Virus record (IMG/VR): IMGVR_UViG_3300048690_000084 | Coordinates: 1 to 62,922 of that record | Origin: a virus | Lineage: Duplodnaviria > Caudoviricetes | Reading direction: 5' to 3' (one strand) | Length of the DNA stretch: 62,922 bases | Shown: in pieces, positions 1 to 62,922 of the stretch | How the letters are laid out: every line of letters begins with the position of its first letter | Numbering within the stretch: position 1 is the stretch's first letter | The notes under the pieces: model-generated | Seen by the model: the letters and a program-made list of their open reading frames with translations, nothing else | Told to the model about the DNA's origin: nothing | Database searches by the model: none | Made by a program: the position numbers and the translations under genes

Positions 1-77
1 TCTGTGCGGCCAAGCTCCGTCTTGGTGTACTGACAGTCGGGTGCCATGCGAAAAGGGATATGGTCCATGAGCTGCAC
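1..77. repeat. Exact terminal overlap with 62679-62755 (circularisation/assembly overlap)
   Basis: First 77 nt identical to 62679-62755; first mismatch at nt 78 (t vs c). Confidence 0.95.
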
Positions 78-169
78 TCTTTCGTGAAAGCCACGAGAGT
101 GCAGGGACCTGCCGCCAATCATCACCGGGAAGCTGCTTTTGAATGGCGGTCGATTGTGGCAACCATAGG

Positions 170-403
170 TCATAGCCCCAGCTCCTTCAGTGCTGCTTGC
201 AGTCCAGCCAAGCCACCGACACGCTGACCCGAAATAAAGCACTGTGGCATCTGTCTGGCTTCAGGGTATTGCTGAGTAAACGCATATTGGATTCCAACAT
301 CGTCAGTGTCCATCTCCGTGTACCCAATCCCCTTGCTGTCCAGCAGCCGCTTGGCCGTGATGCAGGCGGGGCAACCTGATTTTGTATATACGACCACATT
401 CAT
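170..403 (-). CDS. Glutaredoxin
   Basis: VVVYTKSGCPAC active site, PQCFI..QRVGG motif, 77 aa. Confidence 0.92.
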   Translation of the reverse strand: MNVVVYTKSGCPACITAKRLLDSKGIGYTEMDTDDVGIQYAFTQQYPEARQMPQCFISGQRVGGLAGLQAALKELGL

Positions 404-735
404 GTATTTTTCTCCAGAAGCTGTTTTACTTGCTCGTACACATCGTTTCTCTCGTAATTGTCGGCTTCACGCTTATCCCACCCTGCGTAACGCATCTCGT
501 TTTCGCAGTGCTGAAACAACACATACATCTCACGCAAGCAATCCGCAGACTTGCCGTGCAAGGGCCACTGCATTGTCTTTTCCAACATAGCGGCAAGGCG
601 CAAAGGCTTTGGCAGTTTTCCAACCCGCACAAGTTCTGCGGTGTCTTCTTCGGCGTTGTAAGTTTCTTCGGTGTTCATGCTCGTTGCTGCTGTAAAAATT
701 TGGTTGGTTTTGTACGTTGGGTAAGGGTTGCTCAT
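400..735 (-). CDS. Hypothetical protein
   Basis: ORF coupled by ATGA overlaps at both ends; ends LLEKNT. Confidence 0.65.
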   Translation of the reverse strand: MSNPYPTYKTNQIFTAATSMNTEETYNAEEDTAELVRVGKLPKPLRLAAMLEKTMQWPLHGKSADCLREMYVLFQHCENEMRYAGWDKREADNYERNDVYEQVKQLLEKNT

Positions 736-863
736 GACTTCTCCAAAAAGTCTTCGCACTTGCGCTTCCAGCCCCAAGAATCCTTGAGCCAGTACACAGG
801 TGCGTAAAAGCGTGGCTTGTGCAGCATGGCGCAGATCAGCGTTGGCTTAGGCAGTGCTCTCAT
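732..863 (-). CDS. Small hypothetical protein (MRALPKP...)
   Basis: ATGA overlaps with both neighbours. Confidence 0.45.
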   Translation of the reverse strand: MRALPKPTLICAMLHKPRFYAPVYWLKDSWGWKRKCEDFLEKS

Positions 864-910
864 GGTGGCGTGTTTGCACAGCCCGACTTTGTATATACGA
901 CCACATTCAT
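860..910 (-). pseudogene. Truncated duplicate of glutaredoxin 5' end (MNVVVYTKSGCANTPP*)
   Basis: 25 nt (888-912) identical to 381-405; first 11 aa identical to glutaredoxin. Confidence 0.85.
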
Positions 911-1503
911 GTGTTCTTCTCCTTGAGTTTGGCTTCGATGGCACGGGCAAAGTGATAAAGATTTGTGCCATGTGCTTTTAAATCCTCCATGATTGCGCCT
1001 TGCTCTGTAGCTGTCAGCCTAACCCACGCACTCCGTGCTGATTGCCGCTTACGCTCCTCCGGATCTGGTGCTGCCAGTGGCGTAGCCACGTTGGGTGGGG
1101 TGGTGTAGAGAGGTTCGACCTCGCATCCATCCATATCGCCAAGTTCATCATCAAACGCAAGGTATTGGCAGCTTGCACCTTTGTCATAAACCAAATACGC
1201 CACAGGCTCCTGCACAGCAGGTGCTGGCTGTGCCAATACCTTGTCGCTCATTCGCTCAAACAGCTCTTCCCACTTTTTAATTTTCTCAAGATGGTACTCA
1301 AGCGTCACCGTGCCAAATTGACTTGGTTGATTTTCCGGGTCAGTGATTGCCTGTAGGAATTCACTTCCCACAGGCTCCTGCACAGGTGCTGCAAGGGCTT
1401 GCTTGATGGCGGTTATGGCTTTGTTGTGCTCGTAATCTGGCTTTATTTGCGTTGCCAAGTATTCCAACGCCTCCAGCGCCAGCTTCAATGCTTCGTCTTT
1501 CAT
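907..1503 (-). CDS. Modular 'QEPV-repeat' phage protein
   Basis: Start MKDEALK after GGGAGAA; two PVQEPV/AVQEPV motifs; ends EAKLKEKNT. Confidence 0.75.
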   Translation of the reverse strand: MKDEALKLALEALEYLATQIKPDYEHNKAITAIKQALAAPVQEPVGSEFLQAITDPENQPSQFGTVTLEYHLEKIKKWEELFERMSDKVLAQPAPAVQEPVAYLVYDKGASCQYLAFDDELGDMDGCEVEPLYTTPPNVATPLAAPDPEERKRQSARSAWVRLTATEQGAIMEDLKAHGTNLYHFARAIEAKLKEKNT

Positions 1504-1949
1504 GTGTTCTCCCTTGCTTTTGCGTTCTGTTTTCGGATGGCTTCGCACTTTCTGCATAAACGCCAACCACGTTTTGTCACCCATGTGTTTTCTTCGGTAA
1601 ATTCATGATTTCTCAAACAGTGCGTAAAGTTTGATTTGCCAATCGTGCAGATGCGATTTTTCTGCGCCGCATCTCTCATGTTGTCGGTTCTGTCGCCCAA
1701 AAACAAATGGTCTGGATTGACGCAAATCCTGTTGTCGCATTTGTGAAGCACCCACAAACCATCAGGAATCGGCCCATTGGCAAGCATCCACGAGTAGCGA
1801 TGCGCTCCATGACATTTGCGGCCTTCTTCAATCAGGTGGGTAAAAAAAGCTCCGTATCCATTACCGCGAATTGCGCTTTTCCATTCCCAGCACCCGGAGT
1901 CAGTTTGCTTGTCCACCTTCTCCCAGAACCGCTGATCTATTGGCTTCAT
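1500..1949 (-). CDS. HNH homing endonuclease
   Basis: RFWEKVDK..CWEW, AHRYSW, VLHKCDNRICVNPDHLFLG..DN motifs; C-terminal Cys/His finger. Confidence 0.9.
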   Translation of the reverse strand: MKPIDQRFWEKVDKQTDSGCWEWKSAIRGNGYGAFFTHLIEEGRKCHGAHRYSWMLANGPIPDGLWVLHKCDNRICVNPDHLFLGDRTDNMRDAAQKNRICTIGKSNFTHCLRNHEFTEENTWVTKRGWRLCRKCEAIRKQNAKARENT

Positions 1950-2130
1950 TGCTCGTTGGCTTTTCACTTGAACACTCCTTAAGTTGTTCGCACATTCTAC
2001 CACGCTCATCAGCACGAACAAGGGCTTCAAAGGCTTTGATTGAGTCGTTGCCAACAATTGCAAACTGTTTTGGCTGTTGGTGAATATGGATTGCACCAGC
2101 CTCACGGGCCATGTCTATCGTGTCTCTCAT
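1900..2130 (-). CDS. Hypothetical protein (MRDTIDMAREAG...)
   Basis: Start overlaps helicase stop; 3' end runs into HNH gene. Confidence 0.55.
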   Translation of the reverse strand: MRDTIDMAREAGAIHIHQQPKQFAIVGNDSIKAFEALVRADERGRMCEQLKECSSEKPTSNEANRSAVLGEGGQAN

Positions 2131-3596
2131 TTCTTTCCTTTCACATAACGAATAAGCGCAGCCTTCACCGCCTTGTTGAACTCCACGCTCGGCGCTTTCG
2201 GCACATCGTATAAACCTTTGGGCCACACGCCAAACTTGTCTTTGTAGGTGTGCGCCGCTCTGCCTGTGCTCCAGCCGTGGTTCTTCACCATGTACTGGCA
2301 CATGCTGTACCAGTCTTGCTTGCTCTCTCTGGATGCAGCAGCCTTCAACTCTTCCATCTCACCGGGTACAGACTCCACCATGCTGCGCTTGTCTCGCGTG
2401 TAGCCGCAGTGCAGGCAGGTATCCGATCCGCTGGCCCACAGATGGCCGCACTTGGGACACTTGGCCGCCTCTTTCTCTTTCTCGGTCTTTTCCTTCTTGG
2501 CCTTCTCGCGTGCGTCATCCAGCTCATGCACGCCGTTGTTGTAAATCTCTTCCCAATCTTCTTGGAAGCGAATGTAGTTGCCAGAATGATCAAGCCACAC
2601 GGCAAACTCCTTGCCCGCACAGCCGCGCATCACTCGGCCCATCTGTTGCACATGGGATGACAGTGACTTGCTGAATGGGCGAGCGCTCACGCCAATCATC
2701 ACGTCAGGCACATCAAAGCCCTTGGTCAAAATGTCCGTGGCGATCAGGCCATGAATCTCCGTGTCTGGCTTGCTGAAATCTTCAATGACCTCCCGCTTGA
2801 AATCGCTCTCGTCTTCGTAGGAGATGCTGATAAAGTTGTAGCCCTGCTCAGCAAACTTCTTTGACAGGTCGGTGCCATGCGCCACGCCAGAACAGAAGAT
2901 GATGGTCTTGCGAGGCTTACCAAATATCTCGTGCGTCTTTTTGATCCACTCGGACACAATGTCTCCGGTGATCTGCATGCCGCGCTTGGTCGTCTCGCCT
3001 TGATTCCACTCCCCGGTGTTTAGCTTCGTGACGCCGGTCATGTCGATCTCTTTGGCAACGAACACGCGCAAGGGACAAAGAACCTTCTGATCAACCAGCT
3101 CTTTGGTTGTGACCGTGCTCACCACATGTTCGTACACGTTGCCAAGACCCTTTGTGAAGGGTGATGCAGACAGGCCGATGACTTTGATTTCTGGATTATT
3201 CTTGATGAACTCCACCGTCTGCTTGCGCATGGCGTGAGCTTCGTCAACGATCATCAAAGTCAGGCCGGGGAATGAGCCGCGCTTCTCCAGTGTCTGTGCA
3301 CTGCACACTTGAATGTGCTCGTATGGCCGATACCGCCAGTGACCAGACTGAAGCACGCCATGCTCGATGTTGTACTTCTCCAGACGCTGGCTTGTCTGAT
3401 CGCACAAGATGATCCGGTCCAAGATCATGGCCGCACGATTACCCTTCTTGTGGGTTGCATCCAACAGCGCGATTGCCATCTCAGTCTTGCCAGCACCCGT
3501 TGGGGCATACAGCATCTGAGCTTTGTACCCAGCAGCAAACCCCTTCCTCAAACCATCCAGCGAACCGGATTGGTACTCTCGTAATTCCAACGCCAT
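2127..3596 (-). CDS. Superfamily 2 (DEAH) helicase with C-terminal Zn ribbon
   Basis: LREYQ, APTGAGKT, VDEAH, SASP, KGFDVPD, QQMGRVMR, CPKC..CLHC. Confidence 0.95.
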   Translation of the reverse strand: MALELREYQSGSLDGLRKGFAAGYKAQMLYAPTGAGKTEMAIALLDATHKKGNRAAMILDRIILCDQTSQRLEKYNIEHGVLQSGHWRYRPYEHIQVCSAQTLEKRGSFPGLTLMIVDEAHAMRKQTVEFIKNNPEIKVIGLSASPFTKGLGNVYEHVVSTVTTKELVDQKVLCPLRVFVAKEIDMTGVTKLNTGEWNQGETTKRGMQITGDIVSEWIKKTHEIFGKPRKTIIFCSGVAHGTDLSKKFAEQGYNFISISYEDESDFKREVIEDFSKPDTEIHGLIATDILTKGFDVPDVMIGVSARPFSKSLSSHVQQMGRVMRGCAGKEFAVWLDHSGNYIRFQEDWEEIYNNGVHELDDAREKAKKEKTEKEKEAAKCPKCGHLWASGSDTCLHCGYTRDKRSMVESVPGEMEELKAAASRESKQDWYSMCQYMVKNHGWSTGRAAHTYKDKFGVWPKGLYDVPKAPSVEFNKAVKAALIRYVKGKK

Positions 3597-3643
3597 TTGT
3601 TTCTCCAACTGCCAGCACACATGCCCGCTGGCTTGGGCAATGA

Positions 3644-4462
3644 TCACTCTGCCTTCTTGAGTTGACGCTGCATCGACAGCACTTGCTTCTTGAGCTGGCT
3701 GTTCTCTGACTGGTACTGATCACGGCTTTGCTTGACTGCGGCCAGCTCAATCTTTGTTACGCGCAAGTCCTCACGCAGCTCTTCAATCAGGGCTGTGGCA
3801 GCCTGTTTGTCTTCTGGTGAGGCATCCATGCCAGCAACTGCAACGCGGGCCTTCAGCTCCTCATTCTCGGCCAGCAGCATGTCGATGGCCTCTTGGTTGT
3901 GGTCTTCCTTCTCTGCTTGAGGCGGGATGACCCCTGGACCTTTAAGCTCTGGCTCTTTGACTGGACGACCGGGCGCCTTGGCCTTGACCGCGACATTGCC
4001 ATCCTTTGTCTTGTACTTCACAACAGCAGGGCCACCGCTGTCACGCAAGCTGGCCACGAAAGTTGGTGACACGCCGCATCGACGAGCGATCTCGCTGTTG
4101 CTCCAATCACTCCACTCGAAGTCATCCAGCAGCGTCATCACGGACTTGCGCTTGTCTGCATAGGTCCGGCGCATGCCATGGTTTGCATTCACACCAGCAG
4201 AGTGCAGGATTGCGTCACGCAGGGTGCCCTGAAGCACATCACACTGAATGCTGACCTTCTCGGCACGCTTGTGTGCAAGCACGCGATGGTAGCCGTCCGT
4301 CAGGTAATAGTTGATGCCGTCAAAGTACACCAGCACTGGCGGAAACTCTGCGCCGTCTTTGATTGCATCCACGTAATCGGCAACAGTGTCTTCGCTGATT
4401 TCTGTTCTCGACTGCAGGCGCTCGTCCATCACGAGTGCGCCAATGTTCATCACTTTATTCAT
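3644..4462 (-). CDS. ParB-like N-terminal domain protein with HTH and coiled coil
   Basis: FPPVLV..LTDGYHRV motif; SNSEIARRCGVSPTFV HTH. Confidence 0.8.
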   Translation of the reverse strand: MNKVMNIGALVMDERLQSRTEISEDTVADYVDAIKDGAEFPPVLVYFDGINYYLTDGYHRVLAHKRAEKVSIQCDVLQGTLRDAILHSAGVNANHGMRRTYADKRKSVMTLLDDFEWSDWSNSEIARRCGVSPTFVASLRDSGGPAVVKYKTKDGNVAVKAKAPGRPVKEPELKGPGVIPPQAEKEDHNQEAIDMLLAENEELKARVAVAGMDASPEDKQAATALIEELREDLRVTKIELAAVKQSRDQYQSENSQLKKQVLSMQRQLKKAE

Positions 4463-4608
4463 TTGCCATCCTTCATTGTCCAGCCCAGCAGAAACCATCT
4501 CCAGTACGTCTGGATGTTGGTGTTGTCGTACTTCTCGCCATCCCAACCCGGGGCTGCTTTGCCCTTGGTCATGAGGATCGCCTCAAACTGTTTTCGCGCT
4601 TCGTTCAT
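4459..4608 (-). CDS. Small hypothetical protein
   Basis: 49-aa ORF translated by hand (MNEARKQFE...), ATGA overlaps. Confidence 0.55.
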   Translation of the reverse strand: MNEARKQFEAILMTKGKAAPGWDGEKYDNTNIQTYWRWFLLGWTMKDGK

Positions 4609-4793
4609 TTCTTTTCCTTGTAGATTTTGAGGTGACTTGGTATCTCACCTTTGGTTGATCGGCCCCTTGTTGCCGACATCGATTTCCGCAAAGAATCATC
4701 GTTCGCCATCACGCTTTCCTTCGGGGTCTTCCAGCTCGTGAATGCGTTGCTCTGACTCTTGACTATCCGTGTTCCCGGCCAATGAATTTCCAT
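4605..4793 (-). CDS. Hypothetical protein
   Basis: MEIHWPGTRIVKS..., coupled to neighbour. Confidence 0.55.
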   Translation of the reverse strand: MEIHWPGTRIVKSQSNAFTSWKTPKESVMANDDSLRKSMSATRGRSTKGEIPSHLKIYKEKK

Positions 4794-4905
4794 CTTTAAT
4801 GTCCCTTGAAAAAATGTGATCCCATCGCTGGGCGTACTGTTGATCGCTGATGGCCATTGGCCTGCGACCCGATCCCTTTCCACCATCTCCGTGCATTGCT
4901 CTCTC

Positions 4906-5364
4906 CTATAGAAAATTAATCTTTGGCGACCGACTTCTGATCATGTCCGTCACCTTCTTTATGTGCTTCTCGTACACGCTTCGGGCCACCGATGTTCTTT
5001 GCAGCTCATGCCACTCAATGATGTCTTGGAAGCTCTGCAATCCAAGCGCCGTGGAGCCCATCTTTCCGATCCGATCGAACCTTTCTTTGGCATCCAGCAA
5101 GTGCATCTCTGCGATCTTGCAAGGGACCATCACTTCGGGGCCGATGTTTGCGGAGGCCATGCTTTCTGCCAGCCTGACCACCGCATTTATGTTGTTCCAG
5201 TCCTGCTTCTGAGCGGTTCCATTCCTGAATGCCTCCATGCTGCCGCGCTCTTTTTTGCGCAAGATTTCCAAGCTCTCCTCGTCTGTAATTGATGCGCCCG
5301 ACATCGCGTGCGTGATCGGGTTGATGCTCGTATCCCAGATTTTTCTTCGTGTTTGTTTTCGCAT
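4906..5364 (-). CDS. Hypothetical protein
   Basis: MRKQTRRKIW..., directly downstream of a leftward promoter-like sequence. Confidence 0.7.
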   Translation of the reverse strand: MRKQTRRKIWDTSINPITHAMSGASITDEESLEILRKKERGSMEAFRNGTAQKQDWNNINAVVRLAESMASANIGPEVMVPCKIAEMHLLDAKERFDRIGKMGSTALGLQSFQDIIEWHELQRTSVARSVYEKHIKKVTDMIRSRSPKINFL

Positions 5365-5371
5365 GGACTTG

Positions 5372-5446
5372 ATGTTACACGACTTTGCAGATTTCTGCAA
5401 TAAGCTGAAAAAAAATGTTGATTGGTGTTGATAACTGCATTAGACT
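5372..5446. promoter_or_regulatory. Divergent sigma70-like promoters
   Basis: Plus: TTGATT(5418)-N17-TAGACT(5441); minus: TTGCAG-N17-TAACAT (5400-5372). Confidence 0.55.
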
Positions 5447-5455
5447 ACACCCAAG

Positions 5456-5476
5456 GAACTTCCACCGTGGAAGTTC
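5456..5476. promoter_or_regulatory. Perfect dyad GAACTTCCAC-C-GTGGAAGTTC, putative operator
   Basis: Just downstream of the -10 box; the same 19-bp core recurs at 17395-17413. Confidence 0.6.
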
Positions 5477-5493
5477 TCCACAGGAGAAAACAC

Positions 5494-5832
5494 ATGACAG
5501 CAACACGGTTCGCGCCCGTGCACAACATCTTTACGGGTCAAGATGTTATCGAGCTTGTACCCATTCCAGCAGCACCGGCAAAGGGCACCAAAGGAACAAC
5601 ACTGCACGATGACAAGTTCGACAAGCTTGCCAAATTTGACCAAGCCTTGAAGGTGCCCGAGTACCAGTTTGGCGGCATGAGGAAAGCACTGCAACGCTAC
5701 CTTGACAACAAGGGCCTGCGCGGCACAGTATCCATGCGCCAAAAAAAAGATCACAAGACCAAGTCATACACGATCTGGCTTGTTAATGAGCCGCCACAGG
5801 TTGTGATACCACGCAAAGGAGAAAAGAAATGA
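5494..5832 (+). CDS. Hypothetical protein
   Basis: AGGAG RBS, ATG 5494. Confidence 0.75.
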   Translation: MTATRFAPVHNIFTGQDVIELVPIPAAPAKGTKGTTLHDDKFDKLAKFDQALKVPEYQFGGMRKALQRYLDNKGLRGTVSMRQKKDHKTKSYTIWLVNEPPQVVIPRKGEKK

Positions 5833-6092
5833 ATACAGAAGAAGATGAGTTCAACCGCATCGAGCGGGAGGCGGCCATGCGAACGGCATCGGGGCCAACG
5901 GGAATTGAGGCCATGGTCTGTGCCGACATCGCAAAGCGCCAGAGATTCGGCATGAACAAGTACGGCATCAGCGTGCAGGACAACCCTCTGGCCTTGCGTG
6001 AATGGTTGAACCACGCTTATGAAGAAGCCATGGACTTCGCGGTCTATCTGCGCCGAGCAATTGAAGAACTGGACAAGCAGGGCGGCAAATGA
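5829..6092 (+). CDS. Conserved phage protein, possibly all-alpha NTP pyrophosphatase-like
   Basis: KYG..WLNHAYEEAMDFAVYL (EExxD) pattern. Confidence 0.55.
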   Translation: MNTEEDEFNRIEREAAMRTASGPTGIEAMVCADIAKRQRFGMNKYGISVQDNPLALREWLNHAYEEAMDFAVYLRRAIEELDKQGGK

Positions 6093-6277
6093 AAATATCA
6101 ACCACGGCATGGGCCATCAAGCTGCGCGGCCGGAGCTTCTACAAAATGTCCACCGGCGGCGCAGTCACGCTTACAACCAAGCAAGATGCAGTCATCTATG
6201 CCGAGAACATCACACGAACCACGGGCATAAAGGCCGAAGCAGTCCGCGTCAAAGTACGCATAGAGGAGACGACATGA
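6089..6277 (+). CDS. Hypothetical protein
   Basis: Coupled ORF. Confidence 0.6.
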   Translation: MKISTTAWAIKLRGRSFYKMSTGGAVTLTTKQDAVIYAENITRTTGIKAEAVRVKVRIEETT

Positions 6278-6576
6278 GAGGCATAACAAAGCCAGACTGG
6301 GTTGGGCTTCGTGCCCTATATCTGTTGCTTGCGTCCGATACGAGTGCAGCACTGTCGCCGGAAGTCCAGCGCATCATTCGCTACTACCGGGAAAAATACA
6401 GCACGGAAATCTTTTATCCGGCCATGGCGAAAATTGCCAGAGACAACGCATGGCGCGGAACATTCAGCGACCCGCAAGTGGCCTTTGCTCGAAAACTTGA
6501 CAAGTCCATCCACGTCACCCAAAGAGACGAAGAATTTTCAGAAGCAATCCAAGACATCACCAAGGAGCAATCATGA
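6274..6576 (+). CDS. Hypothetical protein
   Basis: GAGGAG RBS, ATGA overlap. Confidence 0.65.
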   Translation: MRGITKPDWVGLRALYLLLASDTSAALSPEVQRIIRYYREKYSTEIFYPAMAKIARDNAWRGTFSDPQVAFARKLDKSIHVTQRDEEFSEAIQDITKEQS

Positions 6577-6764
6577 TCGACGTATACCCAACCCGCATAG
6601 AGGCCGTAGACGAGGACCAGAACGTCCTGTTCATCCTAAATTTGGAAGATGGCGGCTGCTGCACCATGCACATCAAAAGCCCACTCCTTCTTGACCAGTC
6701 CAACCTAGAAAAAGTTCTGACCGCCGTGCGCCGAGGCGTGCAGATGCTTGGACTGGAGGATTGA
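6573..6764 (+). CDS. Hypothetical protein
   Basis: AAGGAG RBS, coupled. Confidence 0.6.
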   Translation: MIDVYPTRIEAVDEDQNVLFILNLEDGGCCTMHIKSPLLLDQSNLEKVLTAVRRGVQMLGLED

Positions 6765-7480
6765 GCGTGACAACTGAATTGATCAGGTCCACGATGCGAT
6801 TTATGTCCGATGCCGGCATAGATCCAACAGAGCTTCAGTGGTTTGATTCAACCGGGATGTTTCAAGACAAAACTCACGTTGATTCAGATCCGTTGCTCGA
6901 ATGCAGGCCGCCATTTGAAAAGTGCATGGTTGTGTTTCAGGGAAAGACCACCAGCGGAAGGCCAATGGAAATGTTTATGACTGTTGCTGGCGACGACCCA
7001 GAGGATGGGATTGCCGTATCCGTCTGGCGAGCGCCTGCTGGAGGTAAACCGGTGGCTAGTCCTGTATTGGTGTACGCGATAGATGGTGGCCTAGTGCGCT
7101 ACGGCGCGGCAGAAGAAAAAGAAAATATCGAAGAGAAGGAGGCCCAGATGATTCTTGGCTTCATCTCCGCTTGGTACAAGTCCATCTCGCAAAAGGCGCA
7201 GAGCTATCGGCCTGTTGCGCGTGACACTTTCACAAACCGTCGCAAGATGCAGCAAGGAAAGCTTCCAATATACGATTGGACAACGGTCTACATTGAGCCC
7301 GTCAAGGCGAGATCCGAGGATAAAGGAGGTACTCATGCCTCCCCTCGTTTGCATGACCGTAGAGGCCACCTGCGCCGCCTGCGAAACGGCAAGAACGTGT
7401 GGGTCAAGCCGTGCAAGGTTGGAGATCCCTCAATAGGCAAAGTCTTCCATGACTACGCCATCAAATCGGAGCCCGCCTAG
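6761..7480 (+). CDS. Hypothetical phage protein with basic HASPRLHDRRGHLRRL motif
   Basis: 239-aa ORF followed by a terminator. Confidence 0.75.
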   Translation: MSVTTELIRSTMRFMSDAGIDPTELQWFDSTGMFQDKTHVDSDPLLECRPPFEKCMVVFQGKTTSGRPMEMFMTVAGDDPEDGIAVSVWRAPAGGKPVASPVLVYAIDGGLVRYGAAEEKENIEEKEAQMILGFISAWYKSISQKAQSYRPVARDTFTNRRKMQQGKLPIYDWTTVYIEPVKARSEDKGGTHASPRLHDRRGHLRRLRNGKNVWVKPCKVGDPSIGKVFHDYAIKSEPA

Positions 7481-7494
7481 TGCGGGTTTTTTTA
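7471..7494 (+). terminator. Intrinsic terminator
   Basis: GCCCGC-CTAGT-GCGGGT followed by a T tract. Confidence 0.75.
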
Positions 7495-7519
7495 TAACCA
7501 AAATTTTGTCAAATCAAAA

Positions 7520-7835
7520 AATTCCAAGGCAGAGCTACGCCGGGTGACTGGGACCCCGTATCTGAGGTATCCAGTCACCGTACCCACCACAGCCGCGCAT
7601 CTGTCGGCTCTGTAGCTGGTTGGCATCCATCGCTGGGTAGCCCGTCATAAACGACTGTTTCATCGGGAGGAGTGCTGTAGCCGTCACCGTTATCACTCAT
7701 GCCTGCGCCAGTACCACAGTTAGTCTGGCACGCCCCCGTTGGTCGTTCGGAGACGATAGTCATTTCTGGGTGCCGGAGATTTCTGCCGCATAAGCTAACG
7801 CGCCCTGACGCCCGACTACCTGTCGGGGAGGTAGT
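7520..7835 (-). ncRNA. Putative structured non-coding RNA
   Basis: At least six stems, G-U pairs favouring the minus strand, a GCGA tetraloop; no convincing CDS. Confidence 0.45.
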
Positions 7836-7837
7836 TT

Positions 7838-8128
7838 TCAGTTCATTGAGGCATCAACCGGCTTACCATTCTCAATCCCAACGCGATGCTTAACTTCAAC
7901 CACGTAGTACGTGAAGTTGATATTGCCATGCCCAACTGCAGTAGCTGCATGCTGGCGTGCGGCATCCAAGGCTACATCGTAGGTTTCATGGAGAGTTTTG
8001 AACTTTGCGCTGCACCCGGAGTCTGAGCGCATGAACACAGCAAACCTTGGATCGGTTGCATTGTGCAATTGCTGCACTGTGTGCCGGACTGTTCCGGGCT
8101 TTGGCTTTGTTTTGTATTGATGTGGCAC
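7838..8128 (-). CDS. Hypothetical protein
   Basis: GTG start after AAGGA RBS, downstream of promoter and leader. Confidence 0.65.
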   Translation of the reverse strand: MPHQYKTKPKPGTVRHTVQQLHNATDPRFAVFMRSDSGCSAKFKTLHETYDVALDAARQHAATAVGHGNINFTYYVVEVKHRVGIENGKPVDASMN

Positions 8129-8167
8129 GCCTGATCCTTTTAAGGAAATCGAAGCGGCACAAATTGA

Positions 8168-8296
8168 AAAACCGTTATTGAATCGCCCTCAGTTGCGGCC
8201 TTGTTTTACCAAGGTGAGGATGATTCGATAACGGTTTTATGCTGTGTCCGCAACGACAACGCCTCCAGTATATCAAAGACGTTGGTGGACGTGCAA
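8168..8296 (-). promoter_or_regulatory. Promoter plus long leader hairpin with a possible pseudoknot (C4/a1b1-like layout)
   Basis: TTGCAC-N18-TATACT with extended TG; 17-bp stem 8168-8184/8222-8238; bulged GTTGCGG complementary to CCGCAAC 8248-8254. Confidence 0.55.
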
Positions 8297-8305
8297 GAAT
8301 TATTT

Positions 8306-8380
8306 TGGTGCCCCCGGTCTGGATTGAACAGACGACCTCCCGCTTACAAGGCGGATGCTCTACCACTGAGCTACAAGGGC
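8306..8380 (-). tRNA. tRNA-Thr(TGT)
   Basis: Cloverleaf, anticodon loop CTTGTAA, GTTCAATCC T-arm, encoded CCA. Confidence 0.93.
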
Positions 8381-8456
8381 TGGCTCCCCGACGTGGGCTC
8401 GAACCACGGACATCAGCATTAACAGTGCTGCGCTCTACCAACTGAGCTATCGAGGA
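8381..8456 (-). tRNA. tRNA-Asn(GTT)
   Basis: Cloverleaf, loop CTGTTAA, GGTTCGAGCCC, encoded CCA. Confidence 0.95.
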
Positions 8457-8461
8457 ATATG

Positions 8462-8548
8462 TGGTGGGGATTACTGGAGTCGAACCAATTTGTCTTTTGG
8501 ACACCGGATTTACAGTCCGGCGCAACACGCCATCGTTGCCGAATCCCC
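8462..8548 (-). tRNA. tRNA-Tyr(GTA)
   Basis: Acceptor GGGGATT/AATCCCC, loop CTGTAAA, long variable arm, CCA. Confidence 0.9.
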
Positions 8549-8584
8549 GTTGGGATCAGTAACGATTTCGGTAATTGGTTGTTG

Positions 8585-8660
8585 TGGTCTGTGTGACAGG
8601 GATCGAACCTGCGACCTCACGCTCCCAAAGCGCGTGCTCTACCAGCTGAGCTACACACAG
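8585..8660 (-). tRNA. tRNA-Pro(TGG)
   Basis: Cloverleaf, loop TTTGGGA, GGTTCGATCCC, CCA. Confidence 0.93.
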
Positions 8661-8793
8661 CTGTGTCGGTCGCGGGTTGATGGCTTGGGATTTCATGATG
8701 GGGCGGAGTATACATAAAAAAATCCCCCCACGTCTGAGGTGAGGGGAAATCATTAACCCAACAGGAGAACATCATGAATGTTCGCAGCGGAGT

Positions 8794-9078
8794 TTAACCG
8801 CAGGTGGCCAGCAGGGCAAGCGCCTCCTCCACGCTGTTCACGATGTGCAGGTTTGATCCGGGCCACTCGTTGTGGAACTTCGCCTCTGCGTCCGTGAGCC
8901 GTCTGGCCGATGGCGGCTTGGCCCCGTCCTTCACCTCAATGAGCAGCGTATGCCCGCAATGGCTCACCAACAGGTCGAACAAGCCCTCGTCGTTGATCAC
9001 CTTGACGTACGCGCCGGCCTCTCGCATGGCCCTGACGATGTCCTGCTCGTTCGCATCTCTTCTCGCAGCTCGTCTCAT
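8794..9078 (-). CDS. VRR-NUC-like PD-(D/E)XK nuclease / resolvase
   Basis: RRDANE..IV, DLLV, LIEVKDG.KPPSAR.LT. Confidence 0.8.
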   Translation of the reverse strand: MRRAARRDANEQDIVRAMREAGAYVKVINDEGLFDLLVSHCGHTLLIEVKDGAKPPSARRLTDAEAKFHNEWPGSNLHIVNSVEEALALLATCG

Positions 9079-9125
9079 AGGGTTTGTCCTAACAAAGATA
9101 TTTTGAAAATATATTGTATTGCTTG

Positions 9126-9153
9126 TTGACGAAGCTGATATAACAGGTACAAT
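9126..9153 (+). promoter_or_regulatory. sigma70-like promoter of the recombination operon
   Basis: TTGACG-N16-TACAAT in an AT-rich divergent gap. Confidence 0.6.
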
Positions 9154-9183
9154 CATGCTTCACCCACCTCACAGGAGTTGATA

Positions 9184-9426
9184 ATGAGTGAACAAGAAAG
9201 AATAGAAGGGGCTAAGTTGTTTCGCATGTCGATTGGCCTTGCAAACAAGCACGGTCAAACACTGCTCGATGACGCAGACCAAATTGGCGGAGTGGCCGCT
9301 ACAGCCGCAGCAATCATGCTGTCCTCGTACTGCTCAGCACTTGGGATGACGCTGCATGAAGCCGTGGATTTATTTATGTCCATCCACAAGCAGACCATGA
9401 TCATGATCAAGGAGCGCGATCAATGA
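9184..9426 (+). CDS. Hypothetical protein
   Basis: AGGAG RBS. Confidence 0.65.
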   Translation: MSEQERIEGAKLFRMSIGLANKHGQTLLDDADQIGGVAATAAAIMLSSYCSALGMTLHEAVDLFMSIHKQTMIMIKERDQ

Positions 9427-10325
9427 AGCTCACCAACCGCAACAGCCTGCCCGAGACGATCCTCAATGTGATTGCACGGCCAGAGTACAACAAGGGCAAG
9501 TCCAACATGTCGGTGACTGAGCTGCTCAACAGCCCACGCATCGTGCAGCTCAAGCGCAAGCACTGGGATGATCTGGAAGAAGATGCCAGCGACATGGTCT
9601 GGTCGATCTTTGGCACGGCCATCCACGGCGTTCTGGAGCACGGCAAGGATGACCACCACGTTGTCGAGGAGCGCATCCACATCGTGATCGATGGCATCCA
9701 CATCAGCGGCGCAATTGACCTGCAAGAAGTCGAGGAAGACGGCATCGTTGTGTCGGACTACAAGACCACCAGCGCATGGGCCGTGATGAACGAGAAGCAG
9801 GACTGGCACAACCAGCTCAACAGCTACGCATACTTGGTTGAAGTGGCCAAGAAAATGCGCGTGAAGAATCTGCGGATCGTTGCCATCATCCGTGACTGGT
9901 CCCGCCGCGATGCAGCAAACCGAGAAGGCTACCCCAAGGCACCCATCGTTGTGATTGAAATCCCCCTGTGGTCGTTTGAAGAGCGTGAGGCCTATGTGCG
10001 CAGCCGCATCTCTTTGCACGGCGATGCCTTCTTCGAGATGGAGACTGGCGGCAACATGCCTGACTGCACGGCCGAAGAGTGTTGGGAGAAGCCAACCACC
10101 TATGCGCTCAAGAAGGATGGCAACGTCCGCGCCAAGAGCGTTCACGAAACACGCGAAGCAGCAGATACAGCTCTGGCTGCCGCAACAGAAAAAGCCAAGA
10201 AGGGCGAAAAGTTCCTGATCGAAGTAAGAGAAGGAGGGCGTACACGCTGCGAAAGCTTCTGCCAAGTAGCGCCGTACTGCCAGCAACACCAAGAGTATCT
10301 ATCCAACAAAGCCAACAAGGAGTAA
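9423..10325 (+). CDS. RecB-family PD-(D/E)XK exonuclease
   Basis: GTAIH, ISGAIDL, SDYKTT, QLNSYA, C-terminal Cys cluster. Confidence 0.85.
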   Translation: MKLTNRNSLPETILNVIARPEYNKGKSNMSVTELLNSPRIVQLKRKHWDDLEEDASDMVWSIFGTAIHGVLEHGKDDHHVVEERIHIVIDGIHISGAIDLQEVEEDGIVVSDYKTTSAWAVMNEKQDWHNQLNSYAYLVEVAKKMRVKNLRIVAIIRDWSRRDAANREGYPKAPIVVIEIPLWSFEEREAYVRSRISLHGDAFFEMETGGNMPDCTAEECWEKPTTYALKKDGNVRAKSVHETREAADTALAAATEKAKKGEKFLIEVREGGRTRCESFCQVAPYCQQHQEYLSNKANKE

Positions 10326-10329
10326 CACC

Positions 10330-10545
10330 ATGGCATCAGCAACACGTATTTATCTCGTAACCACCGCAGCCGGCACAGCCCGTCTGGTCAAGGCGGCAGT
10401 CCCATCGCAAGCCATCACACATGTGGCCAAGCAAGTCTACTCAGCTCGCATTGCATCGCAAGACGATCTGGTTGAGGCCCTGACCAACGGCATGAGAGTC
10501 GAGTCGTACGGCGAAACAGCTCAAGGCGAGCTGGGCATCGAGTAA
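10330..10545 (+). CDS. Hypothetical protein
   Basis: AAGGAG RBS. Confidence 0.75.
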   Translation: MASATRIYLVTTAAGTARLVKAAVPSQAITHVAKQVYSARIASQDDLVEALTNGMRVESYGETAQGELGIE

Positions 10546-10550
10546 TCGAC

Positions 10551-10838
10551 ATGGCAATCTCAACCATACAGCCCGGTGGGTTTTACGACATCAACCGCGA
10601 CACGTACCACAGCGGCATGACATCACGCGAAGCGTACGAGCGCGAGATGCAGTACCGCCGACAACAAGAGGAGGAGTATCGCAAGGCGCAGCAATATGCG
10701 TACTACAACGCGGCGCAGCAGCAGCAGGCGTGGATCGGAGACCCACCAAAGCCAACGCCTAAGCAGGACCCCAAAGACCCGCTGAGTTTTCTCAGCAAAG
10801 CAGACAACAAAATTTTACTCACTGGAGAAGCAACATGA
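10551..10838 (+). CDS. Hypothetical protein
   Basis: Q/Y-rich ORF in operon. Confidence 0.65.
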   Translation: MAISTIQPGGFYDINRDTYHSGMTSREAYEREMQYRRQQEEEYRKAQQYAYYNAAQQQQAWIGDPPKPTPKQDPKDPLSFLSKADNKILLTGEAT

Positions 10839-11116
10839 AACTCAAACCATTCGCAGAAATCATCGCCCTGTCCAAAGAAAAGCTGGCCGAGTCGCTGGCC
10901 CCTATCCTCGCTCGCAAGATGAAGAGCCAAGCCGAGCTGGAGATGGCCAAGCTGGACGACGAGCTGGTGCGCCTTGAGGCAGACATCCAAGAGCAGTGCT
11001 CCAAGGAAGACATCAACTTCCCAAGCCTGCTGTACAAGCTGGACAAGGTCGCTCTGCTTGAGCGCCGCAGGACTCAGTACGAGAGCGTGCTGTCGCAACT
11101 GTTCCCAACAAAGTGA
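10835..11116 (+). CDS. Hypothetical coiled-coil protein
   Basis: GGAG RBS, ATGA overlap. Confidence 0.75.
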   Translation: MKLKPFAEIIALSKEKLAESLAPILARKMKSQAELEMAKLDDELVRLEADIQEQCSKEDINFPSLLYKLDKVALLERRRTQYESVLSQLFPTK

Positions 11117-11123
11117 GGCGCGT

Positions 11124-11429
11124 ATGCAAGAACATACAGAAACACAGCGCACAACCGTGACGCTCAACGACATCCAAAACAAGGTCAAGCAGACGACTTA
11201 CACCGTTTTACCCGACGGCAAGACCACGGTCTGCCAGCTCCACATGGAGAACGGCTACACGATCAACGGCCATTCGGCCTGCGTCGACCCCGCCAACTAC
11301 AACCGAGCGCTGGGTGAGAAGTACGCCTATGAGGATGCCATCAACAAGGCATGGCCGCTTGAGGGCTACCTGCTGTCCGAGGAGCTGCACAAGGCTGCGC
11401 TGTCGCAAATGTCCCCAACCAAAGCCTAA
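11124..11429 (+). CDS. N4 gp49 / Sf6 gp66-family protein
   Basis: TVC.L.MENGY...G.SACVDPANYN..LGE..A......WPLEGY signature. Confidence 0.8.
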   Translation: MQEHTETQRTTVTLNDIQNKVKQTTYTVLPDGKTTVCQLHMENGYTINGHSACVDPANYNRALGEKYAYEDAINKAWPLEGYLLSEELHKAALSQMSPTKA

Positions 11430-11445
11430 ACAACTGGAGAAGCAA

Positions 11446-11850
11446 ATGAAAAAAGTATTTATCGCCACCACCATTGCCTTGCTGTTGACCGCCTGCGGCG
11501 ACAAGGAGGTGTCCTTCGACACGCTGGAGACCCAGCGCAGTATTGCCAACGACAACAGCCGCTACAACGCACAGAAGTGGCGTGCTGAAAACGGCTACGA
11601 AGCCTTGAACATCTTGTCTCGTGGAGACAGCACACAGCAAGCCTCATGCGCCCAAGGCGATGGCTGGGCCAGCGTTGATCTGATTGACGCCAAGACCAAG
11701 GCTGTGCAAGAAAAGCTCAAGTGCTCCACCGTCTCCGGCAATCTCGGTTGCTACAAGGACGCGGACTTCAAAGCGCGGGCGGTGTTGGCCAAGCAGGAAA
11801 ACACCTGCAACAACGACATCCCCAAAACCCTGAAGAAGATTGAGCAATGA
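11446..11850 (+). CDS. Lipoprotein
   Basis: MKK + hydrophobic core + lipobox LTAC. Confidence 0.8.
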   Translation: MKKVFIATTIALLLTACGDKEVSFDTLETQRSIANDNSRYNAQKWRAENGYEALNILSRGDSTQQASCAQGDGWASVDLIDAKTKAVQEKLKCSTVSGNLGCYKDADFKARAVLAKQENTCNNDIPKTLKKIEQ

Positions 11851-11969
11851 TCCCGATGATTAGCTTCGGGTCATTGGCCCAGTGGGTTGTTGGCGCATTC
11901 GCTATCGGCTGGCTTGCCGGCGTTGGCTTTGTGCTATGGCTGTATAAGCGCAACTCAAAGAAAAAATAA
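11847..11969 (+). CDS. Small membrane peptide
   Basis: 40 aa, one hydrophobic segment, basic C-terminus. Confidence 0.55.
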   Translation: MIPMISFGSLAQWVVGAFAIGWLAGVGFVLWLYKRNSKKK

Positions 11970-11974
11970 ACACA

Positions 11975-12034
11975 GGGGAAAGCGAACACTGACACCAATG
12001 TGGGCTCATCCACGATCAGTGCAGCGAGTACCCC
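11975..12034 (+). ncRNA. Putative structured RNA with a loop-E (AGUA/GAA) motif
   Basis: GGGGAAAGC...CACTGA..GTGG/CCAC..TCAGTG..GCGAGTACCCC, intergenic. Confidence 0.55.
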
Positions 12035-12052
12035 ACCTTTAAGGAAAATATC

Positions 12053-12406
12053 ATGAAAGAAATACAACTCAAAGAACTGCAGCGATCAATCAAGTTCATC
12101 GAAGCAATCGGTTGCAAGTTCAAGATCATCACACCCGAGGGCGAAGAGTTTGGTGTGCTTGATGTGCAGCCGCCAAAGCCAAAGAGAGATTACGCCCACG
12201 GAGAGATAACAAACTTTGTGAAAGCGAACTTGGACCTCAACGCCGAGATCGGAAGCGTTCAGCAAATCTTTGTGCCAGTTAAATACAAGCCGCTCAACAT
12301 TCAGGCGACGACATGCCGCATCCTTTCAAAAGAATGGGGCAAAGAAAACTACACAACTTGCTTGAACAAAAACACAGCAAGCATCGACATTCTTTGTATC
12401 GCATAA
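12053..12406 (+). CDS. Hypothetical protein
   Basis: AAGGA RBS. Confidence 0.75.
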   Translation: MKEIQLKELQRSIKFIEAIGCKFKIITPEGEEFGVLDVQPPKPKRDYAHGEITNFVKANLDLNAEIGSVQQIFVPVKYKPLNIQATTCRILSKEWGKENYTTCLNKNTASIDILCIA

Positions 12407-12416
12407 GGAGTACATC

Positions 12417-12566
12417 ATGGGCTGGATTATTGGCTTAACCTGCTTGTTCGCATGGTTCAATCACATCTTCACTTGCTTCAGTGAGGGCCTCTGGGGCTTT
12501 CTTCTGGCGGGTGCAGTCATGTTCCCAATCGGCATCATCCACGGCATGTGGCTGTGGTTTCAGTAA
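12417..12566 (+). CDS. Small two-TM membrane protein
   Basis: Translated by hand (MGWIIGLTCLFAWFNH...); TAAGGAG RBS. Confidence 0.65.
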   Translation: MGWIIGLTCLFAWFNHIFTCFSEGLWGFLLAGAVMFPIGIIHGMWLWFQ

Positions 12567-12576
12567 GGAGACAGAA

Positions 12577-12771
12577 ATGAAAATCAAAGATTTTTTCCAG
12601 TCGTTCGACATCAACCCAATCAGTGCAGACCCAATTCACGGTCCGATCACTGACGAGATGATCGAGCACATCCAACGACGCAACGAAGAGAAGCGCCAGA
12701 AGTCCATTGAGCTGCTCGGCAGCCGGTGGCTTCTTCACCCAAGCAACCAACAACAGAAAGCATCGACATGA
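12577..12771 (+). CDS. Hypothetical protein
   Basis: TAAGGAG RBS. Confidence 0.65.
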   Translation: MKIKDFFQSFDINPISADPIHGPITDEMIEHIQRRNEEKRQKSIELLGSRWLLHPSNQQQKAST

Positions 12772-13460
12772 AAGAAATTGCATCAGCTCTGGTTAAGGCT
12801 CAGAAAGAGTTTGGACCAGCACTCAAGACCCATACCAACCCTGCTTTCCGCAGCCGGTATGCCGACTTGTCTGCTTGCGTTGAGGCCGTCATTGACGCCC
12901 TGAATAACAACGACATCTTCTTGATGCAGCCAACGCACGAATGCAACGATGGCGTGATCGTGGAAACCGTTTTCATTCACTCCTCCGGTGAGCAAATGAC
13001 AAGCGGAAAGCTGCACGTACCAGCCACCAAGCACGACGCACAAGGCTACGGCTCTGCATTGACTTATGCACGCCGCTACAGCCTGATGGCAGCCTGCGGC
13101 ATTGCACCAGAGGACGACGATGGGAACAGCGCAGCAAAGCCAAAGGCAGCACCAGCCAAGCCAGCCCCAGCACCAGCAGCAAAGCCAGCAGCAGCGCCAA
13201 CCAAGATCGAAGGCAAGGACACGCCATGGCAACTGAAGGTTGTCGCGGAACCAGACGGCGATGGCCCAGCTTGGGCGCAGCTCGTTCTCGATGCGACAAG
13301 CCTGCAACTTGGCCAAGCCAAATCGGAAGAGGATGTGATGTCCATCTTCAAGACCAACCGCAACATCTACGAGCAGGTCAAGTCACTCACGCCAACAGCG
13401 TATGACGTGCTCATGGATGAATTCAAACAGGCGCGAGCCAAACACAAGGAAGCAGCATGA
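12768..13460 (+). CDS. erf: ERF-family ssDNA-annealing protein
   Basis: NPAFRSRYADL, HSSGE, QGYGSALTYARRYSL..GIAPEDDDGN. Confidence 0.93.
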   Translation: MKEIASALVKAQKEFGPALKTHTNPAFRSRYADLSACVEAVIDALNNNDIFLMQPTHECNDGVIVETVFIHSSGEQMTSGKLHVPATKHDAQGYGSALTYARRYSLMAACGIAPEDDDGNSAAKPKAAPAKPAPAPAAKPAAAPTKIEGKDTPWQLKVVAEPDGDGPAWAQLVLDATSLQLGQAKSEEDVMSIFKTNRNIYEQVKSLTPTAYDVLMDEFKQARAKHKEAA

Positions 13461-13843
13461 ACGTAATCACAGTAGCCGGCTCGCTCGGCAAAGACGCAGA
13501 AATCAAGTATCTGGCCAATGGCGATGCCATCTGCAACTTCTCGGTGGCAGACAGCCAAGGCCGCGAAAAGCCAACCATCTGGTGGAACTGCGGCCTGTAC
13601 GGCAAACGAGCTGAATCCCTGTCGAAGTACCTCACCAAAGGTCAAGCAGTCACCGTGACGGGCAGCGTGTCAGAGCGCGAATGGACAGACAAAGATGGCA
13701 ACAAGCGCAAGTCCATGGATGTGCGCGTGAGTGACGTTGCCCTGCAAGGTGGCCGCAAGGATGCGGAGCCACAGCAAGAGCGCAGCGCAGCACCGAAGCC
13801 AGCGCCAGCGTTTGATGAAGACGACTCGGACTTGCCCTTTTGA
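13457..13843 (+). CDS. ssb: Single-stranded DNA-binding protein
   Basis: G.LGKDAE, YLTKG..V.V.G, acidic tail DDSDLPF. Confidence 0.95.
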   Translation: MNVITVAGSLGKDAEIKYLANGDAICNFSVADSQGREKPTIWWNCGLYGKRAESLSKYLTKGQAVTVTGSVSEREWTDKDGNKRKSMDVRVSDVALQGGRKDAEPQQERSAAPKPAPAFDEDDSDLPF

Positions 13844-13851
13844 GGTGAACC

Positions 13852-14253
13852 ATGAGCACATTTGAAATTGATCAGAACGCCATCTCGACGGCGGCAGACA
13901 TTCTCCAGTACGAGTGCCACCAAGCAGCGAAATCTGCCGGGTGGTGGAATGACCCTGTGACGGGTGCAAGCATCACAGAAAACCCTCTGTGCTTCAGCAG
14001 CAAGTTGTGCCTTGTACACAGCGAGATCAGCGAAGCAATGGAGGGTGATCGCAAGGACCTGATGGACGACAAACTTTCTCACCGAAAGATGCGCGAAGTC
14101 GAGTTGGCCGATGCAGTGATCCGAATCTTCGACATGGCGGGCGCATACCAGATGGACTTGGCTGGCGCGATCGCAGAGAAGATGACCTACAACGCGAGCC
14201 GTGCGGATCACAAGATCGAGAACCGCACGCAGTCCGGCGGCAAGACGTACTGA
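13852..14253 (+). CDS. MazG-like nucleotide pyrophosphohydrolase
   Basis: LVHSEISEAMEG.RK, EVELADAVIRIFD, EKM.YN..R. Confidence 0.85.
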   Translation: MSTFEIDQNAISTAADILQYECHQAAKSAGWWNDPVTGASITENPLCFSSKLCLVHSEISEAMEGDRKDLMDDKLSHRKMREVELADAVIRIFDMAGAYQMDLAGAIAEKMTYNASRADHKIENRTQSGGKTY

Positions 14254-14255
14254 GC

Positions 14256-14675
14256 ATGAAGACGCTTCAATACGAGGCTGTCAAGGTGGCGATGAAGCAG
14301 GATAGAACCGGCGTCATCCTCACCTTGAACATCCACCCGGACGACCTGCCAGTTGATCTCATGCGCGACTTTGTCGGTGCACGCTATCAAGTGGTGATGG
14401 TCAGGCTCAATGGCGATGACAAGCCAATGAACAAGGATGCGGAGTATGGCCGTGATCCTGTTCGCACCGCAGGCATTCTGTGCCGCGATAAACAGTTTGC
14501 AAAGTACCTTCACGACAAAGAGGAAATCTTTGAAGCGAAGGAAGCTGACGTAATTGAATGGCTCAAGGGTGAGATCGGAATCGACTCACGCGCCGAGCTG
14601 AAAGAAGACCAACAAAAGGCCAAGAAGTTCTGGGCCATCAATGAGGAGTTCCAAGCATGGAAACAAAGCGCCTGA
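14256..14675 (+). CDS. Hypothetical protein
   Basis: 139-aa ORF in operon. Confidence 0.75.
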   Translation: MKTLQYEAVKVAMKQDRTGVILTLNIHPDDLPVDLMRDFVGARYQVVMVRLNGDDKPMNKDAEYGRDPVRTAGILCRDKQFAKYLHDKEEIFEAKEADVIEWLKGEIGIDSRAELKEDQQKAKKFWAINEEFQAWKQSA

Positions 14676-14983
14676 TCCCGTACTCTGTGCATCTGCCAGA
14701 GGACATCTACAAGAAGCTCAAGGCTGCGGCCGGTGAGCGCAAAGCGTCAGCACTGGTGCGCGATGCCATCACCATCATCGTGGACGGCGACGACGAGTTC
14801 AACGGCGGCTACAACAAAGCAGTCCGTGACGTGATCTCCACCATCCACGGCGACCAGTGGTGTAAAGCCATCGGCATCGAAGGCCAGACCTTTGCTGAGT
14901 ACCTCGAAGAAATCCTGTCGCAGATGATCGTCCAGCAAAACGTGAAGGGGAAGAGCAATGGCAACAAGAAAACCAAAGGCTGA
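14657..14983 (+). CDS. Possible ribbon-helix-helix DNA-binding protein
   Basis: YSVHLPEDIYKKLKAAA...SALVRDAI pattern. Confidence 0.55.
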   Translation: METKRLIPYSVHLPEDIYKKLKAAAGERKASALVRDAITIIVDGDDEFNGGYNKAVRDVISTIHGDQWCKAIGIEGQTFAEYLEEILSQMIVQQNVKGKSNGNKKTKG

Positions 14984-15188
14984 TGGCTTGCAGGCACTGG
15001 TGGCCAAGCAGGAGCCAGTGTCCATTCAAGACCTCACCATGCAGGACTTCTTTGCGGCGTTCGCGCTGCAGGGCCTGCTGGCCTACTACGGTGACCGTGC
15101 CGTTGTTGAGAGTGACGACGGCATCACCAGCATCCACGCGGCAGCCTTCGACCACGCAGATGAAATGCTTCAGCGGAGGGTGATATGA
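14958..15188 (+). CDS. Hypothetical protein (LRDYFAA-like family)
   Basis: LTMQDFFAAFALQGLLA...ADEML. Confidence 0.7.
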   Translation: MATRKPKADGLQALVAKQEPVSIQDLTMQDFFAAFALQGLLAYYGDRAVVESDDGITSIHAAAFDHADEMLQRRVI

Positions 15189-15247
15189 GCGACACAAACA
15201 CAGGTGGGCCAGCGTTGACAAACCACAAGCAAAGCAATACACTGTAA
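15185..15247 (+). pseudogene. Orphaned 5' fragment MSDTNTGGPA of a gene split by an insertion
   Basis: ATGA-coupled start; reading interrupted by a promoter beginning at 15215. Confidence 0.6.
15215..15243 (+). promoter_or_regulatory. Near-consensus sigma70 promoter of the inserted endonuclease gene
   Basis: TTGACA-N17-TACACT, then AAGGAG RBS and ATG 15271. Confidence 0.8.
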
Positions 15248-15270
15248 TCATTCCAACAAAAGGAGTTGAT

Positions 15271-15813
15271 ATGAAGTGTTCTCGATGCGAGTGTGATGCA
15301 ACCATAAAACAAGGCAACCAGCACCTGTGCGATATGCACTACAGGATTGGCCAAATGAGGGTGGCTGCAAAAAGAAACGGCAAGGTGGTTCCAGCCCATG
15401 AACAGCTTGAAGAGCTGATCAAGAAAGGTCTTGGGTGCCCTGATTGCGGAGTTCAAATGAATTGGCGATCAAAAGACGGAAGGGCCACGGTAGCCAGTTT
15501 GCAGCACTACAGAAGTGGTCGGATCGGGATCGTTTGCTTGTCCTGCAATGCAAGACATGCCGCAATGGATGGGGATAGTTATTGCGAAATGCCGAAAGAC
15601 CACAAGCGCTGCCCTTCTTGTTTGAAGACAAAACCAGCACTTGAGTTTTCTGCGGACAACGGCAGGTCTGGGACTCTCAAGAGAAAAAGTATTTGCAAAC
15701 AGTGCTCAAACGAAAAAGTCAACCAATGGAAAGAAAGAAACAGAGATGAATACAACGCATACCAACGAGCCTACAGAGCCAAACGCAAAGAGCATGGAGG
15801 GCCGATTACTTGA
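15271..15813 (+). CDS. HNH/endonuclease VII-like Zn-finger endonuclease
   Basis: CPDC...SLQH...CLSCN core; RCPSC..K...EF...CKQC Zn finger. Confidence 0.6.
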   Translation: MKCSRCECDATIKQGNQHLCDMHYRIGQMRVAAKRNGKVVPAHEQLEELIKKGLGCPDCGVQMNWRSKDGRATVASLQHYRSGRIGIVCLSCNARHAAMDGDSYCEMPKDHKRCPSCLKTKPALEFSADNGRSGTLKRKSICKQCSNEKVNQWKERNRDEYNAYQRAYRAKRKEHGGPIT

Positions 15814-15952
15814 AACGATTAGTCTGCGAGACTACTTTGCGGCAAAGGCGATGGCATCCGTGATCGCCCGAGGTGACGACACAAATCGCCCCGGCATGGC
15901 CGAGTGGTCTTACGCAATGGCAGACGCCATGCTGAAAGCGAGGGAGGCATGA
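15794..15952 (+). CDS. Hypothetical protein (SLRDYFAAKAM family), start uncertain (15747 or 15794)
   Basis: SLRDYFAAKAM...YAMADAMLKARE. Confidence 0.65.
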   Translation: MEGRLLETISLRDYFAAKAMASVIARGDDTNRPGMAEWSYAMADAMLKAREA

Positions 15953-16290
15953 TCGAACTGGACGACTGGTCGGCGCACATGATGCGTGCCGAGATTCAAC
16001 TCAAGGCCATCGAGAAGCATTTGCTCAACAAGGACTACGACAAAATCCAAGCTCACGCTACGTCGGCCAAGCACTACATCGACAAGACGATGGCGTGGGT
16101 GGCCCGCCAAGGCTCCAGCAAGGGCGTGGATGTGGTTGAAATCCTTGAGGGCAACGTGCACATGCTGAACGACTCGAACCCACTCAAATCGCTTTTAATC
16201 GCCTCCATTCAGGAGATTGAGCAGCTCAGGGGCGAGAGGCAGTTTTGGCTGAAGTCCGGCTTCGACATCGGCAAGTCAGATCGTGAATAA
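15949..16290 (+). CDS. Hypothetical protein
   Basis: GGGAGG RBS, ATGA overlap. Confidence 0.7.
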   Translation: MIELDDWSAHMMRAEIQLKAIEKHLLNKDYDKIQAHATSAKHYIDKTMAWVARQGSSKGVDVVEILEGNVHMLNDSNPLKSLLIASIQEIEQLRGERQFWLKSGFDIGKSDRE

Positions 16291-16549
16291 CAAACTAACA
16301 CCAAGGCAACGAGAGCACATCGGGAAGGTCAAACTTTTGGCCTGCTCGGTGTGCGACAAGCCGGGACCAAGTGACGCTCACCACATTGAGCAAAAACTTC
16401 AATATTGTGTTGTGTCACTATGTCGAGACTGTCATAATAGCTTACATGGCGAAAAGCTCATCTGGAAAGTAAAGAAGATGGATGAGCTGAAAGCGCTCAA
16501 CGTAACTATTGAAAGGCTCTCAAATGGCTTTGAAGGACATGACTGGTAG
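16283..16549 (+). CDS. Ref/DUF968-like small HNH-fold nuclease
   Basis: CSVC....DAHHI....LCRDCH..LHG. Confidence 0.7.
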   Translation: MNNKLTPRQREHIGKVKLLACSVCDKPGPSDAHHIEQKLQYCVVSLCRDCHNSLHGEKLIWKVKKMDELKALNVTIERLSNGFEGHDW

Positions 16550-17279
16550 CGTATTTGGTGCGCTTACCGTGACCGGAAGGGAAAGTAATCTGCCGGACGG
16601 CACGGCAGTCTGGAGGTGTGTATGCGAGTGCGGCGAAGTTCGAGTTATACCCGGCAACTCACTTCGCGCAGGAAGAAACAAAAGCTGCGGATGCCTGTCT
16701 CCAAGATTTACATCCGAGAGGACAAAAAAGCACGGCATGTCCCTCAGTCGGGTCTATGGCATTTGGCAAGGAATGATCGCAAGGTGCTCTAATGCCTCAG
16801 TCGGAAAAACAAGAAGGCTCTATTACAACAAGGGAATCAGGGTGTGCGAAAGGTGGATGAGGTTTGAAAACTTTTTGGAAGACATGGGCACCCCAGAAAA
16901 ACACCAAAGCATTGACAGAAAGGACGGAGACAAAGATTACGAGCCGGGAAACTGCCAGTGGGCCGACAGCAAGGCTCAAGCAAACAACACATCCTCAAAT
17001 CTGATCATCACCCTGAATGGTGCCTCACTAACCGCATCAGAGTGGTCTGATAAAACAGGGATCAAGGCAAACACAATTGTCTACAGGATAAGGCGAGGCT
17101 GGAGCGCCGACCGAGCTTTGGAAAAAAATCCAATCAATGTCCGCACAAAAAGAAAAGAGGAAAGAGCTAGGCCTTGCGAGGTGTGTGGCACAGAGTTTTG
17201 CCCAAGACCCGCGCAAATAAAAGCAGGAAATGGAAGATTCTGCTCTCAAAAATGCAACGGCGAGTCCCGCAAAACATAA
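16524..17279 (+). CDS. HNH-type homing endonuclease with C-terminal Zn finger
   Basis: FG.LTV..WRCVCECG, KSCGC, W.GMIARC, GIRVCERW..FENFLEDMG, SIDR.D....EPGNC.WA. Confidence 0.85.
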   Translation: MALKDMTGSVFGALTVTGRESNLPDGTAVWRCVCECGEVRVIPGNSLRAGRNKSCGCLSPRFTSERTKKHGMSLSRVYGIWQGMIARCSNASVGKTRRLYYNKGIRVCERWMRFENFLEDMGTPEKHQSIDRKDGDKDYEPGNCQWADSKAQANNTSSNLIITLNGASLTASEWSDKTGIKANTIVYRIRRGWSADRALEKNPINVRTKRKEERARPCEVCGTEFCPRPAQIKAGNGRFCSQKCNGESRKT

Positions 17280-17376
17280 CGGAATCCACGGACAGAAGCG
17301 AATGTGGGCCATCCACAAGCTGGACGAGTTGTCCGCGCTGAACAAAACAATTGGAATATTGTTTAGCGAGAAATGA
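17272..17376 (+). pseudogene. Displaced original 3' end of the Ref-like gene
   Basis: Translates KHNGIHGQKRMWAIHKLDELSALNKTIGILFSEK*; 16/29 identical to the C-terminus of 16283..16549. Confidence 0.85.
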
Positions 17377-17391
17377 ATACATTGGTGGGGT

Positions 17392-17416
17392 CGCAACTTC
17401 CACAGTGGAAGTTGCG
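17392..17416. promoter_or_regulatory. Perfect dyad CGCAACTTCCAC-A-GTGGAAGTTGCG at the convergence of middle and late transcription
   Basis: Same 19-bp core as 5457-5475. Confidence 0.55.
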
Positions 17417-17436
17417 TGTACCCACAGATTTCCAGC

Positions 17437-20400
17437 TTACTCGCCCTGTATTGCGCGAACCCGATCGTTCAGCATCTGCATTTTGCGGGTGATCATTTTC
17501 TCCACGCTCTGGATCGACTCACGCGGAGCATCAGCCTCAAGCAGCTTTGCCTTGCGCTTCTTGAGGTTCTGAATCTCAACATAAGTCTTACGCCCCATCT
17601 CGGCCAATCGAGCTTCTGGGTTCTCGGAAAGATACTCGGCAATCGGCTCACGATTTTCTCTGCGGCCTTTGATCTCGTTCTCGTGCTCATTGAGCAGCGT
17701 GAGGTTCTTGTAGAACCGACCAGACTCAGCAGCTGAGCCAGATGTCTCGCCATAGAAGCGGCCAACCAGAGGAATCTTGTACGAAGGAAGCTCTTCGCCG
17801 GACGCGGTCTTCGCAACGGTCTGCTCAACCTTCAGCAATTCACGACCAACGCCGCCTGTCGCCTGACCAATCAAATAGTCCAGCTGGTCAGGAGTGGGGC
17901 TCAGCACGCCGGGTTTGAATTCCGTGCCGCCGGATGCGTAGTTCAGGAACTTGGCGATCTGCGTGGAGAACTCGCTGGCCGTGTCCTTGGCTCGGGTGTA
18001 CCCGGGCGTTGGATCAAGGTTGCTGAAGTCCTTGCGTGCAATGGGCTTGCCTGTCCAGTCGCGGTTCTCTGTGAGCGCCACGATTGGGTCTGCAAATGTT
18101 GGTGCCAGCGTTTGAGCTGACCAGCCAGCGTTGCCAATCGGGTTGAACGCCTCAAGGTACATGCCAGTCAGCGACGCAATGCGCTCTGGTGTGTCTTTGA
18201 ATCCAGACAAGGCCCACTCGGTCAAGATGCGGCTTGTGCTTGGGATGACGTGGTAGCCGAGAGGCATCGGGAATGCCAAGTACTTGTCGCCGCCGATAGG
18301 CAGGATCAAGTTGCGCTCACGCACAAACTCGGGCGGCTCTTCGTCATCGAACCCGGCAGCAGCCAGCAGAGCGGCCTGCATCGAGCCAAGCAGCAAACCG
18401 CCAGCAATGATCTTCTTGCCTGCTGGACCGCGAAGGGTCTGGACCAAGCGAGTTGTACCCTGCATAGCGGCGTTGAAGAAGGCGTAGAGTGCGCCAGCCT
18501 GAACGGCAATCTGACCCTTGCGGTTGAAGTTGACCGTCAGGTTTTTGGCGATTGATGCAGCCTCTTCCTTGCCGATGCCCTTGTCCAGCGCGGCCTTATA
18601 GGCAGACAGGCGGACAGCGTTTTCCATCGAGTCGTTGTAGTCGCTCAGCCAGTTGATGGCAGCGCGGCCGGCAGACTTCAGCTTGCCCTCTTTGATCATG
18701 TTCAGCTCTTTTTGCAAAGCCTCTGCACGCTCTTGCGAACGGCTGAACTGATCGCGGAAACCGGTCTGGCCACCTTGCTCTTGGAACTCAACCCAAAGGT
18801 CTGACCACTGGCCGGTCACCTTCTTGCCGTCACGCTCAGCACGTACCGCAGCATAGATGCCCTTCAGCGCAGGCAGCGTACCCGCTACGACGGCCTTTGT
18901 GTCTTTGGCAAGGGGTGTGTTGCTCAGCTGCAGTGCAGCGCCTTGTACGTCGCGCAAGAAGTTGTATGCACCGAAGACTGGGTTGTACTGCGTGTTGACG
19001 GCAGCCATCCAGCGAGTCAGCTTGGAAATAGGGCCGAGCACATTGCCCAGCTGCTCAGCATCCAAATTCTTCAGCGACTCAACCATGCGCTTGGAGCGCT
19101 CGTTGTTCGGGTTGAAGAAGACGTAGCGGTTCTGTCCATTGAACCGCATGGAGATCACGTTCTCGTTGTTGCGCAGCGTTGCATTGATGCGCTCCACAAC
19201 TTCGTTCCTGTTCTTGTCGATCGCCTTTTGGCGAGGCTCTTTGGCGATGAAGTCCAAGTCCTGCTGGGTCAGGCCAAAGTTGAGCAACTCCTGCAGGTTG
19301 GCGGGGTCCACCTCTGCAAGCGGGTCAACGGGCAACCAGAACTCTGGGTTCGGATTCTGCGCGGCCAAGCCAAACAAAGCCTGAGCAACGCGGTTCTTCT
19401 GCGCCTTGACGATGGCACGCTCGCGCATCATGGCCACGTTAGCCAGCACGTCAGTTGCCTCTCGCTCCGAGCCCATCGCACGACGGCTAAAGTCACCGCG
19501 CACATCAAAGCCCTGACCGGTGCCCATGCCGTTAGCGGTGTAGGCGTAGTCGATGTCGCCACGCTTGAGCGGAACGTAGAACGGGAAGGTCGCCTCCCAG
19601 TTGTCGATCGTCTCTTGCGTCTCAAGGCCACTGTCAACCAGAATTTTGCGTGTGCCCTTGGTGATGCTGTCAACTCGCTTGGCCAGCGCCTCGTACTTGG
19701 CTTTGTCGGCCGGAGACAGCTTGTTCAGGTAGGCCTGAGCGTCAGCAGTCTTGATGCCGGAGCCGCCATCAGGCATCTTCGGATTGACCTTGGCAACCTG
19801 AGCGTTGTATGCGATGGCATGGCGGTTCTTGAGGTATTCCTCCATGTCCGCAATGTTGACGCCGTCCTTCTCCATGGCCTGCATCAGTGGGCGCAGCTCA
19901 TCAATCAGGAAGTCCTTGGTCTGCTTTGCGGTGCGGCCGTGGTACAGCTCTTCCTGCAAGTACGGGTTCCACTTGGCCATGATCTTGCCGGCGGTAGACG
20001 AGATCGCATCCACCACTCGCTTGGTGTCGATCATCTTGTCTTGCAAGGTGTAGATCAGGTCATCCTTGCCAATGTCGCCAGCCAGCTTGGTATCGGTCGG
20101 AGTTGTCCACTGCGAAAGGATCGGCTTGCCCGTGATGCTGTCGCGGCTGTAGCGAATGTCGGTATTGTCTGGATCGTATGCGCCGATGTTGCCGGTGGCA
20201 GATTTGATTTGCTTCGAGCTGAAGACGCCGAGGTTTTTTACCTGCCTTCCTGCCTCTCTGACGTAAAAGCTGTCGTGACCCATCGCCTTAATCGCTGCTT
20301 GCACCTTGCGCGATTCAATGGCTTCATAGTCGCCGCGCTTGATGTCGCGGACGTAATTTGAGACGCTGCGCTCGGTGTAACGGTTGTCTTTCTCGTATTG

Positions 20401-23400
20401 CTCAAGCGCCGCGATGTGCTCGGGATTGTCGAAGTCGAACGGGTTTTCCGCCTTGACGTAGACCGGGAGAATATTGGGCTGCCCGCCAGATTTATCCAAG
20501 CTGTCGATGGTGGTGGTTGTGTATTCCTCGGCAAATTTGGGGTCGGCGGTCAAAAAGATCATGCCGTCCTTTGGCTCAAACGCAAAGAAGTCTGCATCGG
20601 TGCCGTGGTACATCACCAGCGGCTTACCATTGGAATCAACCACCTTACTGCTGCCAAACCACTTTTTGAATGCCGCTGTACCGGGGCCAGTCTTTGGTGC
20701 ATCACTGCGCGAGGCCGCAGGCTTTCCTTTTACAGCGCGACGTTTGCCGCTCTCAACAAAGGCGCGAGCAGGCAAGATGTACTTCTCAATGATGTCGGCA
20801 TCAGACAACTTGATATTGAGGCCAAGATCACGCAAGAAGTTGCGGATGATGGCGATCGCACGCTTGACGAATGGCAGGCCCGGTTTGGTCTGAGCCATAA
20901 CAGCCAGCACCTCTTCAGCAGCTTCAAGCATATCCTTTTGGCTGTTGACATCGAGGCCGTACTGCTTGGCCTTAGCCTCCACTTCGGCGCGTCGGTTCTT
21001 CACCACGTCAGCCAGCACCTCGCCCATCTTGGGACCGAACGTGCCGCGCAGACCGTAGTGGCCCAGTGATTCATGGAACAGCGTCTCGATAACGTCTTGG
21101 TCGGACGACATGGCATCAGCCAAGATGTACGCCTTGCCGTTGTAGAAGAAGCCCTTCGGAGTGCCCTTTGCGCCAGCCGCAATCGCAGCCTTGTTGTGCT
21201 CGCGGACCGCCTTCGGAACGACGGGGTCATCCATGTTCTCGGCAATCACAACCTTCGGAGCATTCGCCCACTTGGACTTTGTTGCACCAACAACTTCCGA
21301 GGTGCGGTCAACGCCGATAGATGGGCCAGCAGAAGTGCTGCGCTGGTAGCGAATGTCAGTGGCTTCACCAACTTCTTGCTCTGTGGCCGAGCGCTCAACG
21401 GAAGCGGCCTCACCGGGCTCAACTTCGGAAATCTCATACTCAGCCATGCGAGGAGCTTCGGCCTCACGGCGCTTTTCGCTGATCTTGTTTTCCAGATCGC
21501 GGGCGCTGATGCCTGCGTCAAACGTCAGGTTATCCCTGTTGCGCAGCTTTTCCTTGATGTACTCAGCGGACTCCGACTCATCAAACGTGATGGAGCCCGG
21601 GCGCTTGTCTGGCGGAAGGTAGTTATCCAGCGAACCGCTCGACACCATGTCAGAGATGAACGCGCCACCACGGCCACCCTTGATGCGCAGGTTCCTGCCG
21701 ATGTCAGGAGAGATGTCCGACACCTCTCCCGGTGCCAACTTGCCCATCAGTTCGCCGTAAAGGTTGGTGCTCTTGATGCGGCTGCGCTCCTTCTCAAGCT
21801 GTGCAATTTCTGCATCAGCCTCAGATTCAGGCGGTGTTGGCTGCTCACGCATCTTCTCCAAGCGTGTCACATCCTTCTTTGTCAAAGGCGCTTCGGGTGT
21901 TGCTGGTCGCGCCTGCAGATTAGCCAACTCCTCGCCGCCAACCACAACATCGCGGCTCTCGACTGGAGGTAGATTTTTATCGCCAAAGACGCTGGTTGCA
22001 GCCTTCTCTTTGTCCTTGCGCAAGTTCTCGATGTCACGCTTGAGAATCTCACCCATGCGCTCATCAATGCGATCAAGAAGAATCTTTGACTGCGGACTTT
22101 TCTCTTCGGCCATCAGGCGCTGCTTCTCGCGCTGAAGAAGTGCATAGTCATCACCCAAAGCCGACTCCGAAGCCTCTCGCTCCTCGCGCTTTGCACGCAT
22201 CCTCCCGGCAAGATCGCCGCCAGCAGGCGTTGCTTCAAGGCTTGGCTTATTCCCGGTGATGGATTTACCAACGGGCTCCTCAACAAAAACAGGCTTGGCA
22301 GGAACGGCTTGTGGCTTGTACTTGTTCTCAAACTGCTGCCGCTCATATTCGGCAACTTCCTCGGGCGTAGTTGCTACAGAGCCATCAGGAAACACCATTG
22401 GCTTGAAGGGCTCCGAGGCACCAAGCGCCAGCGTTGGCTGCTTATCAGCCTCCTGTGCCGCGTATTTATTCTGGAACTGCTGCTCTTCATACCGAGCAAC
22501 ATCTTCAGGTGTCGTGGCAACAGAGCCGTCAGGGAAAACAACAGGTTTAAATGGCTCGGAGGCACCAAGAGCAAGAGGCTGAACCTTTGCCTCCTCTTCG
22601 GCACGCTGAGCTTCGGCAAGTTGCGCAAGACGCTGAGCCTCGGCCGCATCGAACTCTTGCTTGGCTTTCACGCCTTGACGAGCCATTGCTGTGTTGACTG
22701 GACCAGCACCGCCACCAATTGCGCCACCGATCAAACCAGCCTGATATGCCACTTCGCCATACTCAGACAACGCTTCAGGAGATGTGACATCCAAGCCTGC
22801 TTGCGCCCGCTCAATGACGCTTTGCGCAATCTCAACTGGAATCTCGGTGGCAATGCCCTTGGCAACACCACGTCCAGCGGCGGCAGCAAGAGATCGCTCG
22901 GCCGCTTGAGTCATCGCCTGCTGAGCTTTGGTCGTTGCCAACGCGGCATCGTCAGCCACACCAAGAACACCCTTAACGATTCGCTTGCCCAGAACGAACG
23001 CAGTACCAGCGCCCTCGATGGCAGCCTGACCAGCGGCGGCAGCACCAGCGGCTGCGCGATCAATCTGAACTGGCTCTCCCTTTTCGATTTGCTCAGAGGC
23101 CTGTCGCTCGACGTTGGAGCCAAAAAACTGAGGCAGCAGTGTTGCACCAGCGCCCAGTGCGCCACCAACAAACGTGCCAATACCGGGGGCTACGGCCGTA
23201 CCAGCCATCGCGCCAAGACGAGCACCGCCAGCCATCGCAGCAAGGTTTGCACCCTGACCAGCCAAGGCGCGGGGGATTTGACCAACAGCTTCGCCTGCGG
23301 CAGACAGCAGGCCGCGATCCTCGTAAGCCTTCTTCAAGGCCTCAAAGGACACGCCCTCGCCCGCTTCTTTCCCGATCTCTTCGCCGCGCTTGATGCCTGC

Positions 23401-23631
23401 AACTGCCGCATCTTCAGGGCTGCCGAGCAATGACTCAATGCCAGTTCGAGCGGACGAGATTACCTGCTTACCACCACGGACAAGCTCGCTGCCAATGGTG
23501 GATTTCTTTTGGGGTTCGACCGCAGCGGTGGCTTGCTGGTGGGTGTAGTTGGCCCATTCCCAAGCTGTGTTTGGATCGGGAGCCTCTACTTGGTATTTAC
23601 TCCCGCCAACCTCAACTTCGTATGTAGCCAT
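17437..23631 (-). CDS. Large polyvalent virion/ejection protein (metallopeptidase-like, ART-like and LPD38-like domains)
   Basis: HESLGH; FKKWFG.SKVVD..GKPLVMYHGT...QIKSATGN; TVNFNRKG..LYAFFNA, ENRDWTGKPI. Confidence 0.8.
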   Translation of the reverse strand: MATYEVEVGGSKYQVEAPDPNTAWEWANYTHQQATAAVEPQKKSTIGSELVRGGKQVISSARTGIESLLGSPEDAAVAGIKRGEEIGKEAGEGVSFEALKKAYEDRGLLSAAGEAVGQIPRALAGQGANLAAMAGGARLGAMAGTAVAPGIGTFVGGALGAGATLLPQFFGSNVERQASEQIEKGEPVQIDRAAAGAAAAGQAAIEGAGTAFVLGKRIVKGVLGVADDAALATTKAQQAMTQAAERSLAAAAGRGVAKGIATEIPVEIAQSVIERAQAGLDVTSPEALSEYGEVAYQAGLIGGAIGGGAGPVNTAMARQGVKAKQEFDAAEAQRLAQLAEAQRAEEEAKVQPLALGASEPFKPVVFPDGSVATTPEDVARYEEQQFQNKYAAQEADKQPTLALGASEPFKPMVFPDGSVATTPEEVAEYERQQFENKYKPQAVPAKPVFVEEPVGKSITGNKPSLEATPAGGDLAGRMRAKREEREASESALGDDYALLQREKQRLMAEEKSPQSKILLDRIDERMGEILKRDIENLRKDKEKAATSVFGDKNLPPVESRDVVVGGEELANLQARPATPEAPLTKKDVTRLEKMREQPTPPESEADAEIAQLEKERSRIKSTNLYGELMGKLAPGEVSDISPDIGRNLRIKGGRGGAFISDMVSSGSLDNYLPPDKRPGSITFDESESAEYIKEKLRNRDNLTFDAGISARDLENKISEKRREAEAPRMAEYEISEVEPGEAASVERSATEQEVGEATDIRYQRSTSAGPSIGVDRTSEVVGATKSKWANAPKVVIAENMDDPVVPKAVREHNKAAIAAGAKGTPKGFFYNGKAYILADAMSSDQDVIETLFHESLGHYGLRGTFGPKMGEVLADVVKNRRAEVEAKAKQYGLDVNSQKDMLEAAEEVLAVMAQTKPGLPFVKRAIAIIRNFLRDLGLNIKLSDADIIEKYILPARAFVESGKRRAVKGKPAASRSDAPKTGPGTAAFKKWFGSSKVVDSNGKPLVMYHGTDADFFAFEPKDGMIFLTADPKFAEEYTTTTIDSLDKSGGQPNILPVYVKAENPFDFDNPEHIAALEQYEKDNRYTERSVSNYVRDIKRGDYEAIESRKVQAAIKAMGHDSFYVREAGRQVKNLGVFSSKQIKSATGNIGAYDPDNTDIRYSRDSITGKPILSQWTTPTDTKLAGDIGKDDLIYTLQDKMIDTKRVVDAISSTAGKIMAKWNPYLQEELYHGRTAKQTKDFLIDELRPLMQAMEKDGVNIADMEEYLKNRHAIAYNAQVAKVNPKMPDGGSGIKTADAQAYLNKLSPADKAKYEALAKRVDSITKGTRKILVDSGLETQETIDNWEATFPFYVPLKRGDIDYAYTANGMGTGQGFDVRGDFSRRAMGSEREATDVLANVAMMRERAIVKAQKNRVAQALFGLAAQNPNPEFWLPVDPLAEVDPANLQELLNFGLTQQDLDFIAKEPRQKAIDKNRNEVVERINATLRNNENVISMRFNGQNRYVFFNPNNERSKRMVESLKNLDAEQLGNVLGPISKLTRWMAAVNTQYNPVFGAYNFLRDVQGAALQLSNTPLAKDTKAVVAGTLPALKGIYAAVRAERDGKKVTGQWSDLWVEFQEQGGQTGFRDQFSRSQERAEALQKELNMIKEGKLKSAGRAAINWLSDYNDSMENAVRLSAYKAALDKGIGKEEAASIAKNLTVNFNRKGQIAVQAGALYAFFNAAMQGTTRLVQTLRGPAGKKIIAGGLLLGSMQAALLAAAGFDDEEPPEFVRERNLILPIGGDKYLAFPMPLGYHVIPSTSRILTEWALSGFKDTPERIASLTGMYLEAFNPIGNAGWSAQTLAPTFADPIVALTENRDWTGKPIARKDFSNLDPTPGYTRAKDTASEFSTQIAKFLNYASGGTEFKPGVLSPTPDQLDYLIGQATGGVGRELLKVEQTVAKTASGEELPSYKIPLVGRFYGETSGSAAESGRFYKNLTLLNEHENEIKGRRENREPIAEYLSENPEARLAEMGRKTYVEIQNLKKRKAKLLEADAPRESIQSVEKMITRKMQMLNDRVRAIQGE

Positions 23632-23658
23632 TTTTCACCTCAAATCATTGCCGCAATC

Positions 23659-25608
23659 TTACTTGCTAGGAGAAATCAATTTTACAGCGTTGGGTGGTGG
23701 AGCGCCAAACCCGCCAGTGACACCACCCATGCCGGAGAGGCTGGAGATTTGAGAGTTCACAACACCCAGCATTCTCCTGCCTTCAGCCCGCTCCGCCTCA
23801 GTCGCCCCGTAGTCGGCCATCTCTTTGTAGTCCTTCTTCAAGTTCGCCAAGGCAGAAAGATCAACTCGCTGGTTGGCTGCGGTTGCCGCCTTCCATGCCT
23901 CGTATGCTTTGGCTGGATCGCCTTTTGGATTCTCTGCGTTGACGGTCTTTGCCAAGTAGCCTTGGAAAGCAAGGCGGTCAGGAGTATTGAGTGTCGCCTC
24001 AATCTGAGCCTTTGCGTTGGCAGCAGACTGCGCGGTCGCACGATCTCTGGAGGCTCGATCTTTATCCCCCTCTTCCAAACTAATGGTGGTCTTCAGGATT
24101 TCTTGACTCAGCTTGCTTCGATCGCCATACAAGGTTTTGGCGGAAGACAGTGCATCCTTCTTGCCGGACAGAATCGTGCGCTGAATGCCAAGCTCAGCCT
24201 CTGCACGCTCTTTGGCAGACATCTCATCGCGGTTGAGCTTCAGCTCTTCCATGCGATCTTTGGCATCGTCCAGCTTATCTTGGGCCGAGCGCAGCTTGTC
24301 GATGCCGGCAGCATACTTTGCCGTGCCTTCACGAGCCCCTTTACCGATAGCTGTAGCCAAGCCACCCGGGGTGGACATGATGGCCAAGCCAGCCTCAAGG
24401 AAAGCCAAGCCGGTGTTCGCGTCTTTGGATTTCTCCAGTTCTTTAGCCCGCTCTTCTAAGCGACCCTCTCGGCCTTTGAAGGCATCCTTAAACAAAGCCT
24501 GCCGTGCATCAACACTGGCAAGAGTATCCTTGGCCAGTTTCTCTGCCTCAGATTGAAACGCAGATTCTTGAGACGCAAAAGGATTTGGCTGGGAAGTCAT
24601 CTTATTTTGAGCCGCAAGGAAGCGATCCTCAATAGACATGGCTGGAGCTGCAGCCCTAGGAACGCCTGCGCCAAGTTCCCGCGAACCCGCGCCAAGATTG
24701 CGCTTACCTTCTCCGCCGCCAGCACCTTCTCTGGTGATGTTTGCCGACATTGGCAAAATTGCACCGGGAGTGGCAAGTCGCCGATCAATTCCGCTGATGT
24801 CTTCTGGTTTGGATGTTGGCGCGCCCTGCGCTGCAGTCGGAGCGGCTGAAGTTTGAGCTTGTGACGACTGAGTTGCCTTCCCTCCTGAACCGGAAGCCGA
24901 CTGATCCAAAATTGCCGCAGCCAAAGCGCCGTTCGGGTCCATTGCGCCCATCATTGGATTATCCAAATAAGCCTCTCGCAGCTTTGGGCTGCTGGCCATC
25001 ACATCCGTGGCAAACTGCGTCGCAGGGATGCCGCCAGCCAAAACGACTTGGCCCGGACCTGTTGCTGCCAGTTTCCCGGCACCCGCGAGGCCGCTTACGC
25101 CAGCTTTTGCCACGTCATAGCCCATGCGAGCCAGCACGGAAGAAACACTGGTACCCAGTCGCGTTGCCAAGCTTGAGGCTTGTTGGTAAATCGCAGCAGG
25201 AACTCCAATTGCAGCAATTGAAGCCGGGACATCGGCGTAAGGAACGCCAGTAAACGAGCCGCTCTCTCCGCTGTACCGCTCAACCTGACCGCCACCAGCA
25301 TAACCAGTGATGCCGCCATCGGCAAAGTTCATCTGCGCGGCAGCAGGTAACGCACCGATGCCCTGCTCTTCAGGCATGGATGGCATCTGCTGCTGAGGAG
25401 CCATCTCCGCAACGGCCTGATCAACCACCTTGGGTTGCTGCTGCATACCTTGAACCTGACCGGCAGCACGCATTTCTTTGCGGCGCTTGGATTCAGATAC
25501 GGCCAGAGACATGATGTAAGGGTCATCCTTGTGCATCATGGCGTAGCGCTGCAGGGCTTGGTCTGGCAACTTGGCCAGAGTGGAGGTGATTTGCTCAATG
25601 TTTACCAT
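23659..25608 (-). CDS. Internal virion / DNA ejection protein
   Basis: Ala/Gly-rich with coiled coils; position in late block. Confidence 0.65.
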   Translation of the reverse strand: MVNIEQITSTLAKLPDQALQRYAMMHKDDPYIMSLAVSESKRRKEMRAAGQVQGMQQQPKVVDQAVAEMAPQQQMPSMPEEQGIGALPAAAQMNFADGGITGYAGGGQVERYSGESGSFTGVPYADVPASIAAIGVPAAIYQQASSLATRLGTSVSSVLARMGYDVAKAGVSGLAGAGKLAATGPGQVVLAGGIPATQFATDVMASSPKLREAYLDNPMMGAMDPNGALAAAILDQSASGSGGKATQSSQAQTSAAPTAAQGAPTSKPEDISGIDRRLATPGAILPMSANITREGAGGGEGKRNLGAGSRELGAGVPRAAAPAMSIEDRFLAAQNKMTSQPNPFASQESAFQSEAEKLAKDTLASVDARQALFKDAFKGREGRLEERAKELEKSKDANTGLAFLEAGLAIMSTPGGLATAIGKGAREGTAKYAAGIDKLRSAQDKLDDAKDRMEELKLNRDEMSAKERAEAELGIQRTILSGKKDALSSAKTLYGDRSKLSQEILKTTISLEEGDKDRASRDRATAQSAANAKAQIEATLNTPDRLAFQGYLAKTVNAENPKGDPAKAYEAWKAATAANQRVDLSALANLKKDYKEMADYGATEAERAEGRRMLGVVNSQISSLSGMGGVTGGFGAPPPNAVKLISPSK

Positions 25609-25619
25609 GCTGACCTGCC

Positions 25620-26714
25620 TTACATTTTTGAGAGTGCAAGATCAACCAAACCAGAACGCTTGGTTTCGCGCTTGATCTTAGCGTCGGATACCTTGCCGCC
25701 TTTGGCCATCTTGCTTGCGCCGTATAGTGCGGTGCCAGCTCCCACAACCTGAGAACCCAAGCTTGGGGCGGCTGTGTACATACTGGACACAGAGCCGGAA
25801 GGGGTGCCGCGCAACAGGTTGGATTGGAACTCCAGCTGCTGGTACGGGAACTTCTTTTGATCCAAGAAATCCTGATACTGCTGGCTGAGAATATTCTGCA
25901 CTTGCTGTTGTTGCTGAGTGCCGTATGTGTTCTGCAGCTTATTGATGTCCATGCCTTGGCCGAACTGCTGGCTACCCAGAGCGCCGAGCTGGCCTGCGCC
26001 CGTAATGGCGGCCTGAAGACCTTGAAGCCCAAGTCCTGAGCCGTATTGCCGCGACTGCTCGCGCAGCTGCTGCTCTGTGTTGAATTGGTTTTGACCTCGA
26101 CTATAGGCGTCCTGCAGACCGCGAGCCTGAATATCACCCTTCTGGGTAGCCAAGTTGCGAGCAGCCTCTGCTTCCACAATGGCCTGACGACCGCCGCCAA
26201 ACGCGCCAGCCCTCACTGCATCAGCGTTGCGCTGTGTGCCCGCAATTTCAGCCTGACGCTGAGCTTCGCGCTGCTGGATGCCCACCACATTCTGCATGTA
26301 AGGGTCCATGTACTGACCAGCCTGAGCACCGAACTGACCTGTTTGGTATGGATCGTATGTTGTGCCCAAAGCCCTCTGCGTAGCCTGACCAGCAACATCA
26401 ATGCCCTGCCCCGTGGCGGCAGAAGGCGTCATTGCCCCTGCGCCTTGGAAGGCCTGCTGCTGCAGTGGTGTGAACTGTGCTGTTCTTTCCCCGCCGTAAG
26501 TCTGATATGGGGATTCCGCCAGCGCCGAACCCTTACCCAGAACTTGCTTGGCATACGGAATTGCCCAGTCTGGCAAGTCTTGCTTTACGGTCTGCTCGGT
26601 TGGGTTGGAGCTACTGCCGCCGTCACCATAGATGGTACGACCACCCTCTTTGCGGGTAGCGCCATTGCCAAGTGGTTCGCCCATGGCGTAGAGTTCTCGA
26701 CGGGAATAGCTCAT
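25620..26714 (-). CDS. Internal virion / pilot-like protein
   Basis: Q/G-rich; YMDPY, GAFGG.RQA motifs. Confidence 0.65.
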   Translation of the reverse strand: MSYSRRELYAMGEPLGNGATRKEGGRTIYGDGGSSSNPTEQTVKQDLPDWAIPYAKQVLGKGSALAESPYQTYGGERTAQFTPLQQQAFQGAGAMTPSAATGQGIDVAGQATQRALGTTYDPYQTGQFGAQAGQYMDPYMQNVVGIQQREAQRQAEIAGTQRNADAVRAGAFGGGRQAIVEAEAARNLATQKGDIQARGLQDAYSRGQNQFNTEQQLREQSRQYGSGLGLQGLQAAITGAGQLGALGSQQFGQGMDINKLQNTYGTQQQQQVQNILSQQYQDFLDQKKFPYQQLEFQSNLLRGTPSGSVSSMYTAAPSLGSQVVGAGTALYGASKMAKGGKVSDAKIKRETKRSGLVDLALSKM

Positions 26715-27142
26715 GATTTAACCTCAAAAAATTTCTGGTACATCACACTCTGCACCTCATACCCATACTTCTGGGCGGTTTGCCGCCATCCGGGCCGGCC
26801 CACAAATTCAATTCCAGCACAACCGGCACCAATCGCAGCACCGGTGGCCAGCTCCTGCATCTTCTCTTCCACAGCTTCCATTGTGCCGGGAACCATGGCG
26901 CAATACTGGATGGTGAGCATCTTGCACTGAGGGTACTGCTTCACCTCGGTGATGATATGACCCATCGCCGTGCGATCGTCATGCACAACCCAAAGGTGCA
27001 TTTTTCCATTGAGGACAAAATTCAGAATGTCGTCTTCCGTCGATCGACCGCGTGTCCATTGCGCTGATTCACTGAGAAAAGGTAGAACAGCCGGAATGGC
27101 TGCAGCAACTTGCCCAACAGGAACCAGCGATATATCCATCAT
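26711..27142 (-). CDS. Putative GNAT-fold protein of the ejection module
   Basis: LW.V...G..ITEV..YP, GC.GIE..GRPGW. Confidence 0.5.
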   Translation of the reverse strand: MMDISLVPVGQVAAAIPAVLPFLSESAQWTRGRSTEDDILNFVLNGKMHLWVVHDDRTAMGHIITEVKQYPQCKMLTIQYCAMVPGTMEAVEEKMQELATGAAIGAGCAGIEFVGRPGWRQTAQKYGYEVQSVMYQKFFEVKS

Positions 27143-29235
27143 GCTGGCAGCATTTTCTCAGCTTTTGAATTAACCGCAACCCGGTCTTTGCCCACGGTTT
27201 TGCCACGGGCTTTTTGCACTCGGTCCATCATGGCATACAGCTTGCGTGCGCCTGCTTCTGTCGAGCCGTTGCCCAACTCAGACACAATGCGGGCTGGAAC
27301 CACAAACTCACCATCAGCCAAACGGGCAGGTCGCTTGTCACCGATCGAAGCAGGTATGCTGTCCGACACGCCATCGCCGGGACCACGCAACAAACGACCG
27401 CCATCTGAGTAGTCGCCCAAGTGGCTTTGGCCGCCGCCAGCCAGTGCCATCAAGCCGCCGTAAGCCCAGCCGCCAACGCCCGAATTATCGGATGCGGTAG
27501 AGTCTGCCGAAGAGGCGGATGTGGTGTCGCCACCGCCATACGACTGCGAAGGGTCGCTGACTGAGCCGCTGTACGTGCCGGGACCACCAACACCTTCATA
27601 GCCCGTTGGCAAGTTTCCAATACGAGAATCTCTTGCTGCCTGCTCGGCTGCGGAATACACAGAACTAGCCTCTCGGAGCGCAGAAAATGGGTCTGTGAAC
27701 TCGCCCTTGAGTGCGCCCGTAAAAATAGAACCGGGCATAAACGAGCCAATCGCTTTGCTGTTAGCCGCCCCGTAAGCGTCTTTGTAAGATTGGCCTGCTG
27801 GCGTGTTCATGAAGTCAAACACAGCCGCTTGTTTATCGGTTACACCTACACGGCCCGGAGAGTCCCCGCCACTGTAATATTGTGCAGCAGCGGCTGGTGA
27901 AGTGTTTTTCACCGTTTCGCCAATTGATGTAAATGCGCCGGTAGACGGGTTAAAAACATAGCTGTTATCTAGGTCGCCAGTTTCTTTTGCCAAATCGGCA
28001 GAACCCGCTACGAACTTTACGGGCTCAAGCAGCGCAGCAGGCGCAGCGGCTGGTGCAGTCTTTGGGCCTTGACCCATCAGGTATTTGAACGCATCACCAG
28101 ATTGGCCGGTCATGGTGTAGAAGGGGTTGTCTTCGACCTTGCTAACCGCGCTTGTTTCACCGCCTTCAGCAAACATCTGACCACCATTGGACATAATGGT
28201 TTCGGCTTGGTTTCGGTTTGACATGGCTTCCAAGGGGCCAATATCCATCAAGCCACCACCGGCAGCTTTGCGCGTGAATACTGGGTTGAAGTATGTGCGC
28301 TCGCCAGTGTACGGGCCGGTATAACCAGCGTTTGGATCGTCAACGCGGCCGTAGTTGAACTCATACTCGTAGGGCTTTTCTTCCTTCCGGGCTTTCTGCT
28401 CTTGCTCTTGAAACAACAAAGGAGCCGCAGCAGCCAGACCGTACTTCAGGTTGTCCTTGTTGAAAAGCAGCTCAGGCTTATCCATGATCGCGCCAAGACC
28501 AGTCTTTGCGGTATCCATATAAGACCCGCCAGCTTGTTTGAAAAGCTCGGTTCCGGGAGTAACGCGAGCTGCAGCCTCGTTAAGCAAACCTTGCTGCGTT
28601 AGTGCGGGTGCTTGCGTGGTTGTTGGAACCGCTTGGGCTGCAAGTGTTGGTGGGACAGGGGTGGCCGCAGGGGGAGTGGGGACTAGGCCCAATCCCGGAT
28701 CAGTACTAAAACCGCCGGTCATCACGTTGTAGCTGGGCGTTGCTGCGGCAGCAGAAGGGCTCAGGCTTTGCGTTGCAGCATCCGACAAAGCATCCATGGC
28801 GTTTATGCCTTGAGCGCTGCCAACGCCAGTGCCTGCAAGGGAATCAACTCCAGCCATCGCCGCCTGTTGCGCCGCAGCCGTACCAGTGCCCATGATGCTA
28901 CCAGCCAAACCAGCACCCCCGTATGCGCCCAAGCCGGCCATCAGGCCTTTCTTCAGGCTTCCAGTTGCCAAACCGTAGCCGCCGCCTACCATAGCCGCAG
29001 CCAAAGGAGCACCAATACCGGTTGCAGTCAACGCCGCACCGGCCAACATTGGCAAGATGCTCGACAAAAAGCCCGCCTCGGGCAAGCCTGTATCGGGGTT
29101 GATGGTCAACGATCCGCCATGCGCCTTAGCAAGCGCCTGCAGGCCAGCCACTTCCTGTGGTGCCATGTGGACGAGGGTAGTGTCTGGCCCCCGGCCACGG
29201 GACGCCATGTGTTGTGCGGCAAGTTGCAGGCTCAT
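27139..29235 (-). CDS. Internal virion protein
   Basis: GRGPDTTLVHM..E, INPDTGLPEA; C-terminal GPGDGVSDSIPA..ARLADGEFV. Confidence 0.7.
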   Translation of the reverse strand: MSLQLAAQHMASRGRGPDTTLVHMAPQEVAGLQALAKAHGGSLTINPDTGLPEAGFLSSILPMLAGAALTATGIGAPLAAAMVGGGYGLATGSLKKGLMAGLGAYGGAGLAGSIMGTGTAAAQQAAMAGVDSLAGTGVGSAQGINAMDALSDAATQSLSPSAAAATPSYNVMTGGFSTDPGLGLVPTPPAATPVPPTLAAQAVPTTTQAPALTQQGLLNEAAARVTPGTELFKQAGGSYMDTAKTGLGAIMDKPELLFNKDNLKYGLAAAAPLLFQEQEQKARKEEKPYEYEFNYGRVDDPNAGYTGPYTGERTYFNPVFTRKAAGGGLMDIGPLEAMSNRNQAETIMSNGGQMFAEGGETSAVSKVEDNPFYTMTGQSGDAFKYLMGQGPKTAPAAAPAALLEPVKFVAGSADLAKETGDLDNSYVFNPSTGAFTSIGETVKNTSPAAAAQYYSGGDSPGRVGVTDKQAAVFDFMNTPAGQSYKDAYGAANSKAIGSFMPGSIFTGALKGEFTDPFSALREASSVYSAAEQAARDSRIGNLPTGYEGVGGPGTYSGSVSDPSQSYGGGDTTSASSADSTASDNSGVGGWAYGGLMALAGGGQSHLGDYSDGGRLLRGPGDGVSDSIPASIGDKRPARLADGEFVVPARIVSELGNGSTEAGARKLYAMMDRVQKARGKTVGKDRVAVNSKAEKMLPA

Positions 29236-29543
29236 GTCTTTACTTTCAATACGTTCCCGGCAGTGCTGTCATAGTAGACATCCCCCACCCGGAGGTTACT
29301 CAAATCCGCCTGACTTGGCAAGCTAAGCGTAAACGTATTTGGGTTGGCTGGATCGGGCTTAATAAAGCTCAATGCGGCAACAATGTTTCCGTTTACTTGC
29401 TGTGTTGACGCCGCCATCGGACCAGTGTTATCCAGCTGGTTGAAATACAACCGCAGAATACGCAGCACTTGGTTCATAAACTGTGCGTCGTATTCTACCG
29501 GAGCGACCGGCAGCATGGGGGCTCGTACGTTCTTTTGGCTCAT
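29232..29543 (-). CDS. Structural hypothetical protein
   Basis: LP.AP.EYD...LRLYFNQLD. Confidence 0.7.
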   Translation of the reverse strand: MSQKNVRAPMLPVAPVEYDAQFMNQVLRILRLYFNQLDNTGPMAASTQQVNGNIVAALSFIKPDPANPNTFTLSLPSQADLSNLRVGDVYYDSTAGNVLKVKT

Positions 29544-29546
29544 AAA

Positions 29547-31490
29547 TCAACGACGCCCATCTGGACGAATATCGAGGGATGGAACGCCTAATTGCCACTG
29601 CACGCCAAGCCCGTCAGAGCCGATTCTGAACGCCATCTGTCGGCCGCGAACACGGACATACACAATCTCAGTGAACTGCTGCACCACGTAGTTGCGCTGG
29701 CCTTGGTAGTTCTGCGCACTGGTCACGGTGGTGGCATCCGAGGTATATGCTGCGCCGGGGTTTTGACGAGGCCTGAGCGTCATCGTCACGGATGGCCGGT
29801 CTACAGTAGAGCCGTCAAACGTAATGTCCGGTATCACGCGCCAGACAAACCCGTAATTGTGGCCATCGCCAATATTGGAGTCGGCCGACTGCACGTATGA
29901 GGTTATTGGGCTTGGCGGGTTTGTCGTGCCGTCATCCACGCCGTCTTCGTGATAAATCAACTGACCGTCGTAACCAGCGGCAGTCGGATGCTCGCGCAAA
30001 GGCGTGTCAGTCCAAGCGGTGCGGGCCATATTCCCGTACGACCAGCTCTTTTCCAAGTAGTTGTAGATCACATAGCGATCAATTACCGTGGAGTTGGATG
30101 AGCAATAAAACCACCAGACCTCATTGAAGCCTTCGTTGGTACCAGAGAAAAACTGGTACTGCTGCTGGAAGTTGATGTCACCAAAAATGTACTGGCGAAG
30201 TGGGCAATACAGCGTTTCCACACGACCGGAGTACATGTAGAACTTGTCGTAGCCCATCCAGTAGGTCACGTTAGAGGCCACGGATGCAACGTTGGGACCG
30301 GCAATGGAGATGTTCTCTCCCATGATCTGGAATCCCCAGACATACGGAGGGCCAAGGTACTGCATGGAATACACGGCCGCGTCAGTCCACACCAAAATCT
30401 CCTGACGAGTTTGCTGGTGCGCAACAATGGATGAGCCCGTACTCAGGCGGTAGCTGCCTGCTTGGTTTGTTGCGGCAGGCTCCCACAGCGTGTAGTCCTC
30501 TTGATCCGACCAGCGCACGAGCAGCGGGTCTTGAACGCTTGAGCCGTAATCGTTACAACCAAAAGCAATAACAAAACGGGAGGCATCCGACACCGCAACT
30601 GCGCTTGCCACGGTCGGGCAGCTTGTGTCAGTCGTATACGGCGATGGACTGGTTGACGACAGCAGCACAGCACGATCGTAAATCGATGGGCTGGCGTTCA
30701 CCTTCCAAAGATATAAGCCACCGTTGCGAGGGTTAAGCACAAGGTCTTGGCCGTAGTTGTCTTGACTCCACAAGCGCAACTGAATGCCAATGCCAAGACC
30801 AGCGGGCGCTGCGATACCCCAGCCCGTCAAAGTGCCCTCAGAATTACCGCCCCAGCCACCAGCACCCCAGCCGACGCCCACCGTGTAGATGTCGCTACCC
30901 GTGGAAATTTGATATGCAAAAGTGGCTCCAGAAGAAGCTGTGCCAGTAGATGTGGCAGGGGATGATACCGTAATGCTGTACGTACCTGACGTGATGTACG
31001 TGATACGGAACTCCAAGTTCAGCGCAGCAGCAGGGATGCCGTTTACAGCACCGCCAACTCCAGAGATGGTGACAAAATCTCCGGTCTGAGCGCCGTGACC
31101 AGCGTCATTTATGACGACAGTGGTAGAGCCGTTGGTCGTAGTAAAGGCGTTTGATGCAACGGTTGCGGTGTCTCGGAGTGGTGTGATGTCGTAAAAATCA
31201 CCACCGGCCGTCTGCTGGATATAGTACTTCAGGTTAGTACCGACACCCATCAAGTTGAAACCGGACAAGGTGACCCAGTTCCACAGCGAGCGTGCCACAC
31301 CCCAGAACGAGCCTGCTGGTGGCTGCAGTGTTGCATCTGCCGTCCCTGTATCCAGCGTCCAGCCGCCAATCTTCTCAGGGAAACCCGAGCGAAAGCGCAC
31401 CTTGTCCATCTCGAACCAAGTGCCTTCGTTGGCCAGTGATGTGGATTCCCGGTTTACCCCGGGGCGCAGCAGTAGCTTTTGCAGTGGCAT
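29547..31490 (-). CDS. Tail nozzle / stabilisation protein (P22 gp10 / tubular B-like)
   Basis: 647 aa, beta-rich, VRWSDQED, EVWWFY, RVRGRQ. Confidence 0.75.
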   Translation of the reverse strand: MPLQKLLLRPGVNRESTSLANEGTWFEMDKVRFRSGFPEKIGGWTLDTGTADATLQPPAGSFWGVARSLWNWVTLSGFNLMGVGTNLKYYIQQTAGGDFYDITPLRDTATVASNAFTTTNGSTTVVINDAGHGAQTGDFVTISGVGGAVNGIPAAALNLEFRITYITSGTYSITVSSPATSTGTASSGATFAYQISTGSDIYTVGVGWGAGGWGGNSEGTLTGWGIAAPAGLGIGIQLRLWSQDNYGQDLVLNPRNGGLYLWKVNASPSIYDRAVLLSSTSPSPYTTDTSCPTVASAVAVSDASRFVIAFGCNDYGSSVQDPLLVRWSDQEDYTLWEPAATNQAGSYRLSTGSSIVAHQQTRQEILVWTDAAVYSMQYLGPPYVWGFQIMGENISIAGPNVASVASNVTYWMGYDKFYMYSGRVETLYCPLRQYIFGDINFQQQYQFFSGTNEGFNEVWWFYCSSNSTVIDRYVIYNYLEKSWSYGNMARTAWTDTPLREHPTAAGYDGQLIYHEDGVDDGTTNPPSPITSYVQSADSNIGDGHNYGFVWRVIPDITFDGSTVDRPSVTMTLRPRQNPGAAYTSDATTVTSAQNYQGQRNYVVQQFTEIVYVRVRGRQMAFRIGSDGLGVQWQLGVPSLDIRPDGRR

Positions 31491-31499
31491 GTTGTCCTC

Positions 31500-32096
31500 T
31501 TAGGTGAGCACGGCCAGCGCGTGGTTGATGTGCTTAATGCGGTCTTCGAGCCCAATTACACCACCGTTGATCTTTTTTGTCATCCCGGTGTAGTCCTTGG
31601 CATCAGCCTCCTTGTTCAGGCCTCGCTTGTTCCAAAACCATGCCGCGCTCAAGGCTGCGTACTTTGGAGACAGGATCAGGTCCGGGGAGTGGATGAAGTC
31701 CTCGCCCAAGGCATCGCCGCACAGGGTGTAGTTGTCCTTGCCGGTCAGCTGGATCAGGCCTCGGCCCTTGTACAAGCCGCCTTCCCCCGTCTCCTCGGTC
31801 CCGTTGCCCATACGACCGCCGTAGACCTTGTTGGCAATCTTGTCAGCGTCGCGGTGGTACGGCTTGGCGGCATCCAATGTTGGGAAACGGCTTGGCCAAA
31901 CCCGGCACAGGCTCTCGGCGCTGTAGTTCAGGTTCTCCTGCAGGGTCTTAAAGTTGCCGGACTCGTGGGCGCACTGCCCGATGAATGCAGCCATCCGCAG
32001 CGGGGTGTTGATCTCGTAGCGCTGAAATGCCTCGTTCAGAGGCTCCAGCCAGTCGTCATCAATGTGCAGTTCTTTGAGCTGTTCAGCGGTAATCAC
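31500..32096 (-). CDS. Glycoside hydrolase family 19 endolysin
   Basis: AFIGQCAHESG, YKGRGLIQLTGKDNY, AAWFW, TKKINGG..GL.DR. Confidence 0.93.
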   Translation of the reverse strand: MITAEQLKELHIDDDWLEPLNEAFQRYEINTPLRMAAFIGQCAHESGNFKTLQENLNYSAESLCRVWPSRFPTLDAAKPYHRDADKIANKVYGGRMGNGTEETGEGGLYKGRGLIQLTGKDNYTLCGDALGEDFIHSPDLILSPKYAALSAAWFWNKRGLNKEADAKDYTGMTKKINGGVIGLEDRIKHINHALAVLT

Positions 32097-32105
32097 GGTG
32101 TGTCC

Positions 32106-32603
32106 TTACTTGATTGCAGGTGCTTTGGAGAGAAGGTCAGTCTTGGCCTGAGAGCCAGCAGACGAGCCGAAGTAGTAGGCAATGATGCCGGTCCAAGCTG
32201 TGCCCAGACTGCCGAGCATCATCAAGATGGCGGGGTTGTTGGCGTCAACTTTGCCAAACAGCATCATCCCCAAAATGCCAAAAAACCCGATTGTGACGAT
32301 GCCAGCCAGAGCAGGGGGAACCAGACTGCGGGTGGTGGCCTGCATCTCACGGGCTGACTTGCGGTCCTCGACCCCGAGCTTTTCAAAGTTCAAGCCAAGT
32401 TCCTGCGCCTGCTTTTGCAGCTCGATTTCGGCAATCTTGACCTGTGCGATCTGCTCGGCCGACAGCTTGTTGTTGGAGATCATGCCCCCCACTTTCTCAG
32501 GCTCAACACCGATGGCCTTGGAGATGGCCGACACAGCCATACCAGCGAGCGGCCCACCCATAGCGGTAGCAATAGTCGGCGCGATTTGTTTTAACCAGTC
32601 CAT
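32106..32603 (-). CDS. Holin (3TM type)
   Basis: APTIATAMGGPLAG, DRKSAR, YYFGSSAGS; adjacent to lysin. Confidence 0.8.
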   Translation of the reverse strand: MDWLKQIAPTIATAMGGPLAGMAVSAISKAIGVEPEKVGGMISNNKLSAEQIAQVKIAEIELQKQAQELGLNFEKLGVEDRKSAREMQATTRSLVPPALAGIVTIGFFGILGMMLFGKVDANNPAILMMLGSLGTAWTGIIAYYFGSSAGSQAKTDLLSKAPAIK

Positions 32604-33220
32604 TACTGTTTACTCCTTGAAAGCATGGTTGCTGCGATGTCCATCATGGTCCGTGCGACCTCGATGTCAAGTGGCTCAGTCTCCCAGCCCACTGTGATCT
32701 GGCCCACAAAGCGACTTGGCTCTGGTGGCACGCTGATGCGGCAGGTGTACGTCACGCCCTTGGCGATGTACCAAAGCCCCATTTCAGACTGCGCTGCGCG
32801 GTACTCGCCGCAGGGAATCTCGTTTGCCATGAGCCTGACCACATCGGCGTTGTTGCTGGCGTTCTGTGTAAACAGTCCCACATCCAGTCCGTCGTTGGTC
32901 TTGTCCCGGCCTTCTTTGGTGTATGCGCGGTACAGCACTCGGGTGCCGAACATTGGGTTGACCTTGAACACGGCCACGATGGTGGCGTTGGTGTTTTTGA
33001 ACAGGTGGGCAGCAGCGTCCTCAACCCGGTCTTCTTCGATGCTGGGCATCCGCTTGGATTCTTTGTACGCGCCAATCAGCAGGTCTTGGTTCTGCCAGAT
33101 GAAGTACCCGCCAAACGTCAGCACGGCCATCAGCACGATGGCAAACAGGCGGAAAGGGCTGGTCACATAGGCCAACACCTTGTCTACCGTCCCGTCAGGA
33201 CTCAGCTTATCGTCTGCCAT
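32603..33220 (-). CDS. Membrane-anchored protein, possibly T4-holin/GAF-like
   Basis: N-terminal TM, then globular domain ending VGQITVGW...AATMLSRSK. Confidence 0.55.
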   Translation of the reverse strand: MADDKLSPDGTVDKVLAYVTSPFRLFAIVLMAVLTFGGYFIWQNQDLLIGAYKESKRMPSIEEDRVEDAAAHLFKNTNATIVAVFKVNPMFGTRVLYRAYTKEGRDKTNDGLDVGLFTQNASNNADVVRLMANEIPCGEYRAAQSEMGLWYIAKGVTYTCRISVPPEPSRFVGQITVGWETEPLDIEVARTMMDIAATMLSRSKQ

Positions 33221-33777
33221 AACTCCACCTCATGTCCGTAATACTTTCTGCGGTCAATTATCTCCGCCTTTTTCTTGATCTTGATCGGCTCCGGCTGCTT
33301 GATTACCCAGTTGAAATACACGTAGCCCCCAAAGACCAGCATGCTCACCATGATGAAAATCACCACAGACCAGATCACGTCATCCCAAAACTTGGCCAGC
33401 GCATCCCTGCGCTCCTTCTCGACCTTCTCGCGCTCCTTGGCAATCTCGGTGCGCTTGGTCATCATCCGGTTGAACGCATCTTCCCCGTAGCGGTAGTAGA
33501 TCAGCGTCTTGAGTTCTTTCTCTTGCTGCCAAATCTTCTCTTGGTACACCACGAAGGTGAGTGCCTCTTCCTCTACGGAACCTTGCTGCGTGACACCGAA
33601 CAGCTTGGGCTTGACGTTCTTCTTGCTGTTGGCTGCTTTCTGAAAATCAGCTGCAGCGCCGTACCATTTGCCGATCTGGCCAACAACATCCTCGATTTCA
33701 CGTCCGGTCTTAACAAGTTGCTTGACGCCATTGAAGGCGGCAGAGGCCATCATGAAGGCCGAAACTGGATCGATCAT
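33202..33777 (-). CDS. Membrane protein with coiled coil
   Basis: C-proximal TM (VIWSVVIFIMVSMLVFGGYVYF). Confidence 0.7.
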   Translation of the reverse strand: MIDPVSAFMMASAAFNGVKQLVKTGREIEDVVGQIGKWYGAAADFQKAANSKKNVKPKLFGVTQQGSVEEEALTFVVYQEKIWQQEKELKTLIYYRYGEDAFNRMMTKRTEIAKEREKVEKERRDALAKFWDDVIWSVVIFIMVSMLVFGGYVYFNWVIKQPEPIKIKKKAEIIDRRKYYGHEVELWQTIS

Positions 33778-33796
33778 CGTTCATCTCAATAGGCGC

Positions 33797-33988
33797 TCAC
33801 CATTTGCCAATGGGGCACTTCTGGTCTTTCCACTTGGTCTTGAGGTGAATGATGCACAAACATTTCCCACAAAGCCCAACGGGCTTCTTGTGCTCACAGG
33901 CTTCACACAAAGCCCTGCGCTGAGCCACCACATCAGGCTCAGGCTGCGCGTTGCGGTTTTCTGGAGAATCTACATCTTGGATTGTCAT
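33797..33988 (-). CDS. Small Cys-rich protein
   Basis: CEAC..CGKCLC...K....CPIGKW. Confidence 0.65.
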   Translation of the reverse strand: MTIQDVDSPENRNAQPEPDVVAQRRALCEACEHKKPVGLCGKCLCIIHLKTKWKDQKCPIGKW

Positions 33989-35049
33989 GCTGTTCTCTTC
34001 CACATTGCCACGGTAATGTACGGTTGGAGATTGGCGTTGGTGGCGCTTGAACCAGCACTAGATGTCGTACCTGACACAGTGTGAGAGTGAGAGCCTGCCG
34101 ATCCCGTGTTGACACCGGAATCAATAATGGAGCCACCGCAGCAGCTTGCGCCGGGGCCGGGGCCATCGCCCGTACCGTTACTGCTGTAGTGATTCTCGTC
34201 GTGCGCGTGATCCCCGATGGTGCTCGTGGTGGCGCTGAAGGTGTGTGTATGACTTACAACAATAGCATCCTTGCTACCGCCGGTTTCTTCCAGAGCGTCA
34301 AACAGCGGGTCGCTGCCATTCAAGCCAACCATGACTTGGCCTGCGCCAAAAGCCACCCATGTGCCAAAGCCAAAAAGCGTGGCTGGGTTTGTGGTCACGC
34401 CTGCGTTGATATAGATGGAGCCAACGGGGTGCAAGGCTTGCAGCGCAGCTTGAACAAAAGCGGTAGTCGCAATTGCCGTGCTGCTCGTGCCGTACGTTTG
34501 GGTTGCAGCAGTTGGGGCTGCGGCAGTCAGGTTGCCATTAAGGTTTCCGGTGACGTTGCCCGTGACGTTGCCCGTGACATTACCTGTGACGTTACCCACA
34601 ACATCGCCAGAGAGGTAGTTGCTTTGGGCTGCGAAATTTGTGCCGTCAGACCACACCGCCAAGGTCTTGCCTGCAGGAATTGCCACGCCCGTACCTGCGG
34701 CAGTCGTGTTGCCAATCACCGTCGAGTTGTAGATGGTGGCCGTGTAGCTGCTGGCGTTGTAAATGGTGTACTGCTTAGAGGCGGGTGGCGCGTATACGGC
34801 AAAGTTTGCGGTCGTGGTGGTTGTCAGCGCAAGGGCGGCATGAACCGCTTGGTTGTCTGCGGCCGTTGCTGAGCCCCCGTTGATGTAGGTCAGCGCTTGG
34901 TTGGCGGAAATAACCGAGACTGAAACGTAGCCAGCAATCGCCTGCTCCACGACGTAAGCCAAGTTGGTGTTGGTCGTAACGCCCCACGTACCGGCTTGAT
35001 CGCCGGTGGTGATGAGTTCGATGCGAAGGTCTGGCGAGTAGGTGCTCAT
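33985..35049 (-). CDS. Tail fibre-associated protein with collar/tip domain
   Basis: GNVT repeats, IATTAFV, PVGSIY..NPA..FGFGTW, NLQPYITV.MWKRTA. Confidence 0.75.
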   Translation of the reverse strand: MSTYSPDLRIELITTGDQAGTWGVTTNTNLAYVVEQAIAGYVSVSVISANQALTYINGGSATAADNQAVHAALALTTTTTANFAVYAPPASKQYTIYNASSYTATIYNSTVIGNTTAAGTGVAIPAGKTLAVWSDGTNFAAQSNYLSGDVVGNVTGNVTGNVTGNVTGNLNGNLTAAAPTAATQTYGTSSTAIATTAFVQAALQALHPVGSIYINAGVTTNPATLFGFGTWVAFGAGQVMVGLNGSDPLFDALEETGGSKDAIVVSHTHTFSATTSTIGDHAHDENHYSSNGTGDGPGPGASCCGGSIIDSGVNTGSAGSHSHTVSGTTSSAGSSATNANLQPYITVAMWKRTA

Positions 35050-35073
35050 GTTCGTTCCTCTGTTTAGCGGATT

Positions 35074-35997
35074 TTACGCTTTGGCTTTCAAAGCCGCTAC
35101 ATCTGCTTTGAGTTGCTCAATGATGGCTTGCTGTTCTTGGATGGCTGCGGTCAAAGTAGCAACCAAGAAGCTCGTGTCGATGGCTTGAGGTGAAATAGAG
35201 CCATCAACGTCGATAGCATCCTTTTCACCTGTTACGCAATCAGGCACAACCTCTTGTAACTCGTGAGCGATAAAACCTTGCCCGTTAGAGCCATCAACTT
35301 TCCAAGTGTAAGTAACAGGCTTCAGTCTCTGTACAACAGCCAAAGCGCCCATCATTGGTTGCACATTTTCTTTTAGACGGTAATCTGAAGCTGTGTTGTA
35401 AGCCGTGCTTGAGCCGGAAGTAATAATGGAACCAATAGCACCGTTTGGGTTTTTGAAGTATGCAGCATAGCTACTGGCTGTCGAAGTTGACCCATAAATA
35501 ATTCCCCAACCGCCACCACTAAGACTAGCAGTACTTCCCATTGACAACCCTGCCGTACCAGCCGCAGGGTTAAATGTTGTAGTCCCCACCAGCAAGTTAC
35601 CGCTGCCATCAATACGGGCGCGTTCTGCTTGGTTTGTGTAGAAAGAAACACCGCCAAATCCAGCCACCGTTGAAATAGACGTGCTGGTGATGTATCCAAG
35701 ACCATAGTTTGGAATTGCGTTCAAACCAGAAGGTGTGAAAGCCGAGCCATCAGTACTTACCGCAAAACCAGTAGTTGCTCGTGCTTGGCCTGTTACATCC
35801 AACTTGTAGCTTGGCGAACTCGTCCCAACACCTACGTTACCCGCCGATGTAACCGTCACAAGGTCGGTGGTTGTACCGCTGTTGCCGTTGGCAAGGCGCA
35901 CTGTGCCGTCTGGTGATGTTGGCTGGTACAGCGTGAAGTTGTTTGACGCAGTGCCGGATGTTCCGACCTGCACGTTCTTGGCGATTACGGTGCTCAT
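35074..35997 (-). CDS. Tail fibre with intramolecular chaperone (peptidase S74-type)
   Basis: GNVGVGTSSP, SDYRLKENV, GFIAHELQEV, LTAAIQE. Confidence 0.85.
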   Translation of the reverse strand: MSTVIAKNVQVGTSGTASNNFTLYQPTSPDGTVRLANGNSGTTTDLVTVTSAGNVGVGTSSPSYKLDVTGQARATTGFAVSTDGSAFTPSGLNAIPNYGLGYITSTSISTVAGFGGVSFYTNQAERARIDGSGNLLVGTTTFNPAAGTAGLSMGSTASLSGGGWGIIYGSTSTASSYAAYFKNPNGAIGSIITSGSSTAYNTASDYRLKENVQPMMGALAVVQRLKPVTYTWKVDGSNGQGFIAHELQEVVPDCVTGEKDAIDVDGSISPQAIDTSFLVATLTAAIQEQQAIIEQLKADVAALKAKA

Positions 35998-36005
35998 GTT
36001 TTTCC

Positions 36006-37640
36006 TTAGCAAGCCATCAACACGCAGGGGACACAGAACGATCCGTCTGCGTACGTGCAAGTGACATGGGTTGACGTAACTTTGGCAACAGTCTTGGCGC
36101 GAACAATGTCGTCACCCTGCGGCTTGGCAGTGCCATCACCGGCAGACATCAGCAAGTCACCACGCTGGACGGTCACGCCTTGGCCAATGCGGATAATCAT
36201 ATCGCCGGTCATTGCCATGTTGATCTCGTCCACGTTGTGAGCTTCATCATACGTCCAGTTGACGAACACACCAGCAATATTGGCATCGCCTTCAACGTCC
36301 GAAACTTTGACCTTGTTCAGCTGCTCGTTTGCGACGGGGTTGCCGTCAGCGTCCACATAGACGTTCATCTCGTCCAAGTTAGACAACACAGTGCCTTTGA
36401 CCAAAGATTCGTCTTTGGCGGTGGTTGTTTGCGCCCAGCGAGACAAGTGACCACCGTTGTATGAGGTGGTTGTGCCCGAGATGGAGACAGTTCCTTCCGT
36501 AGTGCCACCGCTAAGAAAGGCAACAATTGTTCCATCAGCCGTGCGGTTAAAGAAACAGGGCGAACCTACCGAAGATATAAAAGTCTGACCGTCACTGTTT
36601 AACGCAGCTCCAGTAACGCTGTTCCCATACCCCGGCTGACTTTGTGAGCCAGCGCCAACAATAAAATTACCGCTGGAGTCGATACGGGCGCGTTCTGCGT
36701 TGCTGGTTTTAAAAACTATCGGTAAATATGAACCAGTTGACGAATAAGAAGCGGCAATACCAACAACAGAGTTATCGCAATAAAAACGCCCATTACTATC
36801 TGTACTTGATGAGTAAGTCCAAATACCTGCCTCATTGTTTGCAGATTGCTTAATTTCTAATTTACCACCGCCATTTGATGTAGCTCCAACCATTAAATTC
36901 CCACTCGCATCCAGCGTCATCGCCTGAGTAAGGCTAATAACGTTACCTGCTGTGCCGGAGGCTGCTGTAAACCATTGATGCTGGCCCACAGTCTGCCTGT
37001 ACTGCGATGCAGTGTTTGTTGTGATGTACGTTGCGCTGCCTCCTGAATTCAAATAAATGTTATCTGAAATAGCAGTGAAGTTGTTGCCTCCAAATGAATA
37101 GTTATACACAGAACCTGTTGCGCTAACTTGAAGTACTTTTAATCCAATACTTGTTGCCCAAGCACTCGGAGTAACCCCCAAGCCGAGGTTGCCGGAGGAG
37201 TCGAGGCGCATACGCTCTGTGGCATTGGTGGTAAAACTAATTTTTCTGTCATCAAAAAGCGTGATAGCAGACCTCAAATCCGTGAGACTTGCAGTCATAG
37301 CCAAGACCAGATCACCGCCATCATTTGTCAGGCTACCAAGACGAGTTGCGGTTGTGCCTGTATCTTGAAGAACAATGGAGGGCGCTGTTGTCGCCGCTGT
37401 GTTACCAGCCAAATGAAGCAATCCACTCGGCGAACTCGTCCCAATACCCACATTCCCGCTGGCACCAACAGACACCGATGGCACAGGGGCAGATGCGTTT
37501 ACGCTGATAGCGCCAGAACCCGTCAACAAAGTGCCTGTTTGGTCAGGCAGCGTCAGTGTGCGGTCCGAGTTTGTGTTCGGTGCGGCAATGGTCAGCGTAC
37601 CTGTGCCGCTGGCGTTGCCTTGGACTTTTACGAGGCTCAT
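36006..37640 (-). CDS. Tail fibre with a G2-like autoproteolytic C-terminal domain
   Basis: GNVGIGTSSP repeats; C-terminus GDLLMSAGDG.AKPQ..TVAKV. Confidence 0.75.
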   Translation of the reverse strand: MSLVKVQGNASGTGTLTIAAPNTNSDRTLTLPDQTGTLLTGSGAISVNASAPVPSVSVGASGNVGIGTSSPSGLLHLAGNTAATTAPSIVLQDTGTTATRLGSLTNDGGDLVLAMTASLTDLRSAITLFDDRKISFTTNATERMRLDSSGNLGLGVTPSAWATSIGLKVLQVSATGSVYNYSFGGNNFTAISDNIYLNSGGSATYITTNTASQYRQTVGQHQWFTAASGTAGNVISLTQAMTLDASGNLMVGATSNGGGKLEIKQSANNEAGIWTYSSSTDSNGRFYCDNSVVGIAASYSSTGSYLPIVFKTSNAERARIDSSGNFIVGAGSQSQPGYGNSVTGAALNSDGQTFISSVGSPCFFNRTADGTIVAFLSGGTTEGTVSISGTTTSYNGGHLSRWAQTTTAKDESLVKGTVLSNLDEMNVYVDADGNPVANEQLNKVKVSDVEGDANIAGVFVNWTYDEAHNVDEINMAMTGDMIIRIGQGVTVQRGDLLMSAGDGTAKPQGDDIVRAKTVAKVTSTHVTCTYADGSFCVPCVLMAC

Positions 37641-38935
37641 GGTTGTGTTCCTTCCAGTGCTTCAACTCGGGCGGTCAAAGCGGTGATGATGGCTTGCTGC
37701 TCTTGGATGGCTGCTGTCAGGGTGGCAACCAAGAAACTGGTGTCGATGCCTTGGTACTTGGGGTTGCCCTCGGCATCCACTGCGTCTTTTTCGCCAGTAA
37801 CAGCGTCTGGGCAGAACTCTTGCAACTCATGGGCAATGAAGCCTTCGCCACTTGATCCGTCAATCTTCCACTTGTATGCTACAGGCTTGAGTGCTTGCAC
37901 CTTTGCCAATGCGCCTGTCATGGGCTGCACGTTTTCTTTCAGGCGGTAGTCAGAGGACGTAGCGTAGGTTGTGGCGCTGCCCGTTACCTCAATCTCGCCT
38001 ACGTTAGTGCCGTTTCGACGAAAGCGAACCAATGAAGTTGCACCAGTACCAGACGCAGTGGTATTAAAAACAACAGGCTGAACAACAGAACTATCGGCTT
38101 GGACGGTAAGCCGTGCGGAACTTGTCGTAGTCCCCACCAGCAAGTTACCGCTGGAGTCGATACGGGCGCGTTCTGAGCCGGTAATCGTAAAACGCAAGTA
38201 ATCCGAAGATGCTCCCGTAGCATTGATTGTCGAACCACCCCCACCGGCAGCGGCCAGCGTAAGAGTCGTGGAATACGCACCCGCTGTGCTATTCAAGGTG
38301 AAGTTGTTGTCAACACCAACAGCCGTCGACGTAGCTTTTCCATCAGCAGCCACTGTTAGCACCTGAGTAAAGCTAATAGCGTTACCTGCTGTGCCGGAGG
38401 GGGCGGTGTACCACTGGTGCTGACCTGCTGTTTGCAGATACTGTGTAGCAAAAGATGACTGCTTGTAGATTGGGCTGCCTGCGCCGTTTAGGTAGGCGTT
38501 GGTAAGGCTGTAAAAGTTAGAAACAGAACCGGAAGCAAACGAGTAAAACGCCCCTGTTGGCAGCTCCAATGCTTTAACAGACGAAGCCCAAGCACTCGGA
38601 GTAACCCCCAAGCCGAGGTTGCCGGAGTTGGTCAAAACCATGCGGTCATCACTGTTTCCAAAGAAACGCAAATCATCACCAGTTGGGTTGTAGACAGACC
38701 ACTCTGCGCCACTGCCATCGCGGGGCTGCACTACAAGCGCCCCAATAGAGCCGCGAGTAGTGATTTGACCTGACACATCCAACTTATAAGCAGGAGAACT
38801 CGTCCCAATACCCACGTTACCACCAGTAGTGGTCACCAGTGTATTCGCAGGGGTCGTGTCAGCAAAGACTACACCGTCACCTGTGTAGCCACCATCATTG
38901 GTGATGCCCGTTGTTCCGTTCAAGACAATAGTCAT
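37637..38935 (-). CDS. Tail fibre with intramolecular chaperone (peptidase S74-type)
   Basis: GNVGIGTSSP, SDYRLKENV, GFIAHELQE. Confidence 0.85.
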   Translation of the reverse strand: MTIVLNGTTGITNDGGYTGDGVVFADTTPANTLVTTTGGNVGIGTSSPAYKLDVSGQITTRGSIGALVVQPRDGSGAEWSVYNPTGDDLRFFGNSDDRMVLTNSGNLGLGVTPSAWASSVKALELPTGAFYSFASGSVSNFYSLTNAYLNGAGSPIYKQSSFATQYLQTAGQHQWYTAPSGTAGNAISFTQVLTVAADGKATSTAVGVDNNFTLNSTAGAYSTTLTLAAAGGGGSTINATGASSDYLRFTITGSERARIDSSGNLLVGTTTSSARLTVQADSSVVQPVVFNTTASGTGATSLVRFRRNGTNVGEIEVTGSATTYATSSDYRLKENVQPMTGALAKVQALKPVAYKWKIDGSSGEGFIAHELQEFCPDAVTGEKDAVDAEGNPKYQGIDTSFLVATLTAAIQEQQAIITALTARVEALEGTQP

Positions 38936-38945
38936 GTTTTTTCCT

Positions 38946-41240
38946 TTACACCACGGTCCATACGGAGCCAGAAGATACCGTCACCGTCACCCCAGACGCC
39001 ACAGAAACTGGGCCGAAAGAACCGGCATTATTCCCAACCGCAATGGTCTGGTCTTGAGTAATGCTGATCGCGTTGACAAAAATGCCGTTGCCAGCAATCA
39101 CTGATGCGTTGCCCGTGACGACTGTGCCCGTAATGGCTGCGGGAGTTGAGCCCCCAATCACGGAAGCATTGATCGTTGAGGCACCAGAGATGGCCACGCC
39201 GGTAACCGTACCACCAGAAATGGCAACGTTGTTGGCGTTCTGCGTTGCCATGGTCCCCAAGCCACTGATGTCTCCAGAAGACAGCGCATCCCACGAAGGA
39301 GCTGCCGATGCGGAGCCTGTGCCTGTCTGGTTCAGAAATTTCTTGGTGGTCGTGGTGTTGCCTGACAGCTTTGCCAGCGCGTTTGTTGACCCGGAGTACA
39401 AGATGTCGCCAACCGCGTAAGCGCTCTGGCCTGTACCGCCGTTGGTAGCTGCCAGTGCGCCAGAAACAGCGCCTGACTGGTTCAAAGGAACGGCATTCCA
39501 CTCAACGTTTGTACCGCCAGCGTTCATCACCAAAGACTTGTACGCAGCGCCCGCAGCAAGCTTGCTCCATGTATTGGTGCCCGAGCCGTACAGCAGATCG
39601 CCCGTTGCAACTGCGCTTGTGCCTGTGCCGCCCAAAGTAGCGGCAATCGTCCCAGATACGTTGATTGTCTGCCCGATAACGCTGATGTTGGTGCCGCCCG
39701 TGTAGTCCACGGAACCGCTGAACTGCGTGTAGGTCAGCGTGGTGTACCCAATAATCATCGTATTGGGCTCGGTCGTTAGGACGTGCGAGTCACCTGCGTT
39801 CAGTGTGCCGGATTGGGTGAAGTAATAATCCCCGGTGCCAACGCCATCCGGGTCGGCCGGGTTTACTTTGTTTGAGTCTGTGGCTCGGGTCAACACCCAG
39901 TTGGTCGATCCGTCACCCACTGTGGTGACTGTGTAAACGCCATTCTCTGCGCCAGCTGTTTGCAAGCGCACCATCACGCGATCTGCAACGGAGAGGGATA
40001 CACCATCAACCGCCAACGCGGCTTGCGCACCAGAGTTGGTAAGGGTAGCGCCAATACCGGAGTTGGCTCGGGTTGCGTACGTCAAACCGGAGGCGTTTGT
40101 CAAACCTGTGATCTGCGTTCCGTCAAAAGTCAAAGATAGAGTTAACTGGTTGGCCGCTGGTGTCGAAAACACAAAGTACGCTGTGTTCGTGGACAGGCCG
40201 TTGCCTGCGGTGCTGTACAGCCAAATCTGGTCGTTAACAGACAGACCGTGGCTTGCGGACGTGGTAACAGTCGTGGTGCTGGTGATGTCGGTGATGTTGA
40301 ATGTCGTGCCGCCCTGCGCGTAAGTAGCTGTCAGATTGGCGGTGGTCTCTACCAGCACAGGCTCATGCAAATGCAAACCAGCGGTCACTTGGTTGTCAAC
40401 GTACTGCTTGGTCGCCGCTTGCAAAGCTGTTGTTGGGTTGGCATCCAGAAGAACTGTTGAGCCAAACACCGCAGCGCCGGTTACATCCAGTGCGCCGCCA
40501 ACCGTAACATCGGCCGTGGTCGTCACTTCCAGCGTCGTCTTGTTGATCCGCATGGCTTCGTCAGTGGTGTCCACGCCGCCAGCAAACAGCACCACATCGT
40601 CCGTGGCGCTACCGATAATCAGCTCTCCGCCGTCGTTGTAAACGTAGCCTGACCCGGCCGTGAAGATGGGGTAGACAGCAGACGAATAGTTCGAGCTGTT
40701 GATACCCATGTCGATGAAGTTGTTCACCCCATCGCCCAAATCGTTGTACGCCACAATGTCTGCAGACGCATCCGCACCGTCGTTCAAGTTCTGCGCGTAG
40801 AACTGCGCGAACGAGTTGACATCAGCATACATCTCGCCAAGCGCGGCTGAAAATGTGGAGTACCCTGTGACACCATCGCCAACGACTGTGATGGGGCCAC
40901 CATCGATCAGCACGTTACCGGAGACTTCTTCGTAGATTGCCTTCTCTGCCGGGTACGTACAAAAGACGTTTTTAGCTCCGGCGGCAAAGTCAACTTTTGC
41001 TCCGGTGTTGCTGGATTCCAAAACTGTGGTGCGTGTCAGCGTGGGGCCGGTGGTGCTGTATGTGCCAATACCGACTTCCCAATCACCTGTGTTTGGGTCT
41101 ACTGCCGCGTAATATGTGGTGTTGGTGTTGCCGATGGCCGCAAACGACTGAAAACCCGACACCGCACCGGTCAGCACAAAGTCTGCCGTGCCTGTGGTTG
41201 TGCTTGTTTGCTGTACCCGGTCTTTTACAACGATTGCCAT
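38946..41240 (-). CDS. Tail fibre / tail structural protein
   Basis: T/G-rich; AATKQYVD, ENGVY.VT..WVLTRATD, GGTG..GDLLY repeats. Confidence 0.8.
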   Translation of the reverse strand: MAIVVKDRVQQTSTTTGTADFVLTGAVSGFQSFAAIGNTNTTYYAAVDPNTGDWEVGIGTYSTTGPTLTRTTVLESSNTGAKVDFAAGAKNVFCTYPAEKAIYEEVSGNVLIDGGPITVVGDGVTGYSTFSAALGEMYADVNSFAQFYAQNLNDGADASADIVAYNDLGDGVNNFIDMGINSSNYSSAVYPIFTAGSGYVYNDGGELIIGSATDDVVLFAGGVDTTDEAMRINKTTLEVTTTADVTVGGALDVTGAAVFGSTVLLDANPTTALQAATKQYVDNQVTAGLHLHEPVLVETTANLTATYAQGGTTFNITDITSTTTVTTSASHGLSVNDQIWLYSTAGNGLSTNTAYFVFSTPAANQLTLSLTFDGTQITGLTNASGLTYATRANSGIGATLTNSGAQAALAVDGVSLSVADRVMVRLQTAGAENGVYTVTTVGDGSTNWVLTRATDSNKVNPADPDGVGTGDYYFTQSGTLNAGDSHVLTTEPNTMIIGYTTLTYTQFSGSVDYTGGTNISVIGQTINVSGTIAATLGGTGTSAVATGDLLYGSGTNTWSKLAAGAAYKSLVMNAGGTNVEWNAVPLNQSGAVSGALAATNGGTGQSAYAVGDILYSGSTNALAKLSGNTTTTKKFLNQTGTGSASAAPSWDALSSGDISGLGTMATQNANNVAISGGTVTGVAISGASTINASVIGGSTPAAITGTVVTGNASVIAGNGIFVNAISITQDQTIAVGNNAGSFGPVSVASGVTVTVSSGSVWTVV

Positions 41241-41242
41241 TT

Positions 41243-41794
41243 TTAATCCAATGTAGGTATGTCAGACCACGTAGTGGGGGCGCTGTCGTTAATAGTCGTC
41301 CATGTGGTGGATTGTGCCGTATTAACCGTTGCCCAGCCAGTGGTTTGACTGTCATTGATGAGTTCCCAAAGCAGTCGAGCAGTTGCTACATCCGTTATGG
41401 CGCTTCCTTCAGCTACAGCGCAAATAAACAATATGTAGGTGGACACAATGTCGGTTGCGGTAGCCGCCTCTGAAAGCGCGGCATTGAACGTGGACGCCGC
41501 TACAGTGACTGAGTCGGTGGCTACGCTGCTCTCAGCTACGATGGCGGCGAACGTGGAAGCGCTTACAACCACGGCATCCGATCCTGTCGCGGCCTCAGAA
41601 ACTGCCGCCGTAAACGCGGATGCGCTTACCGTAACGTCATCTGCTCCGGTGCTTGAATCTGCAACAGTTGAATTGAACACAACCCGAGCCAAAAACTCAT
41701 CGAGTATGGCTGCAGCCTCAACAATAGCGGAGTTGAACGTGTTCGACCCTGTGGCTGAAAAGGGAGCCGCCGCAAAAGCCGATCCGCTAAACAT
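41243..41794 (-). CDS. Structural protein
   Basis: MF...FAAAPFS start, A/S/T-rich repeats. Confidence 0.7.
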   Translation of the reverse strand: MFSGSAFAAAPFSATGSNTFNSAIVEAAAILDEFLARVVFNSTVADSSTGADDVTVSASAFTAAVSEAATGSDAVVVSASTFAAIVAESSVATDSVTVAASTFNAALSEAATATDIVSTYILFICAVAEGSAITDVATARLLWELINDSQTTGWATVNTAQSTTWTTINDSAPTTWSDIPTLD

Positions 41795-41805
41795 CCGCTA
41801 CCCCA

Positions 41806-42324
41806 TCAGGCAGCGTCAAGGCTGAATGTGTATGTGACGTTCAGCGTATCCCCAGAAACCACGGTTCGATCACCGGGAGACTGGAAGTCAGATGCCGAGA
41901 ACAGCACGCCGGATGTTCCGGTGGTCACTGAGCAAATAAATGCGCCCGCCACCACACCGCCCGAGCTGGAGATGCTGAACGAAGAGGGGTTCGAGGAGTT
42001 GGAGATTACAGATGGATCGGCCGTCGAGGCGGTTCCAAAGGTGATTGCCGGACGGTTCCCTGAGTAGTTGGTGAACTCAGTCCAGCCAGAGTGCGATGCC
42101 AAGGTGTCAGCGGCCGCAATCGTTGCGCCAGAGCCGGGGCCGGTAATTAAACCCATGTACCAAGCAGCGGTATACGCACTGCCCTTAAAGAACTGGGTGT
42201 TCATGTTCTGCAGGCCTTCGTTGACCACGAGGTTTGGCACTGCCGCTTCCCACTTCAGGTTGCCGTCTTGGTCGTGGCACTGGACCGTGAACACACCGCC
42301 AGCTTTTGCTTGTTCGTTAAACAT
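41806..42324 (-). CDS. Structural protein
   Basis: W....NLVVNEG, GDTLNVTY. Confidence 0.75.
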   Translation of the reverse strand: MFNEQAKAGGVFTVQCHDQDGNLKWEAAVPNLVVNEGLQNMNTQFFKGSAYTAAWYMGLITGPGSGATIAAADTLASHSGWTEFTNYSGNRPAITFGTASTADPSVISNSSNPSSFSISSSGGVVAGAFICSVTTGTSGVLFSASDFQSPGDRTVVSGDTLNVTYTFSLDAA

Positions 42325-42333
42325 GTTTGTTCC

Positions 42334-42750
42334 TCAAGAAATGCGGATCAGCGCACTTGTCGCTGTGTTGGCGGGCATCTGCACCGTGAAAGATGTGGTG
42401 GCTGTTTTGTCAGCGCCAAAGTCAAGTACGGCAATCGCTTTATTGCTTTTGCTGGCATTGTAAATGAGGGCACCGCGAGCAGTGAAATCAGCCGGGCTCC
42501 ACGAGGGATCGGCAAAGTCCACGTAGGCCGTTGTGCCAGAAGTCAACACCGTCACACCTGTCAGCGTCTCTCCGCCGGCCGTGTATCCAGTTCCCGACGT
42601 TTCGCCCGTTGTGCTGTACACCGTGGTGGCCGCACCCAAGTCGGCAGTAGCCAAGTACAACGCCATCTTGATGGTGTCGGTTTCGAGGTCGTGCACGCCC
42701 AGCAGGATGTCCTGCTTGAAGCTCGTGGTAAGGGTTTGGTCAAACGCCAT
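42334..42750 (-). CDS. Structural protein
   Basis: SFK..L.G.HD, GYTAGG, ARGALIYN, VLDFG.DK. Confidence 0.75.
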   Translation of the reverse strand: MAFDQTLTTSFKQDILLGVHDLETDTIKMALYLATADLGAATTVYSTTGETSGTGYTAGGETLTGVTVLTSGTTAYVDFADPSWSPADFTARGALIYNASKSNKAIAVLDFGADKTATTSFTVQMPANTATSALIRIS

Positions 42751-42751
42751 A

Positions 42752-43459
42752 TCAGCTCACCCCGTTGTTTTGCGGCAATGGTGCCATACGGTACTGGCCG
42801 TTGCGGTACGCATCGCTGCGCTCCATGCCATCACCCAGACGCTTAGCCAATGCCAGTGCTTCGTTGTACTTGGTGTTGTACAGCTGAACCATGTCGGCTT
42901 CACCCTTCATGAACGTGATTGCCTCAACCAACGAGCCATACAACAGCACGGAGTCAAAGTTGTCGCCAAGCCATGTCTGGCCAGAAGCCGCCACGCTGAT
43001 CGACTCAGGGTAGTAGTAATAGTGAAGCTCGACCGTGTACGCGGCAGCAGGGGTTGGACCCATGATGAACGACAGCTCGTTTGTGATAACGGGCGATGCG
43101 CCGCTTGTTGTCGTTGGGCCAAACAAAGCGTAGTACTTGGGCAGGCCTGTGCTCGACGGAGTGGGGTACGCCTGACGGATAAAGTTGACATCCTTGTTGA
43201 GCAGGTACTCGTACGCGCCGGTGGCGTCAACCACCGCCAAAGAGTAAACAGCCAAGAAGTCGCCGGGGGACGAGAGGTACTTGTTCCCAGTCTCAGTCAA
43301 CCCCGTGACGTTCTTGCGAAGCGAGGGGAACTGCACCGTGTTGTAGATGCGCTGCTCGGCCTGCGTGACAAACACCGGGATGTTGTCAATGAAGTCCTGA
43401 TCGAAGTTCTGCGTGTAATCGCAGATGGCAGCAGTCAACTGGGTGTAGTTCATCGCCAC
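42752..43459 (-). CDS. Head-tail adaptor / tail tubular A-like
   Basis: AEQRIY, G.PKYYA, PTP...Y.VEL.YYY.P, LLYGSL.EA. Confidence 0.7.
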   Translation of the reverse strand: MAMNYTQLTAAICDYTQNFDQDFIDNIPVFVTQAEQRIYNTVQFPSLRKNVTGLTETGNKYLSSPGDFLAVYSLAVVDATGAYEYLLNKDVNFIRQAYPTPSSTGLPKYYALFGPTTTSGASPVITNELSFIMGPTPAAAYTVELHYYYYPESISVAASGQTWLGDNFDSVLLYGSLVEAITFMKGEADMVQLYNTKYNEALALAKRLGDGMERSDAYRNGQYRMAPLPQNNGVS

Positions 43460-43460
43460 C

Positions 43461-43733
43461 TCAAGCCATTGGGCCGCGAGCCATCAGGCCCTTGGTTGCT
43501 GCGCCAGTGCCGCGAACTTTGATGCCGGATGTCTTGACGTCATTAGCACCGGGATCACCAGCACTTACACGGGGTGTGGCCGTGTATTGGGTCATCTTGT
43601 TGGCAGCCAAAGTGTTTGGGTCTTGCATGACCTTCGCACCAGTACCGGGCTTGCCGTCCATGGTGTGTGGCTTGGCATAGACACTGGCTTGGCCAACTTC
43701 TTTACCCATCAATTTTTTGCTGAAAGTAGCCAT
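43461..43733 (-). CDS. Small basic virion-region protein
   Basis: K/M/G-rich; RGTGAATKG. Confidence 0.7.
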   Translation of the reverse strand: MATFSKKLMGKEVGQASVYAKPHTMDGKPGTGAKVMQDPNTLAANKMTQYTATPRVSAGDPGANDVKTSGIKVRGTGAATKGLMARGPMA

Positions 43734-43735
43734 GA

Positions 43736-43927
43736 TTAGCCTCGCTTCTGTGCTGCAATTTTAGCCAAGCCGCGACCCATGGTCTTCATGTCGGCGTTGA
43801 GTTTTCCGCCGCCGCTTTTGCCGCCACGGCCGGACAGAGCTGCGACTGTGGGGCCGCTATCACCAAGGTTTTTGCCCTTGGTTTTGCCTTTGGACACGAT
43901 GCCGTCAGCAGATTTTGTAAAAGCCAT
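43736..43927 (-). CDS. Small basic virion-region protein
   Basis: ADGIVSKGKTKG. Confidence 0.7.
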   Translation of the reverse strand: MAFTKSADGIVSKGKTKGKNLGDSGPTVAALSGRGGKSGGGKLNADMKTMGRGLAKIAAQKRG

Positions 43928-43937
43928 GATGGACTCC

Positions 43938-44327
43938 TTAATTCGTCACTACCGTGACTGTACCAACAAAACCCTGCGCCACCAAGTTATTTGGTGTCAG
44001 CGCAGCGTCAAAAAAGCTTGAGCCGCCAACCGGTGACCAACCCCACTGAATGTCCCGACTGCCACCTCCGTTGAACCCATCAACCCCGATACCGGAAGTC
44101 ACGTATGTCGTGTCATTGCGAGGGTTGCGCAGGGCCTGTGGATCGTCCACAGGAAAGGTTCCAAGCATCAACTGAGGCTGATCCGGGTCCCAGCACTCAG
44201 AACACACCAGCAGCTCGTATTTGCGCTGCTTGATGACTTCTGTTTTGAGTGTTTTGAGCTTGAACTGCTGACCGCAGCGATCGCACATGGCAATCGCCCG
44301 CTTGCCAGAAGCAAAACGATTCGCCAT
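43938..44327 (-). CDS. Zn-finger structural-region protein
   Basis: CDRCG..VC.ECWDPDQPQ. Confidence 0.75.
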   Translation of the reverse strand: MANRFASGKRAIAMCDRCGQQFKLKTLKTEVIKQRKYELLVCSECWDPDQPQLMLGTFPVDDPQALRNPRNDTTYVTSGIGVDGFNGGGSRDIQWGWSPVGGSSFFDAALTPNNLVAQGFVGTVTVVTN

Positions 44328-45026
44328 TTAGACACCACTTCCGATGAACATCTGGCGAGGAACAAATCGAACGGCAGCTTTCTCCCGGTCTTCGGAAGAT
44401 GCAAGGTCCCAAGCTTCGTCGTACTGGGCTTTGAGAATCTGTAGGCGCTCCAAGCCACCGGGGATTTTCATCGCCAAGTAATAGGCCAGTCCAGCGATCA
44501 TGGCCGGGATAAAACGGAACGGCATGTCCATGGTGTTCACACCCTCACCAGCATTCTGGATGCGGCGCAGACGCCAGTACACCAGCGTGTAGGTCTGGGT
44601 GTTGTCTGGCACAGGCCAAACAGTGAACCGTGGCGTGTTCAGGCGCTCAATCCAAATCTGGATAGGGCGGGCCTGAGTCAGCTTGTTGGGGATCGTGGCA
44701 TACGTAGAAACACTTATGCGCGTGATGGTCAGGTCGGCTTGCGTCGATGCGCTGCCTGCGCCCGTGCGGATGACGTGCTCCATAAGGTCAACCGTGTCGG
44801 CCGGCAGCTCATATGTGGCCACGCCCGGGGTCAACACTTGCGTGCCTTGCTCGAACGTCCACATATTGATGCCTCGGTTTGCCCAGTCAGCAAACAGCAG
44901 GTTTAGTGAACGGCGAGCGGTTCGCAAGTCGTAACCAGTCCGCATCTCGGAGCCCACTCGCTCAAACGCTTCCTCGACGATTTCTGTCAAATCGACGTTA
45001 AAGTTTGCAACTCCAGATGTGGCCAT
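44328..45026 (-). CDS. Head-tail adaptor-like protein
   Basis: EEAFER.G, ARRSLNL...WANRG.N.W, GLAYYLA. Confidence 0.7.
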   Translation of the reverse strand: MATSGVANFNVDLTEIVEEAFERVGSEMRTGYDLRTARRSLNLLFADWANRGINMWTFEQGTQVLTPGVATYELPADTVDLMEHVIRTGAGSASTQADLTITRISVSTYATIPNKLTQARPIQIWIERLNTPRFTVWPVPDNTQTYTLVYWRLRRIQNAGEGVNTMDMPFRFIPAMIAGLAYYLAMKIPGGLERLQILKAQYDEAWDLASSEDREKAAVRFVPRQMFIGSGV

Positions 45027-45029
45027 GAT

Positions 45030-45278
45030 TTACTTCTTCGCGGTTTTGGCTGAGTTCAAGAACGCTTGCTTAGTTGGCGCACCTTTGCTACCAACGCTTC
45101 GCATTTTCTCTCCAGAGCCTTCAGCAATTCTTTTGCGCTTTGCATTAATGTTTGCATACAGTCCTACTTTCCCGCCATCGGCGTACTGCGTGAAGTCGGT
45201 GTCATCCCGGCGAGCTTTACGCACGCCCTTGGGCATCTTCGATGAGGCGATGGCACCCATGCCACGGCTGGCCATCAT
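45030..45278 (-). CDS. Small basic protein
   Basis: SRGMGAI, YADGG, GLYANI.AKRKRI. Confidence 0.7.
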   Translation of the reverse strand: MMASRGMGAIASSKMPKGVRKARRDDTDFTQYADGGKVGLYANINAKRKRIAEGSGEKMRSVGSKGAPTKQAFLNSAKTAKK

Positions 45279-45279
45279 G

Positions 45280-45723
45280 TCAGCACACCTTGCCGCGAGT
45301 TTTACCGCGCTGGGCGATGCCGTCAGCACGACGAGAGGCCGACACTGCGCCGCCTTTTTTGAATGTCTCAGGGGAGGCTTCGGTGTTTTCTTCGCTGTTT
45401 AACCGCGCACCGCGCATCGCACCTGTAGCTTCAGCCGCGCTGTCGAGCATATTACGGACACGACGCGATTCACCGCTCTTGGCCATAGTCTCGTCATCAG
45501 GCTTGCGGGCCATGGATGTGCGAGTTGAACCCTGAACCATTGTTGGAGCGCGTGGCGAACGATCGTCACGAGACTTGTACTCACGCGAAACTTTGCCGCC
45601 CACGGAGGGCTGCTCGGTTTGGGAGGCTAGTTCCGTGGTGAACTTCTTGCCGTTGAACTCAAACGTTTTATCGCCAGCAGCGCGTGCTTCGCGGAATGCT
45701 TTGCCGAAACCAGATGTAGCCAT
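45280..45723 (-). CDS. Small basic protein
   Basis: F..AF..AR..G.KTF.FNGK.FTT; FKKGG; RADGIAQRGKTRG. Confidence 0.7.
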   Translation of the reverse strand: MATSGFGKAFREARAAGDKTFEFNGKKFTTELASQTEQPSVGGKVSREYKSRDDRSPRAPTMVQGSTRTSMARKPDDETMAKSGESRRVRNMLDSAAEATGAMRGARLNSEENTEASPETFKKGGAVSASRRADGIAQRGKTRGKVC

Positions 45724-45733
45724 AATTTTCTCC

Positions 45734-45970
45734 TTAGCAGGCTTTGCCGCCACGGGCCATCTTGATCATGGTGCCTTTGGTCTTGCCTTTGACAGCGATA
45801 CCGTCGGGCTTTGAGCTTGTCTTAACTGCGCCCATCTTGGTCATGCCGCCAGCCTTCAAGCCTGCGTGAGCCTTGGAGGCGGGTTTGGCAGCGTGCTTGG
45901 CCAACGCGTCAGCGCCGCCCTTTTTCTTTTCCATCATTGCGGCAAAGCCAGCGTTCATTTTTGTAGCCAT
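45734..45970 (-). CDS. Small basic protein
   Basis: LKAGG, DGIAVKGKTKG, MARGG. Confidence 0.7.
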   Translation of the reverse strand: MATKMNAGFAAMMEKKKGGADALAKHAAKPASKAHAGLKAGGMTKMGAVKTSSKPDGIAVKGKTKGTMIKMARGGKAC

Positions 45971-46013
45971 GGTGTACCACCTTTAAAAATGCGGGTTTAA
46001 CCGCGATTGAATT

Positions 46014-46253
46014 TTATGCGTCCGTTTTGTTGCGCAGATTGTCAATCTTGCGCTCAATTCGGTCAAACCTATCCAGCAACTGAGCCATGTCCGCCCGGAA
46101 TTCTGTGCGAGTGATGTGATCACGCGCCACTTCTTCCCGGGTGCGGTTCAGCAAAATGCTCAGCCGATCCAGCTCGTCGAATTTACTCTTGAGCAGAAAA
46201 CCCATCACAGCCACGATGGCGCTGAGCGCTACATTCCAAAGCATCATTTCCAT
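46014..46253 (-). CDS. Small TM + coiled-coil protein
   Basis: N-terminal TM; LLNRTREE.AR. Confidence 0.7.
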   Translation of the reverse strand: MEMMLWNVALSAIVAVMGFLLKSKFDELDRLSILLNRTREEVARDHITRTEFRADMAQLLDRFDRIERKIDNLRNKTDA

Positions 46254-46256
46254 GAT

Positions 46257-46517
46257 TCAGCACTTCCATCGCGCCAGTGACGCGGCTTTACGAGTGGGCT
46301 TGCCCTTCTCGTCTTTCATTGGACCCGGCATACCACTCATGCGTGCGCAGAAAGAGTCCTTGCGCTTGCCGCCTTCTGGCTGCGGGGCTTTAAGGCTGCT
46401 ACCTGTTTTGGCATTGTATGCTTTTCGACCGGCCGCAGTCATACCAGCACCTTCTTTTGTGCTGAGATAGTTGCGGCCCTTGCCTTTGGTAGTTTTTGCA
46501 ATTTGGTTTGCCATCAA
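46257..46517 (-). CDS. Small basic conserved phage protein (DUF6321-like)
   Basis: GAGMT..GR..YN..TGS.LKAP...R..SFCARM.G...RWKC. Confidence 0.75.
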   Translation of the reverse strand: MMANQIAKTTKGKGRNYLSTKEGAGMTAAGRKAYNAKTGSSLKAPQPEGGKRKDSFCARMSGMPGPMKDEKGKPTRKAASLARWKC

Positions 46518-47083
46518 AGCACCTCAAACCGGTTGTGTTTTGAAATATTCTCTTTGCCACGCAACACCCGCATATTGCTGGGGACGTGCAAACCAGACAC
46601 TAAATCACCTTGAAGCGGGATTACGTGATCGACATGCCAAGGCTCTTGGTTTTCACGGGTACGCATTGCCGCAACGGAGTGCAGGCACCTAATCTTTAGC
46701 TTGTCAAACTCGGTAAGCCATGCAGGGGTTCGTTGCAGCTTTATGGCCCTGCGGTTTGCAGCGCTTGCAGAAGCAATTTCGGGGCGTAGCTTTTGGCGGT
46801 TCAGCTGCCGTTTTTTGGCCTGCTCGTGATTTGCGTAGTAGTACTCAAGCGCTTGGGCGCGTCTTGTTTCTGCGTTGCGCTGGTATTCCGCCGAATAGTC
46901 CCGCTGCATATCAGAAGTTTTACGTTTGTGCTCTCGGCTACAAAACCTTGCGTTTGACTTTTTGTGGTCAATGTCCACGCCACACAACTCGCAGGCACGA
47001 CCTTTGGCGGTCAAACCAGCCCCCTTTGAGGCGGGCAGCTTTTCACCACGGCCGACAGCAAGGGAGGGGGTCTTCTTAGCCAT
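46514..47083 (-). CDS. HNH homing endonuclease fused to the captured 5' end of the neighbouring gene family
   Basis: RTPAWL, HVDHVIPLQG..VSGLHVP.N..L...EN..K.N; N-terminal KGAGLTAKGRA. Confidence 0.88.
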   Translation of the reverse strand: MAKKTPSLAVGRGEKLPASKGAGLTAKGRACELCGVDIDHKKSNARFCSREHKRKTSDMQRDYSAEYQRNAETRRAQALEYYYANHEQAKKRQLNRQKLRPEIASASAANRRAIKLQRTPAWLTEFDKLKIRCLHSVAAMRTRENQEPWHVDHVIPLQGDLVSGLHVPSNMRVLRGKENISKHNRFEVL

Positions 47084-47366
47084 AATAGACTGTCAAGTGC
47101 GCGTTGGCTGGCAGGGATACGTAAACACCATTGGAGAACTTGATGCCCTCGCCCGGAATTGCCAGCGAATCAAGAGCTTGGTTCGTTGAAATGTTAAGCG
47201 TCAAACGGATCGTGCCACTAGCAGCACTCGCGTTATCGTAAAACTCAACTTCACCAGCGGTGCCGCCGGGGGAAATGGAGTAACCTTTAACCCGAGTAGG
47301 ACCTGCAAAAACAATGCCGCTCGCGTCAAGGTGCGCGGCTTTTACATCTGTCTGCATCATAATCAA
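47076..47366 (-). CDS. Structural hypothetical protein
   Basis: QTDVK, IPGEGI.F..G.Y. Confidence 0.75.
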   Translation of the reverse strand: MIMMQTDVKAAHLDASGIVFAGPTRVKGYSISPGGTAGEVEFYDNASAASGTIRLTLNISTNQALDSLAIPGEGIKFSNGVYVSLPANAHLTVYYG

Positions 47367-47374
47367 TCTCCTTT

Positions 47375-47394
47375 AAAAAAGGGGCCGAGGCCCC
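47375..47394 (-). terminator. Intrinsic terminator
   Basis: GGGGCC-TC-GGCCCC followed by T6 on the minus strand. Confidence 0.6.
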
Positions 47395-47403
47395 CGAGAT
47401 CAA

Positions 47404-47712
47404 TTAGCTCAGGGCTGCGCCGACGGCAGTAACCCAAGCGGCACCAGTGCTGATGACCAAGCAGTACTCGTTGTTGCCAGAGCCGTTGTCGCTAATCAAG
47501 CGAACTTGGCCAGCGTTACCAGCAGCTGCTGCAGGCAGAGCGGCAGTCAGGATGGCTGGCAGGTCAAGGAAGGCGGAGACGGTAACGCTGTCTACGCTGG
47601 TGGCTGGACCCAAAGTGCCAGTAACGGTTACAGCGCCAGTCGTGGAGCTAATAGAAACGGTTTGAAAGCCATTTTCAGAACGAACTGGGCCGGAGTAGGT
47701 GGTATTGCTCAT
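47404..47712 (-). CDS. Minor capsid/decoration-like protein
   Basis: TT.SGPVRSENGF start, directly after the capsid gene. Confidence 0.7.
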   Translation of the reverse strand: MSNTTYSGPVRSENGFQTVSISSTTGAVTVTGTLGPATSVDSVTVSAFLDLPAILTAALPAAAAGNAGQVRLISDNGSGNNEYCLVISTGAAWVTAVGAALS

Positions 47713-47721
47713 GCTGATTCC

Positions 47722-47797
47722 TCACATGCGAGTTGAGGCGTATCTGTCTGCATGTCGTCGGCCCGGAGCCGTCAGATACACCGGAAAAGTCCGGGAG
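47722..47797 (-). ncRNA. Structured RNA downstream of gpT-like capsid gene (likely Mu-gpT-DE motif)
   Basis: 10-bp stem 47737-46/47773-82, two 6-bp pseudoknot-type pairings; location matches that motif's described context. Confidence 0.6.
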
Positions 47798-47814
47798 TGC
47801 TGGCAATATACACC

Positions 47815-47842
47815 AAAAGAAAAGGGCCCACAAGGGGCCCTT
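47815..47842 (-). terminator. Intrinsic terminator after capsid gene
   Basis: AGGGCCCC-loop-GGGGCCCT followed by TTTCTTTT. Confidence 0.75.
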
Positions 47843-47864
47843 CTCATTTCTCCATAAACGCTGA

Positions 47865-48779
47865 TTAAGCGCCGGGGGAGCCGTAGATACCCAGTGGGTC
47901 CGACACGCCGAAGCTGTAACGCTCGCGGGCTTTGTAACGGACGTTCCCTGTATCGAAGTCACCATCCATGGAATTCGCCAAAGGCGAACGCACAAAGTGC
48001 TTCAGACCGTTAGGCACGTCAGTCAACAGGAACCAAGCGTTGGTGTCAGTCAAGAAGTTGTTGACTGTGTAACCACCGGGGATGGAGCCGTTGTTCTTGA
48101 TGGCGTTGATGTCGTTGTCAGCAGTACCGACGCGGAGTTCAGTTTCCAACAGGCGGGTTGCAACGAATTGCAGTGCTGGTGGAACAACCAACTTCTTAGG
48201 CTTAGCGGCAATCAACAGACCGCGTTCGTCTGTCCAAGCAGCGATCTGAATAACAGCGTTTTCCAACGATGTTTCGTTCAAGTCGGCAGCAGTAGCAGGA
48301 CGGTTGCTGTTAACGCCACCAGACACCAGAGGGTGAGCGGTAGAGAACAGAACTTGGCCGTCACCGTAAGTGGGGTTGCCGGAACCAGTGAAACCTTGGT
48401 TCAAGATCGCAGCAGCCTTGACTTGCTTGGTGTAAGCCATTGCACGGGCCAAGGCCTTGGTGTAGCGGCTGGACAAGCTGTCGTACAAGTTATCTTCCAC
48501 AGCTTCTTCCGTGATGGAGAAGCCTTGGGCGATGGTCTCGTGGGTGTAGCGAGCAGTCCATGCTTCTTGCGCGTTGTCATAAGCGATGGCGGAGCCTTCG
48601 TTCTTGACAGGAGCGGCTTGGAAGCCAGACAACTTGGTTTCTTCTTCAAAGCTACGCTCCGAGGATTCGGTTTCGTAGATTTCTTTGTGCTGCTCGCCGT
48701 AACGTGCGTACTCCATGCCGAACAAGGCGTTCAGGCCGGGAAGCAATTCTTTGAGCAGTTGTGCGCGTGAAATAGCCAT
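47865..48779 (-). CDS. Major capsid protein (Mu gpT-like)
   Basis: MAISRAQLLKELLPGLNALFG; S.RSFEEE; RERYSFG; biased codon use. Confidence 0.9.
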   Translation of the reverse strand: MAISRAQLLKELLPGLNALFGMEYARYGEQHKEIYETESSERSFEEETKLSGFQAAPVKNEGSAIAYDNAQEAWTARYTHETIAQGFSITEEAVEDNLYDSLSSRYTKALARAMAYTKQVKAAAILNQGFTGSGNPTYGDGQVLFSTAHPLVSGGVNSNRPATAADLNETSLENAVIQIAAWTDERGLLIAAKPKKLVVPPALQFVATRLLETELRVGTADNDINAIKNNGSIPGGYTVNNFLTDTNAWFLLTDVPNGLKHFVRSPLANSMDGDFDTGNVRYKARERYSFGVSDPLGIYGSPGA

Positions 48780-48792
48780 GGTGAGTTACTCC

Positions 48793-49395
48793 TTAGATGC
48801 CGACGGCGTTAGAGAAGGCGTGTGCGCCGGGATTGAACTTCACCAGAACGTCTGGGAAAGCGTCAGTCACAGGGGATGCAAAGCCAATGATTTTGAACGC
48901 AGCAGCGGCGGTTTGAACGGTGGACTCCAATGCGCTGGTCGAGTTACCTGTACGGGTAGAACCTGTAGAGGTGGACTGCACGGCAGCAAAGAAAGTGTTC
49001 GCACCAAGAGCGGCTTGAGTCACGGAACCATCCAGCTGAGCTTGGAAAGTCACGCTGTCGTCAGTCACCACGTATGCAGTCACCACGCCGGTTGTGCCGG
49101 AGGGGTAGTACTGAGCGTAGATTTGCTGGCCTTGTGCGTTGATGTACGAGCAACCAACGAACACACCAATAGCGCCGAGGCCAGAGCCGCCGAGGTTGTT
49201 GGTAGTCAAGTCAGCGCCAGTGGCGGTGGACAGAGCGATGTAACCATCAGCATCCAGAATCACAACTTGACCGTAGAACAAGTTGGTACCGGTGCCGGCT
49301 GGGTTAATCAGGAACTGCGATGTAGCGCCGGCATAGGGCATGCCGTCGTTACGGTTTACGGCTTTCAGACCGTAAGGGGAGGCGGTAGTTGCCAT
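48793..49395 (-). CDS. Capsid-associated (cement/decoration) protein
   Basis: PYGL..V, GVF.GC.Y; directly upstream of capsid. Confidence 0.7.
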   Translation of the reverse strand: MATTASPYGLKAVNRNDGMPYAGATSQFLINPAGTGTNLFYGQVVILDADGYIALSTATGADLTTNNLGGSGLGAIGVFVGCSYINAQGQQIYAQYYPSGTTGVVTAYVVTDDSVTFQAQLDGSVTQAALGANTFFAAVQSTSTGSTRTGNSTSALESTVQTAAAAFKIIGFASPVTDAFPDVLVKFNPGAHAFSNAVGI

Positions 49396-49413
49396 TTGAG
49401 AACTCCAAAAAAG

Positions 49414-49869
49414 TTAAGTACCTTTACCGAAAGTGACCTTGGTAGACCGCTCTTTGAAGAGAGGCATACGCGGATCATTTTCACGCATATAGCTGTTGTC
49501 CACGGACTGCATCTGCGATTCAGCTTGATTGCTGTAATACGCATTACGCTGTTCCACAAACTCAACCGGGGTTTTACAGAGCAAAAGACCACCCACTTCA
49601 ACGGAGTCTGGAAAACGACCATCGGTCGAAGAACCAAACAAACGAATCTCTGGATGCTCAGAAGCCTTGACGGGTTCCCAGCCTTCGCGGAGCTTAGAAG
49701 AAATATTCAACGGGTCAGCGTTGTTCAACGTGCTGATGCGAATCCAGCGGAACGCATAACCCGGCTCTGGATGAGGGTCGGGAAGAAGCTGTGGAGGCAT
49801 CCATTTGGTAGGACGCTCTGCCTTTGCTCGCGTATCAAGTTCACGTTTATCACGAATCTGTTCAGCCAT
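49414..49869 (-). CDS. Head morphogenesis hypothetical protein
   Basis: W.PP..LP.P..G..FRWIR, REGWEPV, VGGLLLCK.P. Confidence 0.75.
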   Translation of the reverse strand: MAEQIRDKRELDTRAKAERPTKWMPPQLLPDPHPEPGYAFRWIRISTLNNADPLNISSKLREGWEPVKASEHPEIRLFGSSTDGRFPDSVEVGGLLLCKTPVEFVEQRNAYYSNQAESQMQSVDNSYMRENDPRMPLFKERSTKVTFGKGT

Positions 49870-49871
49870 TT

Positions 49872-50834
49872 TTATTTCCTCATTTCTTCCGCAACCTTAC
49901 GAGCATAGAGTTCCAAAGGAACACCCAGCCGCTTGGCGAGATCGACCTGCGTTTTGGTAAGTACGACCTTGCGGGGCGCAGTACTACGTGTTGCTGGTGC
50001 GACAACATTCGATTGTTTAGATGGAGTTTGCGCATCCACCTGCTTCTTCGGCTCGAAAGAATCCGAGAAGCGGTTCCGCATGTCAGTGTCGATACGGTCG
50101 TAGTACTCGTCACTGCCAACTGGAATACCTTCAGAAACCAACTCCGAATGAAGGCCAAGAGCGTAAGCCGTCATTTTTTGATTGGCACCAAACCACGAGT
50201 TCTTGTCTTGCCACTCAGCGAGTTTTGCGTCAATTTTCGGAGCAGGTTCCTGCTGTGGTTGAGTTTTTACCTCAATTTCTTGCTCCTGTAAAGGAGCCGG
50301 TGTGTAATTGTTTACGCGCTCGGCACGCATTTTTGCGCTGGTGAGTGCCTCTTGGGCATTGACCAAAGCATCAGAGTCGCCTGCTTCGTAAGCAGCCTTG
50401 TATTCGCGTTTGGCTTTTTCCAGCTCATTGGCTGCCACCAACTTGGCTTGCTCAATGTAGGCACCTTGGCCTTCGTGCAGCGTACCTCGGAGCTTTTTAT
50501 TCTCCTCAATGATCGACTGCGCGATTCGGATCGCCTCATCTTTTTCGCGTTGAGCAGTTTCCTTGGCTCGACGCTCTTCGTGGTAGCCCTTGGTGAAGTG
50601 CTGAATACGCTTGCGAACGCTCTCGTCGTACTTTGCCAGCTCTTCATCAGCCATGTCCTTGGGCGGCTCTTCCATTGGCTTGCGATTGCGGTCGGCAACT
50701 GGAGTGTCGTCCACAATTTCAATGTCAACTTCATTGGCCTTAATCTCGACTTCGGGCTCAACCACTTTTCCGCCAGCACGAGGATTCTCGGAGGCTTCAT
50801 CTGGAAATTCAAATTCCGTTTTTTCGATTGCCAT
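49872..50834 (-). CDS. Scaffolding protein
   Basis: Acidic coiled coil; C-terminal AKRLGVPLE.YA. Confidence 0.75.
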   Translation of the reverse strand: MAIEKTEFEFPDEASENPRAGGKVVEPEVEIKANEVDIEIVDDTPVADRNRKPMEEPPKDMADEELAKYDESVRKRIQHFTKGYHEERRAKETAQREKDEAIRIAQSIIEENKKLRGTLHEGQGAYIEQAKLVAANELEKAKREYKAAYEAGDSDALVNAQEALTSAKMRAERVNNYTPAPLQEQEIEVKTQPQQEPAPKIDAKLAEWQDKNSWFGANQKMTAYALGLHSELVSEGIPVGSDEYYDRIDTDMRNRFSDSFEPKKQVDAQTPSKQSNVVAPATRSTAPRKVVLTKTQVDLAKRLGVPLELYARKVAEEMRK

Positions 50835-50844
50835 GGTTTACTCC

Positions 50845-51243
50845 TTAAACGCGCTGCACGCCGCGTGGGTCTTGCACGACTGCTTCAACCGAATCATCAT
50901 TGATGATGCGGAATTCGCGGCCATGAATCTTCATGCGAGTGCCGGTGTTTGGACGAACCAAAATGAAGTCTCCAACTTTGCAGCTTGGGCCGCTTGGAAA
51001 GCGCTTTTCGTCTTTGAATGCGTCTGGACCCATCTTTGCCACGAACAGCACAGGGGACAAGAGTTCTTCAAAGTGGATTGTTTGGCTGGACTTGAGCAGT
51101 CCGCCTTCGTACTCTTCGTTGGCTTCTGGGAGGATGCACAGAAGGTGGTACGTCACTGGATCGGGAACCTGCTTGGCCTTTTCCTCTTCGCTCTTGTTCA
51201 GAACGCCGGTTAGGTCAACTGCAGCAACATCAAATTCACTCAT
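50845..51243 (-). CDS. GroES-like co-chaperonin
   Basis: GGLL, MGPDA, CKVGDFIL...GT...G.EFRIINDD.V.AVV. Confidence 0.85.
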   Translation of the reverse strand: MSEFDVAAVDLTGVLNKSEEEKAKQVPDPVTYHLLCILPEANEEYEGGLLKSSQTIHFEELLSPVLFVAKMGPDAFKDEKRFPSGPSCKVGDFILVRPNTGTRMKIHGREFRIINDDSVEAVVQDPRGVQRV

Positions 51244-51433
51244 CGTAGTCTTTCATTTTTTGCGCAAGGTCGTTGATTTCAGCAAGTGCGGTCAACAGAC
51301 CCAGAATAACCCCGCACTTGTTCTGGTAATCAGCGTAGTCTTTAGCTACGCCATCACCCAGACTCTCCACGATTCGTTTTCGGTGCTCGTCAATTTTTGA
51401 CTTTAGCAGGTCCAGAACTCTTTCGTCCATCAT
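51236..51433 (-). CDS. Hypothetical protein
   Basis: Short helical ORF between portal and GroES. Confidence 0.7.
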   Translation of the reverse strand: MMDERVLDLLKSKIDEHRKRIVESLGDGVAKDYADYQNKCGVILGLLTALAEINDLAQKMKDYDE

Positions 51434-53856
51434 TCACCTCTTGTGGTCTGGCCTTGACGGCTCTTCGCAATGTCGATGCCCATGCGGACACCTTCACGTT
51501 CTTGTTCGGCTTGCATCTTTTTCTCAGCCTGCTGCGCCTGTTGGCCGGCTTTGAAGCCATCCAATTCCATCTTGCCTTCCAGTGCCTGCTTTTTCAGCTC
51601 CAGCTCATCGGCCTTGGCTGCGGCGTCAAGTTGCATCTTCTTCTCTTTGATGGCAACTTCTTGAGCCTTGATCTGCAACTCTTGCTGTTGCATCTGGACA
51701 ACTGGGTCTTGAGCTTGCTGTTGGGCTTGCTCTTGCGCGGCCGTAGCTTGGTTCTCCTGAAGAACTTGCTGTGCAGCTTGAGCCATCATCCCGGACAAAG
51801 CGATCTCGATTTGCGGTGGCAGCTCTTCGCCTTCTGGCGGCAAAGCAACGCCGAGCTGCTGCTCGATGCGCTGGCGATATGCAAATGCCGTGTGCTCTGC
51901 AATGTGAGCCATCATGGCCGCTTGCATTGCTTGAGCCTGCGGATTCTGTCCAATCATTTGCATGATCACAGGGTCCTGCATGGCCGACATGTGCACCTGA
52001 ATGTGCGCTTGGTGGTCCTGATACTGGAACGCTTTGACCGGCTTCATATTGATGACGGCCATGTTTTCAAACACTGGGTCCTTTGGCTTCTGGTCTTCGT
52101 CCAACGGGATCAGCTTGTCGGCATTCTTGATGCCAAGCACTTCGATCATCTGACGGTGCAACTGAGGCAGGTCGTAAATCTGTGGCGCGGTTTGCGACAA
52201 CTGGATCACGGCTTGGTACTGCATGATCCGCTGGGCCATGGTGGCACTGTTCGGATCGGACACCGGAATCACGTTCACGACATCGTAGTCGGACTGCTTC
52301 AACTGACGATCGCCAACAACTGGCTCGTAGTCGTAGCTCTCTGGCGCGTTGTCGCGGATGATGTCCTTGAGGAGCTTGAACTCTTCCTTCATCGAGAAGT
52401 GCACGCGAGCTTGCACGGCCGACATGGTCTTCAGCTGGCGCTCAAGGATTGCCAGTGTTGTACCCACTGGTGCGTTGGCGCTCATGTCGCTGACCTTCAT
52501 GTCGGCAACAGAACCAAGGCGGCGAGCCTCTTCCGTAATCTGGTTTAGCAAAGCCATCAGAACTTGGCTTGGCTCCTTGTACGGCAAGGGCATGATGTTG
52601 TCACGCACAGTGCCGCTGGCCACGTCAACGTCGCGGAATTCACCGGGAGCAATTGGTGTGTCATCACCTTTGATGCGCAGGCCGCGAGCCTTCAAGCCAC
52701 CGGGCAAGTTGCTCAACGTACCAGCGTCCACCAACTGGCGAATGATCGAAGTGCCTGCACGGGCGTAGCCACCGATGATGTGGATCAGGCCAAGGCCGTA
52801 AACACCGAAGCCGGGAATGTAGATGTACTGGACAAAGTGGTTGCGCTTTGAACGCAGCTTGTCGCCCTGTTTCCAGTTACGGCGGATCGACAAAACTTTT
52901 TGCGTTGCGCGATCAATTGCGATCACGTATGGCAGAGCAATGCCGTCTTCATCTTCAAAACCGGGCAAGTCGTAATCGACGTGGATTTCGAGGATTTGGT
53001 AACGGTCGTCATCGGTCAAAGAGAAGCCTTGGTCTTCGGCTTTTTTCTTCTCGATGTCGTTGTGAATTGTTGTCGGCTCACCCAGATCAACGTCGCGGTA
53101 GAAGCCCGAAACCTGCAGCTTGCGGATTTCGTTTTTGGTCTTGCGCATCGTGTGTGTGACGCGCTCGGAGGTCATCACGTTGGATGCGCCGTAAGGAATG
53201 ATCAGGTCCTCTGCGGGAATGAACATGGCCACCTGACGGCCGAGGCCCGGATCGAAGTACACCTTCTTGAATGCGGAGCCAGCCAATCCCAACGAGTACA
53301 GCATGCGCTCGTGCTCTGGGCGGTACTCAGGCATTTCGTCGGTAAGCTTGTAGTTCATGTCTTCGCGGACACGCTCTGCAATCTCTTCGGTCATCTTGTT
53401 GATGGCACCGACAATTTTTGTCTTGACTGGACCCTGCGCTGGGAACGTCTCGGTAATGGTTTCTGATTGGAACCGGATGGCAGCTTCTGTCAGCACTGTG
53501 GAGTACACACCGCAAGCGCCGTTCCATGGCTCGGTGCGCTCTTCGTACTTCATGCCCAACACTTCGAGGCCCTTGACGTACATCTCAACCCAGTCGCGGC
53601 GTGATGTGATGTCGGACTCAACTTCTTCAATCAGGTCGGACGAGATTTTGAGCAGCTCGCCTTCGTCCATGTCCTCGGCTAAGTTGCGGCCAAAGTCACC
53701 ATCATCGCCATCCTCTGGCATCAGGGTAATTTCAACGCTGCCGGTGTCGATGGTGACCGCATCAGGATTGATGATTTCGATTTCGATCGGGGACTCATCG
53801 CCACCCAAAGAATCCAGACCAGTGGGGGCCGCGTAGAGCGAGCTTTCGATACTCAT
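51430..53856 (-). CDS. Portal protein
   Basis: 808 aa after TerL; GSAFKKVYFD, YGLGLIH, Q-rich helical barrel. Confidence 0.9.
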   Translation of the reverse strand: MSIESSLYAAPTGLDSLGGDESPIEIEIINPDAVTIDTGSVEITLMPEDGDDGDFGRNLAEDMDEGELLKISSDLIEEVESDITSRRDWVEMYVKGLEVLGMKYEERTEPWNGACGVYSTVLTEAAIRFQSETITETFPAQGPVKTKIVGAINKMTEEIAERVREDMNYKLTDEMPEYRPEHERMLYSLGLAGSAFKKVYFDPGLGRQVAMFIPAEDLIIPYGASNVMTSERVTHTMRKTKNEIRKLQVSGFYRDVDLGEPTTIHNDIEKKKAEDQGFSLTDDDRYQILEIHVDYDLPGFEDEDGIALPYVIAIDRATQKVLSIRRNWKQGDKLRSKRNHFVQYIYIPGFGVYGLGLIHIIGGYARAGTSIIRQLVDAGTLSNLPGGLKARGLRIKGDDTPIAPGEFRDVDVASGTVRDNIMPLPYKEPSQVLMALLNQITEEARRLGSVADMKVSDMSANAPVGTTLAILERQLKTMSAVQARVHFSMKEEFKLLKDIIRDNAPESYDYEPVVGDRQLKQSDYDVVNVIPVSDPNSATMAQRIMQYQAVIQLSQTAPQIYDLPQLHRQMIEVLGIKNADKLIPLDEDQKPKDPVFENMAVINMKPVKAFQYQDHQAHIQVHMSAMQDPVIMQMIGQNPQAQAMQAAMMAHIAEHTAFAYRQRIEQQLGVALPPEGEELPPQIEIALSGMMAQAAQQVLQENQATAAQEQAQQQAQDPVVQMQQQELQIKAQEVAIKEKKMQLDAAAKADELELKKQALEGKMELDGFKAGQQAQQAEKKMQAEQEREGVRMGIDIAKSRQGQTTRGE

Positions 53857-53865
53857 AATGATGCC

Positions 53866-55374
53866 TTAATAGAAGACGTTTTTTCGACGGAAGCCTTCTG
53901 GCTCGTCGCGCTGATCGGATTCTAGTCTCAAGAAGCCGCCTTGTCGAAACCTTGTAATAGCCATCACGGCCGTGTCAGCCAAGTCGTCGTGTGCCGCATT
54001 TGGAAACGATGCCATCTGGTCAATCAGCTCTCGTGCCCACCGGGTATCTGGAGCCCAAACTTTTCCGCCTTGGAAGATCGGTGCCACGGTGTTCATGCGG
54101 GCAATTTTGTCGTTCGATTGCTGTTTTGTACCACGGCTTGGCGTGTACCCACGGACAAACATGTCGGCCTGCTGGTTCAATTCCTGAATCAGCGAAGCTC
54201 CGGCCGCTTTGGCTTCAATAATACAGTCATCCGGCTCCCAATCCATGTAGTGTGATCGCGCTTTTTCCTTCAGCTCGGGAAATTCCATCCGCTTTTGGAA
54301 GGCATCCAGCAAAATGATGTTCGCATCATTGGGGTCCTCGTTCAAATAGAACACACCCCACGTCGTACAGGCCGAAAAGTCAGAGCGCTCATTCTTTGTG
54401 AAAGCCGTATCCCATGCTTGGATGATGAATTCGCATCTTGGCGGCTCGTCATTCTCCCAAACACGCCACCAATCGCGTTTTACGATGGCACCCTCCTCGC
54501 CAGTGGGCTTTTGCTGGTACTGGGCGTTCCATTTTCCGGGTGGCAATTCTTCCTTCAAGTCTTCCAGCAGCTCTTTCGACCAAAATTCTGGCCAAAGCGG
54601 GTTACCAGACGGCAAGATCGCAGGAAATTCAATGACGCGCCACTCGTCAGTCTTGCCTCGCTCGGCCGAATCCTTCAAAACGCGGCCAATCAAGTCACCC
54701 TCGGCCCACCGAGTCGCAATAATGATGATCGCCCCGTTAGGCTGGAGTCGCTGACGAGGTCCAGAGGTGTACCACTCGTACGCTTTGTCGTAGACAGAGG
54801 GGTCGTGGGCAGCCAAAGTCGCCTCACCCTCGGTGTGCGGGTCGTCAATGATGACCAGATCAGCACCACGGCCAGTCATCGTACCGCCAACACCGATCGC
54901 AAAGTACTCGCCCACCTCATTCACAGCCCACCGGCCGGCAGACTTCGAGTCTTGCCGAATGTTCGTGCTCGGGAACACCTCGTGGTATTGCTCACTCATG
55001 ACAAGGTTACGCACCTTCCGGCCAAATCCAACTGCCAGTTCACCAGTGTTGGACGCCTGCATCACCTTCTTGTCGGGAAACTTCCCCAAGAACCAAGCCG
55101 GCAGCATGTACGAGCCAAACTCCGACTTCGTATGCCGTGGAGGCATCGAGATGGCCAGACGCTTGAGCTTTCCCGAGGCAATGTCCTCAAACGCCTTAGC
55201 CACCACAGCATGGTGCCGGCCATGAATAAAACCCGGCCACATCTTTTTCACGAAAGCCATGAACGAGTTTTGACACTGCTCCCTCTCCAGCGCAGCCTTG
55301 TACTCGGCCACCTGCTCCATAAGCTTCTCCTGCTCATGAATCGGTAGCGTGGCGATGATCTTTTCAATATCCAT
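53866..55374 (-). CDS. terL: Terminase large subunit
   Basis: MPPRHTKSE, GRGADL.IIDDP, WDTAF, IEAKAAG, FPNAAHDDLAD. Confidence 0.96.
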   Translation of the reverse strand: MDIEKIIATLPIHEQEKLMEQVAEYKAALEREQCQNSFMAFVKKMWPGFIHGRHHAVVAKAFEDIASGKLKRLAISMPPRHTKSEFGSYMLPAWFLGKFPDKKVMQASNTGELAVGFGRKVRNLVMSEQYHEVFPSTNIRQDSKSAGRWAVNEVGEYFAIGVGGTMTGRGADLVIIDDPHTEGEATLAAHDPSVYDKAYEWYTSGPRQRLQPNGAIIIIATRWAEGDLIGRVLKDSAERGKTDEWRVIEFPAILPSGNPLWPEFWSKELLEDLKEELPPGKWNAQYQQKPTGEEGAIVKRDWWRVWENDEPPRCEFIIQAWDTAFTKNERSDFSACTTWGVFYLNEDPNDANIILLDAFQKRMEFPELKEKARSHYMDWEPDDCIIEAKAAGASLIQELNQQADMFVRGYTPSRGTKQQSNDKIARMNTVAPIFQGGKVWAPDTRWARELIDQMASFPNAAHDDLADTAVMAITRFRQGGFLRLESDQRDEPEGFRRKNVFY

Positions 55375-55397
55375 TGCGGAGCGACTTTTTTATTTTT

Positions 55398-55643
55398 TCA
55401 GGCCGGTTCATACGTCATCTCAAAGATGTCGGGCTTGCATGGGTACGTCTCGCCCACCACACCCGTGATGATCCAGTCGCCGGGGGTAACAATATGCCCA
55501 CCCTCCAATGTTTGAATCCAACCATGGTGCTCGTAAATAAACTCCGGGTGACGATCCAATGGCCCATCCAAAACTTCCGGGTGGTCGCCCATCTTGAACC
55601 ACTGAGTGGCCTCAATGACCACCGGCTTCTTCCTGAACTTCAT
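55398..55643 (-). CDS. Conserved phage protein (KKPVVIEA/PGDWII family)
   Basis: FRKKPVVIEA.QW, TLEG, PGDWII.GV.GE.YPCKPDIF. Confidence 0.8.
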   Translation of the reverse strand: MKFRKKPVVIEATQWFKMGDHPEVLDGPLDRHPEFIYEHHGWIQTLEGGHIVTPGDWIITGVVGETYPCKPDIFEMTYEPA

Positions 55644-55996
55644 TCCAACTCCTTCAAGTTCTTGTAGTTCACCCAAGCAGGCCGTATCGTCCTACCTGTT
55701 CCATCTACCTTCTTTATAACACCTAACAACACCAGCCGGTCAACAATCTTCTTCGTGTTCCCAATCCCCATCTTCCCCCTCACATACGCAATATCCCTCA
55801 ACGTGGGCGAAAACCCATACCTCTTCCACCACTCATCAATCGCAATAAACACTTCCTTCTGCGCCGGACTCATATCAACCTCCATACACTCCTGCCACGT
55901 AGGATCGCTACGCCGAATCTTCATGTCCCTGTGGATAACTCTTCCACCGCAACTTCCACGCTTTAATTGCGCCGTTGTTTTAGTCACCATATCCAT
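55640..55996 (-). CDS. LexA-type winged-HTH DNA-binding protein (no peptidase domain; start uncertain)
   Basis: MSPAQKEVF..I...WKRYGFSPTLRDIA...L...G.I. Confidence 0.75.
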   Translation of the reverse strand: MDMVTKTTAQLKRGSCGGRVIHRDMKIRRSDPTWQECMEVDMSPAQKEVFIAIDEWWKRYGFSPTLRDIAYVRGKMGIGNTKKIVDRLVLLGVIKKVDGTGRTIRPAWVNYKNLKELE

Positions 55997-56080
55997 CTCC
56001 CAACTACAACCATATGTTTCATTTATTTTTGTGGAGGGGCTGCCTATTTTTTAAGCAAAATATACCCCGGGGGGTCGCAT

Positions 56081-56830
56081 TTATAACGATGACGGGGGGT
56101 CTTCCTGTGTGGAGGAAGTGTTGGTGGTGTCGTCAAAAATGGCGTCATCGAGGGATTGTTCGTGTGGAATAGTATGCGTATTGACACGGGACTCCTCATC
56201 CACAGTTTGGGGGGTCGCCCCCGGGTGGGGGTCGCCGTCCACGGTTTCGGTAGCTGCAGCGAGTTCAGCCAGCAGCGAGTCAGCCTGCGAGTCGATCACG
56301 GTTGCATCGGTCGCATTGCCGTGTATCAGGGTGCGCAGCTGGTCCATGACCTGAGCGCGGGCTGTCTCGCTTGATGTAATGGTCTTGACTTCGCGCCGTT
56401 CAGTGAATGCTGCAACTTCGGTCACGGTGCCCAACACCTTAGCTGCAGCCGTTATCTGGCCGGGCTTGCTATCAGGGTCAGTGATGACACCAACCAACGA
56501 CTGGATGACCAAAGCACGCAAAGCCGCAGGGGTTTGATATTCCTGCGCTTTAATCGCCGCTTGCATGGCTTCTATCTCATTGGCTATGCGTTGGTCTCGC
56601 GTCAATTGGTAGGGCTCGCGGTGTAATGTGTTCTTCGACTTCACGTTGTACGCTTTCCTATATGCGTTGGCTTTCGTCTCACCCTTCGCTACTTCAAGGC
56701 AAAACTTCTTTTGTTTTCCGGTCAGTTCCCGTGAAACGGCTTTCCCAAGGATGTGAGAGACGGGCACAGTATCGAGTGCTTGGGTTATCTGAGCACGGGA
56801 TAACTTGCTGGGGGGTTTAGTGTTACTCAT
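56081..56830 (-). CDS. terS: Terminase small subunit
   Basis: LTGKQKKFC.EV..G.....AYRKAY; upstream of TerL. Confidence 0.75.
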   Translation of the reverse strand: MSNTKPPSKLSRAQITQALDTVPVSHILGKAVSRELTGKQKKFCLEVAKGETKANAYRKAYNVKSKNTLHREPYQLTRDQRIANEIEAMQAAIKAQEYQTPAALRALVIQSLVGVITDPDSKPGQITAAAKVLGTVTEVAAFTERREVKTITSSETARAQVMDQLRTLIHGNATDATVIDSQADSLLAELAAATETVDGDPHPGATPQTVDEESRVNTHTIPHEQSLDDAIFDDTTNTSSTQEDPPSSL

Positions 56831-57249
56831 GGCGGGGATTCTAGGGGAACAGCACCAGAGCTGCAACGCTTCGCTTAGAACACCCGCGCCAAACCCCCAC
56901 GCGATACCCGGCCACCATGCCCAACACCCAATCAGCGACCCCATGCCCTGGACGGCAAAACACCGACCGAGATTGTAAGTTTTTGTAAGAAACGCGCCAC
57001 CAGGTAGCAAAGCACCCCCACAAACAATGCGAGCGGGTGAAGCTTTGCAGTGTCTCCCCATATGGCCGCATTCAGGCCGCATCGCTTCGCTCATTAGGAA
57101 AACCAATAACCCGGCAAAACTTTTGTGAACCCGGGTTTTAAGACCGGCAAACCCGCGATTAAAAAATACTCGGCCCGACCACTTGCAAAGTAAATAGAAT
57201 CTTATACCAGACAGGACGACATCCGACCTGCCACACAGGAGCAAACGAC

Positions 57250-57441
57250 ATGAACATCCAAACAATCATTCAGCGACTTATCGAAGACCAATTGATCCAA
57301 GCGGCCGTGATGTATGCGCACAGCAACGAGCCAGAAAAAATCCACATGCTGGCAGCTTGCGCAACGGGCGAAGTAATCACATTTACCCAAGCAAACGGCA
57401 TCGTTTACGAGCTGACAGCAAATAAAGCCCTTTACATCTAA
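57250..57441 (+). CDS. Early hypothetical protein
   Basis: CAGGAG RBS. Confidence 0.65.
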   Translation: MNIQTIIQRLIEDQLIQAAVMYAHSNEPEKIHMLAACATGEVITFTQANGIVYELTANKALYI

Positions 57442-57459
57442 ACCACAGGAGCACACCCC

Positions 57460-57624
57460 ATGAACTACGCGCACATTTTCAAAGCCCACGCCCGCACCGG
57501 GAAAAAATTCGTTTTGATTCTCTCTGAGGGTTTCCAGCCCATCGGCATCGAATCATTCCACGACAGCAAAGCCGAAGCCAAAGCCGCAGCAGCCGCAGCA
57601 GGTGCCAAGGCTTGGAACTATTAA
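57460..57624 (+). CDS. Early hypothetical protein
   Basis: CAGGAG RBS; translated by hand (MNYAHIFK...AWNY). Confidence 0.65.
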   Translation: MNYAHIFKAHARTGKKFVLILSEGFQPIGIESFHDSKAEAKAAAAAAGAKAWNY

Positions 57625-57644
57625 CCGCAACTGGAGCCAACACC

Positions 57645-57815
57645 ATGACATACACAAACCACACCGCCGGAATGACACTGGCCACCGCCCGCGACATTAT
57701 CGAACACCGCCCGGCGGCAGGATGGACGCCAGACCAGCAAGCCAGAGCCCGCGCCGTAATAACTCACTGGGCACGAATCCGCCGCGCCCAAGCCCGCCGC
57801 ACCACAACCAAATAA
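57645..57815 (+). CDS. Early hypothetical protein
   Basis: TGGAG RBS. Confidence 0.55.
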   Translation: MTYTNHTAGMTLATARDIIEHRPAAGWTPDQQARARAVITHWARIRRAQARRTTTK

Positions 57816-57881
57816 ACCCGTAATCCTGGAGCAAAAATCAAATTTACTCCAGGATTAAAAAAACCAACAGGAACCGACACC

Positions 57882-58133
57882 ATGAAGCAGTATGAATACA
57901 ACATGACCAACAAGCGCACCGGGCGCGCAGAACACGCCAGAGCCACCGCAGCCAATGCCGTTATCGCTCACGCTCAAATTGTCCTAATGTATGGCCAACA
58001 GTTTGACGTGGCAGAGCTGCACAGCGCCGCAAACCCGCCGCACCACACCGCCGGAGAAATCGATTGTTCAGGCTTTCCCATGACTGACACCGCTTGGCTA
58101 ATCGAGCAGGCCGACAAAATCCAAACAGCATAA
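57882..58133 (+). CDS. Early hypothetical protein
   Basis: CAGGA RBS. Confidence 0.65.
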   Translation: MKQYEYNMTNKRTGRAEHARATAANAVIAHAQIVLMYGQQFDVAELHSAANPPHHTAGEIDCSGFPMTDTAWLIEQADKIQTA

Positions 58134-58145
58134 GGAGCCCACGAC

Positions 58146-58355
58146 ATGACCACCACCCAAACCATGGGCGAACTGATCGACCAATTCGAGGCCGAACTAA
58201 TCGCCAGGCACAAAGCAATCACGCCCGAGCAATTCGCAGCAGAGAACCAGCGCCGCAAAGTAAAGGCCGAATACGAAGCCAAGCACACGCCCATAGAAAC
58301 AGACGAAGACCGCGCCAACACAGACGAATACCCAACAGAGGACGAGACAGAATGA
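58146..58355 (+). CDS. Early hypothetical acidic protein
   Basis: TAAGGAG RBS. Confidence 0.65.
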   Translation: MTTTQTMGELIDQFEAELIARHKAITPEQFAAENQRRKVKAEYEAKHTPIETDEDRANTDEYPTEDETE

Positions 58356-58540
58356 CCACCGCCGACCACATCCGCACCGCAGCCGCCCGCCTTGTCGGGT
58401 ACACCGTACAGGGCCACGGTTTCGCCAAGCAACACCACACCCTCACACGCGCCGCCGCACTCAGCTGGGCCGCGTGCTATCCAGCCGCCACCATTACCCG
58501 CGCCGGTCAATTTGTCGCCACCATCACCAAAGGAGCCTAA
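58352..58540 (+). CDS. Early hypothetical protein
   Basis: ATGA overlap. Confidence 0.55.
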   Translation: MTTADHIRTAAARLVGYTVQGHGFAKQHHTLTRAAALSWAACYPAATITRAGQFVATITKGA

Positions 58541-58543
58541 ACC

Positions 58544-58939
58544 ATGAAACCCGAAAACTTCGCCGACTTCGCCAACGCCATTTTGGCCGCGCCATTTATG
58601 CGCCACAACGACACCGGGGAGCCGGTACCAAATGCAGCAATTACCGCAGCCCACGCCCTAGCGCTAAAGGTTGACGAGCTGGGCCAGCTTCACGCCGATA
58701 TTGCAACCCTCAAAGCCAAGGCCGACCGCGTGCGCACTGAACTGGAAGACGCCGGACTCGCCACCATCGAGGGCCAGCACTACAGCGCCACCTTGACCAA
58801 CATTAAAGGGTCCAGCCGCATCGACTGGCAGACCATCGCGGCCAAATTCAAGCCAAGCCGCCAGCTAATCGCAGCGCACACCACCACGGGCAAAGCATCC
58901 ACCCGCCTGAACCTGACCGCCCGCAAAATCACACACTGA
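58544..58939 (+). CDS. Early hypothetical protein
   Basis: AAGGAG RBS; VDELG.L.A.IA.L coiled coil. Confidence 0.7.
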   Translation: MKPENFADFANAILAAPFMRHNDTGEPVPNAAITAAHALALKVDELGQLHADIATLKAKADRVRTELEDAGLATIEGQHYSATLTNIKGSSRIDWQTIAAKFKPSRQLIAAHTTTGKASTRLNLTARKITH

Positions 58940-58949
58940 AAGGCCCGCC

Positions 58950-59246
58950 ATGACGAACCCACTCGCAGGAATGACCGCCGACCAAATCGGCCCGATTGTC
59001 GCAAGCGCCATGAAATGGAGCGGCCCGGACATTTTCGCCGCCATGCTTGAAGCCGTGACCGATGCAAATTTCCACACCGAAGCCGCCGCGCTTATTCGCG
59101 CATGGCACGAGCCGCAATTGACCAACGCCGCGCCCGCACTTTTTAACGCGCTGCAACAGCTCACCGAAGCAGCAACCCACCACCAAGCAGACGCGCCCGC
59201 AGCACTCGAAGCCGCCCGCAGCGCCTTAAATCTTGCAACCCAATAA
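58950..59246 (+). CDS. Early hypothetical protein
   Basis: DANFH.EA; AAP.LF.AL. Confidence 0.65.
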   Translation: MTNPLAGMTADQIGPIVASAMKWSGPDIFAAMLEAVTDANFHTEAAALIRAWHEPQLTNAAPALFNALQQLTEAATHHQADAPAALEAARSALNLATQ

Positions 59247-59256
59247 GAGGCCCGCC

Positions 59257-59610
59257 ATGCTCAAACCATTGACCAGCACCCAGCAAACCCGCATTGTGAA
59301 TAACGTGATCGCCGCCTGCCGCGACATTTCCAAACTCAACAAAACCGGATATGACTTTTTGTATCTGGCAAACGGGTTTATTGCCCATTACGACATTCAC
59401 GGATTCAAAGCCCACTACAGCGAAACCGGCAGCTTACAGGCCGACATTGAAGCCAACGCCCGCAGCAACCAGTGGCACAACTTCAGGAAGGGCGAAAACA
59501 ACGCCGACTACTACCACAGCAAGCGCGACACCTACAACGCCATTTTGGGCCGGTTTTGCGCTCAGCAATTTATCCGCGAGCACGTGCAATTTGTCCATGT
59601 GGGGTTTTGA
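59257..59610 (+). CDS. Early hypothetical protein
   Basis: GFIAHYD..GF motif. Confidence 0.7.
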   Translation: MLKPLTSTQQTRIVNNVIAACRDISKLNKTGYDFLYLANGFIAHYDIHGFKAHYSETGSLQADIEANARSNQWHNFRKGENNADYYHSKRDTYNAILGRFCAQQFIREHVQFVHVGF

Positions 59611-59611
59611 T

Positions 59612-59809
59612 ATGCCGCGCCAATACTTCACCATGAACCCAGCAACACCGCACCCGGATGACGAAACCGAACCGCAGCCCATGCCGCTCGAAGAGGCCAT
59701 TATTTGGGCCGCCAAGGTTTTGCGCGACCAGAACGCCACTTTGTGGACCCGCCAAAAGGTCGCAGACGAGCTAATTTTCTCCCTTGATTCACAGGAGCCC
59801 ACAGAATGA
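59612..59809 (+). CDS. Early hypothetical protein
   Basis: ORF filling the gap, coupled to next gene. Confidence 0.55.
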   Translation: MPRQYFTMNPATPHPDDETEPQPMPLEEAIIWAAKVLRDQNATLWTRQKVADELIFSLDSQEPTE

Positions 59810-60486
59810 GCCGCTTTCACTTTGTCCAATCCAGCACCAACCGCAAAACCGGACCAATCCCGACCACCTACAACAGCCGCAGCACCTGCCCGCCATCCTG
59901 CCCGCAATACCGCAGCGCCTGCTATGCGGAGGACTATTACACCCGAATGACGTGGAACAAAGTCGACCAACGAGGGGACGACATCGAAGGCCTAGCCCTG
60001 AAAATCTCGCGCTTGCCGAAGGGCCAATTGTGGCGAATGAGCGTTGCCGGGGACCTGCCCGGAGATGGTGAAACCGTGGACGCTTACGCGCTGGGCCTGA
60101 TTGTGAAAGCTAACCGAGGAAAAAACGGGTTCACGTACACCCACAAGAAAAGCCCCGAGGCCATCCAATGGGCCAAGCACGCGACCGCGTGGGGGTTCAC
60201 AGTGAACGCCAGCGCGGACGATGTGGGAGAGGCCGACCGACTCGCGGCCACAGGGCTGCCCGTGGTCGCCATTGTGCCCATGGACACCCCAAAGCACAGC
60301 CAGACACCCGAAGGCCGCCCGGTGTTGATATGCCCCGCCCAGACGGCCGATTACATGACGTGCGCAATGTGCGGACTTTGCCAACGCGCCGACCGCCGCC
60401 AGATTATCGGGTTCCGCGCCCATGGCAGCAAAGCAAAACAGGCAGACCGCACCGCCCGCCGGGTAATCCCAATCGCCGCAGCCTGA
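59806..60486 (+). CDS. Cys-rich GP88-like protein (possible Fe-S / radical-SAM-related)
   Basis: S.N.KTG, CPPSC......CYA, R..VAGD, YTH, CP....C..C.LC, F.AHG. Confidence 0.6.
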   Translation: MSRFHFVQSSTNRKTGPIPTTYNSRSTCPPSCPQYRSACYAEDYYTRMTWNKVDQRGDDIEGLALKISRLPKGQLWRMSVAGDLPGDGETVDAYALGLIVKANRGKNGFTYTHKKSPEAIQWAKHATAWGFTVNASADDVGEADRLAATGLPVVAIVPMDTPKHSQTPEGRPVLICPAQTADYMTCAMCGLCQRADRRQIIGFRAHGSKAKQADRTARRVIPIAAA

Positions 60487-60554
60487 CAGCACCAGCCCAA
60501 GCCCTTAACCAAGGGCTTGACCGGGTATTGTCACCCGCAACAGGAGCCGAAACA

Positions 60555-60737
60555 ATGAACGACCACCCAAGCCCCGCAACACGCGCCGCGCAGCTCAGAG
60601 CCCGCGCCCAATGGCACCGCACCGAAGGCCAGAATTATTTGCGCCACAGCGCCGCAGCCATGCACCAGCATGACGAAGAAGCCCGAGAATTAGAGGCCGA
60701 GGCCGACCAATTAACCAAAGAGGAGCACACCCAATGA
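60555..60737 (+). CDS. Early hypothetical protein
   Basis: CAGGAG RBS. Confidence 0.6.
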   Translation: MNDHPSPATRAAQLRARAQWHRTEGQNYLRHSAAAMHQHDEEARELEAEADQLTKEEHTQ

Positions 60738-60913
60738 CGCACACCGAAGCCGCATATATCAACGCTGGGCACCGATACGAACGCGCCAGCACACCCGACA
60801 GCGCCCGCGCCGCATCGCAGGCCATCCGCGCCATGCTAGAGCAGGAAAAGCCGCACGACCAGACCGAAGCCCGCCACCTAATCGAACAAGGCCGCAGAGA
60901 GGCCCGCCATTGA
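60734..60913 (+). CDS. Early hypothetical protein
   Basis: GAGGAG RBS; translated by hand (MTHTEAAYINAG...). Confidence 0.6.
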   Translation: MTHTEAAYINAGHRYERASTPDSARAASQAIRAMLEQEKPHDQTEARHLIEQGRREARH

Positions 60914-61119
60914 ACGCGCCGCAGCCGTGGCCGTTTCCCCCGCCCGGCGGCCCGACACCATGGACCGCCGAACAGGTGCGCGACTACCAGCGCCAGCAGC
61001 GAGAAAACGCGCCGCCCGCCCCTTGGTGACTTGCAGAGATGCTACCGAATAACGGTCGCCGGGTTGGTCGCGAGACAGATGCCCCTGCGGAGATGCTGCC
61101 AAATTTTGATTGCGAGAAA

Positions 61120-61299
61120 ATGCCAAACCAAAACCACCCGCTCACCCGCGCTTATATGCTGGGTGCACGCACCACAAACCCCGTTGAATTGGGCGAAGTC
61201 ATGCGCCTAATTCGTGCTTGCGAGACGGATGCCGACCAGCTCACCATCGACCAGTGCAAGCTGGCTGCCGAAGTCCTGATTGAGAGAAAGATGCCATGA
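61120..61299 (+). CDS. Hypothetical protein
   Basis: MPNQNHPLTRAY... Confidence 0.55.
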   Translation: MPNQNHPLTRAYMLGARTTNPVELGEVMRLIRACETDADQLTIDQCKLAAEVLIERKMP

Positions 61300-61423
61300 A
61301 ATACACCGGCCCACCAAAACCCATTCCCGTGCGCAGAGAGTTGATCTCTGACCGTGCCGAGCTGATTTGCTACGCCGTGCTGGCCGTTGTTTTTCTGGTC
61401 ATCATGTTTTGGTTTTGAGACAG

Positions 61424-61615
61424 ATGCCCACCTACCGCCTAACCATCGAGCGCACCGTGCGCTTTCAGCTCGATGTAGAAGCCGCCACGCGCATGGATGC
61501 CCTCAAAATGATAACCGTCATGGCTTTGGAATATGATGATCGAGACTTGAAGGAAACCCGTGTCATCAGCATCAAAGAACTTGAACCGGAATATGTTCTC
61601 AATCCACTTGATTGA
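61424..61615 (+). CDS. Hypothetical protein
   Basis: MPTYRLTIER... Confidence 0.55.
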   Translation: MPTYRLTIERTVRFQLDVEAATRMDALKMITVMALEYDDRDLKETRVISIKELEPEYVLNPLD

Positions 61616-61778
61616 GGATGAAAATGGCCGTGTGTCCGCACTAGCCGAGATGGCCGGGTCGGGACCCAACGCACTCGACATCGGCTTTGAGATTATGCAG
61701 AAGCTTGAGCTGGCTTCGTTCGATCACCCCGACCGACTCGCTGTCCAGCCAATTCAATACTGCAAGAACTACCAGTGA
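61593..61778 (+). CDS. Hypothetical protein
   Basis: MFSIHLIEDE..., ends before terminator. Confidence 0.55.
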   Translation: MFSIHLIEDENGRVSALAEMAGSGPNALDIGFEIMQKLELASFDHPDRLAVQPIQYCKNYQ

Positions 61779-61792
61779 TTGCGAGAGAGATG

Positions 61793-61818
61793 GCCCGCCT
61801 TGTGAGCGGGCTTTTTTT
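61793..61818 (+). terminator. Intrinsic terminator of the early region
   Basis: GCCCGC-loop-GCGGGC followed by T7. Confidence 0.8.
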
Positions 61819-61821
61819 CGT

Positions 61822-62643
61822 CTATCGAATCACCTTGCCGAGTGATTGCGAGAACCTGAACAGCCCATCCCTAATGTGGACATCATTTGCATCCATGCCA
61901 ATGGTGTCGGGCATCCAGTACGGCCAGCCAATGCCTTCTGCCGTGAGCTGACCGGTTCTTGAGGCGTCGCAATCTCCAACAACAAAGCCATTCGGCAGGG
62001 TAGACGCGACCTTCTTCATGTTGCCCGCTGAAAAGCAGACGTGCAGCGTGTAGCGCCGCTTGAGCGCCTTCATGGCGGCACGCACAGACAAAGCGGTGGC
62101 ATATCCCTCGCAAAGAATGTTCGGTCCTTTGTTGTCGAACACGAACGCAGCATTGGATGTGCGCTGGCCGAACAAGAATTTCTTGCCGCCCTCTTCATTG
62201 ATGATCTGACAGCCCACCAGATGGTGGCCGACACGCATTGGAATGAGCAGCAGCAAGCCTTCCGTCTCGTGCTTCATGATGTTGCCTTGCTCGCCCTTAA
62301 ATCCCTTCTTTTCGAGATAGGGGTGGTACCCGATCTGACACTGGTTCAGCATGGATGCAGCCTTGCGTGCGGCCTGCAGCTGCTTCTCGCGGATGTCGTT
62401 GTCGGCCTGCTTGGCGATGCGCCTGATGCGATCAATGTCGATCTTGCTATCGCCATCAGCCTTCCACACGCTGATCTCCGTCTCTGTGGCGTGGTTCTGC
62501 ACAAAAGCTACATCACCCATGAACTTGATGGCACCGTTTTTGTGGGAAGGCTTGTCCTCCGTGGGGTAGCGCCTCCACACACCGATGGGCGGCTCACGGT
62601 CAATGATCACGCCGTGCGCTCGGCAAAAGTCAAGAAACTGCAT
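61822..62643 (-). CDS. Toprim-domain primase
   Basis: HPYL.KKG, LLIPM, QII...G.KKFL.G, CEGYATALSV, GD.D, DAND. Confidence 0.88.
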   Translation of the reverse strand: MQFLDFCRAHGVIIDREPPIGVWRRYPTEDKPSHKNGAIKFMGDVAFVQNHATETEISVWKADGDSKIDIDRIRRIAKQADNDIREKQLQAARKAASMLNQCQIGYHPYLEKKGFKGEQGNIMKHETEGLLLLIPMRVGHHLVGCQIINEEGGKKFLFGQRTSNAAFVFDNKGPNILCEGYATALSVRAAMKALKRRYTLHVCFSAGNMKKVASTLPNGFVVGDCDASRTGQLTAEGIGWPYWMPDTIGMDANDVHIRDGLFRFSQSLGKVIR

Positions 62644-62851
62644 CAGGCTCTCTCCATTTGCAGCCAGCACAGCGTTCATCTGTGCGGCCAAGCTCCGTCT
62701 TGGTGTACTGACAGTCGGGTGCCATGCGAAAAGGGATATGGTCCATGAGCTGCACCCTTTCGTGAAAGCCACGAGAGTGCAGGGACCTGCCGCCAATCAT
62801 CACCGGAAAGCTGCTTTTGAATGGCAGTCGATTGTGGCAGCCGTAGGTCAT
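62630..62851 (-). CDS. Hypothetical Cys-containing protein (variant copy begins at 173)
   Basis: MTYGCHNR..CQY..CAGCKW; overlaps neighbours. Confidence 0.65.
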   Translation of the reverse strand: MTYGCHNRLPFKSSFPVMIGGRSLHSRGFHERVQLMDHIPFRMAPDCQYTKTELGRTDERCAGCKWREPDAVS

Positions 62852-62922
62852 AGCCCCAGCTCCTTGAGCGCCGCTTGCAGTCCAGCCAAGCCACCGACAC
62901 GCTGGTTGTTGATGAATATCTG
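62679..62922. repeat. Diverged copy of nt 1-244 (strain variant tail)
   Basis: 77 nt identical, then scattered substitutions; encodes glutaredoxin variant QIFINNQRVGG vs QCFISGQRVGG. Confidence 0.9.

Follow-up and report, generated by a model that had tools for sequence, protein, structure and literature searches.

Results

Four HNH-like genes lie within small open reading frames

The window, i.e., the whole stretch of DNA analysed here (62,922 nt), is an entire 62.9-kb virus record (Caudoviricetes; an uncultured water phage). Megablast of two stretches of the window matched no cultured phage, and protein searches showed cultured kin to be distant, the capsid being 72.5% identical to those of Planktothrix and Synechococcus phages, with about 65% protein identity to the Pelagibacter phages HTVC027P and HTVC023P. 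Comparison alleles and nuclease-free loci (given L numbers below) were taken from IMG/VR relatives; the loci anchored on nucleases are a biased sample. An initial annotation of this DNA had described four HNH-like ORFs adjoining fragments of small genes. All four were confirmed (Table 1) and all four lie within small ORFs, each cassette having its junction at a motif that is conserved across nuclease-free alleles. At HNH4, HNH3, and HNH2, nuclease-free relatives carry an uninterrupted gene at the equivalent position, and in the window a complete, chimeric gene and a displaced fragment (stub) flank the nuclease. The end concerned is the 3' end at HNH3 and, in mirror image, the 5' end at HNH4 and HNH2, bearing out the earlier proposal that both geometries occur; HNH1 does not have this layout. 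The genes are, in addition, distributed sporadically among close relatives, some of which have empty sites, a trait of free-standing homing endonucleases. Of 15 near-complete related records, 3 have a close HNH4 homologue and none has a close HNH3 homologue, and locus L202 carries HNH3 with its HNH2 site intact.

Table 1. Features of the four HNH loci in the window.
Feature	Coordinates	Strand	Match or remark
HNH1 ORF	1500-1949	-	Pfam HNH_3, 49-52 bits (cut-off 24.8)
HNH1 cassette: nuclease and overlapping 33-codon tail	1500..2000	-	
Resident 5' part of MAREAG...ADERE-family small gene	2001..2130	-	cut at conserved ADERE motif
Orphan 5' end (10 codons) of TGGPAFP-type gene	15185..15216	+	31/32 nt identical to L004
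Promoter-like site upstream of HNH2	15215-15243		TTGACA-17-TACACT
HNH2 cassette: promoter-like site, ribosome-binding site, HNH2 ORF, new gene start	15217..15816	+	
HNH2 ORF	15271-15813	+	
Restored small gene	15746..15952	+	phrog_2201, 5.6e-14
88-aa CxxC/HH gene, of a foreign allele class	16283..16549	+	conserved site altered at 16430-16465
HNH3 ORF	16524..17279	+	phrog_374 'HNH endonuclease', 3e-56
Orphan 3' end (32 codons and stop) of resident 88-aa gene	17278..17376	+	
Restored chimeric DUF6321 gene	46257..46514	-	Pfam DUF6321, 1.5e-21
HNH4 cassette, about 587 nt: nuclease body and new, diverged DUF6321 5' end	46407..46993	-	
HNH4 ORF, 189 aa	46514-47083	-	phrog_1035, 5e-13; phrog_8660, 2e-8
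Orphan 5' end (30 codons) of resident DUF6321 gene, now in-frame start of HNH4	46994..47083	-	

Relatives without the HNH genes lack the duplicated fragments and have a single uninterrupted gene, in 26 (DUF6321), 13 (88-aa), and 8 (TGGPAFP-type) loci. The orphan fragments match these uninterrupted alleles (89-97% nt identity to the nearest intact alleles at HNH4, 93% aa identity to L009 at HNH3, and 31/32 nt at HNH2), and the neighbours of the two gene halves are discordant, stubs and 3' parts falling with nuclease-free alleles and new 5' ends with carriers only; on these points the initial model agrees with the comparison.

Nuclease identity and the absence of introns and inteins

Matches to PHROG families with an HNH or endonuclease VII annotation were strong for HNH3, moderate for HNH4, and weak for HNH2, those to HNH2 (about 1e-6) falling on its C-terminal part. 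Pfam gave no match to HNH2 or HNH3, and its HNH model scored 14.8 bits on HNH4, under the cut-off of 21.4. Residues D152, H153, N170, N179, and N184 are invariant among 29 sequences of the HNH4 family, and C56, C59, H79, C89, C92, N93, and H96 (CxxC...H...CxxCNxxH) are invariant in 7/7 sequences of the HNH2 family; in our own reading these residues may form the catalytic or metal-binding motif. Sequence searches of the PDB with HNH2, HNH3, and HNH4 returned nothing usable, an AlphaFold model of HNH2 had a mean pLDDT of 63.7 (43-50 over the motif), and when the profiles of the HNH2 and HNH4 families were compared with each other, the sole match was a helical repeat, at a probability of 50%. No GIY-YIG match was found in the genome. 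Since the case for HNH2 consists of weak PHROG matches and the invariant pattern, its putative nuclease nature is the least certain of the four.

The four genes lie outside introns and inteins, as had been noted before. No group I or group II intron was detected in the whole window at Rfam gathering scores, at which three tRNAs were the sole Rfam families; no Rfam family appeared at E<=1 around the four HNH loci, and Pfam scans revealed no intein or Hint domain.

HNH4 and the DUF6321 gene

The HNH4 junction falls after codon 30 of the DUF6321 gene, and the stub is 85-100% identical in amino acids to codons 1-30 of the uninterrupted alleles at nuclease-free loci. Where the window carries 587 nt, L065 has 15 nt. 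The restored gene, whose ATG is overlapped by the HNH4 stop codon (TGATG), takes codons 1-36 from the cassette; the remainder is resident-like (88% nt identity to L065, 92% to L185 over the 3' part), and the new 5' part groups only with other carriers. The two copies of the 5' end (47083-46994 and 46514-46407) are below tblastx detection, but no shuffle reached their local alignment score (0/2000). Because the alleles of relatives were compared as well, the diverged 5' duplication proposed at 46.5/47.0 kb is settled.

Among 161 sequences, 26 have the intact motif, 8 the stub-nuclease junction, and 9 the altered allele, and the intact and altered motifs occur together in no locus. The altered allele is linked to the nuclease: it is present in 8/8 junction loci, at a distance of 542 nt from the junction in 6/6 in-frame carriers with distinct records, and the ninth copy (L165) follows a free-standing homologue with its own start. 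The altered residues directly flank the junction (codons 27, 30, and 31). The cassette has spread into different backgrounds, for in L124, L125, and L126 the nuclease and new 5' end are 97-99% identical in nucleotides, compared with 71-87% for the stub, 78-81% for the DUF6321 3' part, and 31-88% for the flanks. In L128, a different, out-of-frame join lies at the same DUF6321 codon, suggesting a second event there.

HNH2 and the TGGPAFP-type gene

A third pair, beyond those of the initial annotation, was found at HNH2, where the ATG of the stub overlaps the preceding gene's stop codon, an arrangement also present in relatives, and the open frame continues to 15247. Equivalent stubs lie upstream of HNH2 in L283-L286, both promoter-like hexamers are kept, with a variable spacer, in 6/6 carriers read, and the new gene start (15746) is present in 7/7 carriers. 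The 3' end of HNH2 also encodes, in a different frame, the first 22 codons of the restored gene, which is homologous to the intact alleles (0/2000 shuffles). The stub and new start form a weak pair inside the window (85/2000 shuffles) and a clear one only against relatives. Identity among HNH2 carriers begins about 60 nt before the ATG and drops after about +545; the right limit of the cassette is soft, and the body of the restored gene is only 32-47% identical in amino acids to available relatives.

HNH3 and the 88-aa gene

HNH3 starts within the end of the 88-aa gene and its stop codon, as read from the DNA, spans the junction of cassette and resident sequence (17277|17278). The 3' duplicate (16433-16552 and 17275-17394; 47.5% identity over 40 aa) scored above all shuffles (0/2000), and the stub is 72-93% identical in amino acids to uninterrupted 3' ends at the 13 nuclease-free loci. 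The upstream 88-aa gene is 48% identical in amino acids to L009-type alleles and 61% to L010, compared with 75-82% for the neighbouring gene, and its altered motif occurs only in the window and L202 among 383 sequences. These two share about 97% nucleotide identity between roughly 16270 and 17288, compared with about 82% in the flanks. The diverged 3' end described earlier at 16.4/17.3 kb is real, but the foreign sequence extends beyond it: the whole 88-aa gene is a foreign allele class that travels with HNH3. With just two carriers and a gene that is foreign throughout, this locus is equally compatible with a plain module swap. A near-whole old 88-aa gene under the 3' end of HNH3 in L202, hinted at by weak tblastn, was discarded, homology beginning only at the stop codon.

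With the repeats of tail fibres, tRNAs, and small proteins set aside, a filtered self-tblastx of the window found only the HNH3 duplicate and one at a glutaredoxin gene. The latter is a similar 5'-end duplication at the CPxC codons (371-423 and 878-930) that flanks a 125-aa ORF matching no nuclease family, indicating that such stubs can arise without an adjacent recognisable nuclease.

HNH1 and the MAREAG...ADERE gene

The ATG of the gene that houses HNH1 overlaps the stop of a helicase gene, and the junction was read from the DNA. Compared with L288, identity is 95% over the 60 nt that immediately precede the HNH1 start codon and 52% farther upstream, and it falls from 90% to 35% at the HNH1 stop. 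The 80 helicase-anchored loci are not syntenic downstream of the helicase and gave no empty site at the same position; the target family was read from copies elsewhere in these loci. No duplicate was found, the score of the cassette tail against the normal 3' end being matched by 1635/2000 shuffles. As no homology is detectable between the tail and the end that was displaced, restoration of the gene is not shown, and the earlier claim that the cargo restores the gene holds for HNH2, HNH3, and HNH4 but not for HNH1. We rejected a fused orphan 3' end as the origin of the HNH1 C-terminus, since phrog_826 covers the protein to its end and the tail lacks homology.

Discussion

We consider it likely that the four HNH-type genes are independent homing cassettes that sit within coding genes, dispense with splicing, and spread from carriers. 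In a mixed infection, each nuclease would cut the conserved motif of a nuclease-free allele, and the carrier genome would serve as template for repair of the break. The orphan stub, whose sequence is almost that of the recipient's own gene end, may anchor the repair on one side, and the body of the gene or the following gene junction on the other. The unit copied would comprise the nuclease and a diverged counterpart of the end that it displaced, which would rebuild a complete gene and change the motif so that the carrier is not recut; the sequence association of this altered end with the nuclease suggests that it no longer contains the cut site. The recipient's own gene end would turn into a new stub, which would explain why intact stubs resemble local nuclease-free alleles. 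The genes also fit their operons, HNH4 using the resident start codon and HNH3 and HNH1 overlapping the upstream ORF.

Ordinary phage mosaicism, in which rare illegitimate or short-homology recombination left the stubs and chimeras and the HNH genes are passengers, could account for the 125-aa ORF without a nuclease signature, which is flanked by a duplication of a 55-nt gene junction and 11 codons of glutaredoxin, and gene junctions in this genome do share reusable coupling sequences, upstream ORFs ending in EKNT* across the next start. Passengers would not, however, be expected within ORFs in 4/4 cases with cassette limits at the ends of the nuclease ORF, nor at the most conserved motifs of their targets, and the near-identical cassettes at the same codon in different backgrounds, together with the strict linkage of nuclease and altered motif, make this explanation quite improbable. 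Classical intronless homing from a distant cut, as by the T4 Seg and Mob enzymes, would make the stub an old illegitimate scar and the motif change incidental, with spread by co-conversion. It predicts the islands of identity that we observed and suits the whole upstream gene that co-travels at HNH3; nonetheless we regard it as unlikely, given that the left limit of the islands lies within a few bases of the junction in several backgrounds, that the altered DUF6321 codons flank the junction directly, and that the L128 join points to a second event at one codon.

That self-splicing introns or inteins house the nucleases, with repair at the RNA or protein level, might be thought from the HNH4 frame, which is continuous with the original first 30 codons of the DUF6321 gene. 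The Rfam and Pfam scans described above speak against it, and HNH4 ends in a stop codon while the gene downstream of it starts independently and encodes the whole DUF6321 domain, so that we give this reading almost no credence.

If the homing mechanism set out above holds, phage homing endonucleases can do without intergenic gaps and without self-splicing host elements, and the conserved core of any small gene could be colonised by way of a spare, resistant gene end. It would also explain some of the features by which phage annotation and pangenome work are confused, namely short orphan ORFs, overlapping frames, and chimeric alleles, would make a nuclease's target predictable from sequence alone, as the motif at the edge of the stub, and would supply compact natural sets of nuclease, target, and immune allele for testing. 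The presence of four unrelated cassettes in one 63-kb genome suggests that the design is common in this phage group. On balance, we favour the view that splice-free intragenic HNH cassettes of phages form a common, undescribed class with immune replacement ends, in which the stub is renewed at each transfer and serves as a homology arm. The class would include the 5' geometry, which the accounts consulted of the fungal and yeast analogues do not report, the nuclease taking over the start codon or bringing a promoter and the new gene start lying beside or inside the nuclease 3' end. If so, small conserved phage genes would evolve as nuclease-driven chimeras.

Comparison with known systems

The free-standing endonuclease genes of T4-type phages are known as intergenic genes whose products cleave an adjacent gene. 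In Aeromonas phage Aeh1, the nuclease gene mobE reportedly sits inside the nrdA ORF without splicing and the two pieces are said to work together; on that account nrdA stays in two pieces, whereas the cassettes described here rebuild a complete gene. The genes of SegF, MobE, and other T4-type enzymes resemble the present genes in being intron-free, patchy in distribution, and spread with flanking markers. Intronless homing has been defined for free-standing homing endonucleases (PMC12724721), but a stub with a replacement end is not described in the accessible part of that source. A search of the literature, covering main texts, found no report from phages in which a nuclease cassette comes with a duplicated or replaced end of a gene, and the portions available of the phage literature contain gene interruption and intronless homing but not the cassette layout (PMC10448857, PMC8351571, PMC12724721).

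Closer parallels come from fungi. The same model has been published for the yeast WHO elements at the aldolase gene FBA1 (Coughlan et al. 2020, PMC7282813). In the available part of that paper, as here, the nuclease gene has a complete, chimeric copy of its target on one side and a displaced piece of that gene on the other, and the histories of the gene halves are discordant (PMC7282813). Nuclease and a gene end that confers resistance move there as one unit, with the displaced piece as a proposed homology arm (PMC7282813), and our model shares both features. As described there, WHO elements differ in having an intein-related nuclease and in being nuclear, meiotic, and confined to replacement of the 3' end (PMC7282813); the phage cassettes are HNH-type, and two of them replace the 5' end, one taking the start codon. 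In fungal mitochondria, mORFs form 'gene hybrids' in Allomyces atp6 and in Glomus atp6, atp9, cox2, and nad3 (PMC3630166), and C-terminal duplications of cob and atp6 accompany homing endonuclease genes (PMC6279837). From the sections of these reports available, a foreign C-terminus and an endonuclease ORF have been inserted with the native C-terminus downstream, and the native piece is closer to relatives than is the inserted piece (PMC3630166, PMC6279837); likewise, our displaced fragments are closer to element-free native alleles than the replacement ends are. The mORFs differ in being LAGLIDADG or GIY-YIG and organellar, with only the C-terminal geometry in the parts described (PMC3630166, PMC6279837). 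Because their nucleases are HNH-type rather than intein-like, LAGLIDADG, or GIY-YIG, the phage cassettes are an analogue that would work like WHO elements and mORFs and not a member of either group.

Results

CheckV put the completeness of the window's record (62,922 bases) at 99%. Since no near-identical cultured relative was found and capsid-protein identity is 72.5% to Planktothrix and Synechococcus phages and ~65% to Pelagibacter phages HTVC027P and HTVC023P, the window is an uncultured aquatic tailed phage. Its relatives are numerous in IMG/VR, and comparison loci (L-numbers) were anchored on the large virion protein adjoining HNH2 and HNH3 (39 loci), on the capsid gene adjoining HNH4 (80 loci), on the helicase adjoining HNH1 (80 loci) and, for further loci, on each of these four HNH-like nucleases. 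The record ends (1-244 and 62679-62922) are direct repeats, ~90% identical to each other, and the 3' end of a glutaredoxin-like gene falls within them; since they are not identical, they are not a simple circular overlap and may stem from mixed strains in the assembly or from a genuine terminal repeat that has diverged. ARAGORN placed four tRNA genes at 8306-8660 (minus strand; Thr-TGT, Asn-GTT, Tyr-GTA, Pro-TGG), and Rfam reports three.

Features of the nuclease loci and of the glutaredoxin duplication
Feature	Position	Strand	Match or remark
Glutaredoxin gene	170-403	minus	Pfam Glutaredoxin
Direct repeat, 55 nt	371-423 and 878-930	minus	around ORF 400-777
HNH1	1500-1949	minus	curated HNH_3 (Pfam)
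HNH2 stub, first ten codons of small gene	15185-15214	plus	syntenic; 31/32 nt identical to L004
HNH2 (putative)	15271-15813	plus	PHROG matches of ~1e-6 only, C-terminal part
HNH3	16524-17279	plus	PHROG family annotated HNH endonuclease, 3e-56
HNH3 orphan, conserved stretch and remaining codons	17278-17376	plus	93% amino acid identity to L009
Complete DUF6321 gene downstream of HNH4	46257-46514	minus	first 36 codons diverged
HNH4	46514-47083	minus	matches to endonuclease VII and HNH PHROG families

The HNH4 locus is the clearest case of the four. In nuclease-free relatives, the DUF6321 gene is an uninterrupted, single copy of ~84 codons, and its codons 1-30 are 85-100% identical in protein sequence to codons 1-30 of the HNH4 ORF. 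Beyond codon 30, intact genes read KYN, whereas the window reads the nuclease's CELCG zinc-finger motif. Relative to L065, 587 nt of the window (46993-46407) replace 15 nt, and 88% identity resumes in the body of the gene downstream of HNH4. In the window, the motif GAGLTAKGRA/KYN (slash, junction) has become GAGMTAAGRKAYN, with codons 27, 30 and 31 changed, i.e., around the junction. Across the window and 160 loci, the intact motif occurred in 26, the junction of stub (the orphan piece of resident gene) and nuclease in 8 and the altered allele in 9; intact and altered motifs were together in none, and the altered allele was present in all 8 junction loci. The junction lay 542 nt from the altered site in all six in-frame carriers with distinct records. 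The ninth altered allele (L165) sits behind a free-standing homologue that has a start of its own, lacks a stub and is preceded by another gene, a layout plausible for a donor. The L128 stub is joined differently and is not in frame with the nuclease, so the enzyme does not need the 30 stub residues, and a second event at the same DUF6321 codon is likely.

Among carriers L124, L125 and L126, the nuclease and new 5' end are 97-99% identical in nucleotide sequence, compared to 71-87% for the stubs, 78-81% for the DUF6321 3' gene parts and 31-88% for the flanks; this contrast shows mobility of the HNH4 cassette. Nearest-neighbour tests gave discordant gene halves at HNH4: stubs and 3' parts were nearest to nuclease-free alleles (e.g., the window stub, 89% to L185 and L065; the L124 stub, 97% to L134), and the new 5' ends were nearest solely to other carriers. 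A close HNH4 homologue occurs in 3 of 15 near-complete related records, and 4 more match through the 30 N-terminal codons only, the result that an uninterrupted DUF6321 gene would give. The Pfam HNH score of HNH4 is below the cut-off, and its DH...N...N pattern is invariant in 29 relatives. Profiles for GIY-YIG and endonuclease VII matched nowhere else in the genome. One longer ORF in L068 and L077 combines the DUF6321 gene with an upstream domain and keeps the intact target motif.

The HNH3 target is a single gene of ~90 codons in 13 nuclease-free loci, with a highly conserved stretch (...NGIHGQKRMW...) two-thirds along. The start of the orphan 3' piece coincides with the HNH3 stop codon, which is split at the junction, T coming from the cassette and AA from the resident gene. 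HNH3 is preceded by a complete 88-aa gene (16283-16549) of another allele class, with 48% identity to L009-type alleles and 61% to that of L010 (75-82% for the neighbouring gene), in which the conserved stretch is altered and two codons shorter. The only other carrier, L202, is ~97% identical to the window over roughly 16270-17288 and ~82% in the flanks, and its orphan belongs to a different subtype from the window's. Since this island covers the entire 88-aa gene and HNH3, the foreign replacement proposed earlier is present, but it comprises the whole gene and not the 3' end alone. With two carriers, the left limit of the cassette is less certain. The target itself may be a small HNH-like gene hit by a homing nuclease: the 88-aa gene, with homologues in L003-L041, shows the pattern CxxC...HH...CxxCH and scores 11.1 bits against Pfam HNH, a weak match under the threshold. 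A palindrome at 17392-17416, between the ends of the plus-strand gene block and of a convergent 2064-aa gene, is probably a two-way terminator.

The stub and replacement start at HNH2 are new here and go beyond the initial annotation. In relatives, a small gene beginning MSNTNTGGPAFP lies between HNH2's two neighbours; in the window, its stub ends in GCGTT, where cassette DNA takes over with a promoter-like TTGACA-17-TACACT followed by a ribosome-binding site. As a promoter scan found 1 site, compared to 1.4 on average in shuffled sequence, the promoter-like site takes its weight solely from conservation: both hexamers are conserved, with a variable spacer, in all six carriers read. The new small-gene start, at 15746 within the 3' end of HNH2 and in a different reading frame (body ending at 15952), reads MNTTHTNEPTEP, a diverged form of the displaced start that has lost the GGPAF motif. 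It is present in 7/7 carriers, and the stub is visible in five (window, L283-L286) and not clearly in L282 and L287. Identity among carriers starts ~60 nt upstream of the HNH2 ATG and declines past the stop. In L282, L284 and L286, a different body, with a predicted membrane helix, follows the new start, and hence one portable start seems to serve two different downstream genes. HNH2 is the weakest nuclease assignment of the four: sequence searches gave no Pfam or PDB match, and the structure model is poor over the putative Cys/His/Asn motif, a pattern invariant in all seven family members.

Upstream of HNH1 is the 5' part of a small modular-family gene, whose start overlaps the helicase stop and which is cut after ADER of a conserved ADEREACA motif (intact in 15 occurrences in 14 loci). 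The junction is identical in 6 of 8 carriers with differing upstream parts; window and L288 are 95% identical just past it and 52% before it. Identity stops at the HNH1 stop codon, and unrelated genes follow. The initial annotation proposed that the nucleases insert inside small genes that their cargo restores. Insertion into a small gene stands at HNH1, but restoration is not supported, as the 33-codon cassette tail on the cut gene does not detectably resemble normal 3' ends and the displaced 3' end is absent from the locus. The target gene is cut short or remodelled.

Discussion

Rfam and Pfam searches found no introns or inteins, as the initial annotation had stated, and both are excluded as far as these databases reach. 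The simplest account is homing by double-strand-break repair: a break at the junction motif would be followed by repair, the mobile unit would be the nuclease with the altered gene end, and the stub would be one homology arm, renewed from the recipient at every transfer. Cleavage, its site and the immunity of carriers are what we infer.

Stubs can also arise without a recognisable nuclease alongside, since a glutaredoxin duplication of the same 5' geometry as HNH4 flanks an ORF of no known family. The 55-nt repeat takes in the last part of the upstream ORF, the ribosome-binding site and glutaredoxin codons 1-11, within which the copies differ by four changes, all synonymous; the orphan copy loses homology at the first active-site (CPxC) Cys. 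The L306 glutaredoxin gene directly follows the upstream gene. The intervening ORF (125 aa) matched nothing in Pfam or PHROG, and none of the 382 fetched loci has a homologue. Either it is an unrecognised or lost partner, or stubs are also a product of plain recombination. Consecutive minus-strand genes at 907-2130 and 400-777 share the ending EKNT or ENT before the stop, because the next gene's ribosome-binding site and ATGA stop/start overlap are read in the upstream frame; such a reusable gene-junction sequence could be a recombination joint.

In openly accessible phage papers, intronless homing and nuclease-interrupted genes were found, and cassettes with replacement gene ends were not. 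For yeast WHO elements, the account proposed here, homing of a nuclease together with a gene end, has already been published (PMC7282813). The phage cassettes likewise resemble fungal mitochondrial mobile ORFs (PMC3630166, PMC6279837). In the passages compared from these three accounts, neither a 5' geometry nor a captured start codon nor a start in an overlapping frame was found.

Follow-up and report, generated by a model that had tools for sequence, protein, structure and literature searches.

The whole of the 62,922-base IMG/VR record IMGVR_UViG_3300048690_000084 (hereafter, the window), a freshwater phage genome that is 99% complete, was analyzed, and its head module was found to carry a putative free-standing HNH homing-endonuclease cassette, apparently lodged within the coding region of a small DUF6321-family gene of this module. 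In full, the proposed reading is that the cassette sits within the DUF6321 gene after codon 30, that its nuclease borrows the start codon of the invaded gene, and that it carries a replacement 5′ end for that gene. This reading is considered very probable, and confidence in the architecture alone is higher still: sequence comparison makes evident the layout, the limits of the mobile unit, the borrowing of the start and the rebuilding of the gene.

The region is a part of the head module encoded on the minus strand, where geneX is followed by a 189-aa HNH ORF and then by an 85-aa DUF6321 gene. Upstream of these, the major capsid gene (47865-48779, minus strand; Pfam Phage_capsid_4) is separated from geneX by a minus-strand gene for a 102-aa protein. 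GeneX itself (47076-47366, minus strand; 96 aa; phrog_28102, E 1.2e-8) is a head-module gene of unassigned function, whose stop codon and the start of the following ORF overlap by 8 nt. This ORF, the HNH fusion (46514-47083, minus strand), comprises 30 captured codons, 159 codons of the HNH core and a stop codon. The DUF6321 gene after it (46257-46514, minus strand; PF19846, E 1.5e-21), recognized below as a rebuilt chimera, scores 77.3 bits vs. a cutoff of 28.5 over residues 23-83, so that the domain starts inside a motif which the two ORFs have in common. Farther downstream on the same strand lie a 79-aa gene (p79), several genes for small basic proteins and an SU10-type adaptor gene (44328-45026; Pfam).

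A consensus scan returned pattern matches to terminator-like hairpins upstream of geneX (47380-47395, minus strand) and after the capsid gene (47819-47845). Between the beginning of geneX and the DUF6321 start, the HNH ORF included, the scan revealed no promoter- or terminator-like sites on the minus strand; one weak promoter-like match (46413-46442, 9/12) falls within the DUF6321 gene. A nucleotide search of phage GenBank records in distant mode, with positions 45000-48800 as the query, yielded no close relatives, the match being limited to the capsid gene (65-69%). In the phage DSL-LC04, a geneX-like gene, a DUF6321 gene and a p79-like gene occur in this order without an HNH gene. A literature search found no paper mentioning the DUF6321 family.

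The initial annotation described the HNH ORF as opening with a 30-residue stretch that switches abruptly to CELC, which agrees exactly with the ORF list (CELCG). The motif GAG(L/M)TA.GR, said to occur twice, is likewise present both in the HNH leader and in the next ORF (46257-46514, minus strand), which opens with MANQIAKTTKGKGRNYLSTKEGAGMTAAGRKAYN. The two N-termini are identical in 12 of 30 residues (BLASTP, E 0.016), a similarity that is weak by itself, and nucleotide alignment of the two 5′ ends reveals little in common beyond the stretch GCTGGT.TGAC..C....GGTCG. Still, a chance resemblance is ruled out by the comparative evidence from the DUF6321 genes of relatives.

This evidence comes from three sets of viral contigs, comprising 80 loci with relatives of the HNH gene, 70 with relatives of geneX and 80 with relatives of the DUF6321 gene; the loci (designated by L numbers) are metagenome contigs and not independent samples. 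A DUF6321 ORF was located by script in 161 of the 230 loci. According to their 5′ ends, these genes comprise 91 of M-type (MAKK...GRGEKL...), 37 of S-type, 25 of K-type (...KTTKGKGR...) and eight others, several of which are in fact M-type genes called by the script from an upstream start. In numerous relatives, an intact M-type gene of 84-85 aa, continuing ...GRAKYNAATGSNLKAPQP, comes directly after geneX with the 8-nt overlap. The uninterrupted allele predicted in the initial annotation, ...GAGLTAKGRA-KYN..TGS..LKAP, was thus found right after geneX in many genomes, e.g., in L085 and L087, whose geneX proteins are 96% identical to that of the window.

The closest relative without the HNH gene is L085 (protein identity of 96% for geneX and 92% for the 102-aa gene). 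According to BLASTN, positions 47717 to 46994 of the window are collinear with L085 2650-3373 (85.5% nt identity), and positions 46418 to 46257 align with L085 3377-3538 (89.5%); the break points delimit an insert of 575 nt (46419-46993, minus strand) replacing 3 nt of L085. Together, the 91 uninterrupted M-type alleles and this clean insert represent an empty/occupied polymorphism at one site. The HNH clade in question is situated directly upstream of 11 of the 25 K-type genes vs. none of the 128 M- or S-type genes. The insertion point (AAAGGCCGTGCC/AAGTACAAC in L085) belongs to the most conserved stretch in the 5′ half of the gene: in 21-nt windows over 78 distinct M-type sequences, its conservation (0.90) is the highest within the first 175 nt, and further 3′ conservation matches or exceeds that of the insertion point (0.91 vs. 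0.90).

Other genes were encountered in this small-gene block. In many relatives, a gene for a 246-249-aa protein with the same overlapping start is situated between geneX and the DUF6321 gene (L084 3284-4024; L004 2031-2780; L005 2259-3008; also in L086, L088, L089, L091, L124-L126 and L136). Its Pfam similarity to the mannosyltransferase family Anp1 (E 4.8e-4) is weak and falls below the threshold; the gene may encode a head-linked glycosyltransferase. In L141, a 135-aa Endonuclease VII-type gene (3526-3933; PF02945, E 9.8e-18) between the DUF6321 gene and the p79 homolog represents a second, unrelated nuclease insertion in the block, and in L099 (1492-1733) an S-type DUF6321 gene is seemingly frameshifted into ORFs of 50 and 74 aa.

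Collinearity with L085 identifies the first 30 codons of the HNH ORF (46994-47083, minus strand) as the native 5′ end of the resident M-type DUF6321 gene. The 30 residues encoded by this leader are 93-100% identical to the N-termini of uninterrupted DUF6321 genes (100% in L012 and L067), and the leader varies with the recipient genome and not with the HNH gene, in line with the earlier view of it as a captured 5′ end. It is not a typical feature of the HNH family either, a point which the initial annotation had singled out for checking: apart from the window, it is present in six of the 77 distinct ORFs (L004, L006-L009 and, in a shorter form, L168), all at the same locus and all directly upstream of a K-type DUF6321 gene. 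Other ORFs of the family have either a CxxC at around residue 4 or an unrelated N-domain of ~37 residues at their beginning, and the PHROG homology of the 189-aa protein begins only at residue 27-29, past the leader. The leader is kept in frame in seven of the nine complete HNH ORFs at the site (the window and L004-L009), or in eight when the shorter leader of L168 is counted.

The HNH core (46517-46993, minus strand; 159 codons) extends from the first zinc-finger cysteine (CELCG). All ATG, GTG and TTG starts upstream of this cysteine fall within the captured piece, and an in-frame stop is located 4 codons ahead of the ATG of the HNH ORF. At the sequence level, the suggested hijacking of the start of the invaded gene holds: the HNH ORF retains the resident ATG, which overlaps the geneX stop by the same 8 nt, and lacks any alternative start before the first zinc-finger cysteine. 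At the other end of the ORF, the HNH stop overlaps the DUF6321 start as TGATG (46512-46516), and the final HNH codons (FEV) contain a Shine-Dalgarno-like GAGGTG (46520-46525, minus strand) that precedes the DUF6321 ATG by 5 nt; GAGGT occupies the equivalent place in L004 and L006-L009.

In the AlphaFold model of the fusion protein (mean pLDDT 74.4), residues 1-27 of the leader have a pLDDT <50; most likely, the leader is a disordered tail with a passive role. It stems from a small, basic protein of the head module, and it seems highly doubtful that it confers on the nuclease the timing and dosage of this protein or even carriage in the virion; if it did, a virion-delivered nuclease would cut the competing phage genome at the outset of a mixed infection.

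The 189-aa protein matches phrog_1035 (endonuclease VII; E 5e-13, residues 27-187) and phrog_8660 (HNH endonuclease; E 1.6e-8, residues 29-185). In the alignment of 44 related sequences, residues D152, H153, N170, N179 and N184 are invariant, and the model features a beta-beta-alpha unit at 149-182 (strands 149-153 and 171-175, helix 176-182; pLDDT of the block 75-96), so that the catalytic D/H-H...N...N/H motif on a beta-beta-alpha unit is present in both the alignment and the model. The Pfam HNH match (E 0.32) is below the cutoff of 21.4 bits, and an E-value of 0.01 for this family is reached by only two of the 44 members. A PDB profile match to the Cas9 HNH domain (E 0.71) was not significant. 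Foldseek returned no matches in PDB at E <= 0.001, the top non-significant ones being mostly HNH nucleases; a single-sequence PDB search with the protein gave no matches, an NCBIfam search gave nothing useful, and no Hint or intein families were among the Pfam matches. The assignment to the HNH superfamily rests on the invariant residues, the PHROG matches and the modeled beta-beta-alpha unit. In each of the ten DUF6321-linked HNH proteins, which group as a clade with a support of 100/99, the core measures exactly 159 aa; the cores of the window and L004-L009 are only 57-63% identical.

The replacement 5′ end comprises codons 1-32 of the rebuilt DUF6321 gene (46419-46514, minus strand), K-type residues extending to about codon 38. 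The initial annotation regarded this N-terminus as foreign, and the comparison with the native K-type alleles of phages devoid of the HNH gene (L156, L159, L196 and L220) bears this out: 31-32 of 38 residues match, vs. 17 of 37 for the M-type. From about residue 47 on, the rebuilt protein is identical to the M-type allele of L085; given the K-type 5′ end and these L085-like M-type residues, the gene is a chimera.

The borders of the mobile unit were traced by aligning the seven carriers of the GRA/CELCG junction, and the figures below pertain to L006, L007 and L008. At the nucleotide level, these are 37-74% identical in the 3′ end of geneX, 78-87% in the captured leader, 99% in the HNH core, 97-99% in the K-type 5′ end, 81-84% in the 3′ part of the DUF6321 gene and 42-90% in p79. 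Counted from the HNH ATG, there are 23 variable columns in positions 1-87, eight in 88-682 and 40 in 683-827. Since variability drops at 88-682 and rises thereafter, the recently shared block amounts to ~595 nt, with sharp edges at 88 and 682; it extends from the last leader codon to about DUF6321 codon 38, which in the window corresponds to 46402-46996 (minus strand), i.e., to the HNH core plus DUF6321 codons 1 to ~38. The segment identities and the column counts thus assign the leader and the DUF6321 3′ part to the recipient and indicate that the K-type 5′ end travels along with the HNH core. The near-identical block in the otherwise diverged L006, L007 and L008 is a sign of recent lateral spread.

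Since the record is a metagenome assembly, an assembly chimera or a chance open reading frame has to be considered, but the probability of this is practically negligible. Both junctions are spanned, without a single difference, by contigs from other freshwater runs (X2 record 5, 46680-47500; X2 record 4, 46398-46692; X4 record 14, 46909-47292), so the layout is not an assembly artefact; furthermore, six other contigs possess the identical GRA/CELCG junction, and the catalytic residues are invariant. Among the contigs of four runs, several parts being uncovered, none joins across the insert in the HNH-minus form, and hence an isogenic HNH-minus partner was not seen, a result that says nothing on whether empty alleles are absent. 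The simplest route to two copies would be an in-place tandem duplication of the DUF6321 gene, with the HNH gene inserted into the upstream copy and the 5′ ends diverging in situ, so that neither of them is foreign. The homology of the two 5′ ends (12/30 residues) is compatible with such a scenario, whereas in-place divergence would account neither for the 31-32 of 38 downstream residues matching the native K-type of HNH-less phages nor for a K-type 5′ end that remains 97-99% identical (nt) across three genomes with flanks at 78-87%. This origin is therefore regarded as extremely improbable.

Alternatively, the M-type leader could be a part of the element itself, if the HNH gene brought a MAKK... 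N-terminus of its own upon insertion before resident K-type genes. The same GRA/CELCG junction in the window and L004-L009, despite the limited identity of their cores, would fit this, and L155 shows that a K-type gene can be found in the geneX context. Nevertheless, the leader of L006, L007 and L008 displays 23 variable columns in 87 nt vs. 8 in the 595 nt of the adjoining core and hence tracks the recipient; the closest HNH-less relatives are of M-type and not of K-type, and HNH-less geneX loci are overwhelmingly of M- or S-type, which makes this explanation very unlikely. HNH proteins assisting terminases exist, and a domesticated phage nuclease serving packaging or the exclusion of competitors, whose place in the head operon is functional and not selfish, would agree with the position of the gene in a structural operon and its predicted translational coupling on both sides. 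Such a role appears unlikely in view of the sporadic distribution of the gene (missing upstream of 128/128 M- or S-type and 14/25 K-type genes), the truncated 61-aa HNH remnant in L154, the near-identical block in diverged backgrounds and the differing gene neighborhoods in L004/L005, L009 and L047; competitor exclusion would, in any case, act by the same cleavage as homing.

Under the homing-cassette reading, the mobile unit of ~595 nt consists of the start-codon-less HNH core followed by DUF6321 codons 1 to ~38 of the K-type. As the sequence shows, its insertion leaves the first 30 codons of the resident gene upstream and in frame with the HNH core, so that the nuclease is read from the resident ATG, and the complete chimeric DUF6321 gene, with its K-type 5′ end and resident 3′ end, restarts at TGATG behind GAGGTG. 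From this arrangement, we infer the likely mode of cleavage, self-immunity and expression. In a mixed infection, the nuclease would cut M-type alleles that have no HNH gene, at the insertion point or in its vicinity, close to codon 30. The break would be repaired from the HNH-bearing genome, with the captured leader (plus geneX) acting as the left homology arm and the DUF6321 codons from ~33-38 onward as the right one. Carriers would be immune, their left copy lacking the right half-site and their K-type copy differing at many positions. The HNH fusion and DUF6321 would presumably be translated late and in a coupled manner.

The junction is not uniform across relatives. In L168, the HNH core is fused after just 13 leader codons; in L010, the remnant is a separate, unfused ORF of 34 codons, and the HNH gene starts from its own GTG with an N-extension of 37 residues. 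A different gene neighborhood is found in L047, where the HNH gene has its own 4-codon start and is flanked by a 50-aa gene on one side and by a K-type DUF6321 gene on the other; L156 and L159 possess this neighborhood without the HNH gene. Only a 61-aa remnant of a decayed HNH gene is left in L154. In L155, a K-type gene directly follows the geneX homolog without an HNH gene, so K-type alleles can occur in the geneX context without the nuclease. A recent precise loss of the HNH gene from L155 was considered and rejected: its K-type 5′ end is only ~85% identical (nt) to those of L006-L008, and hence L155 is not a recent derivative. Fused, unfused and own-start HNH forms are interspersed within the clade on the tree, and therefore no claim is made as to which layout came first. 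Phages of the L047 type as the original donor and a microhomology join (TCGT) as the founding event were both considered as well, and the interspersed tree gives no direction for either.

The closest known parallels, as far as the cited texts describe them, are the hybrid genes of fungal mitochondria and the WHO elements of yeasts, both of which replace 3′ ends. Mitochondrial mobile ORFs (mORFs) form gene hybrids at atp6 of Allomyces macrogynus and at atp6, atp9, cox2 and nad3 of Glomus sp.; the endonuclease ORF carries a foreign C-terminal piece of the gene and the native piece stays as a duplicate, the two being clearly diverged in Glomus atp6 (63.5% nt identity), as described in PMC3630166. 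By that description, the mORFs and the phage element are alike in that an endonuclease ORF travels with a piece of a foreign allele and the native piece is left behind. The mORFs replace the 3′ (C-terminal) end and encode LAGLIDADG or GIY-YIG enzymes, whereas the phage element replaces the 5′ end and encodes an HNH-like one; unlike in the organellar cases so described, the leftover native piece in the phage provides the start of the nuclease, with the rebuilt gene downstream.

According to the description in PMC7282813, WHO elements reside at FBA1 in Torulaspora and Lachancea yeasts and replace the 3′ end of this gene at each homing event, their cleavage being allele-specific. Insofar as that source depicts them, they resemble the phage element in being inserted into a protein-coding gene, one end of which is replaced without protein splicing. 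They differ from it in replacing the 3′ end, in encoding intein-like zinc-finger proteins and in forming relic clusters, whereas the phage element is a single copy that replaces the 5′ end and captures the start. Overall, the trait of gene-end replacement, with a foreign copy carried and the native end left as a relic, is present in the phage element. The 3′-end replacement with a downstream relic is absent: it is the 5′ end that is replaced, and the relic is upstream and fused to the nuclease.

Phages are also known to possess free-standing endonuclease genes splitting other genes, such as mobE in Aeh1 nrdA, mobA in T4 gene 60 and seg in gene 43; the starts of these HNH and GIY-YIG genes overlap the upstream stop, suggesting translational coupling, as stated in the text of PMC2988022. 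The phage element is like those described there in that a free-standing nuclease lies in or beside a conserved phage gene, its start overlapping the upstream stop. In the described cases, two pieces reassemble as separate polypeptides, whereas here a full-length gene is rebuilt and the leftover is fused to the nuclease. Because the full-length gene is rebuilt from the carried 5′ end, no split protein is needed.

Inteins and intron ORFs in frame with the preceding exon provide examples of a selfish ORF translated from the start of the host gene, and the HNH fusion is similar to them in this respect. It differs from them in that no splicing is involved: the HNH ORF ends in a stop, and DUF6321 restarts in another frame. 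Continuity of the reading frame at both junctions and a Hint domain, which together would mark an intein, are absent. Full-text literature searches yielded no published phage example of such an element. Among the known elements, it stands out by its opposite polarity, the captured start codon and the dispensability of a split protein.

If correct, this organization implies that neither an intron nor an intein nor a split protein is required for a homing endonuclease to reside in the coding sequence of a phage: the start codon is borrowed from the target, and a spare front end of the gene repays the damage. Gene-end replacement, known from the mitochondria of fungi and the nuclei of yeasts, would thereby be extended to phages, where its polarity is reversed, and an explanation would be at hand for how phage structural genes gain mosaic 5′ ends with sharp bounds. 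The 595-nt unit, with its many empty alleles and several variant junctions, would also make a compact natural system for studies of target recognition and self-immunity of HNH enzymes. As for annotation, short "N-terminal extensions" on phage nucleases are to be expected as relics of invaded genes.

More nuclease-like genes are found in the genome on the plus strand (15271-15813, 16283-16549 and 16509-17279). The 256-aa HNH gene in the 16.3-17.4 kb region, which the initial annotation had drawn in as a similar case, matches phrog_374 (E 2.4e-56). A 180-aa zinc-finger protein, in which residues 109-173 match only the N-terminal part of an endonuclease VII PHROG, may be a nuclease remnant. A 2064-aa protein (17437-23631, minus strand) matches, with its C-terminal ~870 residues, giant PHROG families of unknown function (phrog_14770, E 1e-245) and is probably a large internal or ejection protein.

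The minus-strand stretch 45030-45970 of the window and many other loci encode a run of small, very basic proteins, rich in Lys, Gly and Ala and ending in ...GKTKG...C, which are possibly internal components of the virion; certain DUF6321 proteins (L102, L103, L113-L115 and L140) bear this tail as well. Within one ORF of this run (45030-45329, minus strand), 93 nt (45072-45164) are ~82% identical to a 49-aa ORF of T7-like cyanophages (e.g., S-B28), whose label "ribonucleotide reductase A subunit" is an evident mislabel. The corresponding module of ~50 aa (phrog_16028) has a gene of its own immediately upstream of DUF6321 in L156 and L159 and is fused to DUF6321 in L157 and L160-L162.
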